A stretch of 64,000 bases of DNA from a bacterium (lineage in GTDB: Bacteria; UBA8248): positions 992,001 to 1,056,000 of the forward strand of contig OZ241875.1 in the NCBI GenBank assembly GCA_965203325.1. The letters run 5' to 3'. Below, in pieces: positions 1-64,000 of the stretch; positions within the stretch are counted from its first letter, which is position 1, and each line of letters begins with the position of its first letter. The translations under genes were made by a program, and so were the position numbers. A model generated the notes under the pieces. That model was given only the letters and a program-made list of their open reading frames with translations. It was not told the origin of the DNA and did no database searches.

Positions 1-180
1 CTCGACGCTGTTCTCGAATGGTGGAAACGGAAGGGAGGCGGGAGAAAAGGCCGTCCTATGAATCGCGACGACTTCGTTCGCAAACGGAACCAGTATGCTT
101 CCGGCGTCGGTAAGTTGCAGCCCTACTGCCAAGTTACTGTGTGGTGGTTGGAGCAAAGGATCGCAAGGATGAAAGCATGA
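1..180 (+). CDS. 3' end of an unknown ORF, translationally coupled to hsdR
   Basis: Frame 1 is open from the window edge (LDAVLEWWKRK...LQPYCQVTVWWLEQRIARMKA*). Its TGA (178-180) overlaps the hsdR ATG at 177 (ATGA). Confidence 0.6.
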   Translation, partial: LDAVLEWWKRKGGGRKGRPMNRDDFVRKRNQYASGVGKLQPYCQVTVWWLEQRIARMKA

Positions 181-3100
181 GTATAACTCGTCATTCTGAA
201 GCTGACTTCGAAACCGCCATCGAAGCCCACCTTATAGGTAACGGTTATGTAGCAGTTCCCAGCAAAGGATTCGACCGCGAATGCGCGATCTTTCCCGATA
301 TAGTCCTAAGCTTCATCCGCGAAACCCAGCCAAAAGAGTGGGCCAGGTTGGAAAGACTGCACGGTGATAAAACCGGTGAGCAAATCCTCGGAGACCTGTG
401 TAAGTGGATGGATACGCATGGCGCGCTCGCTACACTCCGGCATGGTTTCAAATGCTATGGTCGAACGCTACGCACAGCATACTTCAAATCAGCGCACGGA
501 CTGAACCCTGAACTTGAGGCGCGCTATGCCACCAACTGCCTAGGGCTTTCCCGCCAACTTCATTTCTCGCCACGCTCGGAGCAGTCGCTCGATGTCACGC
601 TAAGCCTGAATGGTATCCCTGTGGTGACGATTGAACTAAAGAACCCTTTCACCGGTCAGACAGTCGAGGATGCCCGCCAGCAGTACCAGCGGGACCGCGA
701 TCCTCGTGAGCTCATTTTCGAGTTCAAACGCCGCACACTGGTGCATTTCGCTGCGGATACCGAAGCTGTACTCATGACCACCCGGCTGGCTGGTAAAGCG
801 ACTAATTTCCTACCTTTCGACAAGGGATTCGAAGGTAAGGCTGGTAACCCACCCGACCCGACCGGGAGAACATATCGCACGGCTTATCTGTGGGAAGAAG
901 TGTTGCAACGTGACAGTCTGCTCGACATTCTGGCCCGCTTCATTCACTTGCAGATCGACGAGAAGCGCGATGATCGGGGTAATAAGATCAAAATGGAAAC
1001 TATGATCTTTCCACGCTATCATCAGCTTGAGGCAGTACGGATGCTCGTGGCCGCCGCGCGCGAAGAAGGCGTGGGTCACAACTACCTCGTTGAACACTCC
1101 GCTGGTAGTGGCAAGAGCAACACCATTGGATGGCTTGCCCATCGACTTGCATCCCTGCACGACGCTACCAACGAGCGAGTTTTTGAGAGTGTGATCGTGA
1201 TCACGGATCGCGTCGTGCTCGATCAGCAACTCCAAGACACTATTTACCAATTCGAGCACAAGCGCGGTGTCGTAGAGCGCATCGACAGAAGCTCCCGGCA
1301 GCTTGCCGAGGCACTTGAAAGTGCGGTGCCGATCATCGTTACCACCTTACAAAAATTCCCGTTTGTTTCCCAACAGTTGCTGAAAATGGTCGAGGAACGC
1401 GGGGTAGATGGCATGGGAATGCTCCCAACCCGCCGTTGCGCCGTCATGGTAGACGAAGCTCATAGCTCTCAGGGCGGCGAAACTGCTACTGACCTGAAGG
1501 AAGTGTTGGGCGGTGAACTGCTGCGTGAAGAAGCCAGAATGCGCGCGTCCGAGGAAGGACAAGAAGACATGGAAGAATTGTTCCGCAGTATGGCTAAGCG
1601 AGGCAGGCAATCGAACCTAAGCTTCTTCGCATTCACCGCCACGCCGAAGCATAAGACTCTCTCCGTGTTTGGCCGCGACGGGAATCCCGTGCATCGCTAC
1701 ACTATGCGGCAGGCAATCGAGGAAGGATTCATCCTCGATGTGCTAAGGAACTACACTAACTATGAAACGTATTTCCGGCTACTTAAGGCATGTGGTGATG
1801 ATCCCAATGTAGAGCGTAAGAAGGCGGCACGAGCCTTGGCGCGCTTCATGCGGCTGCACCCGCATAACATCGCGCAGAAAACCGAGGTGATGGTCGAGCA
1901 TTTCCAAGCAGTAACGCGGCACAAGATCGGCGGCCGGGCCAAGGCGATGGTGGTGACGGGTTCACGCCTCGAAGCGGTTCGCTACAAGCAGAGCTTCGAC
2001 AAATATATTCAGGAGAAGGGCTACTCCATCAAGTCGCTGGTCGCTTTCTCTGGCACGGTTGAAGATGACAAGATCGAGGGTGTTACCTATACCGAGCCGA
2101 GCATGAACCGAGGCATCTCCGAGAAGGAACTGCCCGAGAAATTTGCGACGCAGGTTTACCAGGTATTACTTGTCGCTGAGAAATATCAGACTGGGTTCGA
2201 TCAGCCCCTACTGCACACGATGTATGTGGACAAACGCCTCGCTGGGATTCAGGCCGTGCAAACCTTGTCTCGGTTGAACCGCGTGCATCCACGCAAGGAA
2301 GACACATTTGTACTCGACTTCGTCAACGACCGCCAGGAGATACAAGAAGCTTTCAATGTATATTATGAAGGCGCCGAGATGGGTGAGGAGGTAGATCCGG
2401 CGCGCATGTACGAGATCAAAGATGATCTAGATGATTCGGGCGTTTATTTCAATGACGAAGTCGAGCAATTTTGCACGGTTTATTTCAAGCCGAAGCGCCG
2501 TCATAGTATCTTGGATCATCAAGCCATGAATGCTGCCCTCGATCCGGCGGTGTCGCGCTTCAGCAGTTGCTTGGACGAAAACGAGGAAGAGGCAGAAAAC
2601 TGGCGCGGAAAAGTTCAAGCGTACCGGAATTTGTATGGGTTTTTAAGCCAGATAATTCCTTACCAGGACTCCGATCTTGAGCGTCTGTACGTGTTTCTCC
2701 GCCACCTTGCAACTAAGTTGCCGCGTCGAAAGAACGGGTCCGCATACCGATTTGATGATGAAGTGCAGCTTGAATACTATCGTCTACAAAAAATTAACGA
2801 GGGTTCCATTCTACTCAGTGGAGGCGAAGCGCGTCCGCTCGACGGACCCACGGAACTCGGGTCTGGATTGGCGCGTTCACAATCCGTCCCGCTTTCACAG
2901 CTAATCGATATCGTGAATGAGCGCTTCGGTACAGACTTCAATCAGGCGGATCAACTCTTCTTCGACCAGGTTGTAGAAGAGGCAATGGCGAACAACGGGG
3001 TACGACAGGCGGCGGTCGTGAACCCCGGTGAAAAGTTCGAATTGGTGTTCAAAAATCTACTCAAGAATCTGTTCACAGAACGGATGGACCAGAACGAGGA

Positions 3101-3236
3101 GATATTTGTGCGATTTATGAACGACGAATCGTTTCAGAACGTAGTGACAAGCTGGATGTCATCAGAAGCGTACAGGCGCTTGAGGAGTGAAGTTGATGTG
3201 AACCTGGATCGCGAGGTAACCTTTGACCGACCATAA
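177..3236 (+). CDS. hsdR: Type I restriction enzyme R subunit
   Basis: Nuclease motif LDVTLSLNGIPVVTIELKN; Walker A HSAGSGKS; DEAH; FTATP; QTLSRLNR. Start placed at the ATG at 177 from the ATGA overlap. Confidence 0.95.
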   Translation: MSITRHSEADFETAIEAHLIGNGYVAVPSKGFDRECAIFPDIVLSFIRETQPKEWARLERLHGDKTGEQILGDLCKWMDTHGALATLRHGFKCYGRTLRTAYFKSAHGLNPELEARYATNCLGLSRQLHFSPRSEQSLDVTLSLNGIPVVTIELKNPFTGQTVEDARQQYQRDRDPRELIFEFKRRTLVHFAADTEAVLMTTRLAGKATNFLPFDKGFEGKAGNPPDPTGRTYRTAYLWEEVLQRDSLLDILARFIHLQIDEKRDDRGNKIKMETMIFPRYHQLEAVRMLVAAAREEGVGHNYLVEHSAGSGKSNTIGWLAHRLASLHDATNERVFESVIVITDRVVLDQQLQDTIYQFEHKRGVVERIDRSSRQLAEALESAVPIIVTTLQKFPFVSQQLLKMVEERGVDGMGMLPTRRCAVMVDEAHSSQGGETATDLKEVLGGELLREEARMRASEEGQEDMEELFRSMAKRGRQSNLSFFAFTATPKHKTLSVFGRDGNPVHRYTMRQAIEEGFILDVLRNYTNYETYFRLLKACGDDPNVERKKAARALARFMRLHPHNIAQKTEVMVEHFQAVTRHKIGGRAKAMVVTGSRLEAVRYKQSFDKYIQEKGYSIKSLVAFSGTVEDDKIEGVTYTEPSMNRGISEKELPEKFATQVYQVLLVAEKYQTGFDQPLLHTMYVDKRLAGIQAVQTLSRLNRVHPRKEDTFVLDFVNDRQEIQEAFNVYYEGAEMGEEVDPARMYEIKDDLDDSGVYFNDEVEQFCTVYFKPKRRHSILDHQAMNAALDPAVSRFSSCLDENEEEAENWRGKVQAYRNLYGFLSQIIPYQDSDLERLYVFLRHLATKLPRRKNGSAYRFDDEVQLEYYRLQKINEGSILLSGGEARPLDGPTELGSGLARSQSVPLSQLIDIVNERFGTDFNQADQLFFDQVVEEAMANNGVRQAAVVNPGEKFELVFKNLLKNLFTERMDQNEEIFVRFMNDESFQNVVTSWMSSEAYRRLRSEVDVNLDREVTFDRP

Positions 3237-3409
3237 CCGGGCTTAGGCTGCCGCCGATAATGTCGTTCCTTTCATGGCCCTTCAGTTAATCGCAACCTAT
3301 ATTCATCTTCGAGTTTGCTACACTTGCGGGCTACCAAGGACCGATCCCGGGAAAAATACATTACGAAGGACACTGCTAAGCACTGAAAGACTGGAGAAAC
3401 TCACAGAAA

Positions 3410-6400
3410 ATGGCAAAATCTGATGACAAAGCGGCGCGGATTCCCCTGCGACACCTCTCGGTACGCGTTCCATGGCACGATGCAGGCTGGGATGGGACGG
3501 TTTGCCAATTTCCGCGAAAAAACGCGAGTTGCCTCGCTTTGAACAGGATCGGAGCGATGAAAGACGATGATCTGGACGAGCTGCATGCAGGTAAGCATCT
3601 CGATCAGATACCACCGACCCAAGTACCGCCCTGCTTTACCGAACGGGTCAACTTCCTCTCTTCTCGTGCCCAGCAGCGGCTTGCTCATCACGCCTATTCG
3701 GATACGAGCGATCACCACAGCCACATATCCGACACATCATTCAGACATCCACCCTTCTCGGCGGCGGCAACACCGTACGGTTGGATGCTCAAGGAGAAAG
3801 CATGGGGAAAGGAATGGAAAAAAGGCGTAATCGACAGCCAGTCGATTGCCGAACGTTACGGCATAGAAGCACATCCAGAGTTCGAACCTGAAGAGCCCGA
3901 CTGGCTTGAAAGCAGGCCATGGATTCAGGGCGACAGGAATCAGAAAGCATTGCTCAATGCGTTCTTTGACGCGCTGAAACCGGAACGCAGTCTGGTATTC
4001 ATCTACGCAAAACGCACGCCACTGACCGACGATGAGCAGTGGACCATTATCGGAGCCGGGCGCGTTACAGCGATCGGGGATCTTGAGGAATGGGATTATG
4101 ATCCACAAAATCACAATGGACTGCGCTCCTATCTCTGGGAACGTTCCGTCCGCCACAGCATCAGGCTAGATGGCGATAACGGCGTGCTGTTGCCGTATCA
4201 TGATCTTCTTAGACGTTATGATGATGATTCGAGCATGGATCCGAGTGATTGCATCGCGTTCGTGCCAAAGGAGTACCGGAAGGAGTTTTCCTATGCAAGC
4301 GAACACGTGTCGTCGGGGACCGCCATTGCCGCACTGCTCTCGATTAAAGGGGCATTGTCAAACTATGCTCAACGCTTTGGAGGCGATTGGACACGGCAAC
4401 TGAAATGGATCGATCAGTGTCTCGGTGAGCTCTGGACGTTGCGCGGACCCTATCCCGGTCTTGGTTCCGTGCTATGCGCTATGGGTGTCGAGTACGGATA
4501 CCAGCTCGCGTACTACTGTTGGGACAAGGCTGGCGAAAAAGGCGATCCGTGGGAGGTTCTCGCAGCGCTTGTCAGGAATCCGAAGAAACTCCCGGCCGAC
4601 TTGAAGACACAGGTTGACGGATTTACTGACGTCTGGAAGTACCTTGCTAGTGAAAAAGGTAGGACACGGCTAGCCCTTGCAAAGTTGCTGGCTCGATTTG
4701 ACATCACCGGGCAGCAGGCTGAACGCTGGTGGGATCAGTCCGCGCGCAATCGCTCCGTTCTTCGGATTGACAACGAAGAGATCACCGACCGGGCGATTCT
4801 ACGGAATCCCTATCTGATCTACGAATGTGACCGGTATCAATTTGGACCGATTGCATTCCGCACCATTGATCAAGGGGTCTTTCCAGAACGGGCGATCGCA
4901 ACAGTCCATCCCCTTCCCGAGCCTTCTGCAATCAAGGGACCTGTCGATGGCCGGCGTTTACGCGCTGCCACCGCCGCGATACTAGAAGGTGCAGCGGAGG
5001 ACGGACATACGTTGATGGCACGTGAAGAAATTATCGCTCAGATCCGCGAACTGAATCTGAGTCCGGCTCTACCAGCAACGGACGACCTTTATGAAATCCA
5101 TGGAAAGCGCCTCACACCGGTTCTCGAAAGTTGCAACCTAGAAGACGGCAAGCCTGCCTACCAATTGGATCGTCTCCACATCACCCGTAAGCTGATTGCG
5201 TCCACAGTGCGCAGACGCGTCAAGATGGGCAAACGTCATAGTGTCGATATTGACTGGCGAAAACAGCTTGACTGTGAATTCAAGGATGAATTGCCCCCCA
5301 AAGGCTCGCTTGAGGACCGACGTCGTCATGAAAAGGCAGCCGCCCTTCGGGAAATCTCCGCTTCACGGTTTTCGGTGCTGATCGGCAAAGCCGGAACGGG
5401 AAAGACTACGCTATTAAAGTTTCTCTGCGAAGCTCCACCGATCAATCAGCGTGGCATATTGCTCCTTGCACCAACGGGAAAGGCTCGCGTGCGATTGCAG
5501 CAGGAAACCGGCATGGAAGCCCACACGATCGCGCAGTTTCTACGGCCAAGGCGGTACGACGATACTACACAGAGATACAAGGTGATTGGTGACATCGAGC
5601 GGTCGTCCACCTATAAGACTGTAATCGTGGATGAAGCATCGATGCTCACTGAGGAGCAGCTTGCTGCACTAATTGACTCACTCAGCGCTGTGGAACGGAT
5701 CATTCTAGTTGGCGATCCAAGTCAGCTCCCACCAATTGGGGCCGGCCGCCCCCTCGTTGACATCGTCAAGCTCCTTACCCCGGCGAATCTCCCTGCAGGA
5801 CGGCCACGTATAGGGACAGGCTATGCCGAACTGACACTTGGCAGCCGGCAGAAAGGCGCGCAGCGGCTAGACCTGGAATTTGCGGAACTATTCAGTGGCC
5901 GAGCGGCCGGTCCTGCCAGCGATGCGATCATCGGATTGCTCGCGCAAGGCGATTGCGGTCCGCATTTGCGGGTGTGCTCGTGGTCCACTCCTACTGAGTT
6001 GGCCACAATGCTACCTCAGATAATCAGCGAAGAGCTGAAGCTTGATCCTGCCGACGTTGAAAAGTCATTTGCGCTCAAAGCTCTCGGCGGCACTGAAAGT
6101 GGTGGATATCTCTATTTCAACTTCTGGTCTTCTGGCCACGCTGCGGATGGTTGGCAGGTGCTGTCTCCAGTGAAGGGTGAAGCAGCTGGAACCATCATTT
6201 TAAACCGGCTAATCCAACGTGGGTTCCGGCCGGAAATGCGGAAGTTTGCAACACCCAAAGATCGGCGATTCGCAAAGATAGCAACACCGATGGGTGCCGA
6301 CGGTATTGTCTATGGCGACAAGGTGATAAATCTACGCAACCACCGTCGGCACTCGGTTTTCCCGAAAGAACTCGACGACGGGACGCAGCCTCTCAAGTAT

Positions 6401-7204
6401 GTTGCCAACGGCGAAATCGGGATCGTTACTGGACCCTTCAAAAAACGAGGCAGCAAGGTCAGCCTAGATCAACTCAAAGTGACGCTTTCGTCACAGCGGG
6501 GATACGAGTACAGCTATTGGGCTAGTGATTTGGATGAAGACCAAAGGCTACTGGAACTGGCCTATGCCCTCACAGTACACAAGGCACAGGGGAGCGAATT
6601 CAACATGGTATTCGTCGTCCTGCCAAATCCCTGCCGAATCCTGTCTCGCGAACTCCTCTACACCGCATTCACGCGCCAAGAAACACGACTCGTTCTCTTT
6701 TGCCAGGATGAAGCACACAAACTCTTGGATTACCGCCATCTGTCCGATACAGCACGCCGCCTCACCAACCTGTTTGAAGCTCCTGAGCCGGTGCAGGTCG
6801 GAAAACACGCGTACGATAATAAGCACATTCATCGCTCACGCCGCGGTGAACTCATGATCTCAAAATCCGAAGTCATTATCGCAAACGAGCTTGCAAACGC
6901 CGGTATCGTCTATGAATACGAACGGCCGTTCATTGGAACGGATGGAACGCCGAGGCGCCCGGACTTCACCATTGAGGATGCCGATACAGGGCTCACTTGG
7001 TACTGGGAACATCTCGGAATGCTTGGCAACCTCGAATATGATGAAAAATGGAAGGCAAAACTAAAATGGTACCGCGAGAACGGAATCATCTTGGATCAGG
7101 AAGGAGGCGGTGAAAATGGGACATTGCTTACCTCGAGTGAAAGGGAAGGGATAGATCACGACCAGATTGCACGTCTCATAAGGAAGATCAAAGAAGGCGA
7201 ATAG
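3410..7204 (+). CDS. RecD-like SF1 helicase with long N-terminal region and C-terminal PD-(D/E)xK-type nuclease domain
   Basis: GKAGTGKT, LAPTGKA, IVDEASM, LVGDPSQLPPIG, YALTVHKAQGSEF, LLYTAFTR. C-terminal SKSEVIIANEL...PDFTI...YWEHLG nuclease-like motif. GGAG SD upstream. Confidence 0.85.
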   Translation: MAKSDDKAARIPLRHLSVRVPWHDAGWDGTVCQFPRKNASCLALNRIGAMKDDDLDELHAGKHLDQIPPTQVPPCFTERVNFLSSRAQQRLAHHAYSDTSDHHSHISDTSFRHPPFSAAATPYGWMLKEKAWGKEWKKGVIDSQSIAERYGIEAHPEFEPEEPDWLESRPWIQGDRNQKALLNAFFDALKPERSLVFIYAKRTPLTDDEQWTIIGAGRVTAIGDLEEWDYDPQNHNGLRSYLWERSVRHSIRLDGDNGVLLPYHDLLRRYDDDSSMDPSDCIAFVPKEYRKEFSYASEHVSSGTAIAALLSIKGALSNYAQRFGGDWTRQLKWIDQCLGELWTLRGPYPGLGSVLCAMGVEYGYQLAYYCWDKAGEKGDPWEVLAALVRNPKKLPADLKTQVDGFTDVWKYLASEKGRTRLALAKLLARFDITGQQAERWWDQSARNRSVLRIDNEEITDRAILRNPYLIYECDRYQFGPIAFRTIDQGVFPERAIATVHPLPEPSAIKGPVDGRRLRAATAAILEGAAEDGHTLMAREEIIAQIRELNLSPALPATDDLYEIHGKRLTPVLESCNLEDGKPAYQLDRLHITRKLIASTVRRRVKMGKRHSVDIDWRKQLDCEFKDELPPKGSLEDRRRHEKAAALREISASRFSVLIGKAGTGKTTLLKFLCEAPPINQRGILLLAPTGKARVRLQQETGMEAHTIAQFLRPRRYDDTTQRYKVIGDIERSSTYKTVIVDEASMLTEEQLAALIDSLSAVERIILVGDPSQLPPIGAGRPLVDIVKLLTPANLPAGRPRIGTGYAELTLGSRQKGAQRLDLEFAELFSGRAAGPASDAIIGLLAQGDCGPHLRVCSWSTPTELATMLPQIISEELKLDPADVEKSFALKALGGTESGGYLYFNFWSSGHAADGWQVLSPVKGEAAGTIILNRLIQRGFRPEMRKFATPKDRRFAKIATPMGADGIVYGDKVINLRNHRRHSVFPKELDDGTQPLKYVANGEIGIVTGPFKKRGSKVSLDQLKVTLSSQRGYEYSYWASDLDEDQRLLELAYALTVHKAQGSEFNMVFVVLPNPCRILSRELLYTAFTRQETRLVLFCQDEAHKLLDYRHLSDTARRLTNLFEAPEPVQVGKHAYDNKHIHRSRRGELMISKSEVIIANELANAGIVYEYERPFIGTDGTPRRPDFTIEDADTGLTWYWEHLGMLGNLEYDEKWKAKLKWYRENGIILDQEGGGENGTLLTSSEREGIDHDQIARLIRKIKEGE

Positions 7205-7722
7205 GGTCGGTGACTTTCTCGCCAGTTCTTCTTTAGAGTGCTCTTCAATATTAAGTGATACATTGGGGGCCCCAACTTTTGAGGATATCAATCTTTCTCC
7301 ATTATGCAGAGCACATTTCTTCCAGGGATTCCATTTGTTTCAATAGAGGCAGCTTCTGAGTTTCTTCACGCAGTTTATGCGCATACTTGGGGTTGATATT
7401 TGAAATGTCGCATCCGGAAATGATCTATCTTGTTGAACTTCTGCACGCTCGCACAAACTCTTTGAAATACTAATTCCAGCTTAGATTAGAATTCCGCAGG
7501 ATTTCGATAAACCTCACATCCCTGTTCAAACAGACAGTCATGTTCCTTGGTTAAACTCCCCGTTAAAAATAAAAATTTTCAGGATTTCTCAAGGGATTCC
7601 AGGGGGGTTAACGGCCCTATTTCGGACACTAACAAACACAATCAGGAGTTCACAACATCTAATGCGAGCAAGGAAATTGCCAAATTACTATTGAAATATT
7701 CCACTAGATTGCATTTTAATAA

Positions 7723-7779
7723 AATATTGAAAAATTTATTTATATGTACCATAATGGTCAATAAATATTTTTCAATGTT
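7723..7779 (+). promoter_or_regulatory. sigma70-like promoter overlapped by an inverted repeat (candidate operator)
   Basis: TTGAAA (7727-7732), 17 bp, CATAAT (7750-7755). Imperfect IR arms at 7723-7740 and 7760-7779, with a central ACCAT-A-ATGGT palindrome over the -10. Confidence 0.55.
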
Positions 7780-7792
7780 GATGAGGTCAAGT

Positions 7793-10700
7793 ATGGCGAA
7801 AAATAAAAACGAAATCACTCCTGAGGAAATCCGTGCAATTCGAGAGCATCTCGGCCTCTCGCAGGTTGAAGCCGGAGAACTGTTGGGTGGTGGCCCGCGC
7901 GCTTTCACGAAGTACGAGGCGGGTACCATAAAACCCTCCGCTTCTGTCATCAATCTGCTGCGGCTTTTGGAGGCCAATCCGGCTATGGCCGCCAGTCTGC
8001 AAGGAAAGAAATCTACTCCCATGCGCACCACAACTGGAATTCATCCATTTGAGGTGACGGGTGAACATATAGCAGCCCTCTCCGCGCAAGCTTTTCCTAT
8101 GCTTTTGCGACGCTTACTGCACGCGGAAGCCCAAACCAATGGTCTTCCCACTGACGGAATTCATGTGGCCAGCGGGATTACCACTCCCGATGGAGGCGAG
8201 GACGGACGGATCACATGGGAAGACGGCCCCGACCGTACTCCATACCTCCCCTCACGGCTCTGTCAATTCCAGTTAAAGGCCGGAAAAATCTTGCCTGCCA
8301 AGGCGGGGCGCGACGTCTTGACAACAGCGGGAAGGGTCAAAGATATGGTCCGTTCGGCCGTCGAGTCCGGTGGCCACTACATCATGCTTTGTGCTCATCC
8401 TTATGTTCAAAAGCAAATCGAAGAGCGGCAAACACGTATCCGGCAGGCACTCCGCGGCGCCTGCATGACTATCGACGACCAGCAAGTACGGTTTCTCGAT
8501 GCCGATCAAATCGCCGCCTGGACGAACAGCCATCCCGCTGTAGCAATATGGACCAAGGAGCAAACTCAACCGGGAACCGTCGGCCCTTTTCGATCCTGGC
8601 TTCACTGGGCGGGCCGCGCAGAGCACGAGCGCTCTCCCTGGGTGGAGGACGAACGTCTTCCCCCGCTGCAAGAACAACTGTGCGCACATGTTACGAAACC
8701 GCATGGCAGAGTACGCGTAGTCGGACTATCCGGTGTCGGCAAATCAAGACTGGTTCTTGAAGCTCTTGATCGTGTCGAGGAAGGAGGCGGTTTTTTCAAA
8801 GACATCGTTCTCTATGCCGACGAATCCCAGGTTGATCCTTTAGCCATCAAAAGCGTTGTGCAATGCTGGGTGGATATGGGAGTGCGAGTTGTAGTGATTG
8901 TCGATCGCTGTCCTCCTGAGTCTCATGAGGCACTTGTCGACATGATTTTGCGAAGCGATAGTCGTCTCTCGTTGATTACCATCGACAACGAGCTTCCCGA
9001 CGGAACGCCGGATAAAACGACGTTTAGGGTGGGCAAAGCGCCGCTTTCCGTCATCGAAGCCCTTATCAATCAAGTCTTGCCTGACCTGCCGTCCGAGGAC
9101 CAGCGCCGGATCATACATTTCTCCAAGGGTTTTCCTGGGATCGCGATCCGCGTTGGTCAGGCATGGGCTGAATCCATACCCGTTGCCCACGCAACAGACG
9201 ACCATATGGTCAAAGTCTTTGTTCAAGGGCGCAGTAACCATGAGCCTGAGTTGTTGCTCAAATCGGCGAAGCTACTGGCTACATTTGGCCTGACCACGAT
9301 AGAGCATTCAAATGGTGGCCAACTAGAGGAAATAGCGACGCGAGGACGTGGCCTAACGGCTGCCGACTTACATGCCGCTATAAAAAGGCTTGTCGATCGA
9401 GGAGTCGCCCAAAGGCGAGGAAGGCTTGTCACCCTCCAGCCCCGTTCAATCGCCCTGAAACTGGCCGAGAGCCAGTGGCGAGAGTGGAGTCGAGACGATT
9501 GGGATAGAGTTTTGACCGGTGACACCAGTCCCAACCTCAAAATTTCGGCGGCCCGACAGCTCAGTTTGCTCAACACGACCGATGTCTCCCAGGAAGTGGT
9601 GGTCCATATCTGCCGTCCTGGGGGACCCTTCGATGATCTTGAGGGAATTTTCCGTCCCGGCCACGCGGAGGTGCTATCGGCACTTGCTGAAATCAATCCC
9701 GAGATTGTCGTGCGGCAAATCGAGCACTCTCTAGCCGATGTCAAAGACCTTTCGGACATCAAAGGCGATATACGCTGGAACCTTGTTTGGGCACTGGAGA
9801 AGATTGCCTTTCGTTCCGAGACTTTCGAGGATGGTGCCCGCCTCTTGCTACGCCTCGCAATCGCTGAAAATGAGCAACGCATGGGCAACGACGCCACTTC
9901 TTCCTTTAAAGCGCTTTTTCCCGTGCTTGCTAGCAATACTGAGGCCGACGGCCGTATGCGGCTTTCGTTTCTGGACGATGTGGTTAATACCGACGATCCA
10001 CTAGAACGCTCGATTATCGTCCAGGCTCTGGTCGCTGGCTCCAAGACAGACCATTTCCACCGACAAGTGGGTGCGGAAATTCACGGATCCAGCCCGGCTT
10101 TGGATGATTGGCGTCCAGCAACGAACGAGGAGGCAACAGATTACATCAGTGGCTGTGTGATACGCCTTACCGAATTCGCCAGGCGAGACGATGAGTCCGG
10201 CATAGCTGCGCGCATAGGGCTTGGTCATCACCTGCGCTCATTGGTTTCCCATGGCTTTATTGACACCGTGGAGACAGTAGTCGAGCGAGTTTGCGGAGAG
10301 GCCAGTGAGTGGGTAGAAGCACTGGAAAGCCTCGGCCATTTTCTTGAATACGATGTTTCCGAAACAGAGCACGAAATGATTGCTCGGATCAAAACGCTGA
10401 TGGCTGATCTGCAACCGAAAGACTTGGAATCACGTGTGCGCTTCCTCGTTACCGAGATGCCGTGGGACTTTCCTTGCGGAGAAAAACTGGACTTCGAGAC
10501 GAACGACAAGCGCAAAGCCGAGGCTGTTAACACCCTGGCAGTCGAGATTGTTGAGCAGCCAGAAATTCTGGAAAAAGTCTTGCCTCAGATCAGCCGGGGC
10601 CAGCAGCGGATGGCCCCTCTTTTCGGACAATCCATTGCCAAGGCTACTAATTCTCCCCTGGACTGGCTGGAGCGAATCATCCTGGCGGTTTCAGAAACAC

Positions 10701-11824
10701 CGGAGAATGATCGCAACTTTGATCTATTGGCAGGATTTATTGTCGGTATCTCTAAGAATCACCTAGACGTCGTAGATTGCATAAAGCAAAGGGTAGCTCA
10801 GTCGGTCTATCTCGCTCCGTCACTTCCCCTTATCTGCTGGCGATTGGGTATTTCATCATCTGATATTGGATTGACGATCAGCGCTATTGAAGCGAACTTG
10901 TTACCTCCTTGGCGATTGATGCAGTGGACGCTAGGTGGAGAGATCGCCAAGGTTCCGATCCACGAAGTTGTACCTCTGTTTGATACGATACTTAATCACA
11001 GCACGGAAGCGTATGTGGTGGGAGTGGAATTGATGGGAATGTATGTCTACGGTGAAATCGAGCGACTTGACAACCTTCGACCTCAAGTGCGGAAGGCTGC
11101 GGAAAACTTTTCCCGGTGGGTGCGCTTGCAGGGTAGAACAACGGTAAACCCCCATTTCGAGAAGATCATGAAATGGATGCTTAAGAAAGGACGGCAGGAC
11201 GACGACGCTCGCGCCACGGCCTTCGCTCTCACGAAAGGGCTGGTCAATGTTATGGATTGGAACAACGAGAGAGATATTGAACCCGTTATCCCAATGTTGC
11301 TGTCAGACTTTCCTGAGGTCACCTGGCCGCTCATCGGGCAGGCAATCGTCTCTGACAGAAAACGGGCATGGCGATTTGAGCATCTATTGGGAGATTCATC
11401 TTTGTTTGAACGGGAGAAGTCTCCTGCGATTCTGAGCCTCCCGGAAGATACCCTGTTTGCCTGGTGTCATGCTCATCCGGACTGTGCGCCGGCTTTTGCG
11501 GCAAAGATCGTTCCAGTCCTGAGAACTTACAAAACCGATGCTCCCGAGCAATTATTGCTACATCCAGTAATGGTCCGACTGCTCGACGAATTTGGTGACC
11601 GCAAGGACATGCTGCGATCAGTCTCCCTCAATATAGAGACATTCGGCTGGACGGGCTCGGTGACGAATTATTATGCGCTCTTTCAGCCCCCGCTAACAGC
11701 TTTGTGTGAACATCCAAAGCAGCAAGTACGTCGCTGGGCGCGGCGTATGCTCCACCGACTCAATGACGCGATCAAAAACGCCCGTGATGAGGATCAAGAG
11801 GAAGAGGCGCGTTGGGAAATCTAG
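7793..11824 (+). CDS. MqsA-type HTH + Mrr-like nuclease + STAND NTPase + long helical C-terminus (Avs-like defence protein)
   Basis: N-term IRAIREHLGLSQVEAGELLGGGPRAFTKYEAG (MqsA/XRE HTH); PDGGEDG...FQLK nuclease-like motif; Walker A GLSGVGKS and Walker B VVIVD; long helical tail. GAGG SD before the ATG at 7793. Confidence 0.75.
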   Translation: MAKNKNEITPEEIRAIREHLGLSQVEAGELLGGGPRAFTKYEAGTIKPSASVINLLRLLEANPAMAASLQGKKSTPMRTTTGIHPFEVTGEHIAALSAQAFPMLLRRLLHAEAQTNGLPTDGIHVASGITTPDGGEDGRITWEDGPDRTPYLPSRLCQFQLKAGKILPAKAGRDVLTTAGRVKDMVRSAVESGGHYIMLCAHPYVQKQIEERQTRIRQALRGACMTIDDQQVRFLDADQIAAWTNSHPAVAIWTKEQTQPGTVGPFRSWLHWAGRAEHERSPWVEDERLPPLQEQLCAHVTKPHGRVRVVGLSGVGKSRLVLEALDRVEEGGGFFKDIVLYADESQVDPLAIKSVVQCWVDMGVRVVVIVDRCPPESHEALVDMILRSDSRLSLITIDNELPDGTPDKTTFRVGKAPLSVIEALINQVLPDLPSEDQRRIIHFSKGFPGIAIRVGQAWAESIPVAHATDDHMVKVFVQGRSNHEPELLLKSAKLLATFGLTTIEHSNGGQLEEIATRGRGLTAADLHAAIKRLVDRGVAQRRGRLVTLQPRSIALKLAESQWREWSRDDWDRVLTGDTSPNLKISAARQLSLLNTTDVSQEVVVHICRPGGPFDDLEGIFRPGHAEVLSALAEINPEIVVRQIEHSLADVKDLSDIKGDIRWNLVWALEKIAFRSETFEDGARLLLRLAIAENEQRMGNDATSSFKALFPVLASNTEADGRMRLSFLDDVVNTDDPLERSIIVQALVAGSKTDHFHRQVGAEIHGSSPALDDWRPATNEEATDYISGCVIRLTEFARRDDESGIAARIGLGHHLRSLVSHGFIDTVETVVERVCGEASEWVEALESLGHFLEYDVSETEHEMIARIKTLMADLQPKDLESRVRFLVTEMPWDFPCGEKLDFETNDKRKAEAVNTLAVEIVEQPEILEKVLPQISRGQQRMAPLFGQSIAKATNSPLDWLERIILAVSETPENDRNFDLLAGFIVGISKNHLDVVDCIKQRVAQSVYLAPSLPLICWRLGISSSDIGLTISAIEANLLPPWRLMQWTLGGEIAKVPIHEVVPLFDTILNHSTEAYVVGVELMGMYVYGEIERLDNLRPQVRKAAENFSRWVRLQGRTTVNPHFEKIMKWMLKKGRQDDDARATAFALTKGLVNVMDWNNERDIEPVIPMLLSDFPEVTWPLIGQAIVSDRKRAWRFEHLLGDSSLFEREKSPAILSLPEDTLFAWCHAHPDCAPAFAAKIVPVLRTYKTDAPEQLLLHPVMVRLLDEFGDRKDMLRSVSLNIETFGWTGSVTNYYALFQPPLTALCEHPKQQVRRWARRMLHRLNDAIKNARDEDQEEEARWEI

Positions 11825-12340
11825 GTGCGGAGTCGTAAAAAGATGCTAGAAACATTACCGTGCTCTCATATGTCAAGGCTGCTGTATGTGTGTTGAACCC
11901 CTACTAGTCAAAAGGGAATCCATGGCTTGGTGCTGGTTTCGACCCAAACAAATAACATCGCTTCGCACATGACTGTGGAAAGAAGATTAATGAAGGGCCT
12001 GTTAACTTTCCTTTATAATTCCCAAAGAAAAATATAAAAAGAACCCATCTCAGGTCCACGTACCTGGTGAAGCCCAGTTTGCCGGGCTCGATTTTCGGAA
12101 AAATAAGCCGCGACGATAAGCGAGAGTAAACATCGCTTGCCGAATTCATGATTTCCGCGAACGAGGAGGGGATGTGGGGTTGTTGGGGTCTGTTATGAAA
12201 CGCCACCCACATTTGCGCAAATGGGCGATTGTGGCCGCGCAATTACGCCGCCATGGCCGTTTCGTGGACGGCGTGCGCTTGCTTGCACTGCAAGTATACG
12301 TTAGTTTGGAAATGTCCCGATGAGCAGGGAGGACTGGCCA

Positions 12341-12586
12341 GTGGCAAGCATCACCATCCGCAATCTTGATGACGAAGTGAGGACGCGCCTGCGCGTCCGC
12401 GCCGCCGAGCACAACCGCTCAATGGAAGAGGAGGTGCGTATCATCCTGCGCGAAGCCGTGAGCGACAAGCAGTCCGCTCCCCGGAACTTGGCGAAGTTCA
12501 CCCGCGAGTGCTTCGCGCCCCTTGGCGGCGTCGATCTTGAACTTCCCCCGCGCGGACCGATGCGCGAGCCTCCGAATTTCTCCTGA
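12341..12586 (+). CDS. FitA/StbC-like ribbon-helix-helix antitoxin
   Basis: (M)ASITIRNLDDEVRTRLRVRAAEHNRSMEEEVRIIL. GGAGG SD before the GTG at 12341. Confidence 0.9.
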   Translation: MASITIRNLDDEVRTRLRVRAAEHNRSMEEEVRIILREAVSDKQSAPRNLAKFTRECFAPLGGVDLELPPRGPMREPPNFS

Positions 12587-12596
12587 GCCGCACTCC

Positions 12597-13025
12597 ATGC
12601 TGGTGCTTGACACGAATGTGGCCTCCGAACTCATGCGGCCGGAGCCGGCTTCCGCGGTCGCGACCTGGATTGCGGAGCGGGATACGCAGGAGATGTTCCT
12701 GACGGCGGTCAGCGAAGCGGAGTTGCTCTACGGCATCGCGATCATGCCTGCCGGCAGGCGCCGGGAAAGGTTGGCAGCTACCATGAACCAGTGGCTTGAA
12801 CTCGGCTTCTCGGAGAGAATTCTGCCGTTCGACAGCGCCGCCGCCCGCGCCTATGCCGAGATTGCTGCCGACCGCCGCCTCACAGGACGGCCGATCGGCG
12901 AGGCGGACTGCCAGATCGCCGCTATATCACGCTCGCGCGCCGCCATCCTGGTCACTCGTAACGTCCGTGATTTCGAGGGATCCGGCGTAGATGTCGTCGA
13001 TCCCTGGGCGGACGCTCGGAGTTGA
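12597..13025 (+). CDS. vapC: VapC/FitB PIN-domain toxin
   Basis: MLVLDTNVASE...SEAEL...DCQIAAI...LVTRNVRDF; directly follows the antitoxin. Confidence 0.92.
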   Translation: MLVLDTNVASELMRPEPASAVATWIAERDTQEMFLTAVSEAELLYGIAIMPAGRRRERLAATMNQWLELGFSERILPFDSAAARAYAEIAADRRLTGRPIGEADCQIAAISRSRAAILVTRNVRDFEGSGVDVVDPWADARS

Positions 13026-13102
13026 CATGTCTGAACGACAGTCCGAGACTCGGTAATGACTCTATTGAATCGCCCTGTTCGTAACAGCCCAACCGCGGCA
13101 AC

Positions 13103-16100
13103 ATGGATCCCATACGTCCCAGACCGGAAGTGATGTACGTCGAAGCCAGGAAAAGACTCGTCACGTGGCTGCGCAAACAACTCATTGGGCCATCCTCCGA
13201 AAGCAGCCTGAGAATGTCCCCGCTGGATCGGTATCCAACCGGCGTACTCCATCCCATCGACCCCGATGTGTCCGGCATCGATCCGGCCTCCACAACCCAG
13301 GAAGAAGCCGAGCCGACCCTGCTGGATGAAGAGGATGACCCTACCGACTCTGACGACGATTCGGGCGATCGGAGGCTTGGGCAACCTGTTCGACGGCGGC
13401 GATACGTTCCACCCTCTTCTGTGGGATTCTCCTTCTTCGTTCGTGGTGCGGCGCGCCTTTCAATCACGGCCTCCGCCTCGATCTACAGGAGTAATGACGA
13501 CCGCGACGAGCACGGCCGATTTCGGCCGATCGAATACGTCCGGCAGGAGCTTCCCGAAGAGCCCGTCACGTGGTGCGGCTCCACATCCGCCAGTGAGTCA
13601 CGTACCGACATCTGGGATGGCTGCGCCGGGGTCGATGTTCGGGAGCGTCCTCACAACGATGGCCAAATTCTCACCGTCACCCTGTGCAACCGGAAAGAAC
13701 TTGACCAAGACGTGGCCCCAAATCTCAAGACCCGCGACCGGGTATACAAGGCGCTCTTCGAGGCGCGGCTCGAATGCCTCATAGAGAGCGGCGAGTTGGT
13801 CGAGTATCCGCGGGTCGAGGCGAGCCTCCTTACCGAGGAGGAGCAGGAACTTGAACTTCAGTACAGAGAACAACGAATCTACGCCATTGGACACGGAGCA
13901 GCCGCCAACTGGGATGTGAGCCCGGGCCGCACAGCGCAGATCCGGTCTGAGTTCATGCCGGAAACAGAAGTGCCCATGATGACCGTCAACACCGGCGGTG
14001 ACGATGCGGTGCTCAGCCTCAAGTACCTCGCCGACACGCCCGACACCGACAAGTTGGAGCACTTCGTCAACGGCTATGCTGACTGGATAGGCGAGCAGGA
14101 GCGCATCGCCACCAAGTTTTCCGAGAAGGACCAACGACTCGCCGCAGACCGAATATGCGCAAACATGCAAGTCGCGCTGGACCGTATGCGCGAATGCATC
14201 GAGATGCTTCGCACCGATCGACTCGCGTCCGAGTCATTTCGGATTGCGAACCAGGCGATGCTGGCTCAGATGAGCCAGGCTGATCGCATTGCCGGAAAGG
14301 AGACCGATCCCGGCGCGTACCGTTGGCGGCCGTTCCAGTTGGCCTTCCTTCTGACAGTGATGGTGTCCACGATCCACGAAGACGACGAGTTTCGCGATTT
14401 CCTGGACCTGATCTGGTTTCCTACCGGCGGCGGGAAGACAGAAGCCTACCTAGGTCTGATCGCGTTTCTGATCGCGTGGCGGCGCGCGAAGTTTCCCGAT
14501 TCAGGAAGAGGAACCACCGCCTTGATGCGCTACACCTTGCGGCTGCTGACCCGCCAGCAGTTCGAACGCGCCGCCCGCATGATTTTTGCTCTGGAACTGA
14601 TTCGCCGGCGCAATTCCGAACGCTTGGGCGATGATCCCATCGACATCGGCATCTGGGTCGGCAACGAGATCAGCCCCAACCACTACGAAGAGGCGAGGGA
14701 TATCGTCGAGCAGATAAGGCAAGGAAAGTCGGATGCGCGTTATCGACTTCTGCTCGAACGTTGCCCCTGGTGCGGCAAACCGTTCGACCCTGCGCGCGGT
14801 TATCGTGCCACCGATAACGAATTCAATTTTCAATGCACCAATCGTGAATGCGCATTCGGCGAGGACGCACGCGCTCTACCGTGCAACGTCGTGGACGATG
14901 CGCTCTATGACCGACCGCCGTCGCTGCTGATTGCGACCATCGACAAGTTCGCGCGCCTAGCCTGGGAAGAGCGTACCGGCGCCTTCTTCGGCGTCGGTAA
15001 CAGGTCGCGCCCGCCAGAATTGATCATCCAGGACGAACTGCATCTGATCACCGGCCCCTTGGGTTCGGTCGCAGGGCTGTACGAGGCGGGACTCGACACC
15101 CTACTCGTCCGCCGCGGCGTCCGACCTAAGTACGTCGCGTCCACCGCAACCATCCGCATGGCGAAGGATCAAGTGAAGCGTCTCTATGCGCGCGATCTAG
15201 CCGTATTTCCTCCTCCGGGGTTGTCTCACGACGATACGTACTTCGCCCGTACCGACCTTGAACGTCCGGGTCGGCTCTATGTCGGATTCCTCGCCCCAAT
15301 GCTCAATCAACAGCACTGTCTCGGCCCGCTCGCCTCGGCGCTGCTCGCCGGCCCTGAGGCATTGTTCGACCACGACATGGACCGGGACGCACTGCTCGAT
15401 GCCTGGTGGACTCAGGTCGTATACCATGGAAGCCTCAAGGGTCTCGGGAACAGCCACAATGCATTTGTCATCGACGTCCGTGACTTCGGCCGATGGCTCG
15501 TTAACGGGCTTCAGCATGAGGATGAGCTTGATCTTGCCGCCGAAAAGGACGCATTAGCGGAGAATTCGTCCGACACCCTGCTTCGATTCAGCAATACCCG
15601 GATTGCCCAACTCACTAGCCGCCGAACGGCGCGGGAAAACGCAGAGACATTTCAACAGCTGACAATTGCGCAAGGAGACGAGGGTTGTCTCGACGCGGTT
15701 CTGGCGACCAACATGGTGTCGGTGGGCCTGGACGTCGCTCGCCTTGCCCTGATGATCGTCAACGGCCAGCCGCTGACCACCGCAGAGTACATTCAGGCCA
15801 CCAGCCGCGTCGGCCGGGCCGATGTCCCCGGTCTTGTCGTGGCCAACTATTACCGGCATCAGGCTCGCAGCCTCTCGCATTACGAGAGCTTTCGCCCCTA
15901 CCACGAATCGTTCTACCGGTTCGTGGAGCCGAGCAGTGTCACTCCTCATACCTTCCAGGTGCGGTCCCGCGCACTTCACGCCGCTCTTGTCATTGCCATT
16001 CGGCACGCTTGCACGGAACTACAGGCCAACAAGTCGGCCGGAAAGTTCAACCGGGAGTCCGAAGAGGTCAAAGCCGTCATCGTGGCATTCAAGGGACGCT

Positions 16101-16354
16101 GCAAACGCGCGGCGGCCGAGGAGGCGCAAGACAACGACATCGTTTCCCACATCGACAGCCTCGTCGGTCAGTGGCATGATGAAGCGAGACGCTGCGAGCA
16201 AGAACGTAGGGAGTTTCGTTACACGGCGTATGCCAATGAAAAAAACGCGGATCGGCTTCTCTACTCGCATGGAGAGCCGCGCCGGGGGCTTTGGGCGACA
16301 CTCAACTCGATGCGCAACGTGGAAGGCCATGGATCGTTGAGGATTCGTGATTGA
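13103..16354 (+). CDS. DISARM DrmA-like SF2 helicase
   Basis: WRPFQ, WFPTGGGKTEAYLG, RYTLRLLT, Zn-finger CPWCG..C..C, IQDELHLI, STATI, ATNMVSVGLDV, EYIQATSRVGR. Confidence 0.88.
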   Translation: MDPIRPRPEVMYVEARKRLVTWLRKQLIGPSSESSLRMSPLDRYPTGVLHPIDPDVSGIDPASTTQEEAEPTLLDEEDDPTDSDDDSGDRRLGQPVRRRRYVPPSSVGFSFFVRGAARLSITASASIYRSNDDRDEHGRFRPIEYVRQELPEEPVTWCGSTSASESRTDIWDGCAGVDVRERPHNDGQILTVTLCNRKELDQDVAPNLKTRDRVYKALFEARLECLIESGELVEYPRVEASLLTEEEQELELQYREQRIYAIGHGAAANWDVSPGRTAQIRSEFMPETEVPMMTVNTGGDDAVLSLKYLADTPDTDKLEHFVNGYADWIGEQERIATKFSEKDQRLAADRICANMQVALDRMRECIEMLRTDRLASESFRIANQAMLAQMSQADRIAGKETDPGAYRWRPFQLAFLLTVMVSTIHEDDEFRDFLDLIWFPTGGGKTEAYLGLIAFLIAWRRAKFPDSGRGTTALMRYTLRLLTRQQFERAARMIFALELIRRRNSERLGDDPIDIGIWVGNEISPNHYEEARDIVEQIRQGKSDARYRLLLERCPWCGKPFDPARGYRATDNEFNFQCTNRECAFGEDARALPCNVVDDALYDRPPSLLIATIDKFARLAWEERTGAFFGVGNRSRPPELIIQDELHLITGPLGSVAGLYEAGLDTLLVRRGVRPKYVASTATIRMAKDQVKRLYARDLAVFPPPGLSHDDTYFARTDLERPGRLYVGFLAPMLNQQHCLGPLASALLAGPEALFDHDMDRDALLDAWWTQVVYHGSLKGLGNSHNAFVIDVRDFGRWLVNGLQHEDELDLAAEKDALAENSSDTLLRFSNTRIAQLTSRRTARENAETFQQLTIAQGDEGCLDAVLATNMVSVGLDVARLALMIVNGQPLTTAEYIQATSRVGRADVPGLVVANYYRHQARSLSHYESFRPYHESFYRFVEPSSVTPHTFQVRSRALHAALVIAIRHACTELQANKSAGKFNRESEEVKAVIVAFKGRCKRAAAEEAQDNDIVSHIDSLVGQWHDEARRCEQERREFRYTAYANEKNADRLLYSHGEPRRGLWATLNSMRNVEGHGSLRIRD

Positions 16355-16422
16355 CCCCCGTGGTCACTGCCGGGCGATGGAAACCGGCACTGCAACAGTG
16401 AGCCCGGAAATGGTGCCGGCAC

Positions 16423-18282
16423 ATGACTGAAGATCATATTCCGGTTCGGCTCTCGCACCTGCTTCGCGACTGCTCGGTGGGAGCCATCGTGCGCGGTCCG
16501 GACAGCCTGATGGTGGTTCAGGACACACGCGACTGGGACCGATCGGACAGCGATCCTCTGGAGCGTGAGATCCGGTATGTGGACCGGGTGCGAAGCGCTC
16601 TGGGCATCAAGGAGAAGCTCTGCGCGCCGCCTCGAGCGGTTGAGCGTGATGGAACGGTGGCGGGATGGATTCCGGCGTTAAGGTTTCCAACCTGGATGCG
16701 TTGTCTGAGATGCGGCCTGATGCATTCGGCGCCCTGGCGGAAGCGACCGTCGAAGGGCGAAAGTGGATCGCATCCGGATATGGCCAATCCCCGGGAATCG
16801 TGGAAATGCGAAGAGTGCGAGGGCCGACTGGAGCAGACACCGTGGGTCCTCATCCACGAAGAGGGCTATCTCGCCGACGTGCCTTGGCACGACTTGGCCC
16901 ACCGAAACAGTCGCAATCCCGAACATCGTCAATGCGCTCCCGACTGGTCGAGTCCCTATTTGAAGCTGGAAGAAACAGCTCTGGGCCGTCGACTTAGCTG
17001 CAACAAATGCGGTTCGCAAATGATATTCTCCACGACCATGGTTACCCGGACAAAGTTCCCGTACCGCGTCTGGCAACAACCCTGGATTCGCGAACCGCCG
17101 GTTCAACCCCCGGAAACCGAGGCTTGGTTGGTAGAGATCAACGATGTGCGCGTGCACTATCCCGTGACGCGCACCGCACTTGTCATTCCGCCGGAGTCGC
17201 GTATCCGGCAGGGAACGGTGACGGACCGTCTCCACAACAGCACCCGGGGCCAAGAAAGAGTCCGGAGAGCAAGAAATTCATTGGCACGCAAGGCAGCCGT
17301 CAAGCAACTCGCCAACGACTTTCGGTGCACTAATGAGGAAATCGAGCAAGCCATCCGGGACATCGATGAAGGCTATCCACTATACGGCCGATCGATCACC
17401 GATACCGATCTCTTGGCCGACGAATACGGTGCGCTCACCGGGGAAATCCCCGATCTCAGGGAAGACGAAGACTTCGTCACCAAACACCATACGCGCGCTT
17501 GGCGGCGACTCGGGCGGACTTTTGGCAGCGGCGGCATCGCACGACGCGTCATCAGTGCCGTTTCCGGCCTTGTGGCCGTCAACAGGTTGAAGGAAATTAT
17601 GGCGCTCATCGGTTTCCGGCGCGCCGGAGGGGACAAGACGACGACGCCCGACATCACCGGCGAGACGGGCTGGCTTCCAGCACTCGAGCTGCATGGCGAA
17701 GGCATCTTCTTCACCCTCGATGAAGACATGTTGCGGCGCTGGGAAGACAGCGACGCGATTCGTGCACGGGCGGACGCTTTCTCCAGGCGATACTTGAAGC
17801 GGACCGGGCCGGATTCCCCCGGGAGAGACGTTGAAGTCTCGCCGCGTTTCCTGTTCTGCCACACGCTTGCCCATCTCATGATCCGCGAACTCGATGCCAG
17901 GGCCGGATATCCTGCCGCCTCGCTCAAGGAACGCATCTACTGCGCCACCGGAGATGAGCCGATGGCTGGGATACTGATCTATGTAGCTGTTCCGGACGAG
18001 GAGGGCTCGCTCGGCGGCCTGATGGAGCTCGCCAAGCCGCATCGTTTCCTGCGTCTCTTGACCAGAGCATTCGAAGCCGCGGCCTGGTGCTCACTGGATC
18101 CGGTATGTTGTGAGCAGGAAGGGCACGGACCGGATCTGCTGAACCGCGCCGCCTGCCATGCCTGCGTCTTGGTACCCGAGACGAGTTGTGACCATGAGAA
18201 TGTTCTCCTCGATCGGGTTTTCGTTAACGGCGCAGGAAAGGACATTCCGGCGTTTCTGGATTTTGCTGGGACGTTCGACTGA
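16423..18282 (+). CDS. DISARM DrmB-like DUF1998 (MrfA-like Zn-binding) protein
   Basis: Several CxxC pairs; HTLAHLMI, YPAASLKERIY, EGSLGGL, CSLDPVC...ACHAC...SC; follows the drmA-like gene. Confidence 0.88.
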   Translation: MTEDHIPVRLSHLLRDCSVGAIVRGPDSLMVVQDTRDWDRSDSDPLEREIRYVDRVRSALGIKEKLCAPPRAVERDGTVAGWIPALRFPTWMRCLRCGLMHSAPWRKRPSKGESGSHPDMANPRESWKCEECEGRLEQTPWVLIHEEGYLADVPWHDLAHRNSRNPEHRQCAPDWSSPYLKLEETALGRRLSCNKCGSQMIFSTTMVTRTKFPYRVWQQPWIREPPVQPPETEAWLVEINDVRVHYPVTRTALVIPPESRIRQGTVTDRLHNSTRGQERVRRARNSLARKAAVKQLANDFRCTNEEIEQAIRDIDEGYPLYGRSITDTDLLADEYGALTGEIPDLREDEDFVTKHHTRAWRRLGRTFGSGGIARRVISAVSGLVAVNRLKEIMALIGFRRAGGDKTTTPDITGETGWLPALELHGEGIFFTLDEDMLRRWEDSDAIRARADAFSRRYLKRTGPDSPGRDVEVSPRFLFCHTLAHLMIRELDARAGYPAASLKERIYCATGDEPMAGILIYVAVPDEEGSLGGLMELAKPHRFLRLLTRAFEAAAWCSLDPVCCEQEGHGPDLLNRAACHACVLVPETSCDHENVLLDRVFVNGAGKDIPAFLDFAGTFD

Positions 18283-19442
18283 TGTCCAAACGCAAGTTCG
18301 AACTCCCGGGCATTCAGGATCTCAGCAAGGAGCAGGAAGCGGCGCGCGCCCTGCCCAAGGATGGCCGGCATCTTATCGTGGGTGGTCCGGGAACGGGGAA
18401 GTCCGTTCTTGCGCTGATTCGTGCGCGCCGTCATCAACGGGATCGGGACGACTACCTGTTTCTGGTCTTCAACCATCTCCTGAACCGCGCGAGCGGTCAG
18501 TTGTTCGGCAGCGATCTCGTCGCCAGAACCTGGATTGAGTGGTTTTTGGAAACTTTCCAGTCGATCACGGGCCGAGCCACTCCGCGGCTTCCAGGAAACA
18601 ACGGCTTTAGAGATATCGATTGGGATGCCGTCAAGCACATAGTTGATAGGTTGCCCAACATCGATGTTCGCCCCTTGCCGTTCCTCGTCATCGACGAGGG
18701 CCAGGACATGCCACCAGACTTTTACAATACCTTGGTCAGCCTCGACTTCGAGCGCTTCTTTGTGGTCGCCGATCAAAACCAGCAGATCAAGGAGGCGAAC
18801 AGCAGCCGCAGGGAGATACAGGATTGCCTGGTCATCGAGACGGGGGATGTGATCGAGCTTCACCACAACTACCGGAATGACTACCAGGTCGCGAAACTGG
18901 CGAACGCCTTCTACACCGGCGACCCGGCCAGCCCACCTCCCGAACTCCCACCTTCCGCGCCCGGACCTGAACCGATCCTCTACGACTACGATCAGGACAG
19001 GCTGGAGGTAGCCGTGCGAGCCATCCTGCTCCTCGCCGACCGCGACCCGCGACAGCTCATTGGTGTCATCGCACCGAATAACCAGGTCAGGGAGCGGTAT
19101 TTCGAAGCGCTCCGATCCGCGGAGGTGAAGCTCGACAACCCACCGCCCGCAATCGTTACCTACCATGGTCAGAACCGTACAGAGGTGGCATTCGACGAAG
19201 GCGGCGTCCTCGTCATCAATGCGCAGGCATGCAAGGGGCTTGAGTTCGATACCGTCGTGCTGGCCGACATCGACGAGCATTATATCCCCCGCGCCGATCC
19301 GGACGTGGCGAGGCGCCTTTTCTATGTCATGGTCGCGAGAGCGAGGGAGAGGGTGTTCATGTTCATGAAGCGCAACGGGCGCAAGGAGATTGAGCGCATC
19401 CTGCCCGCCGACCCCAACCTCCTCCGACGGGAGGGGATGTGA
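18282..19442 (+). CDS. Compact UvrD-like SF1 helicase/ATPase
   Basis: GGPGTGKS, VIDEGQD, DQNQQI, NYRN, KGLEFD, FYVMVARAR. TGATG overlap with the upstream gene. Confidence 0.85.
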   Translation: MSKRKFELPGIQDLSKEQEAARALPKDGRHLIVGGPGTGKSVLALIRARRHQRDRDDYLFLVFNHLLNRASGQLFGSDLVARTWIEWFLETFQSITGRATPRLPGNNGFRDIDWDAVKHIVDRLPNIDVRPLPFLVIDEGQDMPPDFYNTLVSLDFERFFVVADQNQQIKEANSSRREIQDCLVIETGDVIELHHNYRNDYQVAKLANAFYTGDPASPPPELPPSAPGPEPILYDYDQDRLEVAVRAILLLADRDPRQLIGVIAPNNQVRERYFEALRSAEVKLDNPPPAIVTYHGQNRTEVAFDEGGVLVINAQACKGLEFDTVVLADIDEHYIPRADPDVARRLFYVMVARARERVFMFMKRNGRKEIERILPADPNLLRREGM

Positions 19443-21025
19443 TGGAAATGGGAGACTTGTTCGAGTCGAACAACCCGCCCGATCGGGGAAACGCGCCCAG
19501 AGCGGGGTATCTGGTGACCAATCAACTCAACCTGATGTACATGCTCGCCGCAGGTTTGATGATCCCGCCCGCCGGCTTCGGGGGTAAATACTACCGGGAT
19601 ACGCTTGAATGTTTCCCCGGCTGGATTCCCTTGTTCATCGACAAGGTGTCCAAGGCAGCGATCGAGTTTTCCACGAAAGATGCCAGACACCTCAAACCGT
19701 GCATCATCGAGGTCAACCTGTCCGGATTGTCGGGCCGAGTGATGGCGCTCGGAAGCGCTGGCCTGAAGGAGCTTCGTTTTCCGGAACAATCTGAAAGAAC
19801 TGACCGCGTGCTGCTGTTTCCCGCACCGCTACCTGTGTCCCGGATCGAGTCGGTGATTTTTCAGTCGGCAGACGACAAACGGGCGGTCGAAGCGGACGCC
19901 AAAGACTTTGGCAACGTTCCGCTGGAGGAATTCAAGCGTAGAAGTCTCAAGACACTATTCACGAAGGCTTCCGATATCCAATGGCCACCCGAACAGGGGT
20001 CTGAAGACCGATCTACACCCCTGCAAGGATCCCTTGCAGCCGGCGGTGTCATGGCGATGCTGCTCCTCTTCGCCAATCTCGGCGAGCAGGCGGCTCTGGC
20101 TTGCCGGGATGCCTTCGATCCTGACGATGCCGCGATTCAGCCCGCCTGCAATCTTCCAATCCTTGCCGGACTTGAATCCTGGATCCGGGACGGAGTGGCG
20201 TCACTGCCGGAATCCACGGATATGGAAACGGATCGAGCCGATCTCCAAAACACCTCCCAAGCCAAGCTGTTTTGGAAAGCAATTGATCGGCTGGTGAAAT
20301 GGAGAGATTCCCCTCAAACCGACACCACCGAGAATATTATCATCGACCATCTCTCCGCGGCCATTACCGGCCTCGACCCGAGACTGCAGGCGGGCGTGCA
20401 AAAACTCCACGATACGCTTGTGTCCCTGACCGGCTTGGCCGACGCCACGACCAGTGAGTTGCTCGATCGCCACGATACGCCCCTGGGCCGAGCCTTGACT
20501 CTGTTCTTCCTACGCCGGGACTGCGCGGACCTTTTCGACTATGAGAGCGATCGGCTCACCGAGCCGGACTGGTTGGCTGCCGCTATCTTTTTCGGCGTTC
20601 GGGATGGATGGATGAACCTCCCTCTTCGACTCCGTTCGGGCCGTGATCTTTCGAACGCGGTTTCCCACCGCATGGCGCGTCTTTCTCATCGGATTGCCGG
20701 TACCGGTCTGGAACTTGGCGAAATCCCACCCAGGGTCCGGCCGCTACGCGAACTCTTCGGTGACGGATCGGCTTGGCGATCCAGAAAGAAGTCCGCTGCA
20801 CTGGCGCTCGCACGAGCGCGGAAATGGGACTGCGTTCATACTCGCATCAACCTCGGTCGGAGGAAATACAAGTTGAGCGTCAGGGGCGGTTCGACGCAGA
20901 TCGAAATGCCCGGCGAGCCCCGCATAACCCCCGAAGTCGACACGAGTCGCTTCTTCGACTTGCTCGCCAGTGCGCGCCTCGACCACCATAGCGCCGCAAA
21001 GATTCGCGGAATGCTCCAGGGCTGA
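19439..21025 (+). CDS. Uncharacterised 528-aa protein; N-terminus possibly a degenerate ADP-ribosyltransferase (DarT-like) fold
   Basis: Long ORF overlapping the upstream stop. YLVTNQLNLMYMLAAGL and VLLFPAPLPVSRIESVIFQS resemble ART strand motifs (by eye only). Confidence 0.7.
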   Translation: MMEMGDLFESNNPPDRGNAPRAGYLVTNQLNLMYMLAAGLMIPPAGFGGKYYRDTLECFPGWIPLFIDKVSKAAIEFSTKDARHLKPCIIEVNLSGLSGRVMALGSAGLKELRFPEQSERTDRVLLFPAPLPVSRIESVIFQSADDKRAVEADAKDFGNVPLEEFKRRSLKTLFTKASDIQWPPEQGSEDRSTPLQGSLAAGGVMAMLLLFANLGEQAALACRDAFDPDDAAIQPACNLPILAGLESWIRDGVASLPESTDMETDRADLQNTSQAKLFWKAIDRLVKWRDSPQTDTTENIIIDHLSAAITGLDPRLQAGVQKLHDTLVSLTGLADATTSELLDRHDTPLGRALTLFFLRRDCADLFDYESDRLTEPDWLAAAIFFGVRDGWMNLPLRLRSGRDLSNAVSHRMARLSHRIAGTGLELGEIPPRVRPLRELFGDGSAWRSRKKSAALALARARKWDCVHTRINLGRRKYKLSVRGGSTQIEMPGEPRITPEVDTSRFFDLLASARLDHHSAAKIRGMLQG

Positions 21026-21032
21026 TCCCGTC

Positions 21033-22628
21033 ATGCGCATGGTCCCAAGCGCGCCGTTCGACACAGGAAGCCAGGCGGAGAAACGGGTCTTCGAACGGCT
21101 CTGCCGCACCTTCGATGACCGATATACCGCCTATCATTCCTTGAAACCAACCACACATCCGTACAAACAATATCCGGAGATCGACTTCGTCATCTGCGGC
21201 CCGGAAGGGCTGTATGTACTGGAGGTGAAGGGCGGAAGAATCGCCTTAAGCGAGGGCGCATGGCATTACCAGGATCGTTACGGTCGAATCACTCCCCATA
21301 TGGAAAGTCCTTTTCGTCAGGCAGAGACCGCGTTGCATGGGCTTATGGAAAAACTGTGCACCCATCTTTCCTCCACTGTCCTCAGTCGCCTTCGAAGAGG
21401 GTATGGCGTGGTATTCCCCGATTGCGAATGGCAGGCCTACGGATCGGAATGGGATCCGGAGATGGTTGCCGACAGACAACGCAGCCGGGACATGGAAGGC
21501 TGGCTTCGCCAGCTTTTCGAATACTGGAAAAACCGTGGCGGACCGCGAGAACAGGCTGATGACGATACGCTGAGAATTATCCGAGAGCACATTCGCCCGA
21601 ACGTGAGTGCCTCAATCGGGCTGTATGAGGCGCCTGACCCTCTGTCTCAACAAGTGGAAGACGCAGAACGACGCATTGAGCGTATGACTGAAGACCAGAT
21701 GCGAATGTCGGATGTGGCGGAAGCCAATCCGCGAGTGCTTTGCGCGGGTGGCGCCGGAACCGGGAAGACGTTTCTGGCTGAAAGGCTGGCCCGCCGCTGG
21801 ACCGAATACGGCATGCAGGTGGTACTGGTATGCCGATCACCTTGGCTGCGGCACCACCTCGCATCGCGGCTTGCGATCCCTGGCCTGACCGTATCGCTAA
21901 TTGACGGCGTCCACTTGGATTGCCGACGAGCCGGACTGGATCGCTTCGATGCATTGATCGTGGACGAGGGCCAGGACCTGTTCGAGATGGCCAGCATCGG
22001 CATGCTGAACGACGTTCTTGCCGGTGGGTTGGAGAAGGGTCGCTGGTGCTGGTTTCACGATCTGAACAACCAGGCACTCACCCGGCGCTTCGAGCCGCGC
22101 GCGAAGGAATACCTGGAATCGATCAACCCCGTACGCATGCCGCTGCGCACCAACTGCCGGAACACCAGGGTTATCCTGGAATGGGTTCAAGACACTCTCG
22201 GCGCTGACGTTGGTACACGCGGAGCCGGCGCCGGTCCAGAGGTCCGCCGGCATACAGTCTCCGGCCAGCACGAATCCGCCGAGCGCGTTGTCCGAGAGGT
22301 TGCTGAGTTCGTTGACATAGGAGGTCTCGCGCCTGGTTCCGTGACAATTCTCTCACCCTTCGATTACGCCGATTCCTCCGTGGCCCATGTGCCAGCGGAA
22401 GTTGCAGATCGGATTTGCCGTCTGGACGAGTACTCGGTGCGGAGAATTCCGGGCGACAAGGTTGGATTCGCTCGGATCGACGAATTCAAGGGCCTGGAGA
22501 ATGAGGCTGTCATCGTCGTCGATCTTTCCGCTCCGAACCAGACGAACAGAGAATTGGCGGCCCACTACGTAGCTATGACCCGGGCTCGCTCGCTGTTGTC
22601 CATCGTTCAAAGAGAGTCTCGTTTTTGA
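21033..22628 (+). CDS. NERD nuclease fused to an SF1 helicase/ATPase
   Basis: AEKRVFERL...EIDFVI...VLEVKGG (NERD); GGAGTGKT, IVDEGQD, NCRN, KGLENE, YVAMTRAR. Confidence 0.88.
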   Translation: MRMVPSAPFDTGSQAEKRVFERLCRTFDDRYTAYHSLKPTTHPYKQYPEIDFVICGPEGLYVLEVKGGRIALSEGAWHYQDRYGRITPHMESPFRQAETALHGLMEKLCTHLSSTVLSRLRRGYGVVFPDCEWQAYGSEWDPEMVADRQRSRDMEGWLRQLFEYWKNRGGPREQADDDTLRIIREHIRPNVSASIGLYEAPDPLSQQVEDAERRIERMTEDQMRMSDVAEANPRVLCAGGAGTGKTFLAERLARRWTEYGMQVVLVCRSPWLRHHLASRLAIPGLTVSLIDGVHLDCRRAGLDRFDALIVDEGQDLFEMASIGMLNDVLAGGLEKGRWCWFHDLNNQALTRRFEPRAKEYLESINPVRMPLRTNCRNTRVILEWVQDTLGADVGTRGAGAGPEVRRHTVSGQHESAERVVREVAEFVDIGGLAPGSVTILSPFDYADSSVAHVPAEVADRICRLDEYSVRRIPGDKVGFARIDEFKGLENEAVIVVDLSAPNQTNRELAAHYVAMTRARSLLSIVQRESRF

Positions 22629-22855
22629 TGCCGAGCAAGGCCAACCTGATGTTCAATTGTGAGGGTTCACTTACTGTGAGCTTGAGAACTCTTAGCCCTG
22701 CCATGGTTTTCCCGATCCTGCCTCATTTGCCATTTTCCTTTACTCGTTTTTCGACCTGCTTACATTCCCGGCGTTATCTGCGTACCTGCCGTTCAGACGA
22801 TCGGCGGCGGCTCCCGATAGAACTCTTTCCGAACTTTTACCGACGAGGAATATCT

Positions 22856-23152
22856 GTTCGGTCATGGGGTGATAACCTAGTCGATGCCGAAGACAATGTA
22901 GGATTTACGCGGTGTAGCCGGCTTGAACTGGTGTTTTCCTGTTTCTCATCACCCCACCAGCGAACGCTTACGACGAGGACCCACCCAGCCCAGCATGCGC
23001 AGGAGTTGTAAATCATCCGCTTCCGTTTTGATTACATCTTATAAAAACCGATTTCCGAGCGAGATTCGCAAAATAGAAATACCCGAAATACTTTCAACAA
23101 ACTACAAAGATTACTCCCCCGCTGGAAATCCCCGGCTGTCGGAAAACACGCG
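22856..23152 (+). repeat. Structured non-coding repeat, copy A of 3
   Basis: GTTCG..GGGGTGATA..TAGTCGATG..AGACA..CGGTGTAG..ATCACCCC..CGAAC..CCGCTTCCGTTTTGATTAC, matching 30895-31175 and 39535-39722. Confidence 0.85.
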
Positions 23153-23186
23153 AAGCAGAGCATGGGCTTAAACGCCCCTATCAAGA

Positions 23187-24380
23187 TTAGGTATCTTCGC
23201 TAATCTCTGGGTTGGGTTCGACGTGGAATGCAATATCAAAAACCTTTTGTCCCGTTCCCTCGACAGTGCATGTCGCTGACTTCAAATTAGCAAGGGGTAG
23301 ATTCTGGTTAAATCCCTCGAGAAAATATTTCGCCGTATCAAAGGCCATCTTTGGCGTCACCTTAGTTCCAGGCATTTCATAGTTAGTCTCCTGTTCTTGA
23401 TTGAGATTATACCTCTGATCATAATACCGAAAGTTAACTTTCATCGTCATAATAGCTCCTACATGTTTAGCGTTATCAAAGTGTCGTTGTGATAACGAGT
23501 CCCCAAACATCGGCATGGCCGCTTCCTGAGCGATCAGCTTAGCAATACACAGTGAAAGCAAACAAAGCACTTCCGCTGTTTCCTGCTCATGAGGTAGCCA
23601 GGCATTTTTGCGCTTGAGGTTTCCATGAAAATAGAAGCCTCTCTTTTCGACGAGATGATCGATTACTGCTTCAGGCGTCGGAAATGCTGAAATCAGTTTT
23701 TCTGTATCAGAATTCCGAGAATGCGTCGGGAACCTGCATTCCTTAAGTGCATTTCCAACAATTGACACAAATTCAATATTTCTTTTTAGAGCATTTTTGA
23801 GTTGTCCAGCCTTATATTTTCCGTCGCCGTAGAGAGACTCAACCAATAAGAAAGAATAACGAAATGAGTCAATATATCTTCCTTGCAACATCTCTGTTCG
23901 CGCCATTTTGAAAAGATTTGCCTCCAACTTTGGGGCTATCCCTGTTTCTGCTGCCATAATCGCACGAGAGAAAAGGTGGTATGGCACGATCAATGGGGGT
24001 TTGTCGTTTTTAGATTTGAAACTCTTTATCTCAATCTCTTTCTCTTCCTCTTTTGTCTCCCCGATGTACTTGGCCTCTATCTCATCAGCAAGAATTTCCA
24101 CATCGAAATAACACTGGAAATACGCCTGCATCTCTTCCAGTTGCATTTTTACGAATGGCAGTAGTTTATCACGCCCATTCATGGTGAATGCGACTTCCCC
24201 TTCTTCGTGCCTCTCCAACATTGGTGCCATATCCACCGATTGACCTGAGAAACTGATTTCAAAGGCAATTACCACCCCATCTTGTGATACAGCGCGGAAC
24301 TCACCACCCATGATAGGAATAGGCCAATGATCTTCGATGTAGATCGGCTCTCTGAGTTCCACGAGGTATCGAATAAGCAT
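23187..24380 (-). CDS. Hypothetical protein with HEPN-like Rx4H motif
   Basis: 397 aa, visibly AT-rich. SFRYSFLLVESL followed later by KRGFYFHG (R-x4-H). Confidence 0.65.
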   Translation of the reverse strand: MLIRYLVELREPIYIEDHWPIPIMGGEFRAVSQDGVVIAFEISFSGQSVDMAPMLERHEEGEVAFTMNGRDKLLPFVKMQLEEMQAYFQCYFDVEILADEIEAKYIGETKEEEKEIEIKSFKSKNDKPPLIVPYHLFSRAIMAAETGIAPKLEANLFKMARTEMLQGRYIDSFRYSFLLVESLYGDGKYKAGQLKNALKRNIEFVSIVGNALKECRFPTHSRNSDTEKLISAFPTPEAVIDHLVEKRGFYFHGNLKRKNAWLPHEQETAEVLCLLSLCIAKLIAQEAAMPMFGDSLSQRHFDNAKHVGAIMTMKVNFRYYDQRYNLNQEQETNYEMPGTKVTPKMAFDTAKYFLEGFNQNLPLANLKSATCTVEGTGQKVFDIAFHVEPNPEISEDT

Positions 24381-24650
24381 GATCTAAATTGATATCCCTA
24401 GACGACTCCGGTTTGTTCTTGATTTATCCCCGAATCTATCGCCTTATATATAGCTGAAATCTCTTGCGCCGCCTCATTTAAATTTTACACTTCATTATAC
24501 CCTGCCTCGTGATCATTGAAGATACTCAAAGTTCGGCTCGCGATCTTCCTCTACGACCATCGAATCGTTTTATTCACTGAACATATGGATGGTCAACCAT
24601 GCAATGCGGCGCAGACGGCCATCGGGGCAGCCCTTACGGGATTTTTGCGT

Positions 24651-24850
24651 CAACTTCAAAACCGCCGCGACCCTTCGCGCCGCGTCGGTGAAGTGCTGGA
24701 TTTCCTCGGACTTGAAGAGGCGGCCAAGGACGTCATGTTCTCTATAGAAGAGCCATTTTTTCTAGACCCGATACCTGCCGAATTATGTCGCCTGACGGTG
24801 GGGCGGACATCCAGCCAGAAGGCGCTCCCGCTCCGATAAACATCAAAGCC
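24651..24850 (-). pseudogene. Decayed C-terminus of a Type ISP R-M enzyme
   Basis: Across a frameshift and a stop it reads FDVY..AFW.DV..TV / GRYRV*KKWLFYREHDVLGRLFKSEEIQHFTDAARRVAAVL, resembling the LlaBIII-like C-terminal motif GGYQVLKKWLSYRE. Confidence 0.7.
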
Positions 24851-25004
24851 AGAGAGCAAAACTACCTTCCCGCTCTCCACATCAAGCACATCGTTTGTGG
24901 CGGACGTCGCCCGGGAATGATAGGGTATAAAAGCTGGTGCGCGTATTCAATAACGCGTCACGGTGCGGCTAGGGTGCCGCAGCCTGCGAGGGGAACCGGG
25001 CGTG

Positions 25005-25325
25005 ATGAACAGTCGAGTTTTCTGGCTCTGGTTTGCGCTCGGCGCGATTCCTTTCTGGAGTGCGTTTGCGGCCGACGCGATTCTCGCCTCGCTGAATGCG
25101 CGTTTCCTGTCGGGAATCTTTCAATTTGCGCTGCAAATCTACTCCATTCCCGGCGTCATCGTTTCTCTTCCGATTCTGAATCTCGTCGCAAGTCCGTGGT
25201 GGGCCATTGGCGTCATCGGCATCCTGAACGGCGCCGCCTACGGGTTTTCCGCATGGCTGATTGCGCGCTTGATGCGCACGCGGCGTTCGACGCCGCCGTC
25301 GCGGGAGCCTACGGGTGGAAAGTGA
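25005..25325 (+). CDS. Possible small membrane protein
   Basis: Hydrophobic segments (VFWLWFALGAIPFWSAF; WWAIGVIGILNGAAYGFSAWLIA). Its 3' end runs into the MmeI-like remnant. Confidence 0.35.
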   Translation: MNSRVFWLWFALGAIPFWSAFAADAILASLNARFLSGIFQFALQIYSIPGVIVSLPILNLVASPWWAIGVIGILNGAAYGFSAWLIARLMRTRRSTPPSREPTGGK

Positions 25326-25368
25326 CATTTCAGAAAACGAAGCGTTGCAGAACCTGCTCACGTTGAAT
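25271..25368 (+). pseudogene. Frameshifted C-terminal fragment of an MmeI-like (type IIL/IIG) R-M enzyme
   Basis: DAHAAFDAAVAGAYGW / SDISENEALQNLLTLN across a frameshift, matching the AHxxLDxAVxxAYGW...LLxLN tail. Confidence 0.65.
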
Positions 25369-25581
25369 CCGGCGAGCGGGGAGTGGGGCAATCGAACCGT
25401 GATGTGCGATTCTACATGGCTTTCAACCCCTGACAGAACCGGACCGCCATGGTCCATTACGCCTGCCATAACCGTTGTACACAGGGAATTATATCGTTGA
25501 CTGCGATCACCCTGAACCAGACTTGTTTTTAATCGAAAGCCAACGGGGGTTCAACGCAGCCTTCCTTAATGGAGATACGAG

Positions 25582-26313
25582 ATGATCAATGGCTCAGTGA
25601 TCGCTCCCTTTCGACATGATTCGACTTGGCCCGACGGTGTGTTAACGCAGTTCCGTTCGGCCGTCTACTATCTTTATGTGCCTGTCCCCGGACGCGCCCC
25701 CGCAAACTACTTGCGGGAATTGATACTGCAGGAACTGCGCAAGGGGAAGTCGCAAGAAACGTCAACCCAATGGAAATACTTGAAGGACGCCTGTGACAAG
25801 GTAGTCCACTTGGCACTCAAGGGCGTCAACGACGAAGATATGTTCAATCTTGTCAAGAACCTCTTGATTTTTGCGAACCTGTTGCTTGTCTCGGATTACG
25901 GCCTCGAATCATCATCCTCTATGCGGTTTGAGCCTGACGAGTCGGCGAAGAAAGAAGAATATGAAATGGGACGGAAGACAGCAAGGGAACGATTCTCGGC
26001 GAGGATCGACCATGCGTACGAAAGCCTGGAAATCGCCGTTGAGAAATTGAGACAGAGTGATGGTAGCCTGCGCGGGTCGTTGAGGTTGGAAAAGGGAGTA
26101 GCCGTGCTTTCTTCCATCTCGAGTTTTCATCATGACATCAACGCACAAGATGTTTCCAAGGTGAAAATGGTCTGGGTGAAACACGACACCGACAGATGCG
26201 AGTATGAATTCCGTCCTCATGATCCCATTGGATGGGTGATGATGAGCGGCAATCGTTCGAATGACAGATTCGCTGATGACGCTATGTCGAGCATGGGAGT
26301 GTTTGGAAAGTAG
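25582..26313 (+). CDS. Hypothetical protein (243 aa)
   Basis: GGAG SD and protein-like composition; no motif recognised. Confidence 0.6.
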   Translation: MINGSVIAPFRHDSTWPDGVLTQFRSAVYYLYVPVPGRAPANYLRELILQELRKGKSQETSTQWKYLKDACDKVVHLALKGVNDEDMFNLVKNLLIFANLLLVSDYGLESSSSMRFEPDESAKKEEYEMGRKTARERFSARIDHAYESLEIAVEKLRQSDGSLRGSLRLEKGVAVLSSISSFHHDINAQDVSKVKMVWVKHDTDRCEYEFRPHDPIGWVMMSGNRSNDRFADDAMSSMGVFGK

Positions 26314-26570
26314 AACGTCTTGGTTTTCCCTTCGGTGAAATCAACGATGTAATTCCCTGTACTCGAAACGAATCCGTATAACGTAATCGATGGTAGTAGC
26401 GGCATCGGGGCATGTGGCGGGGCTGACTCCCGATGCTGCGCGTCGTAGTACCGTCGTGGTGCATCACACACTCCCGGCGCTTCGAGCCGTTTTGAATTTC
26501 AGATCCAGCGGCCGTACCTGCGGCGCCCGCGGGAACGGGAAGGCGGCGCCACGACACGGGGACTCATCGC

Positions 26571-26900
26571 CTAGGCAATGATGCTTCCGACCTTTTCGGT
26601 GGTCTCGACGAGGTGGGCGTATTCCACCATGGAGCTATGTAGCCGATGCCCGAGCAGCTTGATGAGCAAGGGTAGGTTCTCGCCCGACATGACGGCGTGG
26701 CTTGCCGCCGTGTGCCGCAGGTCATGCAGCTGAACCTTGCCCAGCTTCGCGTCATCGCAGACCGCGCGCCAGCATGCGACGATGTTGGTGGGCGACTTTC
26801 GCCCGGCGTTCTTCGGGAACAGGAAGGCGTCCCGGTCGCAGAGGTCGGGCAATGACTCGACGACGGCTTGCGGGGCCTCGCCAAACCGTACGGTCCGCGG
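26571..26900 (-). pseudogene. Tyrosine integrase C-terminal remnant
   Basis: LHDLRHTAASHAVMSGENLPLLIKLLGHR...YAHL (HxxR, LLGH, Y); the N-terminal part is missing. Confidence 0.8.
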
Positions 26901-27334
26901 ACCTGCTGGTGACGCGCACGGATTCGTACGCGGCGGCGGGCCTGGCCGAAGCCGGGGCGAAGACGAACCGGCTGCGGCGGCGGCTTGAGGGTTCGCGGAC
27001 GCTGCTCTTCGGCGGGACCCCGTGCTTACGCCCCCGGTGGAAGTGGGCTTCCGCTATGACGGGGGCGTCACGGAGACGGGCGGGGGCCTCAAGGCCTCGC
27101 TCACCGAACCCCCCAGCGGGTAGCTGACCGAGAACGCGTTCTGCTCTGCGGCGCACTGGTAGGCGGAAACGGCGCCCGTCCCGCCGGAAGGCGAACGGCG
27201 CGGGCAGGGTCGGTAAAAAATCCATGGCTGCATGATTCGGCGTGTGGATGTTTTCACCCTCGGGAAGGGGGGAACCGCTCCCCTACCCGGCAGTTTTCAA
27301 CAACCCCGGCGACGACTTCTTGCGGAAAGCGGCT

Positions 27335-27817
27335 GGTAAGCGTTTATCCAGGCCGTGATGGAGTGGATCTCACTGCCGAGCGGCTCCCGCTTAACGCCGA
27401 CATCTATTAGATAAACCGATATTGGAATGTTACTCAAGTACCGCAAACGCCTGAGGATACTACTGAACTGAATAGTGGAGAAAGTATTGAGCAGGACCAA
27501 TTACGTTCGGACAGGACCTCAAACTGCCGCTATCTAGGTGCTGTCATCACGGCTTGGATAAACGCTTATTGCGTCAGGCTAAGCTCTGGAAGGGAGGATG
27601 TGATGACAGCGCCTGAATAGCGGCAGTTTTGTGTCCTGTTCAGCTGTAATTTGTGTGGCTCAATGCTTTCGCCACCATCCAAGTCGGCAGGCTCTCCAAG
27701 CAATTTCGGCGCATGGGCAGCATTCCGATATCGACCTACATCTCATAGAGGTCGGTCTCAATCCGGACCGGGTCGACGCAGAAACCTACTCCGTCACGGC
27801 CTGGCTGAACGGTTACC
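27335..27817. repeat. Long diverged inverted duplication with a third copy of a 24-bp core
   Basis: 27335-27550 is the diverged reverse complement of 27600-27817. The core CATCACGGCYTGGATAAACGCTTA also occurs at 27545-27568. Confidence 0.8.
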
Positions 27818-27829
27818 GTTGCTGAGCAC

Positions 27830-28933
27830 CTAGAAATACCTGCAGCGCATCAGTTCGTTTATTGTTCGCTGAAGGTCCGCCAGGAAGTTCTCATCAATGG
27901 TGTCCGTCCACCAATGTGCGATGTCATCCCTGTAGCCGGTCAGCTCCCGCAGCGTCTTCTTGCCGGCGACAACTACGTTGTCTTCCCTGACATTTCCCTG
28001 GTAACCCAGGCACGTCTCTGCTGTCTCTGCCAACGATTGCCACAACCGCAAGTACTGGAGTCGTTGATAGGAATCGTCCTTGCGCTCATCGCTGTACATG
28101 GAGTTGATTAACAGCGCCATATGCGGAGTCCCCATGTCCGGTTCCATAGCAGCAATGGCTTTTCGAATCTCTGACGCCTTGCACCTGAAAGCCTTTGAAT
28201 CCATCACAGTTGCTGTACCCAGTCTCGCTGACGCCGTAGGTCGCATCATCACCACGAAGCGGCCATCGTCCGTCACGAGGCAACTCTGCTCCACGTATTT
28301 GCGTATCGGATCCGGCGTCTGCTGGCCCACACGGACGCCCGCCAGTATCATGTTAACCAGTTGTTGATTTCCGGGCAGTTCCGGCCACGCACCGTCTAAA
28401 GTAGCCCAAGCGGTTATGAACTTCTCGCCCTCCCTGCCGCCGACCAATGCGGGCATTTTTTCACCATCGCGTACAATTACTTCGTCCAAAACACTGCATT
28501 CACCCTTGAGCATCTCGACCGGCGTCAATTCGTTATATTCCTCGATGACCAAGAACACAGGCACTCTGCCATTTTGCTGGACTCTGACCTTCTTATCGGT
28601 TTCGGCAACCACGTGCCGCAGAGAAGGGCTGATAGCATAATGCCTGTTGTGCGTCGCGTTCTCGAAATAATCAACCAGGTTCGAGAGGACACACGCTTGA
28701 ACCGAGGGAGACGTATAAATGGTGTGATGAGGATCCTCACCGTTCGGACGGAAGTCGATTTGCGGGAACTCGAAAATCTGTGTTCGGCAATGCCCACTGA
28801 TTGTGCAACAAAATTCTTTGCCGCCTATACCCTCGTACATCATCCGTAGTCCGGCTAGAGAAAAGTGGGCCTTTGGAGGGATCGGCTGCAGGGACTTCTG
28901 ACGATCCGCTACTGTTCGGCTCTTTCTCGTCAT
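27830..28933 (-). CDS. Hypothetical protein with C-terminal HEPN-like domain
   Basis: YLRLWQSLAE...YRDDIAHW (R-x4-H) near the C-terminus; GGAG SD. Confidence 0.7.
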   Translation of the reverse strand: MTRKSRTVADRQKSLQPIPPKAHFSLAGLRMMYEGIGGKEFCCTISGHCRTQIFEFPQIDFRPNGEDPHHTIYTSPSVQACVLSNLVDYFENATHNRHYAISPSLRHVVAETDKKVRVQQNGRVPVFLVIEEYNELTPVEMLKGECSVLDEVIVRDGEKMPALVGGREGEKFITAWATLDGAWPELPGNQQLVNMILAGVRVGQQTPDPIRKYVEQSCLVTDDGRFVVMMRPTASARLGTATVMDSKAFRCKASEIRKAIAAMEPDMGTPHMALLINSMYSDERKDDSYQRLQYLRLWQSLAETAETCLGYQGNVREDNVVVAGKKTLRELTGYRDDIAHWWTDTIDENFLADLQRTINELMRCRYF

Positions 28934-29156
28934 GATGAATTTACTCCCTCCATTGTTGCCATTCCGCCTCCCGTCCTTGGCCTAGTCGCCGAGTTAAGAT
29001 CAGCCCGCGGTTTCCGGCCAATTCAGCAACTTGTCCATTAGATTCTTTCGCTCTCCACAGCTTCGTGTCGAACTAGCATTTCTCATGCTGCGTGGCGTAG
29101 AACCTGCGGCAGTTGCATCGATCGATCCGAGCGTCACGCAGTCCCACCGATCGTCG

Positions 29157-29672
29157 TTATGTGGGTTTATCTTCTTCCATGAGAACCAATTCGCCGAGCA
29201 CCCATTCATGCCAGCGCCTCGTGTATGCTGGACGCAAGGTGGTTCTTGACCGGTAACCGACATCATCGAGGAGTCCCTCGAGCGACACCAGCCGCTCCCG
29301 GTACCCAAGCCGGACGCCGCAACGAAGACTGGCCCGGTCCGGTCCGCACAAGACCCATGCGTCGGTCCGGATCAGCGCATGCGCCCAAAGCGAAGCCTCT
29401 CCCCTGTCCAGTGCGATATCGGGAATTCGAACGGCCAACCCTGCGCGTTCGCGGTTTCTGACCGGATGGACCGCTTTCAGGGAATCTCGCAGCTCGGCGG
29501 CGTCGACTTGCAACTCCGGCCGGCGACGCTGGAAACCCGTCTGCGTTTCAGCGACGCAATCCTCGACGGTTTCCACCCGGTAGCCGCCGGTCAGCGCTCG
29601 CCACGAGCCTGTCCGGTAGGCCTCCAGCATGACGTTCGTATCGACCAGCACTGCGTTCTGATGTCGAGCCAT
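29157..29672 (-). CDS. PIN-domain-like protein (putative toxin)
   Basis: VLVDTNVMLE...LDRGEASL...GPDRAS; 6 bp downstream of the XRE-ImmA gene. Confidence 0.75.
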   Translation of the reverse strand: MARHQNAVLVDTNVMLEAYRTGSWRALTGGYRVETVEDCVAETQTGFQRRRPELQVDAAELRDSLKAVHPVRNRERAGLAVRIPDIALDRGEASLWAHALIRTDAWVLCGPDRASLRCGVRLGYRERLVSLEGLLDDVGYRSRTTLRPAYTRRWHEWVLGELVLMEEDKPT

Positions 29673-29678
29673 GACGCA

Positions 29679-30785
29679 TCACAGGTCGATTGCGCATCGG
29701 ACGTCATGCGCTGCAAAGAGATCCACGAGGTCCTCGACGCTCAGGTCGAGCAAACCGGCGACACGCCGCACCGAGACGCAACCCTCCTCTAACGCGAGTC
29801 CGAGCACCTCCATGAAGGGTCTCGAGAACAGGGCGGGCGGGATGTTCTCGGCGACGTCTGGCCTGTTGTTGCGCAATGCCGCATCCGGCAGGGAACGCGC
29901 AGCCGCAGGTTTCAATTCGCCGAGCGCGACCAGCCGCCATTTCAGCGCCGAGGCCGTCACGCCAAACTCGTTCGCCACCGCGTTCAGCTTCCCGGTCAAA
30001 TCATCCTGAACGAGGTTCGACCAGTTCCCGAACCGCGCCAGGATAGCGGCCGGCATCAGAACCGCCGCCGCGAAGTTGTTGGCGAGTTGCTCGGCGCGGT
30101 TGCCTCCGGTCTCCATCGCTTCCTCGGAGTGTTCGGGCGGCATCGCATCCCAAGTCAGGATGTGAAAGAGCTCATGGGCGAGATCGAAGTGACGGCGTCC
30201 GACAACCTCGCGTCGTGCGATCAGCACCGCGTCGAGTTCGGGCAGGCGGCAGGCCGCGCCCGAGATGCCGCGTTCGGCATCCATCATGAGAACCAGGATG
30301 CCGAGTTCACGTTCCATGACTTCCACGAGGCGCACAGCGGGGACCTCGCCGAGATCGAATTCGGTGACGAACCGTTCGCCAGCCGACATGGCATCCTCAA
30401 AACGCGAACGGCGAGTGAGGCCGAGCGCCCGCCTCATTAGCGGGGTTTCGTAACCGACCTGTGGCGCCAGGGTGCGGAACGCGGCGATCCAACGTCCGGC
30501 GCTGCGTTCACAGGCTTCAAGCCGTTCAGCGCCGACGCCGGTCTGGCGCCAGGAGAAGCGTCCTTCGCCCGCTAGCCGGAACGGATCGGTGAAGTACTCG
30601 ATCGGAGCGTCCAGTCTTTCGACCGCGAGTAATAATTCCTCCGCCGTCACGCGTCTGGCGCCCGTCTCGATGGCCGATACCGTCTGCCGGTCCCTGAAAC
30701 CGAAGATCTCCGCTACACTCTCCTGCGAGAGCCTGCGTTCCTCTCGCAATGCCTTGATCCGCCTGCCGATAAGCCCTGTCGTCAT
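29679..30785 (-). CDS. XRE HTH + ImmA/IrrE (M78) Zn metallopeptidase
   Basis: N-term HTH IKALREERRLSQESVAE; HELFH (HExxH); EQLANNFAAAVLMP. Confidence 0.92.
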   Translation of the reverse strand: MTTGLIGRRIKALREERRLSQESVAEIFGFRDRQTVSAIETGARRVTAEELLLAVERLDAPIEYFTDPFRLAGEGRFSWRQTGVGAERLEACERSAGRWIAAFRTLAPQVGYETPLMRRALGLTRRSRFEDAMSAGERFVTEFDLGEVPAVRLVEVMERELGILVLMMDAERGISGAACRLPELDAVLIARREVVGRRHFDLAHELFHILTWDAMPPEHSEEAMETGGNRAEQLANNFAAAVLMPAAILARFGNWSNLVQDDLTGKLNAVANEFGVTASALKWRLVALGELKPAAARSLPDAALRNNRPDVAENIPPALFSRPFMEVLGLALEEGCVSVRRVAGLLDLSVEDLVDLFAAHDVRCAIDL

Positions 30786-30811
30786 CAGAACCCTCCCGCG
30801 AATAAGAAATC

Positions 30812-30831
30812 TTGCATTATTTTATATGCAA
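30812..30831. promoter_or_regulatory. Candidate operator upstream of the XRE-ImmA gene
   Basis: TTGCAT-N8-ATGCAA palindrome in an AT-rich patch ~27 bp upstream of the start codon. Confidence 0.4.
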
Positions 30832-30894
30832 TTATTTTATGCGTTTTGCAAGCTGCTTTCAAAGCCACATCAAGATTTCTTACGACTCGTAATG

Positions 30895-31175
30895 GTTCTT
30901 TCGTGGGGTGATAGCGTAGTCGATGTCAGAGACAGTTGTTGGTGCTGCGCGGTGTAGACAGTTTGGGCTTGTGCCGCCATCACCTCGCGCCGAACAATTA
31001 CCGACAAGGACCTGCCTGGATGCGCGGGAATTATAACGAGGCCGCTTTCGTTTTGATTACGTTTTGTGGAATACAAATTCCGAACAAAATTCCCCCAACA
31101 AATACCTACAACAGTTTCAACAAACTACAAGCATCCCACCACCACCGGAAATCCCCCACTGCCTGAAAACACGCG
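30895..31175 (+). repeat. Structured non-coding repeat, copy B of 3
   Basis: Same motif order as copy A, and it also shares the downstream TTTCAACAAACTACAA..GGAAATCCCC..GAAAACACGCG segment with A. Confidence 0.85.
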
Positions 31176-31198
31176 GGAGAGCGGGATGCGCGCTCCTC

Positions 31199-31256
31199 CC
31201 GCCCGGCTGACGAGCCGGGCGATCCCCTGGAGGAAACCGCCTTACTGCCGCTTCGC
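31199..31256. repeat. ~57-bp direct repeat with hairpin, left copy
   Basis: CCGCCCGGCTGACGAGCCGGGCGATCCCCTGGAGGAAACCGC-CTTACTGCCGCTTCGC; near-identical to 37343-37398. Confidence 0.85.
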
Positions 31257-32120
31257 GCCGAACGCGCCGACGTACGCCCCGGTGTCGAAGGCGCCGAAGG
31301 CCTCCTCGTGGCCGGGGCCGTGGAAGCGGCCGGACAGGCGGTCCGTGCCGGGCGCGCCTTTCGCGAAGGCGCCGCCGGAGAGCCGCATGCCGCGCCATTC
31401 GAGCGCCACGCCGGCGCCGCCGTCGTCGAGGTCGACGTCCACGTCGACCAGGGGCCGCGCGAGGTCCGCGATCCGCAGCTCGGCGGTGCCGGGGAGGCGC
31501 GCGAAGTCGCGGGTCCGCGCCGCCTCGGCGATGCCGCTCCAGGTCGCGCCGCCCGTACCCGCCGGGTTCGTCCCCGACGGCTCGCCCGCCGCCCAAGCGT
31601 GCGCCGCACGGAACGTGCCGGTCCAGGTCTGCCCGTCCGCCTCGGCCGTGAGCGCGCCCGCGCCAATCTCCACCGCCGCGTAGCCGTGCACGCCCCAGAA
31701 GCCGTGGCGCGTGAACTCCGCCCCGGTGACCGTCGCCGACGCCCCGGCGAAGGCCCGCGTGAGCGGGGGCCCGCCCGTCGCGCCGCTCGCCGTGGCGAAC
31801 CCGGCCCGCATGCCCGTGCCCGCGCGGCCCGCGAGCGCCCGCAGGTCCTCCGCCGGGCAGCCGGCGCCGGGGCAGCCGAGCGGCGTCGACCCGGTCTCCC
31901 CGATCGGCTCTTCTCCCGCGCGCGTGAGTTCATAATCGAAATAAAGCCCCGAGACGAGCGGCGCGGCGGGTTCGCCGGCCGCGGGCGGCGGCTGTGTGTC
32001 GGGAGGCCGTGTTTCGGGAGGCCGTGTGGACGGCGGCGCCGACGTGTTCCCGCCACCGCAGGCGGCGAGGGTCAGCGCGCACGCGAGCGCGGCGGCGCAA
32101 CAAAGTATCCGGTGTGTCAT
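31242..32120 (-). CDS. Lipoprotein with TbpB-like C-terminal beta-barrel
   Basis: Lipobox LTLAAC followed by GGG and a Pro-rich linker; C-term GRFHGPGHEEAFGAFD...VGAFGAKRQ; AAGGAG SD. Confidence 0.8.
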   Translation of the reverse strand: MTHRILCCAAALACALTLAACGGGNTSAPPSTRPPETRPPDTQPPPAAGEPAAPLVSGLYFDYELTRAGEEPIGETGSTPLGCPGAGCPAEDLRALAGRAGTGMRAGFATASGATGGPPLTRAFAGASATVTGAEFTRHGFWGVHGYAAVEIGAGALTAEADGQTWTGTFRAAHAWAAGEPSGTNPAGTGGATWSGIAEAARTRDFARLPGTAELRIADLARPLVDVDVDLDDGGAGVALEWRGMRLSGGAFAKGAPGTDRLSGRFHGPGHEEAFGAFDTGAYVGAFGAKRQ

Positions 32121-32172
32121 GAGAGTCGTTCTCCTTTCAGATCGGAGGCATGTCCGCATCGGCGCATCCCCC

Positions 32173-35100
32173 TCAGAACCGCAGGCTGAGGTCGAGCCCC
32201 AGTTCGTGCTCGGGCTCGGACACGGCGCTCTCGCGCCGCTCGCCCGCCAGTTCCACGCGAAGGTCCGCGCCCCGCGCCTCGTACCGCGCACCGAGCCTGA
32301 GGCGCCGGCTCTCCCCGCCGGCGAGGCCGGCTTCCGCGAACGGCGTCAGCACCCCGCCCGACGCCGTCCCGAACCCGTAGCCGACCTGCGCGTCGAGCGC
32401 GCCGTCGTCGCCCGAAGCCGCCGGGTTCGGCATCTCCTCCGCCCACAGCGCCCGCGCGCCGCCCGTTCCCGCGCCCCAGCGGGGCGCGAGCGCGAAGAAC
32501 AGGCCGCGGCCGCCGGCGCCCGGACCGGCGCGCACCGTCAGGCTCACGCCCCGCTCCTCCGCACCCTCCTCGCTGTGCGCCGCCAGCCACCGCCCGCGCA
32601 TCTCCACCGAAACCCCGGGCGCCGCGTAGCGCACGCCGCCGGCGAGCTCGAACCCGCTGCCCTTAAGCCCGTCGCCGCCGTCGTGGCGCACCGCCGCCTC
32701 CAGGAAGGGCTCCAGGCTGCTCTCGCCCGCCAGCGCGAAGCGCCGCGAGGCCTCGAGCCCCGCCCGCAGCCGCCAGCTGTCGGCGGAGAGCCCGTGGATC
32801 GCGTCCGGGCCGTCATCGGTCTCCATCTGCGTGACGCTCGCGTCGGCGCGCACCGCCAGCGCCGCGCCGGCGAGTCCGCCGAGCGCACGCCTGACCCCCA
32901 CCGACGCCATCCGCATCGTGAGGTCGCCGGTCTCCGCGTCCGCGTCCCCGGGCTCGTGGCGCGCCTCGCCCCAGCCCGCGCCCGCCACCGCGCGCAGCTC
33001 CAGGCCGTCCGCGAGCGTCCAGCGCCCGTAGGGATAGACCGCCGTCAGCGTCGTCTCCAGCCGGCCCCGGCCGGTGAGCGCGCCCCCGGCGAAGGAATAA
33101 TCCGCCTCGCCCGTCCCGTGGCTCACCGCGAGGCCCGCCACCCACGGGTCCGAGCGCCCGTCCACGCCCAGCCAGCCCGTGCGCAGCTTCCCGTCGTAGC
33201 GGAGCCCCGTCTCGCCGCCTCCCGCGAACGTCCCGAGGTCCCCCCGGCCCCACACCGCCCACTGCGGCGCCGCCGGGCCGGCGTCCTCCGCCGAGGCGAG
33301 ACGCACCGAGAAGGCGCTCGCGCCGAACAGGTCGGACGCCGCAAGCGCCCGGCTCTCCGTGCAGCCCGAAGCCGGCACAAGGCCGGCGGCGGCGTACCGC
33401 TCCGGCGCGCAATCGCGCAGCGCGTAGGCCGCGGCGGAACCATCGAGCGACACCGCCTGCCCGGCCAGCGTCACGCCGCTCGCGCCGATGTCGGCGAACC
33501 TGCTCCCGATGTTGTCCAGCGCGCTCGCCGTCGCCCTTCTCACCACCGCCGCCAGCGCGCGCCTCACAGCGCCCTCAACCGCCGCGCGCCGCGGGTCCGC
33601 CGCCACCGCGACCGCGAAGGTGAGCGCCGCCTCGTCGCCGTCCGCGTCCCGCACCGTCCAGGTGTAGCGCACAGGCCTCTGCGACCGCGACGGCGTGCCG
33701 CTCAGCCTCCGCGTGCCTAAGTCGAGGCTCAGCCCCGGGGGCGGGGAAGGCGCCAGGCGGTAGGTCAGCGTCCCGTCGCCGCCCGTCGCCGCCGGAAGCG
33801 CCAGCGCCGCGATCGCCGTGCCCGCCGTCCATGACTGGTCCGCGACCGCCGCGTCGCCGAACGACGGCATCAGGTTCTCCTCCACCTCGACCGTGAAGGT
33901 GAGCGCCGCCTCATCCCCGTCCGCGTCCCGCACCGTCCAGGTGTAGCGCACCGGCCCCTGCGCCGCCTCCGGCGTGCCGCTCAGCGTGCGCGCGCCTGAG
34001 TCCAGCGCCAGGCCCGAAGGCGGCTCGGGCGTCAGGCGGTAGGTCAGTGTCCCGTCGCCGCCCCTCGCCCGGGGCAGCGTCAGCGCCGTGATCGCCGTGT
34101 TCTGCTTGTACGACTGTGCGGCGACCGCCGCGGACCCGAAGCTCGGCGTCAGGTCCGGCGCTGCGCCTCCGCCGCCGCCTCCGCCGCCTACATTGCCGCC
34201 GCCTCCGCCTACATTGCCGCCGCCCCCGCCGCCGCGGTCGTCGTCCCGGATCGTAATCTGCACAGAACGCGGGCTGCCCGCCGTCACCTCAGACGGCAGC
34301 GTCCCCAGCGCCACCGTGAACGTCTCGTCGTCGGTGTCGCTGTCCTGCGCCGTGGTGATGGTCCCCGTTCCGTTGGTCGCGCCCGAGGCGATCGTGATGC
34401 CCGTCAGCGTCCCGTGGTCCTCGGGCTCGGCCGTGCCGTCGGTGATCGTCAGCGGTATCGTCACGCTGCTCGACAGCGCCGCCGACAGCGTCGCCGTCAC
34501 GGTCACGCTCGATCCCTCCGCCACCGTCGGCGAGGCCGACAGCGTCACCGTGGGCGTGGTCGTGTCCAGCGTCGCCACGGCCCCCTCGGTCGTGCCCGTC
34601 GCGTGCGCCCAGAAGCCCTTGCCGCTCGCGTTCTCCGCGCGCACCCGCACCCGGTAGGTCGTGCCGTCGTCGAGGCCCGTGATGGCCTGCGAGGCCGCCG
34701 TGCCGCTGCGGCTCACCGCCACCCATTCCGTCGCCACGTTCGTGCCCACGGCCGCGCCGGCGGCGACCGTGTTCGATGCGGTATAGTGCACGTCGTAGCC
34801 CGTCAGCGTCCCCGAGGGCGCCGTCCAGGCGAGGTCCAGCCTGCCGTCGCCGGGCGTCACCGCCAGGCCCGCCGGCGCGGCCGGCGCGTTCTGCGCATGC
34901 CGCGTGACGGTGACCGTCCAGGTCGTGTTGGCCCCCTGCCCCAGCGTCGACGACGCCACCACCTCGATGGCGTTCGCGCCGGCGTCCAGCGCGATCGCCC
35001 CGCTCGTGTCGCCGCTTGTCAGCGACACCGCGGCGGCGCCCCGCTTGCCCACCGACAGCACGTACCCCCCCAGCACGCCGACCGTCGGCCTCGCCTTCAC

Positions 35101-37257
35101 GTGCGTCACCGCGTGCGGCACCGCCGCCGTGTAGTCCGTCACGCGCGGCGAGAAGCCCGGGCTCAGCGCCAGCGCGTCGTAGCTCGCATTCTCGCCCTGC
35201 GCCTTGGTGAGCGCCAGGCCCGTCAGCAGCAGGCCCTCCGGCGTGCCCGCGCCCTCCACCCAGGGGCTCACCAGCCTTCCGCCGGCGTTGCTCGCTCGCA
35301 CCCGCACCCGGTAGCGCTGCAGGTTCCGGCCCCTGACCGTGTACGAGGTCGCCGTGGCATCGTTGTGGGGCCCGCTCGCGCGCTGGAGCGCCACCCAGCC
35401 CACGGCCTCGTCGACGCCGCGCGCGCGGGCGTCCGCCGCGACGGCGGTCGAGGTGGTGTAGTCCACCCAGTAGGCCGTCACCGTCCCCACCGGCGGCGCC
35501 GTCCACGACAGGTCCAGCTTCCCGTCGCCCGGCGTCACCGTCAGGCCGGTCGGCGCCGCGGGCGCCAGCGCGGCCTCCACCGGCGCCGTCCACACGCCCG
35601 CGGACATGCCGTCGCGCTTCACCGAGCGCACCCGCACCAGGTAGGTCTCGCCGACGGCGAGGCCCGTGAAGGTGTGGCTCGTGCCCGTCACGTCCGTGTC
35701 GGTGTTCGGCCAGGCCGCGGCCGACTTCAGCTTGCTCTGCACCTCGTAGCGCGCCACGTCCACACCCGCCGGCGCCTTCCAGCGCGCCGTCAGCTCGCGG
35801 TCTCCCGGCCTCAGCGTCAGGCCCGAGGGGACGTTCGACGTCGGCGTGCCGGTGGCGAAGACGTAAGCGCCCTCCGGGCCCGCCGTGCGCAGGCGCACCC
35901 GGTACGCCCTGCCGTTGGTCAGGCCGGTAATCGTGTACGAGGTGTCGGTGTCGTCGACATCAGCAGACACGGCCACCCAGTGCGTGGCCGCGTTCGAGCC
36001 CGAGCTCGCCGCGGCGTCGGCGACCGCGCCGGCGCCCGTCCTCGGCGCCGAGGTGTAGTCCAGCTCGTACGCCACGAAATCCCCGTCGGGCCGGGTCCAG
36101 GTTACGAGGAGCTGCGCATTGCCCGGCGTGACCGTCAGGCCGGGCAGGCCGAGCGCCTCCGGCGTGCCGGCGCCGAACGCCCAGGCGCCGTCGCCCCCGG
36201 CGCTCGTCGCCCGCACCCGCACCCGGTGGGCAGACCCGCTCGGCAATTTGCCAATCCTGTGCGAGGTCCTCGCGCCGTGACCGTTGCGGGACACCGCCAC
36301 CCAGCCAGTCGCGCCGTTGGTGCCGGCTTGCACCGCCGCGTCGTTCGCGACCGTGCCCACGGCCGCCGACGTGTAGTGCACGTCGTAGCCCGTCACCGTC
36401 CCCGGCGGCGCCGTCCACGACACGTCCAGCCGCGTCGGGCCCGGCGTGACGCGCAGACCCGTCGGCGCGGCCAGCGGCACCGCCGCGCCGTTGACGCGGA
36501 TTTTCATCGACCGACCATGAGCTTCGGCGGTCCAGGTCGACGAAGCGGTCGGCGCGGCCGATCCGTTTCGAAAGAAGTTACCTGCGTTGGCGATGCTCCA
36601 GCCGGCGGCCGCTCCGCTGTCTTCCGCATCCTTGGCGTTATGCGTGAGCTCAAAGGTGGAGAGAGTCTCGGCAGTGGTGTAAACGACCACGTGGTATTCG
36701 GTGCTCGCCGCGAGCGTGGTGCCTGCCGGTGCCGAAAAGGTGGAGGCCCTTGCGCCCGTCGCAAAGCTCGAAGGAACCGTCAGGTCCGCGAGCTTCGACC
36801 CGGGCTTGCCGCTGCTGGATGACCAAAGCTCCGCCTCGATCGTCGCAATCTGCTGCGCGGTCAGGGCGGCGGTAAAGACGTTCGTACGTATCTCGATGCT
36901 TTCGAGGGTGTAGCCGCCGCCGTTGGAGCCTGTCGTGAAGCCTTGAGCGCGGGCGAATACTCTGGCCGTTTGCAGGTTATCTAACCCCGTCTGCCCGATG
37001 TTGCTCACCAACACATCGGCGGCGGCCGGGGCGGCGGCGAACGGGGAGAGCGCCGCAAGCAGCAGCGCGAGGACGGGAAGGAGACGGAAGCGGCGGGCGC
37101 GGGGGCGCCCGGTGCGCGGCTCAGGCTTGCGCCCGGAACCTGGCCGGGAATGCGGGACGCCGTTCGGGCCGCTCGTGCCGCCCTTTTCTTCGGATGACGG
37201 ATGACGGACCATGCCGCCCCCGGTTGCAAGCCTCTCCATGCGATGTCTCATTTTCAT
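32173..37257 (-). CDS. Large autotransporter-like surface protein with fibronectin type III, cadherin-like, Calx-beta-like and Ig (He_PIG-like) repeats
   Basis: Signal peptide LLPVLALLLAALSPFAAAPAAA. About five Fn3 units (APxGLxVTPG..LxxxWxAP..Y.V.Y..RVRVRA), two YTWTVRDADGDEAALTF repeats and a Gly-rich linker. C-terminal barrel ends LGLDLSLRF. Exact start uncertain. Confidence 0.88.
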   Translation of the reverse strand: MKMRHRMERLATGGGMVRHPSSEEKGGTSGPNGVPHSRPGSGRKPEPRTGRPRARRFRLLPVLALLLAALSPFAAAPAAADVLVSNIGQTGLDNLQTARVFARAQGFTTGSNGGGYTLESIEIRTNVFTAALTAQQIATIEAELWSSSSGKPGSKLADLTVPSSFATGARASTFSAPAGTTLAASTEYHVVVYTTAETLSTFELTHNAKDAEDSGAAAGWSIANAGNFFRNGSAAPTASSTWTAEAHGRSMKIRVNGAAVPLAAPTGLRVTPGPTRLDVSWTAPPGTVTGYDVHYTSAAVGTVANDAAVQAGTNGATGWVAVSRNGHGARTSHRIGKLPSGSAHRVRVRATSAGGDGAWAFGAGTPEALGLPGLTVTPGNAQLLVTWTRPDGDFVAYELDYTSAPRTGAGAVADAAASSGSNAATHWVAVSADVDDTDTSYTITGLTNGRAYRVRLRTAGPEGAYVFATGTPTSNVPSGLTLRPGDRELTARWKAPAGVDVARYEVQSKLKSAAAWPNTDTDVTGTSHTFTGLAVGETYLVRVRSVKRDGMSAGVWTAPVEAALAPAAPTGLTVTPGDGKLDLSWTAPPVGTVTAYWVDYTTSTAVAADARARGVDEAVGWVALQRASGPHNDATATSYTVRGRNLQRYRVRVRASNAGGRLVSPWVEGAGTPEGLLLTGLALTKAQGENASYDALALSPGFSPRVTDYTAAVPHAVTHVKARPTVGVLGGYVLSVGKRGAAAVSLTSGDTSGAIALDAGANAIEVVASSTLGQGANTTWTVTVTRHAQNAPAAPAGLAVTPGDGRLDLAWTAPSGTLTGYDVHYTASNTVAAGAAVGTNVATEWVAVSRSGTAASQAITGLDDGTTYRVRVRAENASGKGFWAHATGTTEGAVATLDTTTPTVTLSASPTVAEGSSVTVTATLSAALSSSVTIPLTITDGTAEPEDHGTLTGITIASGATNGTGTITTAQDSDTDDETFTVALGTLPSEVTAGSPRSVQITIRDDDRGGGGGGNVGGGGGNVGGGGGGGGAAPDLTPSFGSAAVAAQSYKQNTAITALTLPRARGGDGTLTYRLTPEPPSGLALDSGARTLSGTPEAAQGPVRYTWTVRDADGDEAALTFTVEVEENLMPSFGDAAVADQSWTAGTAIAALALPAATGGDGTLTYRLAPSPPPGLSLDLGTRRLSGTPSRSQRPVRYTWTVRDADGDEAALTFAVAVAADPRRAAVEGAVRRALAAVVRRATASALDNIGSRFADIGASGVTLAGQAVSLDGSAAAYALRDCAPERYAAAGLVPASGCTESRALAASDLFGASAFSVRLASAEDAGPAAPQWAVWGRGDLGTFAGGGETGLRYDGKLRTGWLGVDGRSDPWVAGLAVSHGTGEADYSFAGGALTGRGRLETTLTAVYPYGRWTLADGLELRAVAGAGWGEARHEPGDADAETGDLTMRMASVGVRRALGGLAGAALAVRADASVTQMETDDGPDAIHGLSADSWRLRAGLEASRRFALAGESSLEPFLEAAVRHDGGDGLKGSGFELAGGVRYAAPGVSVEMRGRWLAAHSEEGAEERGVSLTVRAGPGAGGRGLFFALAPRWGAGTGGARALWAEEMPNPAASGDDGALDAQVGYGFGTASGGVLTPFAEAGLAGGESRRLRLGARYEARGADLRVELAGERRESAVSEPEHELGLDLSLRF

Positions 37258-37342
37258 TTTCCGGGTCCTTCCCTCTGGTGGAATCCTCAGAGCCGAACAA
37301 AGATGCGAATCCGCCTGATATTCGCCATGCTTCCGCCGGGGA

Positions 37343-37398
37343 CCGCCCGGCGGACGTGCCGGGCGACCCCCTGGAGGAAACCGCTACTGCCGGTTCGC
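37343..37398. repeat. ~57-bp direct repeat with hairpin, right copy
   Basis: CCGCCCGGCGGACGTGCCGGGCGACCCCCTGGAGGAAACCGC-TACTGCCGGTTCGC. Confidence 0.85.
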
Positions 37399-37504
37399 CG
37401 TATCCCGGGCAGCTCGAAATACGGTAGACTTGCGGACTCGCAGTCCGGGCCGGTGGTTCCGCGAGACAAGAATCCCTGCGGTATGCGCCCACCTCGAACC
37501 CGGG

Positions 37505-37718
37505 CTGGTGTCCGCTAATTGCCGTTATTGGCCCCCAGAAGCCTTGTTTTCCGCCGAAAAACCCGTTTCGGGGGGCATTCGGGCCGCAAATGAGCGAAAG
37601 GTGAGCGAAAAAAGGCGCAAAACGGCGCCCGAAACCCCTCCGGGGACCCCGGAATTGCGCTTGACATGGCCGTGAGAGGTGTTAAATTTTCTGATAACGG
37701 CAATTATCGGACTCCAGA
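37505..37718. promoter_or_regulatory. Candidate invertible promoter segment bounded by two inverted lox-like sites
   Basis: Left site CCGCTAA-TTGCCG-TTATTGG (spacer 37519-37524); right site CTGATAA-CGGCAA-TTATCGG (spacer 37698-37703). Inside: TTGACA (37661-37666), 16 bp, TAAATT with an extended TG. Confidence 0.7.
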
Positions 37719-37723
37719 AACCC

Positions 37724-37762
37724 GCCGTTTCGCCGGTATTCCCCTGCGAAACGGCTTTTTTT
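37724..37762 (+). terminator. Intrinsic terminator immediately right of the invertible segment
   Basis: Perfect 10-bp stem GCCGTTTCGC/GCGAAACGGC followed by T7. Confidence 0.8.
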
Positions 37763-37825
37763 GTGGAAATTCCCCGTCGTCGTCTATATTTGGTAATCGA
37801 CGAGGCCCTGGAGCGGCCTCAGGGA

Positions 37826-38005
37826 ATGGAAACGGCCGCCGATCTGGCGAAGGCGTCGATGTCTGAGAACACGCGGCGGGCGTACGGGACGGCGCTCAGG
37901 GTATTCGAGCGCTCGGGAAACCCCGAGACCGACGCCGGGATAGCGGCGTACCTGGGGGATCTCTACGAGGGGGGCACTCGGCGGCCGTGGCCGCGATGGC
38001 GAGGC
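37826..38005 (+). pseudogene. N-terminal fragment of a Cre-like tyrosine recombinase
   Basis: METAADLAKASMSENTRRAYGTALRVFE...DAGIAAYLGDLYEGG, then frameshift and loss of similarity. Confidence 0.65.
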
Positions 38006-38110
38006 TGCGCTACGGGCGGTGAGGTCCGCCCGGCGTTTCGTCGTGAGCATGTCCTTCGCGGCGGGCAGGTCCGCCGCGTGCAGGACGCCCGTCTTCTCCC
38101 GAATATCTCT

Positions 38111-38821
38111 CTACCGCCTCTTCTTTCTCCGGGCGGCTCTCTCCTCGGACGTGGAAGTCCATCTCCGCGCGGAGGCCCACTTCTCGAGGTCTTCGAGCAG
38201 GTAGCGCACCCGGTATCCGGTGCGAAGAAAATCCGGCCCCTCTCCGCTCACGCGGTAGCGCTCCAGCGTCTTGGGCGAGAGGCCGAGCCAGGCGGCCGCC
38301 TCCCGCGTGTTCAGGTGGTTCTCCTCCGTGCGCTCATCGGCGTCCCCGGGTTCCACGGCGGCGTCCCACGTCCCGTCGAACGGATCGGGCAAGTCCGCGA
38401 GCCTCTCGCGTATAACGCGGATTTCCTCTCGCGTCGCGTTGGCCGCCATCCAGGCGCGCACCCGGTCGAAGGTCTTGAGATACGGCGAGGCGCCCCGGCG
38501 CAGCCGCCCCACGAAGGAGGGATTCCCCACGGCCTCCTCGCCCAGGATCGAGACCTTGGTCCTGCTCACCGCGAGGAACGCCTCGACCTCGGCCCGCAGG
38601 AGCGGTCCCAGGGGCGGATACCCCATGAACGCGAGCACCCGGTCCGCCGTGTCGACCCGCAGGGGCCGCCCCCGGGCCTGCAGTCCCACGAAGCCGGGAA
38701 TGCCCAGCGCGCCCACCCCGAAGCGCCTCGCGCTCATCCCTCGGCGCGCGCGCCAGAGCGCAATGCTCCGGCGCATTCGCTCGTCCAGCGGGGTGCCGGT
38801 ATCGTCGTCGAACGCGGTCAT
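38111..38821 (-). CDS. DNA-binding protein: two Cro-like repeats plus a C-terminal AlpA/excisionase-type HTH
   Basis: HLNTREAAAWLGLSPKTLERYRVSGEGPDF...VRY; duplicated ..G.P.FV..L.RG.....T.DRV.A.M unit. Confidence 0.8.
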   Translation of the reverse strand: MTAFDDDTGTPLDERMRRSIALWRARRGMSARRFGVGALGIPGFVGLQARGRPLRVDTADRVLAFMGYPPLGPLLRAEVEAFLAVSRTKVSILGEEAVGNPSFVGRLRRGASPYLKTFDRVRAWMAANATREEIRVIRERLADLPDPFDGTWDAAVEPGDADERTEENHLNTREAAAWLGLSPKTLERYRVSGEGPDFLRTGYRVRYLLEDLEKWASARRWTSTSEERAARRKKRR

Positions 38822-39089
38822 GGCGCGCGAACATAAGGAAAGGACGAGCGCCCGTTCAATCGTTGTTTCTAGCGCAGAAGGTACACCCGGGAAGAGTCCG
38901 CGAGCGCGTCCGTGCGCGGGTCGCTCATCGGTTCAGCCTGAAATCAAGGGGGTTTTCCGGAAAACGAGGGTCGCTAGAGAACGTGCAGCGAGGCGCTGCG
39001 GAAAAAAAGGAAAGACGCCGCCCCCCGGGCGAGAGCTCGAAAACCTCTTTCGTTCACGCCGCAGTGGGCTGTTTCGCGAGTCGTCCCTG

Positions 39090-39185
39090 CGAATGACCGG
39101 CGATTGGCGGCGCCCGGCGAGTTGCATCTCGACCGGAGAAGCCCCTGCCATGGCAAGGCGCTGCGCGCTGCCCGTGCGCAGGTCG
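39090..39185 (-). pseudogene. C-terminal fragment of a Cre-like tyrosine recombinase
   Basis: DLRTGSAQRLAMAGASPVEMQLAGRRQSP resembles HSLRVGxAQxLAxAGASxxEMQxAGRWxS; the catalytic H and Y are not retained. Confidence 0.65.
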
Positions 39186-39409
39186 AAACGGCGCCGATTT
39201 CCTTGTTTCATTCGTTTTTATCGCATCGTATGCTGATGTTCCGGGTCGTCCGCCGAATACAATACGGCCAAGCCGAAACAGGCGGACATTCCTTCGTGGA
39301 TTGTATGCCAACGGCCCGGATTCTGGAGGACATATAAAATATCCGGCCGGGCAGGCGGGGCGCAGCAATGCCTCCGCCTACCCGGCCTGCCACCCCAGTA
39401 ATCATTCTC

Positions 39410-39722
39410 TCATGGGGTGATGAGCATCAAAAATTCGCCGACCCGAATCGGATACGCCGTGCCATACCAACAACTGCCTCTGAGCCTTGTGGTATTATCA
39501 CCCTGCCAACGAACGATTTACCGGTCTTGTAAACGTTCGGCGGCAGGGTGATAATTTAGTCGATGCCGGAGACATTTGTAGGAATTGCACGGTGTAGCTA
39601 GCTTCAGTTGGTGTTTTCCAGTTCCTAATCACCCCACGACCGAACGTATACCCGGTCTTCGACGACTCGCGCCCCCTGGGATGCTCCGGGGTTGTACTGA
39701 GGCCGCTTGCGTTTTGATTACA
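39410..39722 (+). repeat. Structured non-coding repeat, copy C of 3 (39535-39722), preceded by an extra hairpin unit
   Basis: Same motif order as copies A and B. Extra unit GGGGTGATGA...TTATCACCC..CGAAC at 39410-39515. Perfect 14-bp IR at 39494-39507 / 39542-39555. Confidence 0.85.
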
Positions 39723-40134
39723 TTTATTTCAAGGAATTTATAACTGGCTTGAAAACAATGATTTAATTTTCATATTCTGGATAATACGATAAATACCGAT
39801 AAATTAACGGGGTTTTTCGATAAATAGCTGACAATTTTTTTCTCGGGAAATGACGCCGCGGAATCCGGGCGCAGGGGAATCCTGCCACAGTCTGCGACTC
39901 CATCGATGACGGCAAATGCGCGCAAATGCGGGGATTTTCGCACCCTCACCGCTCAGGCCGGCTCCCGGGCGATCAAAAACGTCTTTCATTTTTTCACAAG
40001 CGATATATTGTTGTAATTCAATAGCTTAGGAGGCCGGATTCCGCCGCCGGGAAACAGTCCATAGCGAGGCAGCCCGGTTTGGTGATATAATGGCGTCACC
40101 ATATCCGGGAGTCATTTCCTAAGAGGAAACCGCG

Positions 40135-40776
40135 ATGCCCAGACGCCATAAAGTACGGAAATACAAGCCCTATCTCATGCGCTACCTCCATTCGGCCGAC
40201 CCGAACTACGAGCCGGTGCTCATGGATTTGCTCGAACACGAGCACGAGGTGTATGACGAGAGCACCGTCGGCGAGGGGGCCGAGTCGACCCGCGGAGAGC
40301 GGCTTCCCCACATGTGGCACGTTGTTTTTACGGAACTTACGGACATTCTCACCCCGTTCCACATCGAGCAGCTCTTCGAGCGGCTGGAGAAGGATTTCGC
40401 CGCCACCTGCCAGGTTCTGCGCGAGATGTCCGACCCGCAACCGGTCGAAAAAGAGCCGGAATTCAGGCATTACCTCATGCGCTACATGAACTCGGACGAC
40501 CCGAACTACGAGCCGGTGCTCAGAGACATTCTCGAGCACGAACACGAGAGATACGACGCCATCACGGCGAGCGAGGAGGTTGATTTCCAGCGCGGCGAGC
40601 AAGGAACGCTCGCCTGGCAGGCGGTATATAGCCAACTCTGCAGCGTCATTTCGCCCGCGCGAATCAAAGAGCTTTTCGACAAGCTGGAAAGGGATTTCTC
40701 GGCCACCTGCGCGCTCTTCCACGAGATGGCCGAGGCCGAGAAACTCATACAGGAAGAAGAGGGCGGACCCGGCTAG
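40135..40776 (+). CDS. Hypothetical acidic protein made of two tandem ~100-aa repeats
   Basis: YLMRYxxSxDPNYEPVLxDxLEHEHExYD...LFxxLExDFxATC occurs twice; AGAGGA SD. Confidence 0.8.
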   Translation: MPRRHKVRKYKPYLMRYLHSADPNYEPVLMDLLEHEHEVYDESTVGEGAESTRGERLPHMWHVVFTELTDILTPFHIEQLFERLEKDFAATCQVLREMSDPQPVEKEPEFRHYLMRYMNSDDPNYEPVLRDILEHEHERYDAITASEEVDFQRGEQGTLAWQAVYSQLCSVISPARIKELFDKLERDFSATCALFHEMAEAEKLIQEEEGGPG

Positions 40777-40901
40777 ACCCGGCTTCACGCCCCTTGCCAC
40801 TCCCGGCCGCTATCCTTACAATCCAAGGCTCACCAAGCCGAAAGACAACCGGACGCCTCATCAAATCAGAGGTTTACAGCTCATCGAGAGGGGAATCCCG
40901 C

Positions 40902-41288
40902 ATGGCCGAATACTCATACGACCACCTTCACTTCAGGAGCGAAGACCCGCACGCCGCCCGCGATTTCTGGATCGACATGTTCGGCGCCACCGTCGTGGAG
41001 GAGCGCAAGCTGGGGGGCGCGCCTTCGTTCAACATGGAGTTGAACGGCATGGTGTTCCTCGTCTCGGGCCGGGCGGAGGGAGAAGACCCCGTGCGGACTG
41101 GCTCCGAACCCCGCTACGGGCTGGATCATTTCGGGCTCCGGGTCGACGACATGGACGAGGCGCAAAAAGAGCTGACCGAAAAGGGCGCGGAGTGGATTTG
41201 CGAGCCCTGGGAGATTCGGCCGGGTGTGAAGATCGCCTTCATCAAGGGGCCTGACAACATCAGCATCGAGATGGCCCAGCGCGGCTGA
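40902..41288 (+). CDS. VOC/glyoxalase family protein
   Basis: YDHLHF..D......FW...FG; GLDHFGLRVDD; AFIKGPDNISIE. Confidence 0.9.
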   Translation: MAEYSYDHLHFRSEDPHAARDFWIDMFGATVVEERKLGGAPSFNMELNGMVFLVSGRAEGEDPVRTGSEPRYGLDHFGLRVDDMDEAQKELTEKGAEWICEPWEIRPGVKIAFIKGPDNISIEMAQRG

Positions 41289-41480
41289 TTTCTTCACCTC
41301 GGACGACATCAATCGGCAGGGACGGTCATACCGGCATGGTATTGTTTTCATTCACTCTCAGGCGATGCCAGGGTAATTGTCCGCCGGATGCGACACGGGT
41401 GAATTTCGGGAACTGGCGTATGCGCGCTCAGAAGTGGTAACCTTCTCAGAGAAACGTATCCCGCCGCCGGGGATTTCGTC

Positions 41481-42167
41481 ATGGAGAAATGGAACAGACG
41501 AGAGCTGCTGAAAAACTCCCTGCTCGGCCTGACCGCGCTCGGCACAGGCGCATTCGCGCTTCGGGAAACCCTCGCTCCCACGCCCGCTTACGGCGAATTG
41601 GGGGAATACGGAAAATTTCTGCTCGCGCGAGGCGAAAAGCCGGATGAGGCTCCGCCCCAGGCGCGAATGCCGACTCACTCGGACTCCATGGGACCCTATT
41701 ACAAGGAAGGGGCTCCTTTCCGTGGCCGCCTGATGCCCCGGGACGCGGCGGGAACGCCCATGCTCATCCGCGGCCGCGTCTATGGACACGACACCCAGAA
41801 ACCGCTCGAGGGCGCGATTATCGACGTCTGGCAGGCGGATGACAGCGGCAGCTACCACGGCATGGACGAGAAGGAGAATTATCTCTACAGGGCGCGTATG
41901 CGCTCCACAAGGAGAGGGCTGTACCAGTTCGAAACCGTGCATCCGGGGCGATACGGCTTCGGCTTCTGGGCGAGGCCCTCACACATTCATTTCTATATCC
42001 GCCATCCCGATTACCAGCCCCTGGTGACGCAACTGTATTTTCGGGGCGACCCGAGACTGGGCGACCATGAAAGAGCGAGACCCTCATTGATCATCCCGCT
42101 CAAGAAGGTTTCCTGGGGAAAAACCTACGAACTCGGAAATTTCGATATCGTTCTGGTGCGGAAATGA
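41481..42167 (+). CDS. Intradiol ring-cleavage dioxygenase-like protein with Tat-type signal
   Basis: NRRELLK; GPYY; IDVWQADDSGSY; TVHPGRY; RPSHIH; LVTQLYF. Confidence 0.88.
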   Translation: MEKWNRRELLKNSLLGLTALGTGAFALRETLAPTPAYGELGEYGKFLLARGEKPDEAPPQARMPTHSDSMGPYYKEGAPFRGRLMPRDAAGTPMLIRGRVYGHDTQKPLEGAIIDVWQADDSGSYHGMDEKENYLYRARMRSTRRGLYQFETVHPGRYGFGFWARPSHIHFYIRHPDYQPLVTQLYFRGDPRLGDHERARPSLIIPLKKVSWGKTYELGNFDIVLVRK

Positions 42168-42207
42168 GGAAAATCGCACGTTTTCAACTACTTGAAATGC
42201 CCCGCTC

Positions 42208-43524
42208 TCAGCCGTAGAGCGCCGCTTGAAGCTGCTCGCGCATTCTCTCGGGCGCCATACCAAAAGCGCGCAGCGTGTCCTCCGCTTCATGAATGACCCG
42301 GTCGATATCCTCATAGATTTTGTACGTCTTGGTGTAGTCGGGATACTCGAACCCCATGGCCTGGCCGAGAATCGTCATGAAGTTCTCGATTTCAAAGGAT
42401 TCACCCTTTTCCAGACCGCATAGTTCACGGTGACAACTGTGATAAACGGTGAGCAGCGAATCCACCTTGGCGCGGCGCGCCGAGTCGAAAAGTTTCTCCC
42501 GCATCGCCGCTTTCGCCTCGGGAATGACGAGCGTGGGACACTGATAGGCATGATCGGAGAGTTGTTCAATCTCCACAAACTCGAGGCCGGGAACCGCCCG
42601 GAGAATTTTCACCACGTTTTCTTCGACGCCATCGCTGCCCCCGTGCAGGTGCACGGCCACGCGCTTTTCCACTTTTTGCGTGAATTCTCCCCTTAAAGCC
42701 TCCAGATTGTCCACCAGATATTGCGTGATGTGGACGAAGGGCAGGGTTTCCTCTTCGCTATTTATCGAATCACCCGCCATGGGGAGAAGCGGCTTGCCGG
42801 TATAGAGGTGTTGGTATTCGGAGTACTGCATCTGGCAGGTCGGGCAAAACGTAATGACTTTCTCGGGCTGATATGACTTGAAATGATCCAAAGAGCGCGC
42901 GCCCATCGCCGCCCCCGCCTCCAGATCTCCGCGCCTGATGTGGTTAATGCCGCAGCAATGGCCCACGCCGCCGGCGACCTCATAGTCCAGCCCCAGCCGG
43001 TCGAAAACATCGATGCAGGAGAGCAGGATATGGGGCGTCTGGAGGATGTTGCACCCAAAGTAAAACACCGCGTCCACTTTGTTCGCCTCCGAGCCCCGCA
43101 CGGCGGTGAGGCGTCTGAATTGTTCGGGTTCTAATTGCAAAGCGGCCATGAAACGAATCTTCCGGCTCAAGTCCTGAAAATAAGACCTGCCGGCTTCCTG
43201 GATGTCCGCTTTCTCTGATTCGATATTCTGTAGCTTCAGCTTGGCGTAGGTGAGCATTTCACGCGGATTGACGTCTTCCGGACAGGCCTCGATGCAAACT
43301 CCGCTTTTTTGGCAAGCCTTGGCCCACAATGCCCCTTCCGGTTCATGCGGACGATCGTTGATGATGTTGAGCACGGATTTCGTTACCCTCTCCGGGTCTG
43401 CGCCTTTCGCTCCCGAATACGAAACCATCGGGCAGACCTCGTAACATTTTCCGCAATGCGTACAGGCTTCGGTGATTCGGGAGATTCGCTCTTCCATGAA
43501 ACTCCGGTAGGCAGTCGCTTCCAT
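42208..43524 (-). CDS. Fe-S oxidoreductase (GlcF/HdrD-like, 4Fe-4S + CCG domains)
   Basis: CTHCGKCYEVCP; CQKSGVCIEACP; YFGC; HCCG; CPTC. Confidence 0.85.
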   Translation of the reverse strand: MEATAYRSFMEERISRITEACTHCGKCYEVCPMVSYSGAKGADPERVTKSVLNIINDRPHEPEGALWAKACQKSGVCIEACPEDVNPREMLTYAKLKLQNIESEKADIQEAGRSYFQDLSRKIRFMAALQLEPEQFRRLTAVRGSEANKVDAVFYFGCNILQTPHILLSCIDVFDRLGLDYEVAGGVGHCCGINHIRRGDLEAGAAMGARSLDHFKSYQPEKVITFCPTCQMQYSEYQHLYTGKPLLPMAGDSINSEEETLPFVHITQYLVDNLEALRGEFTQKVEKRVAVHLHGGSDGVEENVVKILRAVPGLEFVEIEQLSDHAYQCPTLVIPEAKAAMREKLFDSARRAKVDSLLTVYHSCHRELCGLEKGESFEIENFMTILGQAMGFEYPDYTKTYKIYEDIDRVIHEAEDTLRAFGMAPERMREQLQAALYG

Positions 43525-43808
43525 GACGTTCCTTCATGAGGATGGAAAATGAGCAGAAATTTTATGGGAGCCGACCGGCGTGGTCAACCAAACAGATAAT
43601 GGATGGTGCCACGCTGCTTGAGATAGCATGATGGCGTGAGCAGTCGTCTCATCCTGGGAGTTTTTGACCCGGCTCCGCCAATATGTTAGTTAGGAGCCAG
43701 TTTCCTGACTCCCTGAGTGACGGAAAACCCTCATGGAAACGGTCTCATCCCTGCATCCGCGCAAACATGATTTGCTTTTTACGGAAAGCTTCGAGGAGGT
43801 TTTGAGAA

Positions 43809-45317
43809 ATGCCGAATGCTACAGAGAAATACGATGTCGTCGTCGTGGGTTGCGGCAATGCCGCACTATGCGCATCGCTTGCGGCGCGAGACCAGGGTGC
43901 GAATGTATTGGTGCTCGAAAAAGCGCCCGAGGCATGGCGCGGCGGCAATTCGGCTTTCTCGGGAGGCTTGTTTCGGTTCGCCTTTAACAGCATCGAGGAC
44001 ATCTACTCGCTCGTACCGGACCTTTCCGACGCCGAGAAAGAAAATATCGAGATTGACCCCTACACATCGGAAAAATTCTTTGAAGACCTCGCCCTGTTGA
44101 CCGAATACCAGACTGACGGCGACCTTGCCTCCGTCCTCATCCACGAGTCGTTTCCGACCCTGAAATGGATGCAATCGAAGGGTCTGCGGCTCATCCTCGC
44201 AAGCGGCCGGCAGGCATTCAAGGTGGACGGCAAGATGCGCTTCTGGGGCGGTCTGGTTCTCGAGATCGTGGGCGGCGGACGCGGCCTCATAGATTCCCTG
44301 CTTGATTCTGCGAACGAGGCCGGAGTCGAGATTCGCTACGCATCGAAGGCGATGCGCCTGCTCACGGACCCGATGGGCGGCGTGACGGGCGTCGAAGTAA
44401 AAGGTCCCGATGGGCCTTACGAAATCGAGACGCACGGTGTGGTGCTGGCGTCGGGTGGTTTCGAGGCGAACGCCGAGATGCGCTGCCGCTACCTGGGTCC
44501 GGGCTGGGAGCTCGCAAAAGTCCGCGGCACCCCCTACAACACGGGCGACGGCATCAAGATGGCGCTCGATATCGGCGCGCAGCCCTACGGCAACTGGAGC
44601 GGCTGTCACGCCGTGGCCTGGGATTTGAACGCCCCGCCCTTCGGTGATCTCACGGTAGGAGAGTCCTACCAGAAACACTCCTATCCGTTCGGCATCATCG
44701 TGAACATCGAGGGAAAACGCTTCGTGGACGAGGGGGCCGATTTCAGAAACTATACCTACGCAAAATACGGCCGAAACATCCTCCAGCAGCCCCAGCGGGC
44801 CGCTTTTCAGATTTTCGACCAGAAAACGGTTCACATGCTGCGCGACGAATATCGCATCCGCGAAGTCACCAAGGCCGAGGCCAACACGCTGGAAGAACTT
44901 GCCGGACAACTGGAGATCGATGTCGATGAGTTCGTCAAAACCGTTCAGGAATACAACGCCGCCGTTCAGTCGGGCGAATACAACCCGACGATCAAAGACG
45001 GCAAATGCACACAGGGTATCGACCCCCCGAAATCGAACTGGGCGCTTCCCATCGATGAGCCGCCCTATCTCGGCTTCGCCGTTACCACGGGCATCACGTT
45101 CACCTTCGGCGGCATCCGCGTGACACCCAAAGCGGAGGTCATGAATACCGAAAACGAGATCATCCCCGGTCTCTTCGCCGCGGGCGAACTCGTGGGCGGC
45201 GTCTACTATTTCAACTACCCGGGAGGCGCAGGGCTGACCCTGGGCTCCGTATACGGTCGGCTGGCGGGCACCGCAGCGGGGCAGCGCGCCGCCGAGGCGA
45301 ATACGGTCTCCGCGTAA
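43809..45317 (+). CDS. tcuA: FAD-dependent tricarballylate dehydrogenase TcuA-like flavoprotein
   Basis: VVVVGCGNAALCA; RGGNSAFSGG; GGFEAN; RFVDEGAD; GITFTFGG; NYPGGAGL. Confidence 0.85.
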   Translation: MPNATEKYDVVVVGCGNAALCASLAARDQGANVLVLEKAPEAWRGGNSAFSGGLFRFAFNSIEDIYSLVPDLSDAEKENIEIDPYTSEKFFEDLALLTEYQTDGDLASVLIHESFPTLKWMQSKGLRLILASGRQAFKVDGKMRFWGGLVLEIVGGGRGLIDSLLDSANEAGVEIRYASKAMRLLTDPMGGVTGVEVKGPDGPYEIETHGVVLASGGFEANAEMRCRYLGPGWELAKVRGTPYNTGDGIKMALDIGAQPYGNWSGCHAVAWDLNAPPFGDLTVGESYQKHSYPFGIIVNIEGKRFVDEGADFRNYTYAKYGRNILQQPQRAAFQIFDQKTVHMLRDEYRIREVTKAEANTLEELAGQLEIDVDEFVKTVQEYNAAVQSGEYNPTIKDGKCTQGIDPPKSNWALPIDEPPYLGFAVTTGITFTFGGIRVTPKAEVMNTENEIIPGLFAAGELVGGVYYFNYPGGAGLTLGSVYGRLAGTAAGQRAAEANTVSA

Positions 45318-45346
45318 ATCTTCCTGTCTTTAAGGGACGAGGCGCT

Positions 45347-45901
45347 TTACGCCGTAATACCGCTCATAGAGATCGATTCGCCGTTCAGGCTCATCGTGCT
45401 TTTCAGAGGAACGGCGTCCGTCACCATTTGCTCGGCGAAACATCCCTGCTTCGCATTTTTGATGACTGCCAGTATTTTCTCCGCCGGTTCATCGGATTCC
45501 ACTTCAAAGTGCGTACGCACCTCGTTGCATCCGGCATTCACCGTTCCCTTGAGAACAGAGCCCCGTAAGAAATAATCGAAATCCACGTGCACCTTGGCGT
45601 GCGTGAAGGACACTTTCATCATATGCGCGTACCGCGCAAGCTGGGTGAGCAGTCAGAACCCCACCCCCATGGCAATGTAGCAAAGCGGTTGGGGATAGGA
45701 ATCCTCACCGCCGATGCGGGGCGGTTCATCGCAATACACTTCGAAGTGTCTGTGCGTTCCCAGCTTGAGTTGACCCTTACCCTCTATCGTTTCGGTGTCG
45801 GCGGACATGGTGAAAGCATAGCCCTGCCTGGGGAGTTCGGGTTTGTCGATGGCACGCTCACCGGGAACGGTGCTGTCTTTACGCGGGTCGAGTGGTTCCA
45901 C
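45347..45901 (-). CDS. OsmC-like protein with in-frame UGA (probable selenocysteine)
   Basis: DEPPRIGGEDSYPQPLCYIAMGVGF-TGA-LLTQLARYA...KQGCFAE is one frame. Hairpin 14 nt after the UGA. AAGGAG SD before the GTG at 45901 (alternative ATG at 45925). Confidence 0.8.
45624..45638 (-). promoter_or_regulatory. SECIS-like hairpin
   Basis: TGCGCG-GTA-CGCGCA begins 14 nt 3' of the UGA at 45653-45655; apical loop starts with G. Confidence 0.6.
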
Positions 45902-46020
45902 TTGTCTTGTCTCCTTTGGTGTCATAAGAATGGCGGAAGAAAGACGCTATTATGCACGCAAGGGCGGTGCAAGCGAACCGCCGGAGCACTCGTTTTCTCG
46001 TGGTTAAAAGGGGCTATTTT

Positions 46021-46974
46021 GTGAACCGAATCGCCGTGCCAGATGACTACCCTTCCGTTTTCATGGGCAGCACCGCCGAGACCCGTCTGCGGGAGATCGG
46101 GGATGCGGAAATCCATACCTCAAACCCGCAAACGTCCGAAGAACTGCTAAAACGAGTTTCCGGGGCCGATGGAATCATCAACATCCGGGCTTTTTGCAAA
46201 TTCGACGCGGATTTTTTCTCGAATTGCGGCGGTCTCAAGGTACTTTCGATCTGGGGCACGGGGGCGGATCACGTCGATTTGAAGGCAGCCGAGAGCGTAG
46301 GCGTCATCGTATCGAACACACCGGGCGTGGCCGCCGTTTCCGTGGCGGAACACACTCTGACCCTCATGATGGCGGCCGCGCGTCAGATACCCGTCAATGA
46401 TTCCGCCATACGGACGGGCGAGTGGCCACGGGGACAGATGACGCAATTGCACGGAAAAACACTCGGCCTCATCGGCCTTGGCGCCATCGGCCGCCAGACG
46501 GCCCGCATCGCCGCCGGGGTCGGAATGAAGCTCATCGCCTGGACGTTTCATCCGGACGATGATTTCGCCGCAGAAGCAGGGCTGGAGTTCGTCGATTTGA
46601 ACACTTTGTATGAACAGGCGGATGTCGTCTCGATTCACGTACGGCAATCGGCTGACACCATCGGCATGATTGGCGCCGAGGCATTCTCCCGCATGGGGCC
46701 AGATACCATTTTGGTGAACACCGCGCGGGGGCCTGTCGTGGATGAAGAAGCGCTCATAGCGGCATTGGAAAGCGGGGCCTTGGCTGCGGCGGGTCTTGAC
46801 GTATTCGATCAGGAGCCTTTACCCCCGAACCATCCGATCGGGAAACTGAAAAACGTGGTTCTCTCCCCGCACAATGCAGGCATCACGCCTGAGGTTACCG
46901 AAGCAGGACTTTTGATGTCGGTGGAAAACATTGCCGCCGCACTCTCGGGCAACCCGCAAAACGTGGTGCATTAA
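46021..46974 (+). CDS. D-isomer-specific 2-hydroxyacid dehydrogenase
   Basis: GLIGLGAIG; LVNTARGPVVDE; GLDVFDQEP; SPHNAG. GTG start inferred. Confidence 0.92.
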   Translation: MNRIAVPDDYPSVFMGSTAETRLREIGDAEIHTSNPQTSEELLKRVSGADGIINIRAFCKFDADFFSNCGGLKVLSIWGTGADHVDLKAAESVGVIVSNTPGVAAVSVAEHTLTLMMAAARQIPVNDSAIRTGEWPRGQMTQLHGKTLGLIGLGAIGRQTARIAAGVGMKLIAWTFHPDDDFAAEAGLEFVDLNTLYEQADVVSIHVRQSADTIGMIGAEAFSRMGPDTILVNTARGPVVDEEALIAALESGALAAAGLDVFDQEPLPPNHPIGKLKNVVLSPHNAGITPEVTEAGLLMSVENIAAALSGNPQNVVH

Positions 46975-47097
46975 TCATGATTTGCTATAATGAGACTTTG
47001 GAATAGGCCATTTTCTTTACCCGGAGACCATCTGCTTGTGTCAATAGCAGCATGAAGATTCCTTCAATTTTTCGCCCGAATGGTCAAGGAGAAAAAA

Positions 47098-47778
47098 ATG
47101 AGTCCTACAGGAAGGGCCTGCGTAGCAGAAGCCATCGGCACGTTTGCACTGTGCTTCATCGGCGCGGGCTCCATCATCTTGAATCAGAAAACGGGCGGAG
47201 CCGTAGGTTTAATCGGCATCGCCTTGGCCCATGGTTTGATCCTCTCGGTCATGATTTCCGCCATGGGGCACGTCTCGGGCGGTCATTTCAATCCTGCAGT
47301 CACGATCGGCTTCATGGTGACCAAAAAAACAGACAGCGGCACGGGTATCTCCTACATCATCAGCCAACTCGTGGGCGGAACCGTGGCCGGCATCCTGTTG
47401 AGAATCATCTTTGCCGCCGACGTCTGGCAAAAGGTGAATCTGGGAACACCGACGCTGGCAAGTGACGTGAGCTTCGGCATGGGGATTCTGATCGAAATCA
47501 TCCTCACGTTCTTCCTTGTCACCGCTATCTGGGGCTCCGCCGTAGACGACAGACACCCCGACGTGGGTGGTTTCGCGATCGGCCTCACCATCGCCGCAGA
47601 CATTTTGATGGGTGGCCCACTCACGGGCGCATCCATGAATCCGGCCCGCACGTTCGGTCCCGCACTGGCCGGAGGCGGTTTCGACGGCATCAATCACCTC
47701 GTCTACTGGATAGGGCCCATCATCGGCGGCGTGGCGGCGGCGCTGGTGTACAACAACATATTGATTAAAAAAGAATAA
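47098..47778 (+). CDS. MIP family channel (aquaporin)
   Basis: SGGHFNPAVT and GASMNPAR; VYWIGP. Confidence 0.95.
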   Translation: MSPTGRACVAEAIGTFALCFIGAGSIILNQKTGGAVGLIGIALAHGLILSVMISAMGHVSGGHFNPAVTIGFMVTKKTDSGTGISYIISQLVGGTVAGILLRIIFAADVWQKVNLGTPTLASDVSFGMGILIEIILTFFLVTAIWGSAVDDRHPDVGGFAIGLTIAADILMGGPLTGASMNPARTFGPALAGGGFDGINHLVYWIGPIIGGVAAALVYNNILIKKE

Positions 47779-47785
47779 AGAAAAA

Positions 47786-47818
47786 ACCGCCCCGGCACTT
47801 ATCAACTGCCGGGGCGGG
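47786..47818. terminator. Hairpin terminator between convergent genes
   Basis: CCGCCCCGGCA/TGCCGGGGCGG stem preceded by an A-tract. Confidence 0.7.
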
Positions 47819-47831
47819 TGCGTCCGGTTTC

Positions 47832-48794
47832 TTACGCGTCTTCTCTGACAACGTTGCTGGGTGAACCCCTTAAAAATGCTTCGATGTTCGCTACCGGCAC
47901 GTCGCGGAACCTCGCATACGTGCCGTCTGTAATCCAGGCCGAATGCGGCGTGATGACGACGTTATCCAAAGAACGATATATCGAATCTTCCGGCAACGGC
48001 TCGAAAGGTTCGAAAACATCGAGTCCCCCACCCGCGATGCGCCGATTTCGCAAGGCGTCGAGCAGCGCATCCTCATCCACATACTGAGCGCGCGCTGTAT
48101 TGATGAAAAACGCCGTCTCTTTCATCCGGGCGAATTTCTCTCTCGTCATGAAGGGCGCTGCGTCCGCCGGCAAATGTAGTTGAAGCGATACCACATCAGA
48201 CGCGAGGCATTCCTCCACAGTAGCCGCTTCCGCCCCCTCTGCTTGTGCACGCTCTGGCGTCATCGAAGGCGAACATGTGATAACCCGCATACCGAAACCC
48301 AGGGCCATACGGCAAACCAGACGAGCGATGTGACCGAAACCGATGAGTCCCAGCGTCTTCCCGGCAAGTTCGACTCCCAGATCCTGTGGCCAGCCGCCCT
48401 CCTTCATGGCGGGGAACATGAGCGGCATTCTTTTCGCCAGCGTCAGGATCAGCATCATCGTGTGCTCGGCCACCGAAGAGGCGCTCGCCGCAGGCGTCGT
48501 GCTCACTACAATCCCGCGCTCGTTCGCGCGAGCCATGTCGACCATGCGCGGGCGCGTACCCATTACGGAAATCATCTTGAGATGAGGAATGTGATCCAGT
48601 AAATCGGTTGTCTTGAAGTCGGTCTGGTACCTGGTCGTGAGAATGATTTCCGCTTCTTTCAGGCGCTCGCGGAGCGATACTTCGCTGTCAGCATTCTCGG
48701 TGTAGTAATGCACGTCGCCCAAGGCACGCAGGCGCCCGAGGGCTTCGGAGTCTTCAAACAAGCGGAAGCAATCGTCTGGAATAACGATTTGCAT
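47832..48794 (-). CDS. D-isomer-specific 2-hydroxyacid dehydrogenase
   Basis: GLIGFGHIA; FINTARA; GLDVFE..EP; TPHSAW. Confidence 0.92.
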   Translation of the reverse strand: MQIVIPDDCFRLFEDSEALGRLRALGDVHYYTENADSEVSLRERLKEAEIILTTRYQTDFKTTDLLDHIPHLKMISVMGTRPRMVDMARANERGIVVSTTPAASASSVAEHTMMLILTLAKRMPLMFPAMKEGGWPQDLGVELAGKTLGLIGFGHIARLVCRMALGFGMRVITCSPSMTPERAQAEGAEAATVEECLASDVVSLQLHLPADAAPFMTREKFARMKETAFFINTARAQYVDEDALLDALRNRRIAGGGLDVFEPFEPLPEDSIYRSLDNVVITPHSAWITDGTYARFRDVPVANIEAFLRGSPSNVVREDA

Positions 48795-48804
48795 CGATGA
48801 GGCT

Positions 48805-49884
48805 TTAACTGTCGCTCACGATAATGACCGCCGCTTTTTCGATGGTCAAGCGAACCTTGCTGCCCACACCAAAGAATTGGTGCGGGTCGCCGATGACTCG
48901 AAGCGGCTCATTCAGACCCGGCACCTTCACGAGGTAATCCACCGTGCTGCCGAAATAATAGCCGCGCGTCACTTCGCCATCGAGGACATTCTGGGCATCC
49001 GCGCCGCCCACGTCGGCATTCTCGGCATGAACATGAATGCGGTGGGGTCTTATGGATACAAGCTCTCCCGTTTTTCCGCCGTCTGCGTTCATCATGAACT
49101 TTGCGCCGTCATTAGCCTCAAAAAGTTCCGGAGAACTTATCTTTCCGGGAATCGAGTTCGTCACGCCGACGAATTCAGCCACGAACTTCGTCGCCGGTAT
49201 GTCGTATATGTCGGACGGCTTGCCCACCTGCTCGATCTTGCCGCTGTTCATGACGCAGATTCTGTCGCTTGTGACCATGGCTTCGGCCTGGTCGTGGGTC
49301 ACGTAAATGCTCGTGATGTTGAACTCATCGTGCAGGCGCCTGATCTCGAAGCGCATCTCCTCGCGCAGGTTGGCGTCGAGATTCGAGAGCGGTTCATCCA
49401 GCAGCAAAACGGCCGGCTCGACCACGAGGGCGCGGGCCAGTGCCACGCGCTGCTGCTGGCCGCCAGAGAGCTCCGCCGGGTATCTGGCGCCTAGATGGTC
49501 CATCTGCACGACGGAAAGCAGGCTTTTCACGCGCTTGTCCGCCTCTGCTCCCGTGATACCCCGGAATTTCAACCCATAGCCCACATTCTGGGACACTGTT
49601 TTGTGCGGCCAGATGGCGTAGCTCTGGAAAATCATGCTCATGTTGCGGCGCTCTGGCGGTATGACGCTTCTCACATTCGATACGACATCCCCGTCCATTA
49701 TAATTTCACCGCCGTTCGGCTCAATGAAACCCGCCACGAGACGCAGAGTCGTCGTCTTGCCGCAACCCGAAGGCCCCAGAAGAGAGATCAACTCCCCGTG
49801 TTCGATGTGCAGATCGATTTCATCCACCGCCCGAACGTCAGTGCCGAATATCTTCAACAGACCTTTTAAGTCTAGAACAGCCAA
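48805..49884 (-). CDS. ABC transporter ATP-binding subunit (FbpC/PotA-like)
   Basis: GPSGCGKT; LSGGQQQR; LLLDEP; C-terminal TOBE-like domain. Confidence 0.95.
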   Translation of the reverse strand: MAVLDLKGLLKIFGTDVRAVDEIDLHIEHGELISLLGPSGCGKTTTLRLVAGFIEPNGGEIIMDGDVVSNVRSVIPPERRNMSMIFQSYAIWPHKTVSQNVGYGLKFRGITGAEADKRVKSLLSVVQMDHLGARYPAELSGGQQQRVALARALVVEPAVLLLDEPLSNLDANLREEMRFEIRRLHDEFNITSIYVTHDQAEAMVTSDRICVMNSGKIEQVGKPSDIYDIPATKFVAEFVGVTNSIPGKISSPELFEANDGAKFMMNADGGKTGELVSIRPHRIHVHAENADVGGADAQNVLDGEVTRGYYFGSTVDYLVKVPGLNEPLRVIGDPHQFFGVGSKVRLTIEKAAVIIVSDS

Positions 49885-49900
49885 CGCAACTCTCCCTTCT

Positions 49901-51646
49901 CTATCCAGCGGAACGCATGAAGTCCCTGCCTACCAAACGGAAACCGGCCGCTATCGCCACCAAAGTGATGAGCAGAAGCAAAACCCCTAAAGCCGATATG
50001 GGACCCAACAGCGATTCCTCGTAAAAATCAACGATGACCACCGAGATGACCTTCGTATTCGTCGTCCACAACAGAACCGAGGCGCTCAATTCCCTGAGCG
50101 AGGGCATGAACACCAATATCCATGAGGCGATGACGGCCGTCTTGAACAAGGGTATCGTCACGTCCTTGAAAACCTGAAGCCGATTCGCGCCCATGATGCG
50201 GCTACTCTCCTCGAGTTCGGGATGAATGCTCGTGAGACCCGCGTTCGACGTCTGGTAAGCCAATGGCAGGTATTTGGTCAGATACGCCAGGAACATGATC
50301 CATAACGTCCCATACAGAACAAAAGGCTGCTTGGTATATGCCGCGAACAAACCGACCGCCAGGACGATGCCGGGAATCCCGATGGGCGCGGTCGCCATGA
50401 ATCCCAGATATTGATGGCCCTTGATGAGCTTGCGCTGCGCGATGAAAGCGGAAATCGCGGCCACGATCGTGGCGCCGGTCGCCGCCATGATGGCCAAGAG
50501 AATCGTATTGTATATCGACACTCTCACTGCATCGTTCGTCAGGATGAAATGATAATTCGATAAGGTGAAGTTCGCCCATACCAATCCACCACCCAGGTTT
50601 TTCATGAACGACGTAGTCAGCAAAGAGAATCCAGGCAGAACGATGGCGCACAAGAGCGGAATCATGCAGAGCACGAATATCGGGATTCGCCAGACGCCCA
50701 GCTTTTGCGGCCGCCTCTGCCCACCCTTGCCGCCGACGGTGGCGTAGCCCCTGCGGCCCAAAATAATGCCCCGCGTCCAGACCATGCCGATTGCCAGAAC
50801 AAGCATGGGCATGGCGTAGGCAGAGGCCAAACCGAGCAGATCGTCTTCCGACACCATAAAAGCACGAAGCTGGGTCGTCATCGTGTGCTGACCCGCCGGT
50901 ATCGCCAAAACCGCCGGGATACCGAAAAGAATCATCGCCTCGAGCGCCGCCAGAATGAAACCAGCGAACAAAGAGGGCGCCACAAGCGGCAAGGTGATGC
51001 TGAACATGGTATGGAACGTGCCGCCGCCCGCCACGTTTGCCGCGTCTTCCACGTCCGATGAGATATTGTTCAGGCCTGCCAAAACGACGATAAAGACGAG
51101 GGGAAACGTGTAGAGCGACATGGCGAATATGACGCCCTTCATCGTGAAGATATCGAACAGGTAAAACTCATCGCTCAGGCCGAATATCAAACGTATCAAC
51201 TTGTTCAGCCACCCTTCGTTTTGCCCCGCCAGGAATATCCAGGCAATGGCGCCCAGGAAAGGAGGCGTCACGAAAGAGGCCAGGATGCCGTTCCTGATCA
51301 GATTCGGGAAAGGAATATCCGTTCGGCTGACCACCCAGGCCATCACGGCCCCGACCACCAGGGATATGCTGCCCACGGAGACGGCGAGCATCATCGTGAT
51401 GTACATCGGCTTGTAGTATTCATCGGTCTCGAAAGCGTCGATATAATTCTGGAAGGTGAAGCCGCCGGCCTCATCTTCAGAAACGAAGAAGCTTTCCTTG
51501 AAGAGCTGGAAGATGGGATTCGCCACCAAGATGACTAGAAGTATTAAGATAGCCACCCAGACGATGACGGTATAGTCGAATTTTCTGGTGGCCGAAGGTT
51601 CGCCTCCCGAGATCATTCCGGGTAACTGTTGTGCATCCTGCGTCAT
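49901..51646 (-). CDS. ABC transporter fused double permease (FbpB-like)
   Basis: Many TM segments; two EAA loops (EDAANVAGG, EESSRIMGA). Confidence 0.92.
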   Translation of the reverse strand: MTQDAQQLPGMISGGEPSATRKFDYTVIVWVAILILLVILVANPIFQLFKESFFVSEDEAGGFTFQNYIDAFETDEYYKPMYITMMLAVSVGSISLVVGAVMAWVVSRTDIPFPNLIRNGILASFVTPPFLGAIAWIFLAGQNEGWLNKLIRLIFGLSDEFYLFDIFTMKGVIFAMSLYTFPLVFIVVLAGLNNISSDVEDAANVAGGGTFHTMFSITLPLVAPSLFAGFILAALEAMILFGIPAVLAIPAGQHTMTTQLRAFMVSEDDLLGLASAYAMPMLVLAIGMVWTRGIILGRRGYATVGGKGGQRRPQKLGVWRIPIFVLCMIPLLCAIVLPGFSLLTTSFMKNLGGGLVWANFTLSNYHFILTNDAVRVSIYNTILLAIMAATGATIVAAISAFIAQRKLIKGHQYLGFMATAPIGIPGIVLAVGLFAAYTKQPFVLYGTLWIMFLAYLTKYLPLAYQTSNAGLTSIHPELEESSRIMGANRLQVFKDVTIPLFKTAVIASWILVFMPSLRELSASVLLWTTNTKVISVVIVDFYEESLLGPISALGVLLLLITLVAIAAGFRLVGRDFMRSAG

Positions 51647-51761
51647 ATGCGCGTGTTTCCTTTTAGTCGTTAAGTGATGCCCGATCCATTGCGTCCATCA
51701 AAATAATGAAACGGGAGCGATTTCTTGATTTCATGCAAGAAATCGCTCCCGCTCATGCTTT

Positions 51762-52781
51762 TTACACGCCGAATAGCTTCTTGAATTTCGCCCTTGTTGG
51801 CTTGTTTTTCTTCTTCAGTTCCGCCCCACCAATGGCCATCAGTTTGATGTCCTTGAGCGCAGGTAGTCCTTTGGGATATTTCACATCGGGATTGCCCACG
51901 TAGAGGAAGAGGTCCGCGAGAAGCTGCATGTTTTCCTGGGTGAACAGGTAATCGGTGAACACGCGCGCGGCGTTGGGGTTCGGCGCTTTCGTGAATACAG
52001 CGTTGGGCGAAGTGATCAAAGCCAAACCTGTCGGGGGAACGACGGGCTTGAGCGGTTCGCCTTTCTGGATTTGCTTGAGCAGGGAGTAAGAAGTCGTGCC
52101 CGCGCCTAACCAAAGTTCACCACGAGCTACGAGAGGAATACCGCCGGCCGCCGATTGCACGATTTTGGGCTTTTGCTTGGCCATTTTCTCATAATAACCC
52201 CAGCCGAATCTGTTCACGATGTTGATCATGCCGTTCGTGACAAATCCGCTGTAGCTCGGATGCGAGTGAACGATTTTACCCTTCCACTTGGGGTCGAGGA
52301 AATCAGCGTAAGTCTTGGGCGCATCTTTCTCTTTGATTTTCTTGGTGTTGTAGAAAGGCATCAACACGCCAGCGCGAAGAATCGTCCAGTAGTTGTCCTT
52401 GGTCACAAACATCGAGTTGAAGTTGTCCGTTCCGGCCGGCTTGTAGGGCGTGATGATTTTCTTGGCTTTCAGGTTCAGGAAATGGCCCAGGTTCGACGTG
52501 TGGATCACGTCGGCGACGTAAATGCCACCTTTGCGCTCCTGCAGATAACGACGATAGAGCTTGCCCGAACCGTCTCGGTGGAGGATGCACTTGATACCCG
52601 TTTTTTTCTTGTTATAGGCGTTACAAACAGCCTGCGAAACAGGTAGCGTCAGAGAAGAATACCAAGTGACTTTCCCCTCTTTCTTGGCGGCGCGCATGGT
52701 CGCCTCATCCGCGGCGAACGTCGGTGCGCTCAACAACGCCACCGCCAACAGACCAGCAATGATTCCTTTCAGCATTTTCAT
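51762..52781 (-). CDS. ABC transporter substrate-binding protein (FbpA/AfuA-like)
   Basis: Signal peptide; AAKKEGKVTWYSS; DFLDPKWKGK; APNPNAARVF. Confidence 0.9.
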   Translation of the reverse strand: MKMLKGIIAGLLAVALLSAPTFAADEATMRAAKKEGKVTWYSSLTLPVSQAVCNAYNKKKTGIKCILHRDGSGKLYRRYLQERKGGIYVADVIHTSNLGHFLNLKAKKIITPYKPAGTDNFNSMFVTKDNYWTILRAGVLMPFYNTKKIKEKDAPKTYADFLDPKWKGKIVHSHPSYSGFVTNGMINIVNRFGWGYYEKMAKQKPKIVQSAAGGIPLVARGELWLGAGTTSYSLLKQIQKGEPLKPVVPPTGLALITSPNAVFTKAPNPNAARVFTDYLFTQENMQLLADLFLYVGNPDVKYPKGLPALKDIKLMAIGGAELKKKNKPTRAKFKKLFGV

Positions 52782-52986
52782 TCTCCTCTGCTTTTTGAAT
52801 TAGCAGTCCAAAAGAGTGCGAAGATTCTCAGTTTCAAGAATCTTCAGAGTACGTTCTATCTACCCACAAACCAAAATGTAAGATGTTTCAAAAGGTAAGC
52901 CGAATCATATCAAAACTACCCGCATCGTCAAGCACGCCGAATTTCGTAATGGAACACCCCATCGGGGGCTTCGAAACTCATTATTT

Positions 52987-54252
52987 TCATCGTGAGATCT
53001 CTGCACTTTTCCCTTGCAGCTTTCCTCCAGCGATAAAACGCCGGGCGACAAAAATGGTGGCGACCCCTCCCAGGATAGCCGCGACTCCCGGCCCGATGAA
53101 CGCCCAATCCCAATTCACGGGAAGTGCCCCATCGCCCGAGTCGTTGCTCATGTCCAGGAATTTCCCCACCACCATGGGCGAGAGGGAGCCGAGCAGAAAG
53201 CCCAAGCCCGACTGGATTCCCAATGCGGAGCCGAGGTGGCGTCTGGGTGTGAGTTCCGTGGTCAACACCACCAGCACGGGAGCGTCCACGTGCATCACGA
53301 TCACCCAGACCAGGCACAAAATCTGCAATATGGCGAAAGGCGCTCCGAATGCGAGACCGATGGAAACCGAAATGAGGCCGCTCAGAAAAAGGCTCGCGGT
53401 AATCGTGGGCGGCCTGCCGATGCGGTCGGCGAACCAGCCGCCAATGAGCTTCGAGACGGCGCTCAGCCCGATGATCAGGGCGGCGGATGAGGAAGCGACT
53501 TGCAGGGCGCTCTCGCGCGTCTCGGTGCCCGTCATCACCAGGGAAGCCGCCAGGAAGGTGACTATCCAGCCCCTGAACGCGAATACCTCCCACCTGTGCG
53601 CGCCCACAACGCCCATGAGCACCCACACGGGAGCCGGCAGCCTGGGGAACTCAAACCCGGCGTCTCCATCCCCTCTCGGCGAGGGCAGAGGCGGGAGAAA
53701 AAACATCATGGCAAGAAAACCGATTGCGGGACCCAGAGACGTCAACGCGAACGCCGTGCGCCATTCGAAATTCGCGACAAGCACACCCGTTACATAAATC
53801 GAGGTGGCGACTCCCACGGTGTAAAAAAACGTGTAAATTCCCACCATGCGGGCGCGTCTCCCTTCCGGGGCGTACTCCGCCACCAGCCGAAGCGCAGGCG
53901 CATAGGTGCCGGCCAGTCCTACGCCAGTGAGACCTCGAAACACCGAAGCGCTGATGAAGCCATCAGCAAGAAGCGGGAACATGAAATTCAGGAGCGTCAG
54001 CCAGAGGCTAGAGGCCAGATATATCTTTTTCGCGCTCATGTAGTCCGTTGCGGTCGCCAGCACGGCCGCGGCGAGAATGTAGCCCACGTAAAACGCCGTA
54101 TAAATCGTGCCGGCCTGCACGTTCGTGAGGTTCCATTCCGCCTTGAACAGCGGAAGCGCCGCCACATAATTCGCATAGACGAACATCATCGGCACCTGGG
54201 CCGCGCAAATCGCCCAAAGCCAATGGGTGGATGTTCCGTCGCGCTTTCTCAT
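52987..54252 (-). CDS. MFS transporter
   Basis: About 12 hydrophobic segments; GWFADRIGR motif. Confidence 0.88.
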   Translation of the reverse strand: MRKRDGTSTHWLWAICAAQVPMMFVYANYVAALPLFKAEWNLTNVQAGTIYTAFYVGYILAAAVLATATDYMSAKKIYLASSLWLTLLNFMFPLLADGFISASVFRGLTGVGLAGTYAPALRLVAEYAPEGRRARMVGIYTFFYTVGVATSIYVTGVLVANFEWRTAFALTSLGPAIGFLAMMFFLPPLPSPRGDGDAGFEFPRLPAPVWVLMGVVGAHRWEVFAFRGWIVTFLAASLVMTGTETRESALQVASSSAALIIGLSAVSKLIGGWFADRIGRPPTITASLFLSGLISVSIGLAFGAPFAILQILCLVWVIVMHVDAPVLVVLTTELTPRRHLGSALGIQSGLGFLLGSLSPMVVGKFLDMSNDSGDGALPVNWDWAFIGPGVAAILGGVATIFVARRFIAGGKLQGKSAEISR

Positions 54253-54403
54253 ACGAATCCTCTGGTTCCAAAATGAGAAAGAGGATAAAGGATTCAACAT
54301 ACTCTGGCGAGGGAGCGGGCATTTTCTTGCGCTGACTATCCGACAACGAGCATCCTGATGTAATCTGCGTTCATAATAGATTCCAATTCCACGGAGTTTA
54401 CGG

Positions 54404-55282
54404 ATGCCGACACCCATCATTGATTTCAGGGTCTCATGCCCCATTCCCGAGGGTCTGGACAGATACCTGAAACCGACGGGCCGCTTAGCGGATTACGCCA
54501 AACATTACGGGGACAGGGTTTTCGGCAATACGGAAGAGCACCGCTACATGAAGCCGGAGGAGTTCGTCGCCTTTTTGGATGAACAAGGGGTGGACAAGGC
54601 CGTTATCAAGACTTCCGACATGACGACGATCTCGGGCACGAAATTTCCCGCCGACGTTTTGCACGAATACATCAAGGATTATCCGGATCGCCTCATCGGA
54701 ACGGCGGGATGCGACCCATTTCGCGGTATGGATGCGCTGCGCGATCTGGAGCGCGACGTGAAAGAATACGGCCTGCGGGGCGTCAACATGGGACCATGGG
54801 AGCTCGGGCTTCATGCGAACGACAAGAAGTTCTATCCCATTTACGCCAAATGCGTGGAGTTGAACATCCCCGTCTTGCTCCACACGTCCATGAACCTCTC
54901 GAGTTCGAACCTGCTCGATTTCGGGCGTCCGATTTATCTGGACGAGGTGGCGAGAGATTTTCCCGAACTTCGCATCGTAGCGGTGCACGGAGGCTGGCCG
55001 TGGATACTGGAGATGATCGCCATAAGTTGGCGGCACCCCAATCTGTACATCGAAGTCAGCGGAACGATGCCCAAATACATCGCCACGCCCGACACCGGCT
55101 GGGAGCCATTGATACGCTACGGGAACTCGGTGCTCAAGAACAAAATTCTCTGGGCATCGAACTGGCCGATGATCAGCCCCAAGGAAAGTCTGGCCGAATT
55201 CGATAATTTTCCACTGAAAGACGACGTGAAAAAACTTTGGTTCGGTGGAAACGCTCTCAGGGTTTTGGGACTGGAAGAATAA
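54404..55282 (+). CDS. Amidohydrolase_2 family protein
   Basis: YPIYAKCVELNIPVLLH; VHGGWPW; ILWASNWP. Confidence 0.88.
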   Translation: MPTPIIDFRVSCPIPEGLDRYLKPTGRLADYAKHYGDRVFGNTEEHRYMKPEEFVAFLDEQGVDKAVIKTSDMTTISGTKFPADVLHEYIKDYPDRLIGTAGCDPFRGMDALRDLERDVKEYGLRGVNMGPWELGLHANDKKFYPIYAKCVELNIPVLLHTSMNLSSSNLLDFGRPIYLDEVARDFPELRIVAVHGGWPWILEMIAISWRHPNLYIEVSGTMPKYIATPDTGWEPLIRYGNSVLKNKILWASNWPMISPKESLAEFDNFPLKDDVKKLWFGGNALRVLGLEE

Positions 55283-55296
55283 GCCTCAAAAGACGA

Positions 55297-55331
55297 AAAA
55301 AGGCGGGAGCTTTGGTCACTCCCGCCTTTTC
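55297..55331. terminator. Bidirectional intrinsic terminator
   Basis: AAAAAGGCGGGAG...CTCCCGCCTTTT between convergent genes. Confidence 0.85.
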
Positions 55332-55358
55332 GTTCCGATGCTGTCGTTCCGAGATTGT

Positions 55359-56252
55359 CTACGTCGCCGCCACCGCTTCTTCGACCAGACCGTATTCTCG
55401 GGCGAACGCTTCCAGCTTTGCCATATTGGCGTCAGACGGCGCGCAAAGCGGCAGCCTGTATTCCAGCGCGATGCGCCCCATAATCGCCAGAGTCGCTTTC
55501 GCCGGAATAGGGTTCGTTTCGCAGAACATCATGTGATTGAGTTCCCACATCTTGTAATGCAGCGCTTTCGCCGTGGCGGTATCTCCATCGAGTTGGGCTT
55601 GGCACATCCGGGCCACGTCCGCAGGCGCCACGTTCGCCGTCACCGAGATCGTGCCCACACCGCCCATCGCCATCATGGGCAGCGTGACGAAATCATCGCC
55701 TGAAAGCACGATGAAATCGTCCGGCACACGGGAAACGATGTTGCAGCAATTCGCCAGATCCCCGGTCGCTTCCTTGATGCCCACAATGTTGGGAATCTCC
55801 GAGAGGCGCGCCACCGTTTCGGGGGCTATCTGCACCACCGTGCGGCCCGGCACGTTGTAGAGAACGATCGGGATATCGGCTGATTCAGCGATTGCGCGGA
55901 AATGTTGATACAGGCCTTCCTGCGTAGGCTTGTTGTAGTAAGGCGCCACCAGGAGCGCCCCATCCGCACCGGCCCGCATGGCGTACTGGGTGCGCTGAAC
56001 GGCCTCTGCGGTGCTGTTCGAACCCGAGCCGGCGATGACCGGAATCCTCCCGTTCACCTGCTCGATCACCAACTCCACGACCCGGTCGTGTTCTTCATGG
56101 CTCAGCGTGGCGGACTCTCCCGTGGTCCCACACGCCACAATCCCGTGCGTTCCATTTTCAACATGAAATTCCACCAGAGAGCGAACGCCCTCTTCGTCGA
56201 GCTTTCCGTCGCGGAACGGAGTGACCATTGCGACATAAGAACCCTTAAACAT
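55359..56252 (-). CDS. dapA: 4-hydroxy-tetrahydrodipicolinate synthase
   Basis: MFKGSYVAMVTPF; GTTGES; PYYNKPTQ; LYNVPGRT; GIKEATG; ETNPIP. Confidence 0.96.
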   Translation of the reverse strand: MFKGSYVAMVTPFRDGKLDEEGVRSLVEFHVENGTHGIVACGTTGESATLSHEEHDRVVELVIEQVNGRIPVIAGSGSNSTAEAVQRTQYAMRAGADGALLVAPYYNKPTQEGLYQHFRAIAESADIPIVLYNVPGRTVVQIAPETVARLSEIPNIVGIKEATGDLANCCNIVSRVPDDFIVLSGDDFVTLPMMAMGGVGTISVTANVAPADVARMCQAQLDGDTATAKALHYKMWELNHMMFCETNPIPAKATLAIMGRIALEYRLPLCAPSDANMAKLEAFAREYGLVEEAVAAT

Positions 56253-56622
56253 GAGAAGACCTCCTTCTCCTTCCGCCCATGCGGCAAAAAAGAATGTCAT
56301 ACCCCATTTTCAGACAGGGCACGCTTGACGTGTGTCACATTTGTGTACAGAAATTTCGTCAATACCCCTTTGGTAGTGCAAATCCTATCAGAGCAACCAA
56401 GCAGACGCAAGAAATGGAAATTAAGGATGTCGCGCAGACAGAGTTTCTCGCCGTCATAAGCAGGGATATGAGCATCCGAGCGGGGCTCCCACCGACCCAT
56501 TATTTTCCGCTTTGACAAGCACATGGAAAAAGTCTTTAATTGGTTCAAGTTCAAGGGGAACCGATAATCCCCTTGGCTCCTTCACCAACCCGCCCGTATC
56601 GACAGCAATTTAAGGAAAGCGC

Positions 56623-57807
56623 ATGTTATTCGCTTTGGGTCACCATCGGCGATCCCGTTTAACCGTCATCACAACCTTCGTCTTCTTGTTCACATTTTCT
56701 CTAATTCTCGGCGTCGATTCGGCTTCCGCGCGCCGAAAACGTTCCCGCAAAAAACCCATTCCCTATCGCTCGATCCTGCTGATTGAAGCGAACACGGGAC
56801 GAGTCCTGAAAGCACGCAATGAACGGCTTCCAACAAAACCCGCTTCTATCGTGAAAATGATGACGGCGTTAATCGCCATGGAACAAATTAGAAGAAACAT
56901 CATCCACCTCGACGATATCATCACAACCAGCAGAAGCGCCTCCCGGATCGGGGGCCAACAAGTGTATTTGAAGCAAGGGGAAAAATTTACCCTGAGAGAT
57001 TTGATGAAATCCATCATCATCAGTTCTGCAAACGATTCATCCTACGCCGTGGCGGAACACATCGCCGGAGACGCCGAAGCCTTCGTCGATATGATGAACC
57101 AGCGCGCCAAGGAACTCGGCATGACGAACACCCGTTTCGTCAACGTCAACGGGCTTCCGCCGGGCGGAAAAAAACCGACCAATCAAATGAGCGCGCGCGA
57201 CGCCGGCATTCTTGCCCGCGAGTTGATCAAGTATCCGCTCATCATGAAGTGGAGCGCCACCAAGAACGCTCCTTTCAGGAACGGGAGCTTCATCCTTACG
57301 AACACGAACACTCTCCTCGGGCGGTTTCGCGGGGTCGATGGCCTCAAAACAGGCTATCACCGCAAAGCGGGATTCAGCATCGCCGCCACAGCCAAACGCA
57401 AAAACCTAAGACTCATCGCCGTCGTAATGGGGTCGAGCCACTCCAGACGCCGATTCAAAGAGGCCAAGCGTCTGCTCGCATGGGGTTTCAACCAATACCG
57501 CTGGATCGATTTGGGCAAGACGAAAAAGCCGAAACGCCAGCAAATCAAGGTGCTGAAGGGCCAGAAACGGACGGTACGCATCCAGCTCAAGGAAAGTGTC
57601 CAGACATTGGTAAAAAGGGGTGAAGAAAAACGTATCTCCATGAAACTGGAGTTGCCCGAAGAGGTAACCGCACCCGTCCGCGCCGGCCAAAAAGTGGGCC
57701 GCGTCACGTATGAACTGGGAGGCAACAAAATCGGCGGGACCGACCTCGTGGCCGCTGAACCGGTCAAAAAATTAGGCTTTTTCCAATCTTTGTTCCGATT
57801 CCGCTAA
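56623..57807 (+). CDS. D-alanyl-D-alanine carboxypeptidase (peptidase S11, PBP5/6-like)
   Basis: SIVK (SxxK), SAN (SxN), KTG; C-terminal PBP5 beta domain. Confidence 0.93.
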   Translation: MLFALGHHRRSRLTVITTFVFLFTFSLILGVDSASARRKRSRKKPIPYRSILLIEANTGRVLKARNERLPTKPASIVKMMTALIAMEQIRRNIIHLDDIITTSRSASRIGGQQVYLKQGEKFTLRDLMKSIIISSANDSSYAVAEHIAGDAEAFVDMMNQRAKELGMTNTRFVNVNGLPPGGKKPTNQMSARDAGILARELIKYPLIMKWSATKNAPFRNGSFILTNTNTLLGRFRGVDGLKTGYHRKAGFSIAATAKRKNLRLIAVVMGSSHSRRRFKEAKRLLAWGFNQYRWIDLGKTKKPKRQQIKVLKGQKRTVRIQLKESVQTLVKRGEEKRISMKLELPEEVTAPVRAGQKVGRVTYELGGNKIGGTDLVAAEPVKKLGFFQSLFRFR

Positions 57808-57825
57808 ACGCACGTATCCAAACAA

Positions 57826-59046
57826 CTACTCTTGTTGAATCTCACTCTCCCTGCCCATAAAAGGCAAGGCGATCGCCATGAACACGAGCATCACCACCTC
57901 GGAATCGCCGAAGTTGTATTCGAACATACCTGCGCTTAAAAAACCCGCAGCCACGGCCAAACCACCCACCATGCGAAATCGTGTCCCAAAAGGCGCGTCT
58001 CTCGTATTCCGAATTCGCTGAGCAACCAGGACAAAATATCCGATCCAGACCCAAATCCAGGCGCCCAGAGCAAGAATTCCCCGCTCGGCAGCCAAATGAA
58101 CGATATTGTTGTGGAGATGGGAGGGAGATTTCGGCGTCACTTCGGGATTTGCATACCGGGTGTAATTCTCCTGGATTCGCCCAGGTCCGAAACCCAAGAA
58201 TTTCTTCTCCATGAACATCTGCAAGCCGCTATTCCACATGTAAATCCGTTCCACGGCCGTTTTATCCCGGGGGTTCACCATGCTCTTCACGCGCTGGCGA
58301 ATGGAATGCGGCGCGATGAATACCACCAGTACTGTCACCAACGCCAAACACAAACCCACCTTCTTGCGCCCACTCGCCACGGCTACAACCGCCGTCCCGA
58401 CGACAAGTCCGATCCAGGCGCTCCGACTCAATGTCGTCATCAACGCAGAGAGGATGAGGAGGACCGACGTGTAGACCCATACGCTCTTGCGTTCCCGAGA
58501 CGGCACCATGAGGTACGAGAACGCCAAAAGACCGGCTACAAGCAGAAAACCGCCTAGCGTCATGTATATGCTGAAAAAGCCCGACGGGCGATTCGCCAGC
58601 GACAATGTCCCTGGCAGCGATACGCCCAAGGCATACAAGGCGATAAAGCTCGTGGCCGCCAAGAGCACTTTCACCAACCAAATCGCTTCCCGGTCGTCCT
58701 GGATGACGTTCATCGCCAAATAAAAAATCATGATCTGCGTCAATTCTCGCGTTTTGATAAGGCTTTTGAGCGAATCGGGTGCATGAAAGGCGCTGGCAAG
58801 TGTAAATAGCGCGAAAAAAAGCCAAGGCATCCACAACGGAAATTTCTGGGTCAGCAAGGGAGCCGCTTTGGTCATGGAAGCCAGCCAAGCCACCACGGCG
58901 GTGAACACGCATATTTGAGCGAGCGATATCGAAAAAGGGGCTGTGACGACGAAACCAAGAAGCCCGCCGAACGCCACCCGAGACGCCGGTGAACGCCCCC
59001 TGAATCGCTCTCCCAGTTCCGGGAAATAGACTCTTAGCTTGTGCAT
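57826..59046 (-). CDS. O-antigen ligase (WaaL-like) family protein
   Basis: Multi-TM; TLSRSAW; R.YMW; GFGPG; HLHN...AERG. Confidence 0.88.
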   Translation of the reverse strand: MHKLRVYFPELGERFRGRSPASRVAFGGLLGFVVTAPFSISLAQICVFTAVVAWLASMTKAAPLLTQKFPLWMPWLFFALFTLASAFHAPDSLKSLIKTRELTQIMIFYLAMNVIQDDREAIWLVKVLLAATSFIALYALGVSLPGTLSLANRPSGFFSIYMTLGGFLLVAGLLAFSYLMVPSRERKSVWVYTSVLLILSALMTTLSRSAWIGLVVGTAVVAVASGRKKVGLCLALVTVLVVFIAPHSIRQRVKSMVNPRDKTAVERIYMWNSGLQMFMEKKFLGFGPGRIQENYTRYANPEVTPKSPSHLHNNIVHLAAERGILALGAWIWVWIGYFVLVAQRIRNTRDAPFGTRFRMVGGLAVAAGFLSAGMFEYNFGDSEVVMLVFMAIALPFMGRESEIQQE

Positions 59047-59347
59047 GAAGTTGTTCTCTCAGCTCAAAGCCGAATGCACCTGGTTGATTTTTCCAAACGC
59101 AGTCTACGATCCATCAATGTGGAGCGAATCAGGGCAAGCTTCACGAGAGCATACCTCCAGCGAGACGGCATCCCCGGAAACAATTTCCGCTCATTTCCTG
59201 ATAATAGATGGAATGAAGACCAGAAAGCGGAAACGCAAACTCATGATTGTATAATATCGCCGGGATATAACTTTACATTCCAACTTCAGATTCAGGTCGC
59301 GAGATTCACCTTTTCGTCCGGTCGTATTGTTACGCGAGCGAATAATC

Positions 59348-61135
59348 TTACGACATGGTTTCCCCATTCGTTGCGCTTTTGATTTCTTCGGAAAGAGATA
59401 ATTCCTCGCTCACAAACTGCATTTCGTAGAGTCTCTGGTACAAGCCGCCTTGTTTCATCAAATCATCGTGCGTTCCCCTCTCCACGATCCGCCCCCCGTC
59501 GAGAACGATGATTGAATCGGCGTTTCGGACCGTGGAGAGCCTGTGAGCCACCACAAACGTGGTGCGGCCCTTCATCAAAGGCTCCAGAGCTTCTTGAATC
59601 AACTGCTCACTCTCCGTGTCGAGCGCGCTCGTGGCTTCATCGAGCAGCAAAATAGAAGGATCTCTCAAAATCGCGCGCGCAATGGCGATGCGCTGGCGTT
59701 CGCCGCCGGAGAGGCGTACTCCCTCCTCACCCAGCATGGTCTCATACCCATTATCAAGCTCCATAATGAAATCATGGGCGTTGGCCGCTTTCGCCGCCGA
59801 GATTATTTCGTCACGACTGACGGGTCTTTTCTCCCCATAGGCGATGTTGTTCGCCGCCGTATCATTGAACAGAATCACCTGCTGGGTCACCACGCCGATC
59901 TGGGCGCGCAGGCTGCTCAGTGAATACCGCGACGCCTCTTTCCCGTCGAAAGAGATACTCCCCCTGGCGGGCAGATAAAAACGCGGTATCAAGTCCAGCA
60001 ACGTACTTTTCCCCGCGCCGCTCATCCCCACAACAGCCAGCGTGCAGCCCGCCGGAACTTCTACGCTGATATCCTCGAGCGTCGCTTCGTCCGAATAGGA
60101 AAAATGCACGTCCTCGAATCTTATATTCCGGGCTAAACGCCCCATCTCTTCGCCATCGGGATTCTTGTCCTCAGGTGCATGCCCATCCAAGACCTCGAAT
60201 ACCGACTGGGCGCCCGCGATTCCTTCCACCAGGCTATGAAACACCCGTGTGAAGGATTTCAACGGGTTGTAAGCCATACCGAGGGCGACGGCGAAACTTA
60301 TCAGCTTTCCCGGGTCCATATTTCCAAAGATCACCGCCTGGGCGCCGAACCACAGAATGCCCGCTCCCATCAGACCACCGATGATTTCCACCATGGGCGG
60401 CGCCAGCGAGCGAACCCGCATGGCCCGCATAATCGTGTCGAAAAAAGAACGTGTGGCGCGCATGAAACGTCCTTCTTCCTCGACTTCGGTTCCAAACGCC
60501 TTCACGACGCGGACTCCCGCATAGGTTTCCTTCATCAGGTTGCTCATGTCCCCCATGCGCTCCTGACTCCTCCGCGTGATCCGGCGAATCTTCTCTCCCA
60601 TCGTCACGACCAGAATCGCCACCAGGGGAATGAGTACGACGAATATCAGCGCCATTTTGGGGCTCTGGTAAATCGCCACGCCGAGCAAAGCGATGAAGGT
60701 GAACCCATGGCGGAGCAGTTCCCGCACGGACTCCGTCGCCGCATGCTGCATCAAAGAGATGTCATATATGACTTTCGACATCAGCTCACCGGTCGTCTTC
60801 ACCTCGAAAAACCGAAGCGGCAAATTCAGGAGATGCCCGTGAAGCTCGTTTCTGACGTCCTTCACCACATGCTGACCGACCCAGAGCATGAAATAGTTCT
60901 GGCAATAAGCGGCGATGCCCTTCACCAGATAGACGACGACAAGGGAGAGGCAAATCAAAAAGACGATATCGGCTCGCTTCGAGATCAAAATATCATTGAT
61001 GACATGTTGAACGAGGTAGGCGGGATACGCATTCAGACCGCCCACAACGATGGTGCAGGCGACGGCGACGCCGAACCGAAACCGGTAGGGCCGCAAGTAT
61101 TTCAGAAGCCTAAGATATACCCGGGTGCGGCTCAT
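59348..61135 (-). CDS. msbA: Lipid A export ABC transporter
   Basis: TMD + NBD; GMSGAGKS; LSGGERQR; DEATSALD; lies in an LPS cluster. Confidence 0.88.
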   Translation of the reverse strand: MSRTRVYLRLLKYLRPYRFRFGVAVACTIVVGGLNAYPAYLVQHVINDILISKRADIVFLICLSLVVVYLVKGIAAYCQNYFMLWVGQHVVKDVRNELHGHLLNLPLRFFEVKTTGELMSKVIYDISLMQHAATESVRELLRHGFTFIALLGVAIYQSPKMALIFVVLIPLVAILVVTMGEKIRRITRRSQERMGDMSNLMKETYAGVRVVKAFGTEVEEEGRFMRATRSFFDTIMRAMRVRSLAPPMVEIIGGLMGAGILWFGAQAVIFGNMDPGKLISFAVALGMAYNPLKSFTRVFHSLVEGIAGAQSVFEVLDGHAPEDKNPDGEEMGRLARNIRFEDVHFSYSDEATLEDISVEVPAGCTLAVVGMSGAGKSTLLDLIPRFYLPARGSISFDGKEASRYSLSSLRAQIGVVTQQVILFNDTAANNIAYGEKRPVSRDEIISAAKAANAHDFIMELDNGYETMLGEEGVRLSGGERQRIAIARAILRDPSILLLDEATSALDTESEQLIQEALEPLMKGRTTFVVAHRLSTVRNADSIIVLDGGRIVERGTHDDLMKQGGLYQRLYEMQFVSEELSLSEEIKSATNGETMS

Positions 61136-61339
61136 CTGGGATTCTCTTGTAAAAACATATCGGGCGTCATACGAGCCAACTCGAATGACGCGCCTGCCCG
61201 GCTCGCCCCGCTCCTCGGTTCGCGGTCCGGCCGGCCGATTGGCGGAATCTCTCGCCCGAGCCCACCAAGTGAGGCGGCCTCGGGGAGGAATCTCTTCTCC
61301 CGTCCGCCCATGCCCGAGAATGCTTCCGTATGAACAACG

Positions 61340-62203
61340 CTAAGGGCGTTCACGTCTTCGACACAGCTCCCACAAAAAGGCGGTGCGCATGAACACATAA
61401 TAAGCGGAGCCCGCAGATACCCATAACCCATTCACACCATCCAGAAGGCCCATCTTCAAGACGTAGCTTTTGAAAAAACGCCAAAGAGGCCGGATGACGA
61501 AATCGGCTATTCCGGGTTGCACCCCCCTGGAAGACAAATCCTCCGCCGATAACCTGGCGTATTTCACCTGTCTTTGGAAAAAATCGAAAAGCGAGTCATA
61601 GCTGTAGTGTTCCAAAGGAGACGAAAATACACCCACCCGCCCTTCCACCACCACGGATTCGTGAACGCTTTTCCCGTTAAACGCTCCGACATCGCGCCGG
61701 AATAACCGGATCTGGTAATCCGGCCAAAGGTCGCCGTGACGGAGCCAGCGACCGAAGAATATGTTCTTTCGGGGCACACGATACCCCTCTGCAGGAGCAT
61801 CGTCAGACAAAACGGAGAGAATTTCCTCGGCAAGTTCGGGACTTACGCATTCATCCGCATCCAGACTCAATATCCAGGAGTGGTTCGCTTTCGAGAGAGC
61901 GAAATTTTTCTGCGCCGCATATCCTTCCCAGGGATGCTGGATGAGCAGCGCGCCGCGTTTTCGGCATATTTCCTGCGTATCATCCGTACTGCCGGCGTCC
62001 ACGACGATAATCTCATCCGCCCAGGAAACGCTGTCGATACACGCGCCAATGCGTTCCGCCTCATTGTGGGCGATAATCGTGACGCTAATCGGTTCCCTGG
62101 CCGATTCGGAGACCGGCTCCTTTCCCGTATCGGCTTCGGCAGACGCTTCCGCCAAGCCGGACACTTTTCTAGCCCTTCCCCTGGGTTTTCTCCCACTCAT
62201 CAA
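61340..62203 (-). CDS. Glycosyltransferase family 2 (WaaE/KdtX-like)
   Basis: VVDAGSTD; WILSLDADE; PDYQIRLF; VHES. Confidence 0.9.
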   Translation of the reverse strand: MMSGRKPRGRARKVSGLAEASAEADTGKEPVSESAREPISVTIIAHNEAERIGACIDSVSWADEIIVVDAGSTDDTQEICRKRGALLIQHPWEGYAAQKNFALSKANHSWILSLDADECVSPELAEEILSVLSDDAPAEGYRVPRKNIFFGRWLRHGDLWPDYQIRLFRRDVGAFNGKSVHESVVVEGRVGVFSSPLEHYSYDSLFDFFQRQVKYARLSAEDLSSRGVQPGIADFVIRPLWRFFKSYVLKMGLLDGVNGLWVSAGSAYYVFMRTAFLWELCRRRERP

Positions 62204-62366
62204 GCGGGATGGCTTCGTCCACGAGCATGATGGGGATGCCGTCTTCGATTTTATAGACCAGCCCCGATTCCCGGGCGATCAAAAAATTCCCGTCCCCGCT
62301 CAATTCAAGGGGGGTCTTGGTGACGGGACACGCCAATATCTCCAACAACTCTTTGTCGACGCTCAT
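62169..62366 (-). CDS. Trm112/YcaR family protein
   Basis: LLEILACPVTK..L...Y.IEDGIPIMLVDEA. Confidence 0.92.
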   Translation of the reverse strand: MSVDKELLEILACPVTKTPLELSGDGNFLIARESGLVYKIEDGIPIMLVDEAIPLDEWEKTQGKG

Positions 62367-62509
62367 CTTCCGCTTATCTCCAAATTTCAGTCAAAACGAT
62401 AAATTGACCAGAAACCATCAGGTCGTTCATCACATCTCGCCAAAAACGGAAACAGTGCCCGCTTCTTTCACGAGAAACTCTTTTAGTTTCGCATATTTCG
62501 CCATGTTTT

Positions 62510-63559
62510 TCATGGGGCCGACTGAAGCCGGTTCAGCGCATCAATCGCTTCTTCGACTTTCACGCGCTCGAGACACTCGATATCCGGACATTTTCTCGCG
62601 TAACAACCGCTGCAGGCGAGACGACGGTGCAAAACCAGATTCCCCTCTCCCCACGGGCCGTTTCTCACGGGTTCCGTGGGTCCCATGATCGCCAGACACT
62701 TAACCCCCATGGCTGCGGCGAGATGGAGGGGACCCGAGTCGCCGCCCACGAAGCAGGAACCACGCCGAATCAAGGCCATCATTTCGCGGACGCTCGTCGC
62801 TGGCGCGACAAAAGGCTCCGTTTTCATGGCGTCCGTCACCTCACCCACCATCTTTTCCTCTCCTGGGCCCCATATCAGGAGAGCGTCCCCCATGTCATTC
62901 TCTTGCCAGTGATCGGCGAGTTGCGCGAAACGGGCCGTGTGCCAGCGTTTCGTCACCCAACCGCCCCCGGGATGAATAACCAACAAGGGGCGGCCGTCTC
63001 GGCGCCCCAGGCTGTCCAAACAGTCTTCCGCCTTCTCCCTCTCTCCTTGCGTTTCATGAAGCGGAAAGCGGTATTGCTCCTTAGGCGGAACCGGCAAACC
63101 CAACGGCTTGAGAAGAGATAAATTCTTCTCCACTACGTGGTGGGGGTTTTCCGGGGGCAGTACGTGATGCGTCGTGAAGAGTACGTTCATCCCCTCTCGG
63201 CAAAAACGATGCTCGAACCCGATGCGAAGAGGCGCTCCCGACGCCCGTGCAAGAAAGCCGCTCTTGATCAGCCCCTGAGCGTCGAGCGCCACGTCGGCGT
63301 CTACGTTCCTGACCGCCAGCAAGTCGCGCCTAAGAGCAGCGAAACCGCCGGAGAGCACATTTTTCCGCCATGCCTTGGTATCGACTGTCAAGATTTCATC
63401 AATATCGGGATTTCCAAGAAGCACTTCTCGAGGGGCCGGTTCGACCGCCCAGGTGATATGGGAATCGGGCCGCGCATCCTTGATGGCTGCGGCCAGAGGG
63501 AGGGTATGAACGACGTCGCCTATCGCTCCCAGGCGGATGATGAGGAATCGCTCACCCAT
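62510..63559 (-). CDS. waaC: Lipopolysaccharide heptosyltransferase I (GT9)
   Basis: IIRLGAIGDVVH; LDAQGLIKS; KRW; GGDSGPLHLAAA. Confidence 0.85.
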   Translation of the reverse strand: MGERFLIIRLGAIGDVVHTLPLAAAIKDARPDSHITWAVEPAPREVLLGNPDIDEILTVDTKAWRKNVLSGGFAALRRDLLAVRNVDADVALDAQGLIKSGFLARASGAPLRIGFEHRFCREGMNVLFTTHHVLPPENPHHVVEKNLSLLKPLGLPVPPKEQYRFPLHETQGEREKAEDCLDSLGRRDGRPLLVIHPGGGWVTKRWHTARFAQLADHWQENDMGDALLIWGPGEEKMVGEVTDAMKTEPFVAPATSVREMMALIRRGSCFVGGDSGPLHLAAAMGVKCLAIMGPTEPVRNGPWGEGNLVLHRRLACSGCYARKCPDIECLERVKVEEAIDALNRLQSAP

Positions 63560-63667
63560 CCGGGGCCGCTCTCCCGATGTTCTTGCCGTCTTCGCACAAT
63601 TTCTCCAGACCCTGATTCAGGGAATCCACTCGCATCCATTTACGCCGATAGTCTTTTTCCTGGATGC

Positions 63668-64000
63668 TCACGCGCTCTCCCCCTCGAACGTCGCCAGGAG
63701 TTCATGGGGCTCCACGACCGTCGTTCCCGCCTTCATCACCGCCAGGCCCGCCGCGCGATTCGCGATTTCCGCCGCCTCGCGCATCGAAGCGCCCGCAGCC
63801 AGTGAGAGCGTGAACGCGGCGATCACCGTATCCCCCGCCCCGGTCACGTCGAGCACCTGATCCGACCCGTAGATGGGGATATCCGTTCTTGGGGAATCTC
63901 CCTCAAAGAGACTCATCCCCTTGTCTCCCCGCGTGAGCAGGACCGCTCGGGCGCCTGTTGTTTCAAGCAAAGAAGCCCCAGCCTCGTCGAGACGCTCTTC
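63668..64000 (-). CDS. 3' part of heptose-7-phosphate kinase (HldE/RfaE domain I, PfkB family)
   Basis: LTRGDKGM; DVTGAGDTV; AN.AAG..V.K.GT; truncated by the window edge. Confidence 0.88.
   Translation of the reverse strand, partial: EERLDEAGASLLETTGARAVLLTRGDKGMSLFEGDSPRTDIPIYGSDQVLDVTGAGDTVIAAFTLSLAAGASMREAAEIANRAAGLAVMKAGTTVVEPHELLATFEGESA

Follow-up and report, generated by a model that had tools for sequence, protein, structure and literature searches.

Gene content and arrangement of the locus

The window analyzed here, a 64,000-nucleotide stretch of bacterial DNA, carries five co-oriented open reading frames at positions 13103-22628 of the plus strand, with the following features.

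13103..16354, + strand: DrmA-like SF2 helicase, short form, 1083 aa (PADLOC DrmA, 2e-201; NF038325; PDB 7s9v; motifs)
16423..18282, + strand: DrmB, DUF1998/MZB zinc domain, 619 aa (NF038324; PF09369; cysteine cluster)
18282..19442, + strand: gene 3, short UvrD-like SF1 helicase/ATPase, 386 aa (Pfam UvrD_C_2 and AAA_19; AF2; PDB profile search)
19439..21025, + strand: gene 4, predicted ART fold, ARH/DraG fold and small C-terminal alpha/beta part, 528 aa (AF2, Foldseek, VIA-align)
19487..19963, + strand: gene 4 residues 17-175, predicted DarT-like ADP-ribosyltransferase fold (Foldseek 7omx; VIA 7omw)
20018..20701, + strand: gene 4 residues 194-421, predicted ADP-ribosylhydrolase-like helical fold (VIA ARH3 6d3a; motif counts)
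20708..21022, + strand: gene 4 residues 424-528, C-terminal helix/beta-sheet part, conserved (confident AF2 model)
21033..22628, + strand: gene 5, NERD (PD-(D/E)xK) nuclease fused to SF1 helicase, 531 aa (PF08378; PADLOC; 60-row alignment)

The drmA and drmB genes are separated by 68 bp, drmB and gene 3 meet in a TGATG (18280-18284), and genes 3 and 4 overlap, with the GTG start of gene 4 at 19439 and the TGA stop of gene 3 at 19440-19442. An in-frame ATG at 19442 is an alternative start of gene 4, giving 527 aa, and M2 is nearly invariant in the family alignment. A 7-bp gap (21026-21032) separates genes 4 and 5. The reading frames and junctions thus match the preliminary description of five same-strand genes, the last four overlapping or 7 bp apart. 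Promoter and terminator scans of the operon returned signals no better than chance.

The DrmA/DrmB core and the NERD nuclease-helicase

Comparison of the first gene product with PDB 7s9v (E 1e-128) revealed an alignment that takes in the two helicase domains, the acidic trigger-loop region, and the base-contacting V1296, whose counterpart is V1073. The similarity to Serratia DrmA starts near residue 146 of the latter, whose N-terminal part is thus missing here; the NCBIfam DrmAS (NF038325) score of 839.7 bits lies under the cut-off of 950. The Walker A motif, the DELH box, and the zinc cysteines are intact, and the motifs are kept across 46 aligned rows. DrmB scores 340.3 bits with NF038324, above the cut-off of 240, matches PF09369, and retains its cysteine cluster in 62 aligned rows. 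The helicase and DUF1998 are separate proteins here, with drmB directly after drmA. PADLOC, PDB 7s9v, and NF038324 together bear out the DrmA/DrmB core proposed from the sequence earlier. Bravo 2022 (PMC9142583) describes DrmAB as sensing single-stranded DNA, with an ATPase activity damped by methylated DNA.

Gene 5 matches PF08378 (1.2e-10) and the PADLOC model RTasNERD-Hel (6.6e-43), and a 60-row alignment indicated that E16, H35, D52, E64, K66, and every helicase motif are conserved. These intact motifs support the earlier suggestion that the NERD nuclease-helicase is the likely effector, and by homology it is probably the cutter of the operon.

Gene 4 is a predicted fusion of two ADP-ribose-related folds

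Gene 4 has no match in Pfam, PADLOC, or NCBIfam; it and eight relatives were all without a PADLOC match, while a real DarT control was matched. Sequence-only searches of the PDB returned nothing useful (best E 0.074). The AF2 model is confident (pLDDT 95.0, pTM 0.93), and its N-terminal domain resembles ADP-ribosyltransferases in both Foldseek (7omx, E 5.4e-5) and VIA-align (7omw, Z 9.7, rmsd 3.3, 151 aligned), with DarT2 nearest (Z 9.7), followed by DarT1 (Z 9.1). The middle region matches ARH3 (6d3a, rmsd 3.7, 216 aligned) with a Z of 12.2, under the value of about 13 below which the tool advises caution on helical domains; rows 1-28 of the VIA output are ARH-fold entries throughout. The C-terminal part (residues 424-528) lies outside the reach of the structural matches. 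Language-model leads agree on the folds with scores below 0.9. The label "unknown" given to this gene in the preliminary description thus holds for family matches and gives way, at the level of predicted structure, to a DarT-like plus ADP-ribosylhydrolase-like fusion.

Analysis of the DarT-like fold indicated that T27, N31, and W62 match the NAD-contacting T15, N19, and Y71 of DarT, while L25 and V124 occupy the positions of His13 and the catalytic Glu160 (residue roles from PMC9967889). In the family alignment, His at the H13 column and Glu at the E160 column each occur in 0/111 rows, in a register whose Glu column comes from a non-significant hhalign and whose N-terminal part was read by eye. 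In the hydrolase-like fold, Asp at the first DxDT column is likewise found in 0/111 rows; the registers for both folds derive from non-significant hhalign comparisons with small DarT and ARH alignments (E 0.088 and 0.13) and by-eye reading, and the structural tools gave no alignment at the residue level. Searching the whole ARH region gave a TDD-type motif in 14/111 rows and a DxDT-type motif in 6/111, compared with 5/5 real ARH controls. H345 (77/111) is a possible TH histidine, the residue before it being Arg. Several other positions are strongly conserved, namely D54 (111/111), N31 (108/111), K50 (106/111), T27 (99/111), an aromatic residue at position 62, an acidic residue at position 81 (106/111), and D377 (106/111); the near-invariance of D54, the acidic position 81, and D377 would be compatible with a non-canonical active site. 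Gene 4 is therefore predicted to be a fusion of DarT-like and ARH-like folds devoid of the canonical catalytic residues.

Gene 4 is the fastest-evolving of the five genes, with a mean p-distance of 0.58 compared with 0.42-0.46 for the others. The rest of the genome contains no other DarT or ARH match. A search for shorter forms of gene 4 returned 70 proteins of 43-93% identity. They are apparently fragments and none carries the name DarT or ARH, so the search revealed no active ancestor with separate domains.

Predicted binding of gene 4 to the short UvrD-like helicase

Gene 3 comprises two RecA-like domains with conserved helicase motifs and is too short for a 2B domain; in its AF2 model (pLDDT 90.5), the second RecA domain carries no long insertion. 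Its profile retrieves PcrA, HelD, UvrD, and Rep from the PDB. The preliminary description had called for an AlphaFold-multimer analysis, and the pair of genes 3 and 4 gave an ipSAE of 0.84, with the best control at 0.01; in calibration, 116 of 157 solved complexes attained this mark, as did 2 of 215 mismatched pairs. Contacts agree by at least 87% between runs, with partner pLDDT of at least 87. In the predicted complex, residues 7-23 at the N terminus of gene 3 form the docking segment on gene 4, and the best-conserved residues of the ART domain (K50, Y52, Y34, and N159) all lie within the gene 3 interface. Interface residues of gene 4 are slightly above its mean conservation (0.49 versus 0.44; 0.61 versus 0.54), and those of gene 3 are below its mean (0.59 versus 0.64). 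The models suggest that the gene 4 protein clasps the short helicase, and we consider it rather likely that gene 4 serves as a non-catalytic helicase partner.

Conservation and distribution of the five-gene set

To describe gene order, we examined 88 related loci, each figure being counted over the loci with enough flank. The uvrD-like gene lies directly upstream of gene 4 in 75/76 testable loci and the NERD-helicase gene directly downstream in 67/72, while drmB is present in 62/62 and drmA in 47/48. Exceptions are 5/72 loci in which the NERD gene is absent, shortened, or out of place, and 1/48 in the case of drmA. In L087, the NERD-helicase gene lies upstream. The order around the 528-aa gene, which the preliminary description had proposed to check, is accordingly conserved, and it recurs in relatives whose genes are as little as about 28-48% identical. 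The five genes have correlated pairwise distances (Spearman 0.73-0.88 over 26 full loci and the window), which kinship alone could yield. The gene 4 family comprises 440 clusters at 50% identity and is full-length and conserved. Its distribution is patchy, as gene 4 is absent from 50/50 other genomes of the phylum. No relative of gene 3 or gene 4 was found in viral contigs, and the only upstream gene family recurring in related loci is a DEDDh exonuclease (8 loci).

A tblastn search of plasmids with gene 4 gave zero matches, and the profile later recovered the Deinococcus gobiensis gene (63.8 bits, E 5.7e-16 at Z=1e6) on plasmid P4, where all five genes are kept in permuted order. D. gobiensis I-0 is a cultured and harmless carrier of the set (DGO_RS20360-20380). 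Among the plasmid and distant relatives of gene 3, drmB directly precedes it in all four examined. Distant drmA-drmB-uvrD sets include two from Photobacterium (L116 and L117) without the NERD gene and one from Streptomyces (L114) without genes 4 and 5, so these two genes are not needed clade-wide; on two Photobacterium plasmids, the gene in fourth place is a weak lead, with scores of 10.6 and below 5 bits. The gene-3/4 module is absent at two canonical DISARM loci, a Nostoc locus, and a second Deinococcus locus; 6 of the 54 DrmB plasmid matches were opened for this module.

Genomic neighborhood and the absence of DrmC and methylase

The operon lies in a defense island with a type I restriction-modification (R-M) system, PDC-S68, a PD-Lambda-4A-like gene, and vapBC, the vapBC pair (12341-13025) separating it from the upstream defense genes. 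The hsdM-hsdS-hsdR genes are located 10-18 kb upstream, with the non-adjacent hsdR about 10 kb away. Models of DrmC, DrmD, DrmE, and methylases gave no match in the five genes and adjacent reading frames (15-17 proteins, window 141-38833). The whole genome has a single PLDc_2 match, about 2 Mb from the operon, and its C5 methylases are more than 200 kb away. Two annotated DrmC proteins matched nothing in the genome or in the reading frames of loci L001-L089, and no methylase-motif reading frame of plausible size occurs in the 88 loci, whose flanks reach no further than 3.8 kb ahead of drmA. Family-library scans covered 52 selected flank and plasmid proteins, while the motif and phmmer tests were run on all flank reading frames and carry the absence of methylase and DrmC there. 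These scans of the window and of related loci agree with the earlier remark that neither DrmC nor a methylase accompanies the operon.

The linkage to type I R-M is not conserved. Of nine related operons, drawn from eight genomes, one has a strong HsdM within about 25 kb (in G060, at about 17 kb), and five are on short contigs; an HsdR-like gene lies directly upstream in 1/88 loci (L039); and the HsdM of the window has no relative in the 88 loci.

Comparison with named systems

DrmD is a component of class 1 DISARM, and DrmE of class 2. Both classes share with the operon the pair of a split DrmA helicase and DrmB (DUF1998), but the operon has no match to the DrmC PLD nuclease, the DrmMI/MII methylases, DrmD, or DrmE, and three other genes come after drmB. 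Its DrmA differs from that of class 1 in the missing N-terminal part and the NCBIfam score below cut-off. Bravo 2022 (PMC9142583) describes DrmC as often missing and dispensable, and DISARM targeting as independent of the methylation site. The DrmA proteins of L004 (OXO52_17275), the P0020 genome (OXK82_05515), and D. gobiensis (DGO_RS20365) are catalogued as "DISARM-like helicase" among the "Uncharacterized DISARM-like classes" of Bell et al. 2025 (bioRxiv 10.1101/2025.09.15.676423), who name no system for them; the word "ADP" is absent from their main text.

The ARMADA, BRIGADE, and TALON helicases belong to a different clade (Bell et al. 2025), in which YprA is fused to its own DUF1998 module, accompanied by a PglX-like methylase and a BrxHII-like helicase in ARMADA, TPR-CSD and TBP genes in TALON, and a 7-deazaguanine cluster in BRIGADE. 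We rejected these three systems because helicase and DUF1998 are split here, the partner genes were not found, and the relatives are classed as DISARM-like.

DarHTG (Liu-DS3; NAR 2026, PMC13069673) requires a UvrD-like helicase without a 2B domain, encoded beside an active and essential DarT and its antitoxin, the ARH-like DarG3. The operon resembles it in placing a UvrD-like protein without 2B next to predicted folds of the DarT and ADP-ribosylglycohydrolase-like kinds, but here both belong to a single polypeptide, are devoid of the canonical residues, and lie inside a DrmAB operon, whereas DarHTG, compared here by description, has no DrmAB or NERD gene described. For the DarT active site, the fold matches while His and Glu are both missing at the matching columns throughout the family (register from a weak alignment); for DarG3, an ARH fold is predicted, fused to the ART fold and without its metal motifs. 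Relative to DarTG1 and DarTG2, whose toxins are the nearest folds, gene 4 has no Pfam or PADLOC DarT match and no catalytic Glu, and its partner fold is ARH rather than macrodomain or NADAR. The helical fold of ARH/DraG enzymes is matched by the model, but the TDD and DxDT aspartates of their binuclear metal site are missing from most family members.

A cassette on Rhizobium rhizogenes pC5.7d (L120), beside McrBC-type genes, comprises DrmA, DrmB, and a NERD-helicase replacing DrmC. The UvrD of this cassette is full-length and lies upstream, and the gene-3 profile gives it a score of just 9.6 bits; the NERD-helicase has 27% identity to gene 5, and no gene 4 relative is present. Beyond DrmA and DrmB, PADLOC 2.0, NCBIfam, and Pfam pointed to no system, so the earlier view that no named system can be assigned still stands; no published description of the operon was found in a literature search that missed most subscription papers.

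Proposed function and alternative explanations

Judging by homology, the operon very probably has an anti-invader role. In the mechanism that we favor, DrmA and DrmB would likely load on exposed single-stranded DNA of the invader, the NERD nuclease-helicase would likely degrade that DNA in place of DrmC, and the gene 4 pseudo-enzyme would likely gate the short UvrD-like helicase bound to it. Self and non-self would be told apart by DNA structure (5' overhangs and single-stranded DNA), with no mark encoded by the operon. We give about even chances to this complete picture of a conserved, patchy, methylase-free DISARM-like anti-phage (or anti-plasmid) machine in which gene 4 gates gene 3. Its most weakly held parts are that genes 3 and 4 may derive from a DarHTG-like module, with toxin and antitoxin fused and catalysis lost, and that the retained pocket of gene 4 may bind NAD+ or ADP-ribose. 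A bolder version, which we regard as unlikely, is that gene 4 became a reader from a dead writer and a dead eraser, with NAD+, ADP-ribose, or ADP-ribosylated DNA as the ligand that activates or silences its bound helicase and the NERD nuclease.

It is rather improbable that gene 4 is active through a non-canonical site, writing and perhaps erasing ADP-ribose on DNA as a self mark replacing methylation or as a tag on invader DNA that the helicases have unwound. DarT is its nearest fold, the NAD-contacting T27, N31, and aromatic 62 are kept alongside the conserved D54 and K50, DarT itself has an unusual, arginine-based mechanism (PMC9967889), active DarT is required in DarHTG (PMC13069673), and the methylase-free operon still keeps the V1296-equivalent valine. 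Yet DarT requires R51 plus E160 (PMC9967889), while no family member has His or Glu at the H13 and E160 columns; the predicted helicase interface accounts for K50 and Y52; with the ARH metal motifs lost, an eraser is not evident; and the genome has no other DarT or ARH match. The suggestion that a DrmAB plus NERD-helicase system and a decayed DarHTG-like relic merely travel together with unshared mechanisms, which we judge improbable, would fit the Rhizobium cassette without gene 4, the common co-location of defense systems, and the fast evolution of gene 4. Against it, genes 3 and 4 are flanked by drmB and the NERD gene and have overlapping codons, drmB is found in every testable gene 4 locus and directly before gene 3 in 4/4 plasmid or distant relatives, and gene 4 is full-length and conserved over its 440 clusters, unlike a relic.

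The preliminary description had proposed that methylation by the neighboring type I R-M system is borrowed for self/non-self discrimination. The upstream hsdM-hsdS-hsdR genes, the G060 HsdM, and the L039 HsdR-like gene agree with this, as do the kept valine and the damping of the DrmAB ATPase by methylated DNA described in Bravo 2022 (PMC9142583). The comparison of loci makes it very unlikely, as a strong HsdM accompanies one related operon in nine, the HsdM of the window has no relative in the 88 loci, and three unrelated systems intervene; moreover, each related genome has 3-32 N6-methylase matches, so some HsdM proximity is expected. Highly improbable, too, is an MrfAB-like repair or clean-up operon that finds and clears DNA bearing ADP-ribose or other damage and plays no part against invaders. 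One branch of YprA/MrfA helicases does serve repair, DNA is the substrate of UvrD-like and NERD proteins, and ADP-ribose-related folds could read an adduct, but the helicase here is of the split DrmA/DrmB type, its relatives belong to the "DISARM-like" defense branch, and the operon is absent from all 50 relatives and found in a defense island and on plasmids.

Our favored gating model would connect ADP-ribosylation systems with DISARM-type restriction, a link not found in the literature searched. Under it, a DarT/hydrolase toxin-antitoxin pair would have been joined into one protein and taken over as a subunit that binds a helicase, and a widespread unannotated family of 440 clusters gains a predicted fold. 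If gene 4 were a reader, ADP-ribose chemistry instead of methylation would distinguish self from invader or sense infection, and the sensor subunit of this DISARM-like machine would be a domesticated toxin-antitoxin pair. An operon that has neither methylase nor DrmC but a fixed nuclease-helicase makes it possible to ask, with five genes, by what means DISARM destroys DNA and leaves self unharmed.

Composition and conservation of the operon

The five open reading frames and their junctions given in the preliminary description agree with the ORFs and sequence of the window: drmA, drmB, a uvrD-like gene, gene 4 (528 aa), and a NERD-helicase gene (genes 1–5), each present as one copy in the source genome, of which the window covers positions 992001–1056000. 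Gene 1 encodes DrmA (PADLOC, 2e-201), with an NCBIfam DrmAS score of 839.7 bits, below the cut-off of 950. Its alignment to Serratia DrmA (PDB 7s9v, E 1e-128) starts at approximately residue 146, covers the acidic trigger-loop region, and equates V1073 with V1296 of the Serratia protein. Gene 2 encodes DrmB (NCBIfam 340.3 bits, cut-off 240), and gene 5 combines NERD and SF1 parts (Pfam and PADLOC). The product of gene 3 is an SF1 helicase of 386 aa whose profile finds PcrA, HelD, UvrD, and Rep, and whose model (pLDDT 90.5) has no long insertion at the expected place of the 2B domain. Alignments of genes 1, 2, 3, and 5 (46, 62, 73, and 60 rows, respectively) revealed that all helicase motifs and the DrmB cysteines are kept, and that the NERD residues E16, H35, D52, E64, and K66 of gene 5 are conserved.

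Scoring of 8000 candidates gave 615 relatives of gene 4 (440 at the level of 50%-identity representatives), and the gene was not found in any of the 50 other genomes of the phylum examined. Loci were mapped from genomes (9, with titles naming Alpha- and Gammaproteobacteria) and metagenomes (79), and neighbours were counted only where the flank was sufficient. The five-gene order proved to be conserved, with the UvrD-like gene immediately 5' of gene 4 in 75/76 loci, the NERD-helicase gene immediately 3' in 67/72, drmB present in 62/62, and drmA in 47/48. Among the exceptions, L005 is without drmA, L008 has a NERD gene reduced to a 46-residue stub, L042, L063, and L070 are without the NERD-helicase, L087 has a distant NERD-helicase located upstream, and L040 has a transposase-like ORF upstream. 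Identity to the genes of the window falls to 28–48%, depending on the gene, and between-gene distances correlate at 0.73–0.88 (26 full loci and the window), which kinship alone can cause. The five-gene operon is real and conserved. Two genomes carry more than one gene 4 copy: G059 has two intact ones (C18 and C46, approximately 62% and 92% identical to that of the window), and G060 a second one interrupted by approximately 1.5 kb (C1 2351982–2355095).

A plasmid search with gene 3 returned three records. Deinococcus gobiensis P4 carries all five genes in the order NERD-drmA-drmB-uvrD-gene 4, Photobacterium pdp3 carries drmA-drmB-uvrD and a fourth gene scoring weakly with gene 4, and Streptomyces p1 carries drmA-drmB-uvrD alone, its helicase being the one case without the Leu-Pro start conserved in the others. 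Because the Photobacterium and Streptomyces plasmids carry these three genes without the full set, drmA-drmB-short uvrD is the wider core, inside which the five-gene form makes up a large, stable class. In two Photobacterium plasmids, the fourth gene after the short uvrD (L116 9061–10464 and L117 10197–11648; 467–483 aa, 35% mutual identity) may be a very distant gene 4 relative. The Streptomyces p1 operon (L114 136–10068), without genes 4 and 5, is headed by a 1273-aa sigma-70-domain gene, and an MzaA-like sigma factor is located near L005. In eight loci (L018, L020, L022, L023, L024, L034, L036, and L046), a DEDDh (RNase_T) exonuclease gene of approximately 205 aa lies immediately 5' of drmA, often overlapping it; it is possibly a sixth gene of one sub-clade and echoes the MrfA-MrfB pairing.

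Genomic surroundings and missing partners

The operon lies downstream of vapBC, a PD-Lambda-4A-like gene, a PDC-S68 helicase gene, and hsdR. Before the window start are hsdM, hsdS, an ATPase gene, an HNH-type gene, and a relaxase-like ORF (labels by eye).

Features around the operon (window coordinates unless stated)
Source genome C1 ~986950–995236: type I R-M (labels by eye), reaching from 5 kb ahead of the window to position 3236 in it
3410–7204: RecD2-like SF1B helicase, PADLOC candidate PDC-S68, 1455 bits
7547–11824: PD-Lambda-4A match (3e-96), 1425 aa, N-terminal MqsA-type HTH
12341–12586: small ORF of 81 aa, antitoxin-like by eye, directly upstream of drmA with the VapC gene
12597–13025: VapC PIN toxin, directly 5' of drmA
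23187–24380 (-): 397-aa low-GC ORF, no Pfam, PADLOC, or NCBIfam match, convergent with the operon
29679–30785 (-): HTH + IrrE/M78 peptidase protein, RmrA-like
32173–37257 (-): fibronectin-III/Ig/cadherin repeat protein, 1694 aa, ~75% GC

The ATPase (439 aa) and HNH-type (217 aa) genes are inserted between hsdS and hsdR. The relaxase-like ORF (938 aa) is located approximately 12–15 kb before the window, and therefore the defence island may be mobile. L001 and L002 likewise have a vapC gene ahead of drmA; in L017 and L036, one interrupts the operon between drmB and gene 3.

The absence of DrmC and a methylase, as first described, holds within the flanks covered (up to 3.8 kb on the upstream side of drmA, approximately 10 kb downstream). 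PLD and methylase motif patterns gave five matches over all ORFs of the 88 loci, with no plausible DrmC or methylase among them, and two annotated DrmC proteins, recognised by the PLD pattern in a control, had no match in these ORFs or in the source genome. In that genome, the sole PLDc_2 match lies at 3.04 Mb, and the C5 methylases are more than 200 kb from the operon. Linkage to type I R-M is not conserved: strong HsdM occurs within approximately 25 kb of 1/9 intact operons (eight whole genomes; 5/9 on short contigs), and the HsdM of the window has no relative among the ORFs of the 88 loci. Other R-M genes are scattered (an HsdR-like gene upstream in L039, a type III Res gene in L004, and dcm 7 kb downstream in L116). 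R-M genes are, for these reasons, occasional island neighbours and not partners.

Folds and catalytic residues of gene 4

Gene 4 matches no family in Pfam, PADLOC, or NCBIfam, and no PDB relative by sequence search. In its AlphaFold2 model (111 sequences; pLDDT 95.0, pTM 0.93), all four Foldseek matches at E < 0.001 were DarT, followed by the DarT1, Tpt1, and ARH3 families. VIA-align, run on Foldseek's best 1000 chains, placed residues 17–175 on DarT (Z 9.7, rmsd 3.3, 151 aligned) and residues 194–421 on the ADP-ribosylhydrolase (ARH) fold (ARH3, Z 12.2, rmsd 3.7, 216 aligned), a score in the range below approximately 13 where helical matches can reflect a common arrangement. Rows 1–28 were ARH-fold entries throughout, and a language-model search gave two independent leads to these folds (scores < 0.9); the unbroken one-family run and the two leads argue for a true ARH match.

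In DarT, H13, T15, N19, and Y71 bind NAD, and R51 and E160 are required (PMC9967889). By registers from non-significant hhalign matches and reading by eye, His at the H13 column and Glu at the E160 column occur in 0/111 rows each, while T27 (99/111), N31 (108/111), and W62 (89/111) are kept. ARH metal motifs appear anywhere in the ARH region in 14/111 and 6/111 rows, versus 5/5 controls. D54 is invariant (111/111), and positions 81 and D377 are acidic in 106/111 rows each. Given the weak registers and these three conserved positions, gene 4 is a predicted pseudo-enzyme. A Pfam search of the source genome returned neither DarT nor ARH. Canonical ADP-ribosylglycohydrolase and ARPP-1 genes lie near some operon copies (L013 1694–2650; L079 18047–19243; L012 and L045 ~1172–2155), too few to show linkage.

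Predicted complex of genes 3 and 4

Co-folding of genes 3 and 4 gave an ipSAE of 0.84 (best of three controls, 0.01); the mark is reached by 116/157 solved complexes and 2/215 mismatched pairs, counts that are approximate for the alignments used here. The runs share at least 87% of contacts, with partner pLDDT of at least 87. In the model, residues 7–23 of gene 3 dock on residues 30–37, 49–52, 82–84, and 152–160 of the ADP-ribosyltransferase-fold (ART) part, and its second RecA domain touches ARH residues 331–339, 358–359, and 392–395. K50, Y52, and N159 of gene 4 (90–95% kept) face L8 and P9 of gene 3 (90–92% kept); over the whole interface, conservation is slightly above average in gene 4 and below average in gene 3. 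We know of no solved complex of this kind.

Proposed mechanism and relation to known systems

According to PMC9142583, DrmAB is held in an autoinhibited state, is loaded onto ssDNA at 5' overhangs, and depends on its ATPase activity; DISARM can do without DrmC, and which protein cuts is not known. The core of the operon is predicted from its sequences to work like DISARM, and by homology its DrmAB would be autoinhibited and load on such overhangs in an ATPase-dependent manner. The fixed nuclease of this operon is NERD on its own SF1 motor, the likely cutter. DarHTG defends through the joint action of a UvrD-like helicase lacking 2B, DarT, and an ARH-like antitoxin (PMC13069673). By description, genes 3 and 4 resemble it in a UvrD-like helicase without 2B and in DarT-like and ARH-like folds. 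The simplest history would be capture of a DarHTG-like module by a DrmAB operon, fusion of the two ADP-ribose domains, and loss of catalysis, leaving a gene 4 subunit that may hold and gate the gene 3 helicase, perhaps by bound NAD+ or ADP-ribose.

As a whole, this DISARM-like machine with a NERD cutter and a gating gene 4 is our best explanation, to which we give about an even chance. Gene 4 could instead be an active non-canonical transferase, which is unlikely given the absence of His and Glu from the H13 and E160 columns, and it is rather improbable that two separate modules simply travel together. Borrowing of R-M methylation from neighbouring genes is very unlikely, with strong HsdM near a single operon of nine, and we consider a repair function at least as improbable.

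DISARM class 1 and class 2 reportedly have the gene compositions set out by Ofir in 2018, and by membership the operon lies outside both. The plasmid pC5.7d of Rhizobium rhizogenes carries a similar cassette of DrmA, DrmB, and a NERD-helicase. Bell et al. 2025 (10.1101/2025.09.15.676423) describe a DISARM-like clade with many uncharacterized classes, and, among 34,868 of their ~52,000 helicases, enter the DrmA of at least three relatives solely as "DISARM-like helicase". The operon is not described in the available text of 10.1101/2025.09.30.679545, PMC12595487, PMC11090510, PMC9881135, or PMC9503650, nor was a description found in the literature searched, a scope outside which bioRxiv supplements and most subscription papers fall. 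The surprising part of the five-gene operon is the predicted ART-ARH fusion in its predicted complex with a helicase.

Follow-up and report, generated by a model that had tools for sequence, protein, structure and literature searches.

Anatomy and family of the repeated element

The window analysed here is a 64,000-nucleotide stretch of bacterial DNA (GCA_965203325.1 OZ241875.1:992001-1056000), in which three diverged copies of a repeated element, A (22856-23152), B (30895-31175) and C (39535-39722), lie on the + strand. As the preliminary description had reported, these copies share a series of sequence blocks in the same order, and A and B lie just past the 3′ ends of minus-strand genes, A ending 35 nt short of the stop of an ORF at 23187 and B 67 nt short of that of an ORF at 31242. 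The element was found to be composite, consisting of an imperfect palindrome of ~110 bp (the hairpin), which is an optional part of the copies, and a separate block of ~225 bp, which we named M2. The earlier count of three copies was too low: an additional, inverted hairpin, D, was detected at 39398-39518 (nhmmer minus-strand match, profile positions 12-132), and a profile search returned 58 family matches in this genome.

Copy A contains a hairpin at 22856-22965 (+ strand; GTTCGG..GGGGTGATAA ... TCATCACCCC..CGAAC), which is conserved in another 7 genomes of the genus at 79-91% identity and lacks covariation, together with a full-length M2 at 22940-23160 (+ strand; nhmmer model positions 5-220 of 226, E 8e-47). 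The left half of this M2 closes with the near-invariant word TTTGATTAC, and its right half with ..AAAACACGCG (23152); the block has neither an ORF nor a conserved fold. The hairpin of copy B (30895-30995, + strand) is degraded, with a 9-nt deletion in its inner part, and the full-length M2 of this copy (30973-31188, + strand; positions 6-225, E 7.6e-48), with its right edge ..ACACGCG at 31175, forms the left boundary of a high-GC unit encoding an FN3-repeat protein. In copy C, M2 (39621-39786, + strand; nhmmer positions 6-162) matches only the first ~160 positions of the block and departs from it after GATTAC. The hairpin of C (39535-39645, + strand) is an extra insertion or duplication: window positions 39529-39627 are missing from a sister island in the close relative G012, and the other three C-type ends of this genome carry the D-type hairpin only, the latter being found at 4/4 C-type ends. 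The word TTTGATTAC occupies positions 23027-23035 in A, 31052-31060 in B and 39713-39721 in C.

The segments separated by these copies measure 8 kb and are multigenic, with genes on both strands. The cargo segment between A and B (23187-30785) consists mostly of unannotatable ORFs and includes an HTH/IrrE (RmrA-like) regulator (29679-30785); searches of 5 relatives found no homologue of this segment, and in the contigs of another sample 23153-27327 is present and the DNA left of A is missing. The unit between B and C (31242-39368, − strand) has a GC content of ~75% and comprises a 349-aa ORF, a 1694-aa FN3-repeat protein, an inverton region and an HTH_17 protein (38111-38821). The genome contains 10 or more high-GC units of this kind, each with M2 copies in direct orientation on its flanks.

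The family is present in 16/22 other genomes of the genus searched. Its M2 copies share a mean identity of ~51% (range 35-95%), and their motif blocks and length are kept across genera and in a second family. The word TTTGATTAC was counted 59 times in the genome, where 9.5 occurrences were expected, which puts the repeat well outside chance; ~49 occurrences lie in M2 copies, in regions upstream of integrase genes and in one attB-side repeat. The hairpin was located at 12 genome sites (7 inverted and 4 direct relative to M2, 1 alone), 11 of them directly upstream of an M2 copy. Inside islands, M2 copies form same-orientation arrays; A, B, C and the integrase genes 43-60 kb to their left are all on the + strand, a layout found in six islands. 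Some islands also carry M2 arrays of opposite orientation near the integrase end, a feature not expected under one-ended stacking. Among 41 genomes, which are kin and hence not independent, both M2 and the integrase pair were found in 18, neither in 20, M2 only in 2 (weak matches) and the integrase only in 1.

Absence of an RNA-structure signal in copies A, B and C

The preliminary description had proposed that each copy folds into a nested stem whose many differences keep pairing through G-U, and had offered a structured RNA as one reading. The outer stems, GTTC/GAAC and GGGGTGAT/ATCACCCC, are indeed real and well-conserved inverted repeats: in an alignment of 16 homologues, drawn from 8 genomes, 95.5% of the cells paired, compared with 34-53% when the partners were slid. 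The inner stems are weak and, in B, interrupted by the 9-nt deletion. None of the 28 hairpin pairs showed a compensatory change in the 16 sequences, and shuffled alignments did as well as the real one, 492 of 500 reaching its paired percentage and 380 of 500 its covariation score. Several one-sided changes do yield G-U on the + strand, but as a pairing signal they are statistically unsupported for the same reasons.

Searches against Rfam 15 returned 0 matches at the gathering score in the whole window, and at E <= 1 in 22500-40000 they returned 3 matches, two of them one locus on both strands and none on A, B, C or D. The M2 block likewise gave no consensus fold: RNAalifold on 43 copies yielded ~-6.5 kcal/mol per strand with an unfavourable covariation term, and the right halves of 21 canonical copies had mean z values of -0.17 (+ strand) and -0.48 (− strand). 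In addition, the hairpin stands beside M2 in either orientation, is absent from the sister island in G012 and is degraded in B. A structured non-coding RNA gene made up of the hairpin, with or without M2, is thus largely refuted, and we regard it as highly improbable.

Island ends, flank exchange and integrases

An empty site in G012 (95-96% identity) revealed a 60.3-kb integrative island whose right end falls within the window. The relative joins the sequences corresponding to ..971525 and 1031775.. of our genome (G000) via a single TTC.G.A.AAT.CGAT.AAT, giving an island of 60,269 bp bounded by a ~20-bp direct repeat. The attR core, ATTCTGGATAATACGATAAAT, lies at 39774-39794, one copy of it joining the flanks in the empty site, and its attL partner lies 60,269 bp to the left, outside the window. 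The 5′ edge of a copy of the dispersed repeat 'R160' (39775-39990, + strand; 65 copies in the genome) constitutes the island attB. The earlier placement of C at the boundary between island and core genome was confirmed by this empty site. Since C lies ~50 bp inside attR, with its TTTGATTAC beginning ~62 nt before the core, it belongs to the attP arm, and the placement of its M2 left half relative to the core identifies that half as the P arm of the attachment site.

A second island subfamily of ~41.9 kb carries GACGAGCAAA at both ends, as defined by empty sites in G012 and in another relative (G002). At 5/5 right ends of this subfamily, the M2 left half is followed after ~98 nt by the GACGAGCAAA core, with divergence beyond the core. 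Copy C and the five truncated copies of the second subfamily adjoin a core defined by an empty site and a direct repeat at both island ends. Neither the core TTCTG.A.AATACGAT.AAT nor the core GACGAGCAAA was found in A or B, including at the homologous position, so these two copies are not simple accretion joints from the same reaction. The right-half motifs of M2 were found nowhere outside M2 copies, and a separate partner site was accordingly not seen. The islands are mosaics, in which backbone and right-end unit are common and cargo differs.

The linkage of M2 to its flanks was analysed in 703 pairs among 38 anchored, paralogous M2 copies. The left flank and M2 were common, and the right flank was not, in 7 pairs; the right flank alone was common to 13 pairs; a common left flank without M2 occurred in 0 pairs of 703. 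Alignments showed that identity switches within or just past ..AAAACACGCG, and 6 pairs indicated a second seam at GATTAC. At copy B, for example, the right flank is 88-95% identical to that at 3364977 of the same genome, where M2 itself is merely ~61-64% identical. M2 is thus linked to its own left flank, and right flanks are swapped at its right edge. The suggestion that the copies are the end or attachment structure of a mobile unit stacked in tandem fits these results in part: C belongs to the right-end arm, M2 copies form same-orientation arrays and M2 is a seam of exchange. On the other side, A and B lack a proven crossover core, and no contig, circle or excision junction joining A-B or B-C was seen among the joints listed, which fall inside the repetitive FN3 gene.

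Besides a TrwC relaxase and defence genes, the 60.3-kb island encodes two tandem P4-type integrases at the end opposite C; the genome contains 11 such tandem pairs and 7 relaxases. Both integrases match PF13356 Arm-DNA-bind_3, the arm-binding N-terminal domain (E 2.6e-12 and 3.2e-9), as well as PF14659 SAM_3 and PF00589 Phage_integrase. In both subfamilies TTTGATTAC is the sole word of at least 9 nt common to the P and P′ arms, where it stands in direct orientation, with its P′ position at +167 in each. The M2 left half has homologues immediately ahead of the ribosome-binding sites of the 13 integrase genes, and the spacing from a TTGnnn box to GATTAC, read from the sequences, is 17 nt in both contexts. 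A standard sigma-70 consensus scan did not flag this arrangement, and a spacer conserved as strongly as CCGCTTnCG would be uncommon in a bare promoter. By crude ORF calls, the next downstream gene lies on the opposite strand in 30/43 M2 copies, so a promoter there would drive antisense RNA instead of a gene. The word TTTGATTAC is a candidate arm site for the integrase, a candidate outward promoter, or the two at once.

A proposed junction module of mobile islands, its alternatives and known systems

The reading we prefer, with a probability of about 0.5, is that A, B and C represent a DNA-level junction module of integrative, mobilisable islands with two tandem P4-type integrases, and not RNA genes. 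The module, in some fifty copies, lies at the ends of large mobile defence islands and at the seams within them, and probably serves as a docking or recombination site for their integrases. The M2 left half (~100 bp), closing with CCGCTTnCGnTTTGATTAC, is predicted to be a protein-recognition block. In the two subfamilies, the truncated M2 lies 50-100 bp inward of the right attachment core and faces outward, and a homologous block precedes the ribosome-binding site of the first integrase gene by ~15 nt. After excision, the circle would have these blocks on either side of the crossover core, both pointing the same way, which is the arrangement expected of integrase arm-type sites and also that of a Pcirc-like outward promoter reading into the integrase gene after excision. 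The full-length copies A and B may be the right-hand ends of segments stacked within the island, with the DNA to their right attached at the right edge of M2 (..AAAACACGCG) or, in fewer cases, directly after GATTAC. The hairpin is a small palindromic element distinct from M2, which may be there in either orientation or be missing. In this reading, protein binding at M2, promoter activity, and formation of the seams by site-specific instead of homologous recombination are inferred.

M2 might otherwise be a small transcription unit, with an island-specific promoter in its left half and, in its right half, an unstructured RNA of ~120 nt or the beginning of an antisense transcript that continues over the 3′ end of the gene opposite; the RNA would damp or insulate the expression of cargo and integrase genes. 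Such a unit would account for the resemblance to the integrase upstream regions, the constant 17-nt gap, the fixed length of the right half (122-125 nt in 21 canonical copies) and the prevalence of convergent genes, whose stop codon usually lies within ~100 nt. However, the sigma-70 scan gave no match, GATTAC is a poor -10 box, and neither a terminator nor a conserved fold follows the right half. It would also leave unexplained why right flanks are exchanged exactly at the M2 edge and why the truncated form has a fixed place beside two different att cores, and we consider it rather unlikely. The low average identity of the copies, the mosaic islands with their differing cargo and the lack of a dedicated partner site would suit functionless relics of old island ends, that is, dispersed homology with blocks shuffled by homologous recombination. 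Yet homologous exchange predicts breakpoints within the repeat, whereas the seam lies at the right edge, where homology stops, in 20/29 informative pairs; a median identity of 56-60% over ~100 bp makes a poor RecA substrate, and the conservation of motif blocks and length across genera and in a second family argues for selection. We hold mere relics to be unlikely.

The islands encode a TrwC relaxase-helicase (7 copies in the genome), and origin-of-transfer sites for relaxases of the TrwC family are generally built of an inverted repeat with a one-sided junction after it. The hairpin and its adjacent sequence could accordingly be imagined as such a site, at which relaxase recombination stacks segments. 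This has very little to recommend it, as the nearest M2 or hairpin copy is ~35 kb from the relaxase gene, at least 43 full copies stand against 7 relaxases, and the main seam lies ~290 bp from the hairpin, not a few bases.

Several known systems resemble the junction module in part. The hairpin is like MITE/REP-like elements in its size (~110 bp), its terminal inverted repeats of ~20 bp, its multiple copies in either orientation and its presence or absence between sister islands (seen once); it differs from them in that 11/12 hairpins stand beside M2 and are not dispersed. No clear target-site duplication was found around it, the flanks themselves being conserved and partly palindromic. With integron cassette arrays, the islands share exchangeable cargo units bounded by a repeated imperfect-palindrome site in one orientation, a terminal site unlike the internal ones on one side, and defence genes in the cargo. 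The attC site of integrons, however, is 57-141 bp long, is framed by RYYYAAC ... GTTRRRY cores and follows single ORFs that lack a promoter, at their 3′ ends. The units here are multigenic and 3-10 kb long, and their site, 225-340 bp in length, lacks RYYYAAC/GTTRRRY cores, has stem ends in the opposite order (GTTC...GAAC) and moves with the left flank whatever the gene orientation. The integrases are not of the IntI type, scoring 38.3 and 43.1 bits with the integron-integrase model TIGR02249, whose cutoff is 265.

Tandem accretion, reportedly described for ICESt1/ICESt3 and the CIMEs of Streptococcus thermophilus, offers a composite island of a similar kind, with integrase-less cargo segments within a larger integrase-bearing element and same-orientation, end-derived copies between the segments. 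In such accretion, the internal joints carry the att core of the outer ends, whereas A and B lack the outer att core and the seams lie at the M2 edge. The Pcirc promoter of ICEclc (PMC5812530) faces outward at the integrase-distal end and is fused upstream of the P4-type gene intB13 on circularisation. The islands match it in having an outward block at the integrase-distal end that, after excision, would read across attP to the integrase genes, the mapped ends placing the M2 block upstream of the integrase gene after circularisation, and in having a weaker-looking homologue directly upstream of the integrase gene, like Pint. They depart from it in the non-canonical boxes of the putative promoter, in dozens of M2 copies compared with the single Pcirc site, and in a dispersed-repeat target compared with a tRNA gene. 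The arms of lambda/P4-type attP sites, whose arm-type sites are bound by the N-terminal domain of the integrase, belong to elements with one integrase, not two in tandem; the arm block here is dispersed in ~50 copies, most of which, A and B included, have no recognisable adjoining core, and the shared word, a putative arm site, is single on each arm. What the two have in common is integrases with Arm-DNA-bind_3, the position of C at 50-100 bp from the crossover core that the empty sites delimit and, as judged from the sequence, one conserved 9-mer that appears in direct orientation on both arms.

Anatomy and coding potential of the repeated element

Three same-strand copies of the element, A (22856-23152), B (30895-31175) and C (39535-39722), lie where the preliminary description had placed them, and the shared blocks occur in the order that it gave. 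The observation is real but under-counted: the three copies of the supposed triplication stand, and to these are added an inverted hairpin copy, D (39398-39518), directly upstream of C, and a family of 58 places in the window's own 4.39-Mb genome (G000) matched by a profile from A, B and C. The element is a composite of two modules. Module 1, hereafter the hairpin, is an imperfect palindrome of ~110 bp (GTTCGG..GGGGTGATAA ... TCATCACCCC..CGAAC) with only 12 sites in G000, 11 of which are directly upstream of a copy of module 2 (M2); relative to M2, four sites are direct, seven are inverted and one stands alone. M2 is a block of ~225 bp whose halves meet at GATTAC, the left half being ~100 bp long with CCGCTTnCGnTTTGATTAC at its 3′ end, and the right half measuring a uniform 122-125 nt in 21 canonical copies, with ..CTGAAAACACGCG at its end. 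A and B each consist of a hairpin and a full-length M2, and C of the inverted D, its own hairpin and an M2 that diverges from the full-length form past GATTAC. A refined 226-position profile excluding the hairpin also gave 58 matches in G000 (E <= 0.01), 43 of them spanning at least 150 model positions. About ten matches end at or just past model position 97-99, the C of GATTAC, and the few weakest (E ~0.003) are regions upstream of integrase genes. The word TTTGATTAC occurs 59 times in G000 against 9.5 expected from base composition.

An unannotated structured RNA had been proposed as one explanation of the element, and the results of Rfam, RNAalifold, z-score and hairpin covariation analyses did not support it. 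No Rfam match for A, B, C or D was obtained at gathering thresholds or at E <= 1, and for 43 long M2 copies RNAalifold returned about -6.5 kcal/mol whichever strand was folded, the covariation term being unfavourable. The mean z values of M2 right halves (21 canonical copies) against shuffles were -0.17 on the plus strand and -0.48 on the minus strand. The hairpin was analysed in 16 homologues from 8 genomes of the genus. Its pairing reached 95.5%, against 34-53% in slid controls, so the inverted repeat is real; compensatory changes, however, were found in 0 of the 28 pairs of the consensus fold, and column shuffles matched the hairpin values in 492 of 500 cases for paired percentage and in 380 of 500 for covariation score, in a test of limited power because the homologues are 87% identical on average. 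The occurrence of the hairpin in both orientations, the degraded B copy (9-nt deletion) and the absence from the sister island of a relative also speak against an RNA gene.

Coding readings were rejected as well: a recurring frame in the M2 right half (..NSFNKLQ..) has no ATG and contains in-frame stops in several copies, and ORFs ~480 nt past several M2 copies are antisense artefacts within high-GC FN3 genes. A sub-threshold sRNA-Xcc1 match at 39240-39328 (E 0.36, 27.6 bits vs 53) was taken as chance. Inside the cargo segment between A and B, a 123-nt perfect-looking hairpin at 27514-27636 matched a plant microRNA precursor model on both strands, at 37.9 and 32.1 bits against a gathering threshold of 110, and is probably another palindromic repeat.

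The integrative island and its attachment arms

In G012, a relative with 95-96% identity, both flanks of the region are adjacent and form an empty site, in which G000 ..969324 and 971400-971525 are joined directly to G000 1031775.. (window 39775). The sequence TTC.G.A.AAT.CGAT.AAT (three sequences compared) is present once in G012 and once at either end in G000. Therefore, the region is an integrative island of 60,269 bp, whose right-hand 39.8 kb lie in the window; its right end (attR) is placed by the empty site at 39774-39794, and the left end (attL) lies 193 nt ahead of the first integrase gene's start. The tandem integrase pair (G000 971718-974070, ~18-20 kb left of the window start) consists of two adjacent 391-aa arm-binding tyrosine integrases with a mutual identity of ~52%, each with arm-DNA-binding, SAM-like and catalytic domains. 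G000 has 11 such pairs (the island's and those of 10 other loci), always adjacent and in the same order, and 7 relaxases; a tandem arrangement of the integrases was also seen in two genomes from a different family of the class. Measured from integrase pair to right end, the islands are 20-95 kb in size. The target site, attB, is the 5′ edge of R160, a dispersed repeat of ~200 bp with reiterated CGATAAAT motifs (window 39775-39990 and 64 other places in G000), and, since it belongs to a 65-copy repeat, there are many insertion sites for islands. Many more R160 matches exist in the genus beyond G000, and in some variants an inverted TTTGATTAC is present ~75 nt away from the core. A formal homology between R160 and the M2 right half was considered and rejected, the R160 profile matching only the five C-type copies and neither A nor B.

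The cargo identifies the 60,269-bp island as a defence island. It includes genes for a TrwC relaxase-helicase, type I restriction-modification (141-3236 and within the 5 kb that precede the window, just upstream of the DISARM genes), DISARM DrmA (E 2e-201) and DrmB (E 3e-60) at 13103-18282, and NERD and UvrD helicases. The NERD-helicase ORF (20970-22628) matched a PADLOC model for the helicase of defence reverse transcriptases (E 6e-43), and the 528-aa ORF beside it (19439-21025) had no family match. Blocks of 75% G+C in this genome of 55% G+C, at 31000-39000 and in at least nine other units, encode giant FN3, He_PIG and cadherin-like proteins of 1400-1800 aa, some of them split (807 + 1051 aa). 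At 37517-37705 and on to ~38000, inverted repeats TAATTGCCGTTAT and ATAACGGCAATTA enclose ~165 bp with a TTGACA..17..TAAATT-like promoter directed away from the giant FN3 gene, and beyond them lies a truncated reading frame for a Cre-like recombinase; the arrangement appears to be an inverton in the off orientation that has lost its own recombinase. A paralogous unit carries a full recombinase (L032 6780-7715, PF00589, E 6e-18).

The TTTGATTAC of C starts ~62 nt ahead of the attR core, and C belongs to the island attachment arm. The four C-type copies in G000 match four integrase genes of one subfamily one-to-one. A second island subfamily (~41.9 kb, with GACGAGCAAA at either end) was delimited by empty sites in G012 and another relative, G002; all five of its right ends have an M2 left half, then a common 98 nt, then the core, and are divergent beyond. 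So two subfamilies with different cores both carry an outward M2 left half in the P arm. In the P′ arm, a stretch of ~65-80 nt with homology to the M2 left half, likewise ending in TTTGATTAC, lies ~15 nt upstream of the first integrase gene's ribosome-binding site, and this TTTGATTAC is at +167 from the core in both subfamilies. It is the only word of at least 9 nt common to both arms in both subfamilies; as the island crossover site it was rejected, since the empty sites place the cores elsewhere. Another dispersed repeat of ~220 bp (L054 3559-3880, G000 ~1955058-1955380), found in dozens of copies across several congeneric genomes, adjoins the left end of a subfamily-2 island.

Seams at M2 and distribution of the family

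Flanks were compared for 38 of the 43 long M2 copies, those for which GATTAC gave an anchor, and all 703 pairs were scored for left flank, left half, right half and right flank, each counted as shared at >=85% identity. No segment was shared in 674 pairs. The right flank only was shared in 13 pairs, the left flank and both M2 halves without the right flank in 7, the right half only in 4, and the right half with the right flank in 2; all four segments, both halves only and the left half only accounted for 1 pair each, and the left flank without M2 for 0. Therefore, M2 moves together with the DNA to its left, and right-hand DNA, whatever its content, is joined at the M2 right edge. Alignments place the switch in identity, from ~60-75% to 90-100%, within or just past ..AAAACACGCG, and GATTAC is a second, rarer seam, consistent with the truncated M2 copies. 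The end points of BLAST matches, although blurred by family resemblance, are in agreement with this: right-sharing matches start at -81 to -11 or +72 to +112; left-sharing matches end at +98 to +237. The right-sharing pairs mostly represent the high-GC (~75%) unit of giant FN3-repeat protein, inverton and HTH_17 protein, which has at least ten copies in G000, each between M2 copies in direct orientation, B..C being one. M2 right-half motifs were found in M2 copies and nowhere else.

The sister island in G012 has a common 16-kb backbone and right-end unit, different cargo, a single internal M2, and no counterpart of the hairpin of copy C (39529-39627). In contigs of another sample, cargo 23153-27327 is present and the DNA left of A absent; one contig begins exactly at 23153, only a hint because assemblies break at repeats. 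Queries of 20 kb against five relatives gave complex mosaics and no clean single-cassette indel. The A-B and B-C circle joints suggested by the preliminary description were not found among the joints listed for contigs of four runs over 21000-40900, many of which fall in the repetitive FN3 gene.

M2 was found in 20 of the 41 genomes searched, counting the window's own, with 16 of 22 congeneric genomes besides G000 and 3 of 7 genomes from a different family of the class, and the integrase in 19. Among these 41 kin genomes, which are not independent, 18 have both, 20 neither, 2 M2 only (weak matches) and 1, an 87%-complete draft, the integrase only. A scan for CCGCTTNCGTTTTGATTAC in one genome per species yielded 90 loci, and 68 of the 80 fetched were true M2 by profile; the remaining 12, in unrelated taxa, are the number that chance would give. 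The 68 loci come from Nitrospinota or metagenome genomes, along with four from records titled Rhodospirillaceae bacterium and one titled Acidobacteriota bacterium (L081, L092, L115, L120, L110), which reflect either cross-phylum spread or mislabelling or misbinning. Conservation over 111 M2 copies is highest in the left half, in part an effect of sampling, as 68 of them had been retrieved by means of the CCGCTTNCGTTTTGATTAC motif. Genomes of the genus with neither M2 nor the integrase pair include the smallest (2.9-3.1 Mb vs 3.3-4.6 Mb). By this contrast, islands make up a major part of the variation among these sponge-associated Nitrospinota. Their cargo includes phase-variable giant surface proteins alongside restriction-modification, DISARM and NERD-type helicase genes, and a conserved seam for cargo exchange would account for island diversification.

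Proposed role of M2 and comparison with known systems

The best-fitting reading, to which we assign a probability of about 0.5, is that the element acts at the DNA level, as a module that arose from an arm of the island attachment site and still serves as one. The mobile-unit end suggested earlier is partly right: it holds for C, in the arm of a mapped island end, but not in the same way for A and B, in which neither mapped core is present. In the excised circle, the predicted order would be the HTH_17 gene (leftward), the hairpin(s), the M2 left half (rightward) and the core, then ~165 bp, a second TTTGATTAC block and the integrase genes. The full-length copies A and B would be right ends of stacked segments, with crossover at the M2 edge. 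Several observations fit badly, and any specific enzyme or step is for this reason held much less likely than the general reading: besides the coreless A and B, a partner site was not found outside M2, nor a circle among the joints listed, and some islands have inverted M2 arrays adjoining integrase genes. In addition, a standard promoter scan is silent at M2, and the downstream gene is convergent in 30 of 43 M2 copies by crude ORF calls. The rival readings are M2 as a promoter plus unstructured or antisense RNA, M2 as passive relic homology, the structured RNA already considered, and the hairpin with adjacent sequence as a relaxase site.

We consider it rather unlikely that M2 is the recombination site of an integron-like, much larger cassette system run by the tandem integrases. 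One integrase would then insert the island into the chromosome at the dispersed repeat, and recombination at the M2 edge would fall to the second integrase or a heteromer; multigene cassettes of 3-10 kb, with defence systems and phase-variable giant surface proteins and their own M2 at one end, would be stacked, swapped and excised inside a mobilisable island by crossover at ..AAAACACGCG. Should M2 prove to be a substrate of the tandem integrases, cassette arrays would have a new mode of assembly; if not, the finding is still a clean case of attachment-arm sequences mistaken for an RNA gene. M2 and TTTGATTAC offer a simple sequence handle by which the ends of islands and the borders of cassettes can be located in fragmented metagenome assemblies, and what makes the finding valuable is the island family with its seams, not a new RNA.

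In the classical arrangement of arm-type sites, each arm carries the same conserved word, directly oriented, and the integrases have arm-binding domains. The islands resemble this in having TTTGATTAC on both arms in direct orientation and arm-binding integrases, by which analogy TTTGATTAC may serve as such a site. In ICEclc, Pcirc is an outward promoter at the integrase-distal end that drives the P4-type integrase gene only after circularisation (PMC5812530). The M2 left half has the same geometry relative to core and integrase genes, and the arm-site and Pcirc-like promoter roles would be compatible. Among the papers listed in our search of the literature on sponge Nitrospinota and mobile elements, none describes the element or island family, which is a thin basis for calling them new. 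In our reading the element is an arm-derived module, dispersed in ~50 copies, by which the exchangeable multigene segments of tandem-integrase islands are marked. M2 differs from integron attC in site anatomy and integrase type, and, unlike classical accretion, where internal joints must have the same core, the joints at A and B do not. Of the known systems, M2 most resembles attP arms, Pcirc-type sites and accreted-island seams.

Follow-up and report, generated by a model that had tools for sequence, protein, structure and literature searches.

Promoter inversion is a classic route by which host-associated bacteria vary their surfaces, and, to our knowledge, nearly all that is understood about it comes from work on cultured pathogens and gut commensals. 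In the fimS switch of the E. coli type 1 fimbriae, operated with FimB and FimE, the promoter lies between inverted repeats of 9 bp, and accessory proteins are required. A different use of site-specific recombination is found in the Cre/loxP system of phage P1, where a 34-bp site laid out as 13+8+13 serves plasmid maintenance. In uropathogenic E. coli, the ipuS element together with IpuA/IpuB and the Fim recombinases controls the autotransporter UpaE, as set out in the relevant passages of PMC6083910. According to the corresponding parts of PMC2268961, the mpl family of Mycoplasma penetrans (Horino 2003, cited there) and the Mpi/Tsr systems of Bacteroides consist of many dispersed surface-protein genes, each with its own invertible promoter and switched independently. 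Further, the main text of the DeepInverton catalogue (PMC11602134) describes inverted repeats round promoters that are enriched near surface and biofilm genes.

The locus described here lies in a stretch of 64,000 nucleotides, the whole of which was analysed and is referred to as the window; positions are those of the window unless a genome position is specified. Functionally it is an inverton like fimS and, especially, ipuS, and it falls outside the FimB/E family. With fimS it shares a promoter between inverted repeats and a tyrosine recombinase encoded alongside, but the recombinase belongs to another subfamily, and fimS is a single locus. The likeness to ipuS, as that system is presented in the passages of PMC6083910, goes further: both are promoter-bearing invertible elements beside tyrosine recombinase genes that switch an autotransporter operon, and in both several recombinases act on several switches, which for the present family is a proposal. 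In contrast, the ipuS enzymes belong to the FimB/E family, whose models the enzyme of the window family fails, and the number of switches is three per genome in that system versus 16 here (PMC6083910). Those passages mention neither a full 34-bp lox-like site nor locus-specific spacers. As in Cre/loxP, the site comprises 34 bp with two inverted arms and an asymmetric spacer whose orientation decides the outcome, and the recombinase aligns with Cre at all catalytic residues including the Trp; judged by sequence, the enzyme together with the full two-arm sites is Cre/lox-like. Unlike loxP, the sites are built as 14+6+14 and serve the inversion of a chromosomal promoter rather than plasmid maintenance. 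The mpl and Mpi/Tsr systems likewise have many dispersed switches, and their recombinases act on several loci, but the recombinases and sites are others, whereas here most loci carry, or once carried, a recombinase gene of their own and the spacers differ between loci (PMC2268961, same parts). The invertons of the DeepInverton catalogue are of the same general class; its main text makes no mention of sponge, autotransporter or Nitrospin, and its supplements may list the window family (PMC11602134). Based on the comparisons described below, the region is likely to be a phase-variation switch of the invertible-promoter type for surface proteins.

The core of the switch is an inverted repeat at 37505-37528 / 37694-37717, which the repeat search returned as 24 nt with 22/24 positions (92%) complementary and 165 nt between the arms. 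A previous sequence-only reading of this DNA had proposed a 19-bp repeat with one mismatch (37510-37528 / 37694-37712); the repeat is present, but it extends beyond those limits to the full 24 nt, of which 22 are paired. At either end lies a lox-like site of 34 bp. The left site (37505-37538, plus strand) is composed of the 14-nt arm CTGGTGTCCGCTAA (37505-37518), the 6-nt spacer TTGCCG (37519-37524) and the 14-nt arm TTATTGGCCCCCAG (37525-37538). The right site (37684-37717, plus strand) is composed of an inner arm with a GATAA end (37684-37697), the spacer CGGCAA (37698-37703) and the outer arm TTATCGGACTCCAG (37704-37717). Three of the four arms have the 14-nt sequence CTGGnGnCCGnTAA in common, while the right inner arm is reduced to CTGATAA because of its overlap with the -10 element of the promoter. 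As the two spacers are reverse complements of each other, the sites are inverted relative to each other. The two sites with palindromic arms, the reverse-complementary 6-bp spacers and the likeness of three of the four arms had all been pointed out in the sequence-only reading and can be read in the sequence, as can every other sequence feature that it listed. The invertible segment, taken from spacer to spacer and delimited by the aligned copies, occupies 37519-37703 (about 180 bp). A lenient test of the 13-nt centre alone gave 2 matches, and 2 or more were obtained in 13/100 shuffles, which is not significant; what speaks against chance is the full 24-nt repeat, together with the fact that 16 genomic copies and 11/22 congeners have kept it.

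The segment carries a predicted strong promoter, TTGACA-16-TAAATT with a TG extension (37661-37688, plus strand; 10/12 consensus matches), whose hexamers TTGACA (37661-37666) and TAAATT (37683-37688) point to the right in the window. Both strands of 36900-38300 were scanned for promoters, and this was the sole promoter-like site returned (1 versus 0.2 +/- 0.5 in shuffles), which bears out the earlier call of an extended -10 promoter directed rightward into a terminator. Transcription is predicted to start near 37695, rightward, in the window orientation and near 37526, leftward, after inversion. The -35 hexamer is invariant in 16/16 genomic copies and in 27/27 aligned sequences across the genus, and the -10 hexamer is variable; in one flipped copy (c09), with TTAACT as its -10, the promoter scan finds 0 promoters.

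Downstream of the promoter lies a predicted intrinsic terminator (37724-37762, plus strand) composed of a GC-rich hairpin (37724-37755) and a run of seven T residues (37756-37762). The region 37695-37775 has a folding energy of -29.7 kcal/mol (z = -4.06), and 0/200 shuffles fold as well; the hairpin with its T-run is absent from the output of a simple terminator scan of 36900-38300. A strong hairpin abutting a T-run is found in just 11/23 distinct right flanks, and a consensus fold over 19 of the 23 predicts 0 pairs, the fold not being kept in distant relatives. The earlier idea of a dedicated OFF-state terminator holds for the subfamily of the window. An additional idea, that minus-strand terminators in the core (37630-37613 and 37575-37548) block read-through in the manner of a diode, was dropped; terminator-like sites in 36900-38300 number 1 versus 1.3 in shuffles, and the proposed stem is lost in several congeners.

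Two further elements flank the switch. Beside the T-run, most relatives conserve a sequence of the type TTGGAA-16-TATACT, read by eye, which appears in the window as GTGGAA-16-TATATT (37763-37790, plus strand) and is probably the recombinase gene's own promoter; the promoter scan of 36900-38300 does not list this candidate. Outside the left site, a block of ~50 nt (37443-37494) is conserved in 16/16 copies and at 80-90% in congeners, above most of the switch core. In the ON state the mRNA leader would begin with this block, which may act as a leader element or provide an accessory binding site. An RfaH/ops-like element in this conserved left flank was rejected by eye, the similar letters being on the wrong strand. 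An Rfam search of 30000-45000 matched no family, and its sole row was a sub-threshold match to sRNA-Xcc1 at 39240-39328 (plus strand; 27.6 bits versus a gathering score of 53, E 0.31).

On the left of the switch and on the other strand is the gene of an autotransporter adhesin of 1694 aa (32173-37257, minus strand), whose open reading frame starts at 37257, leaving 247 nt to the left site. Pfam places five fn3 domains, He_PIG and Cadherin-like in the passenger, and a signal peptide was recognised by eye. The last 349 aa, searched separately, match the beta-domain PF03797 (E 2.5e-13, 50.8 bits, cut-off 26), which is not reported when the full-length 1694-aa protein is searched; such a C-terminal domain agrees with an autotransporter of type Va. 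A lipoprotein gene of 292 aa with the lipobox LAAC (31242-32120, minus strand) follows 50 nt downstream. No Pfam family reaches its threshold for this protein; its C-terminus, ...VGAFGAKRQ, resembles the ending of the class B lipoproteins at other switch copies. The five fn3 domains, PF03797 and the lipobox gene 50 nt downstream support the earlier proposal of a Fn3 autotransporter-lipoprotein operon to the left on the opposite strand. Downstream of the operon, 29679-30785 (minus strand) encodes a 368-aa protein with HTH_3 and Peptidase_M78 (ImmA/IrrE-like).

A large divergent ORF is found on the left in 14/16 switch copies of the genome and is of two kinds. Those of the first kind resemble adhesins and carry Cadherin-like, Calx-beta and fn3 domains. 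The C-termini of these sibling adhesins fail Pfam, and one of them is homologous to the beta-domain of the window protein (36% identity, E 7e-38). The second kind comprises lipoproteins with an LAGC lipobox and without a Pfam family.

Just to the right of the switch, where a fragment of a Cre-like recombinase had been noted, a remnant of such a gene starts at 37826 and extends to 38022 (plus strand), as delimited by alignment to an intact paralogue. It retains ~47 aligned N-terminal codons, followed by a 1-nt loss and an internal deletion of ~230 codons, beyond which the final 7 codons and the stop codon remain in a shifted frame. The deletion sits between two short direct repeats encoding Ala-Met-Ala (by eye). 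Across the 16 loci, the recombinase gene is full-length at 6, present as an N-terminal remnant of the same kind as in the window at 7 and missing at 3.

The intact paralogue (310 aa) matches PF00589 at 6e-19. Among solved structures it comes closest to Cre, with 17 Cre and Cre-derived chains matching at E values down to 4e-13, and the next solved family is XerC-like (9e-7). The Cre alignment covers only residues 91-306 at low identity; within it the catalytic R-K-H-R-W-Y all align, which we take to correspond to R173, K201, H289, R292, W315 and Y324 of Cre. No NCBIfam model reaches its cut-off for the intact paralogue, and the FimB/FimE-type models stay far below theirs (NF007371, 21 bits, cut-off 222; NF007370, 18.3 bits, cut-off 221). 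The enzyme is thus Cre-like rather than FimB-like, as the sequence-only reading had it. When the six intact paralogues are compared in pairs, dN/dS ranges over 0.34-0.66, which indicates only moderate constraint.

The decay of the neighbouring gene had raised the possibility that the window switch is locked. While the decay itself is confirmed by the remnant, locking is unlikely because the window spacers match and intact paralogues exist. Further, the arms of the window switch are the same as those beside the six intact recombinase genes, so that action of a recombinase in trans on the window switch is plausible.

The repeated module extends further to the right. It includes a gene for a 236-aa protein with a C-terminal HTH_17 domain (excisionase-like; 38111-38821, minus strand), which occurs in 10 switch modules of the genome, once elsewhere in it (79% identity) and otherwise in the closest congener only. 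Beyond this gene, a second, inverted remnant of a recombinase C-terminus (39092-39181, minus strand) encodes 30 aa that are 73% identical to residues 259-288. The remnant also occurs in copies c03, c08, c11 and c16 and hints at an older rearrangement of the module.

A search of the genome (4.39 Mb) with 37480-37800 as the query gave 21 matches, and separate BLAST of the left flank, the core and the right flank resolves 16 switch loci. At 13/16 loci, core and flanks all share one strand, as they do in the window. At the remaining 3/16 (core starts 2078046, 2672553 and 3869539 in the genome), the core alone is turned round, with the sites as exact limits and the flanks unchanged. Two of these three flipped loci lack an intact recombinase gene of their own. 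The overlaps between the alignments are the repeat arms themselves, and the breakpoints lie inside the repeat. Since the flipped copies retain the left- and right-type diagnostic bases in their outer arms and have swapped inner arms, the exchange is placed within TAAT-N5-TTAT. Once turned back in silico, the three inverted cores can be aligned over their full length with the remaining 13. The site starts are 181 bp apart in 16/16 loci under a search pattern with an unconstrained centre. Because the copies are related to one another, such counts do not represent independent observations. Flipped copies are also found in two congeners, two in G012 and one in G014. For a comparison aimed at recent flips, the loci of G012, the closest congener, match several paralogues about equally, and orthology is not assignable. 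The invertible switch proposed earlier is therefore supported by comparison, with inversion in 3/16 paralogous copies and in two congeners.

Multiple copies of an element of ~210 bp with terminal inverted repeats could also be expected if the repeats were the ends of a small, non-autonomous, MITE-like element inserted in either orientation. However, homology passes both repeats in all copies, taking in the flanks on either side and the recombinase gene and running ~2 kb to the right, so the repeats are not the ends of a small mobile element. Every copy is found at an equivalent position, with like kinds of genes on its two sides, and the spacers co-vary within a locus. An origin by such insertion is therefore very improbable.

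The predominant orientation has to be weighed as well. As 13/16 copies point right, the promoter might mainly serve the right side, making an RNA of ~65-70 nt (37695-37762) or reading through into the recombinase gene, while the adhesin has a promoter of its own and inversion regulates the supply of recombinase. The terminator is weak in many relatives, which would allow such read-through. Against this, three loci keep the switch without a recombinase gene on the right, the scan shows no other promoter-like site on the stretch from the switch to the adhesin gene, surface proteins are consistently encoded to the left, and the region matches no Rfam family. Collectively, these points make a mainly right-sided role quite unlikely. 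A second regulated gene to the right of the three recombinase-less copies was considered and rejected; their right neighbours, an amidase, an EamA transporter and an IS transposase, show no pattern.

The spacers provide a separate line of evidence for site-specific inversion. The central 5 nt are identical between the left and the right site in 15/16 loci, even though 8 variants occur. When the right centres were shuffled among the loci, the mean was 2.56 matches and the maximum 11, with 0/200,000 shuffles reaching 15. A centre that is variable between loci and matched within them fits the overlap region of a tyrosine recombinase, and it agrees with the earlier argument that inversion by such an enzyme takes place between inverted core sites with matching spacers. 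The base flanking the centre differs by side, being C, T or G on the left and A on the right; as this arm base stays different between the sides, a general homogenisation of the repeat does not account for the match. The agreement extends to relatives, where, with the centre left free in the pattern, left equals right in 29/30 listed loci with many kinds of centre, a list that includes a few duplicates. The spacers are not unique to single loci. TGACG is common to four loci and TGCCG to three or four, so any "addressing" by the spacer is incomplete.

The sole mismatching locus of the 16 is c14 (G000:C1:3371543, locus L106), a near-identical duplicate of the window switch. They agree at every position of 37135-37691 but not at 37692, nor at 37698, where the spacer begins. 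The spacers of c14 mismatch at 1/6 positions, which makes it a candidate for a naturally locked switch.

This duplicate bears on the question of whether the family once flipped and is now frozen, with the inverted copies being old and the window copy permanently OFF. Besides the spacer mismatch in c14, the lack of an intact neighbouring recombinase at 10/16 loci and the only moderate constraint on the recombinases would speak for such a fossil. Yet six recombinase genes are intact with all catalytic residues kept, the left and right spacers match in 15/16 loci despite 8 variants, the promoter -35 is invariant across species, and inverted copies occur in three species. A switch that has come to rest altogether is accordingly considered unlikely, and the window copy can probably still be flipped in trans.

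From the observed anatomy, family, inverted copies, spacer co-variation and enzyme class, we infer how enzyme and site may pair, how either state would be transcribed, the action in trans and the role of the spacers. The Cre-like tyrosine recombinase would bind the two 14-nt arms of each 34-bp site and pair the two inversely oriented sites, and strand exchange within the 6-nt spacer would turn the 180-bp segment round. In the orientation of the window, rightward transcripts would end at the hairpin and T-run, leaving the autotransporter-lipoprotein operon OFF, a state assigned to the window copy from its orientation. In the inverted orientation, transcription would start at ~37526 and proceed leftward, crossing a leader of ~270 nt before it reaches the operon, which would then be ON. 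As the recombinase beside the window copy is dead, flipping there would depend on one of the six intact paralogues. The 16 chromosomal switches would in this way control paralogous autotransporter-like adhesins or surface lipoproteins. A spacer that is specific to the locus yet the same within it would permit independent flipping and limit recombination from switch to switch.

That the window locus itself flips is suggested by its paralogues and by the congeners. Public sequencing runs were also considered: 16 were found, and the four best (shares 0.41-0.66) were compared with 36900-38300 in the form of short Logan contigs. The contigs of these four runs break at 37504-37528, in or beside the left site; no strand-changing joint is listed among them, and there are 9 loose ends besides. 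Paralogues alone explain such breaks, which are therefore neutral with regard to flipping. The runs with small shares do not bear on habitat.

Among relatives, the switch and the recombinase largely occur together. Switch DNA is present in 11/22 other species of the genus and in 1/18 genomes outside the genus, and the recombinase (E <= 1e-40) in 12/22 and 2/18, respectively. In the 22 congeners, which are labelled Nitrospinota MAGs, both are present in 10 and neither in 9; one of the two genomes with the recombinase only carries a divergent switch (L049). Relatives of the recombinase at 41-78% identity come from MAGs labelled Nitrospinota, Tectimicrobiota/Entotheonella, Binatia, Latescibacterota, Poribacteria, Longimicrobiales and others, which we take to be typical sponge-symbiont lineages. 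At 20/49 loci from many phyla, the 960 nt upstream of the recombinase gene contain a 16-nt inverted repeat with at most 1 mismatch; the controls yielded it in 3/49 stretches taken from within or behind the gene and in 3 taken far upstream.

Taken further, these observations lead to a wider and more tentative proposal, namely that the family is a natural orthogonal lox set. In such a set, up to 16 switches would share a pool of Cre-like enzymes that are nearly identical to one another, the locus-specific 6-nt spacers would keep the switches independent and protect the chromosome, and the cassette of recombinase plus switch would have spread horizontally among unrelated uncultured phyla, apparently sponge symbionts, to stand before autotransporters, lipoproteins and SusC-like receptors. 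As a whole, this proposal is conceivable but somewhat less than an even bet. A full-text literature search, together with passages from the main text of PMC11602134 (its supplements aside), yielded no description of locus-specific co-varying spacers. The same kind of search found nothing on invertible promoters in sponge symbionts, and for phase variation of sponge symbionts by a tyrosine recombinase it gave a general review only.

The switches described here bring promoter inversion to an uncultured marine lineage and to large adhesins with fibronectin-III, cadherin-like and Calx-beta domains. Proteins of these types have been proposed to mediate contact between symbiont and host. If the switches flip in nature, each cell would show only a few of the 16 surface proteins at once. 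Of practical interest, the locus-specific spacers would be ready-made natural heterospecific sites for one recombinase family.

Several minor observations concern related sites and repeats. In Latescibacterota MAGs (loci L066-L069 and L089), a related recombinase gene (45-54% identity) and a divergent gene for a SusC-like TonB-dependent receptor are separated by a segment of ~250 bp that has the repeat TAATTTCCGATAAATC.. on both sides. The loci compared are all in one orientation, and L089 has an insertion of ~1.2 kb at the right repeat. A metagenome scan with the arm pattern returned 64 stretches, which is roughly the estimated chance level for 17 fixed bases, and by inspection none of the 64 resembles the switch core or its flanks. 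Four of these matches, on contigs L125, L131, L168 and L132, are palindromic 34-bp sites (CTGGnGTCCGnTAAT-N5-TTATCGGACnCCAG) that stand alone and are complete or almost so, a number far above chance for the second arm. They are intergenic, on unrelated contigs and without a second site nearby; the lox-like type of site may thus be used more widely. C/G homopolymer hairpin repeats (...CAACCCCCCCTACCCCCCCTTGTCAGGGGGG...) are found near switch modules at the congener loci L013, L014, L019, L039, L048, L057 and others. Finally, an AT-rich repeat at 39775-39940 of the window, with dozens of genomic copies of 40-165 nt, holds CGATAAAT and CCGATAAAT, which recall the arms of the recombinase sites.
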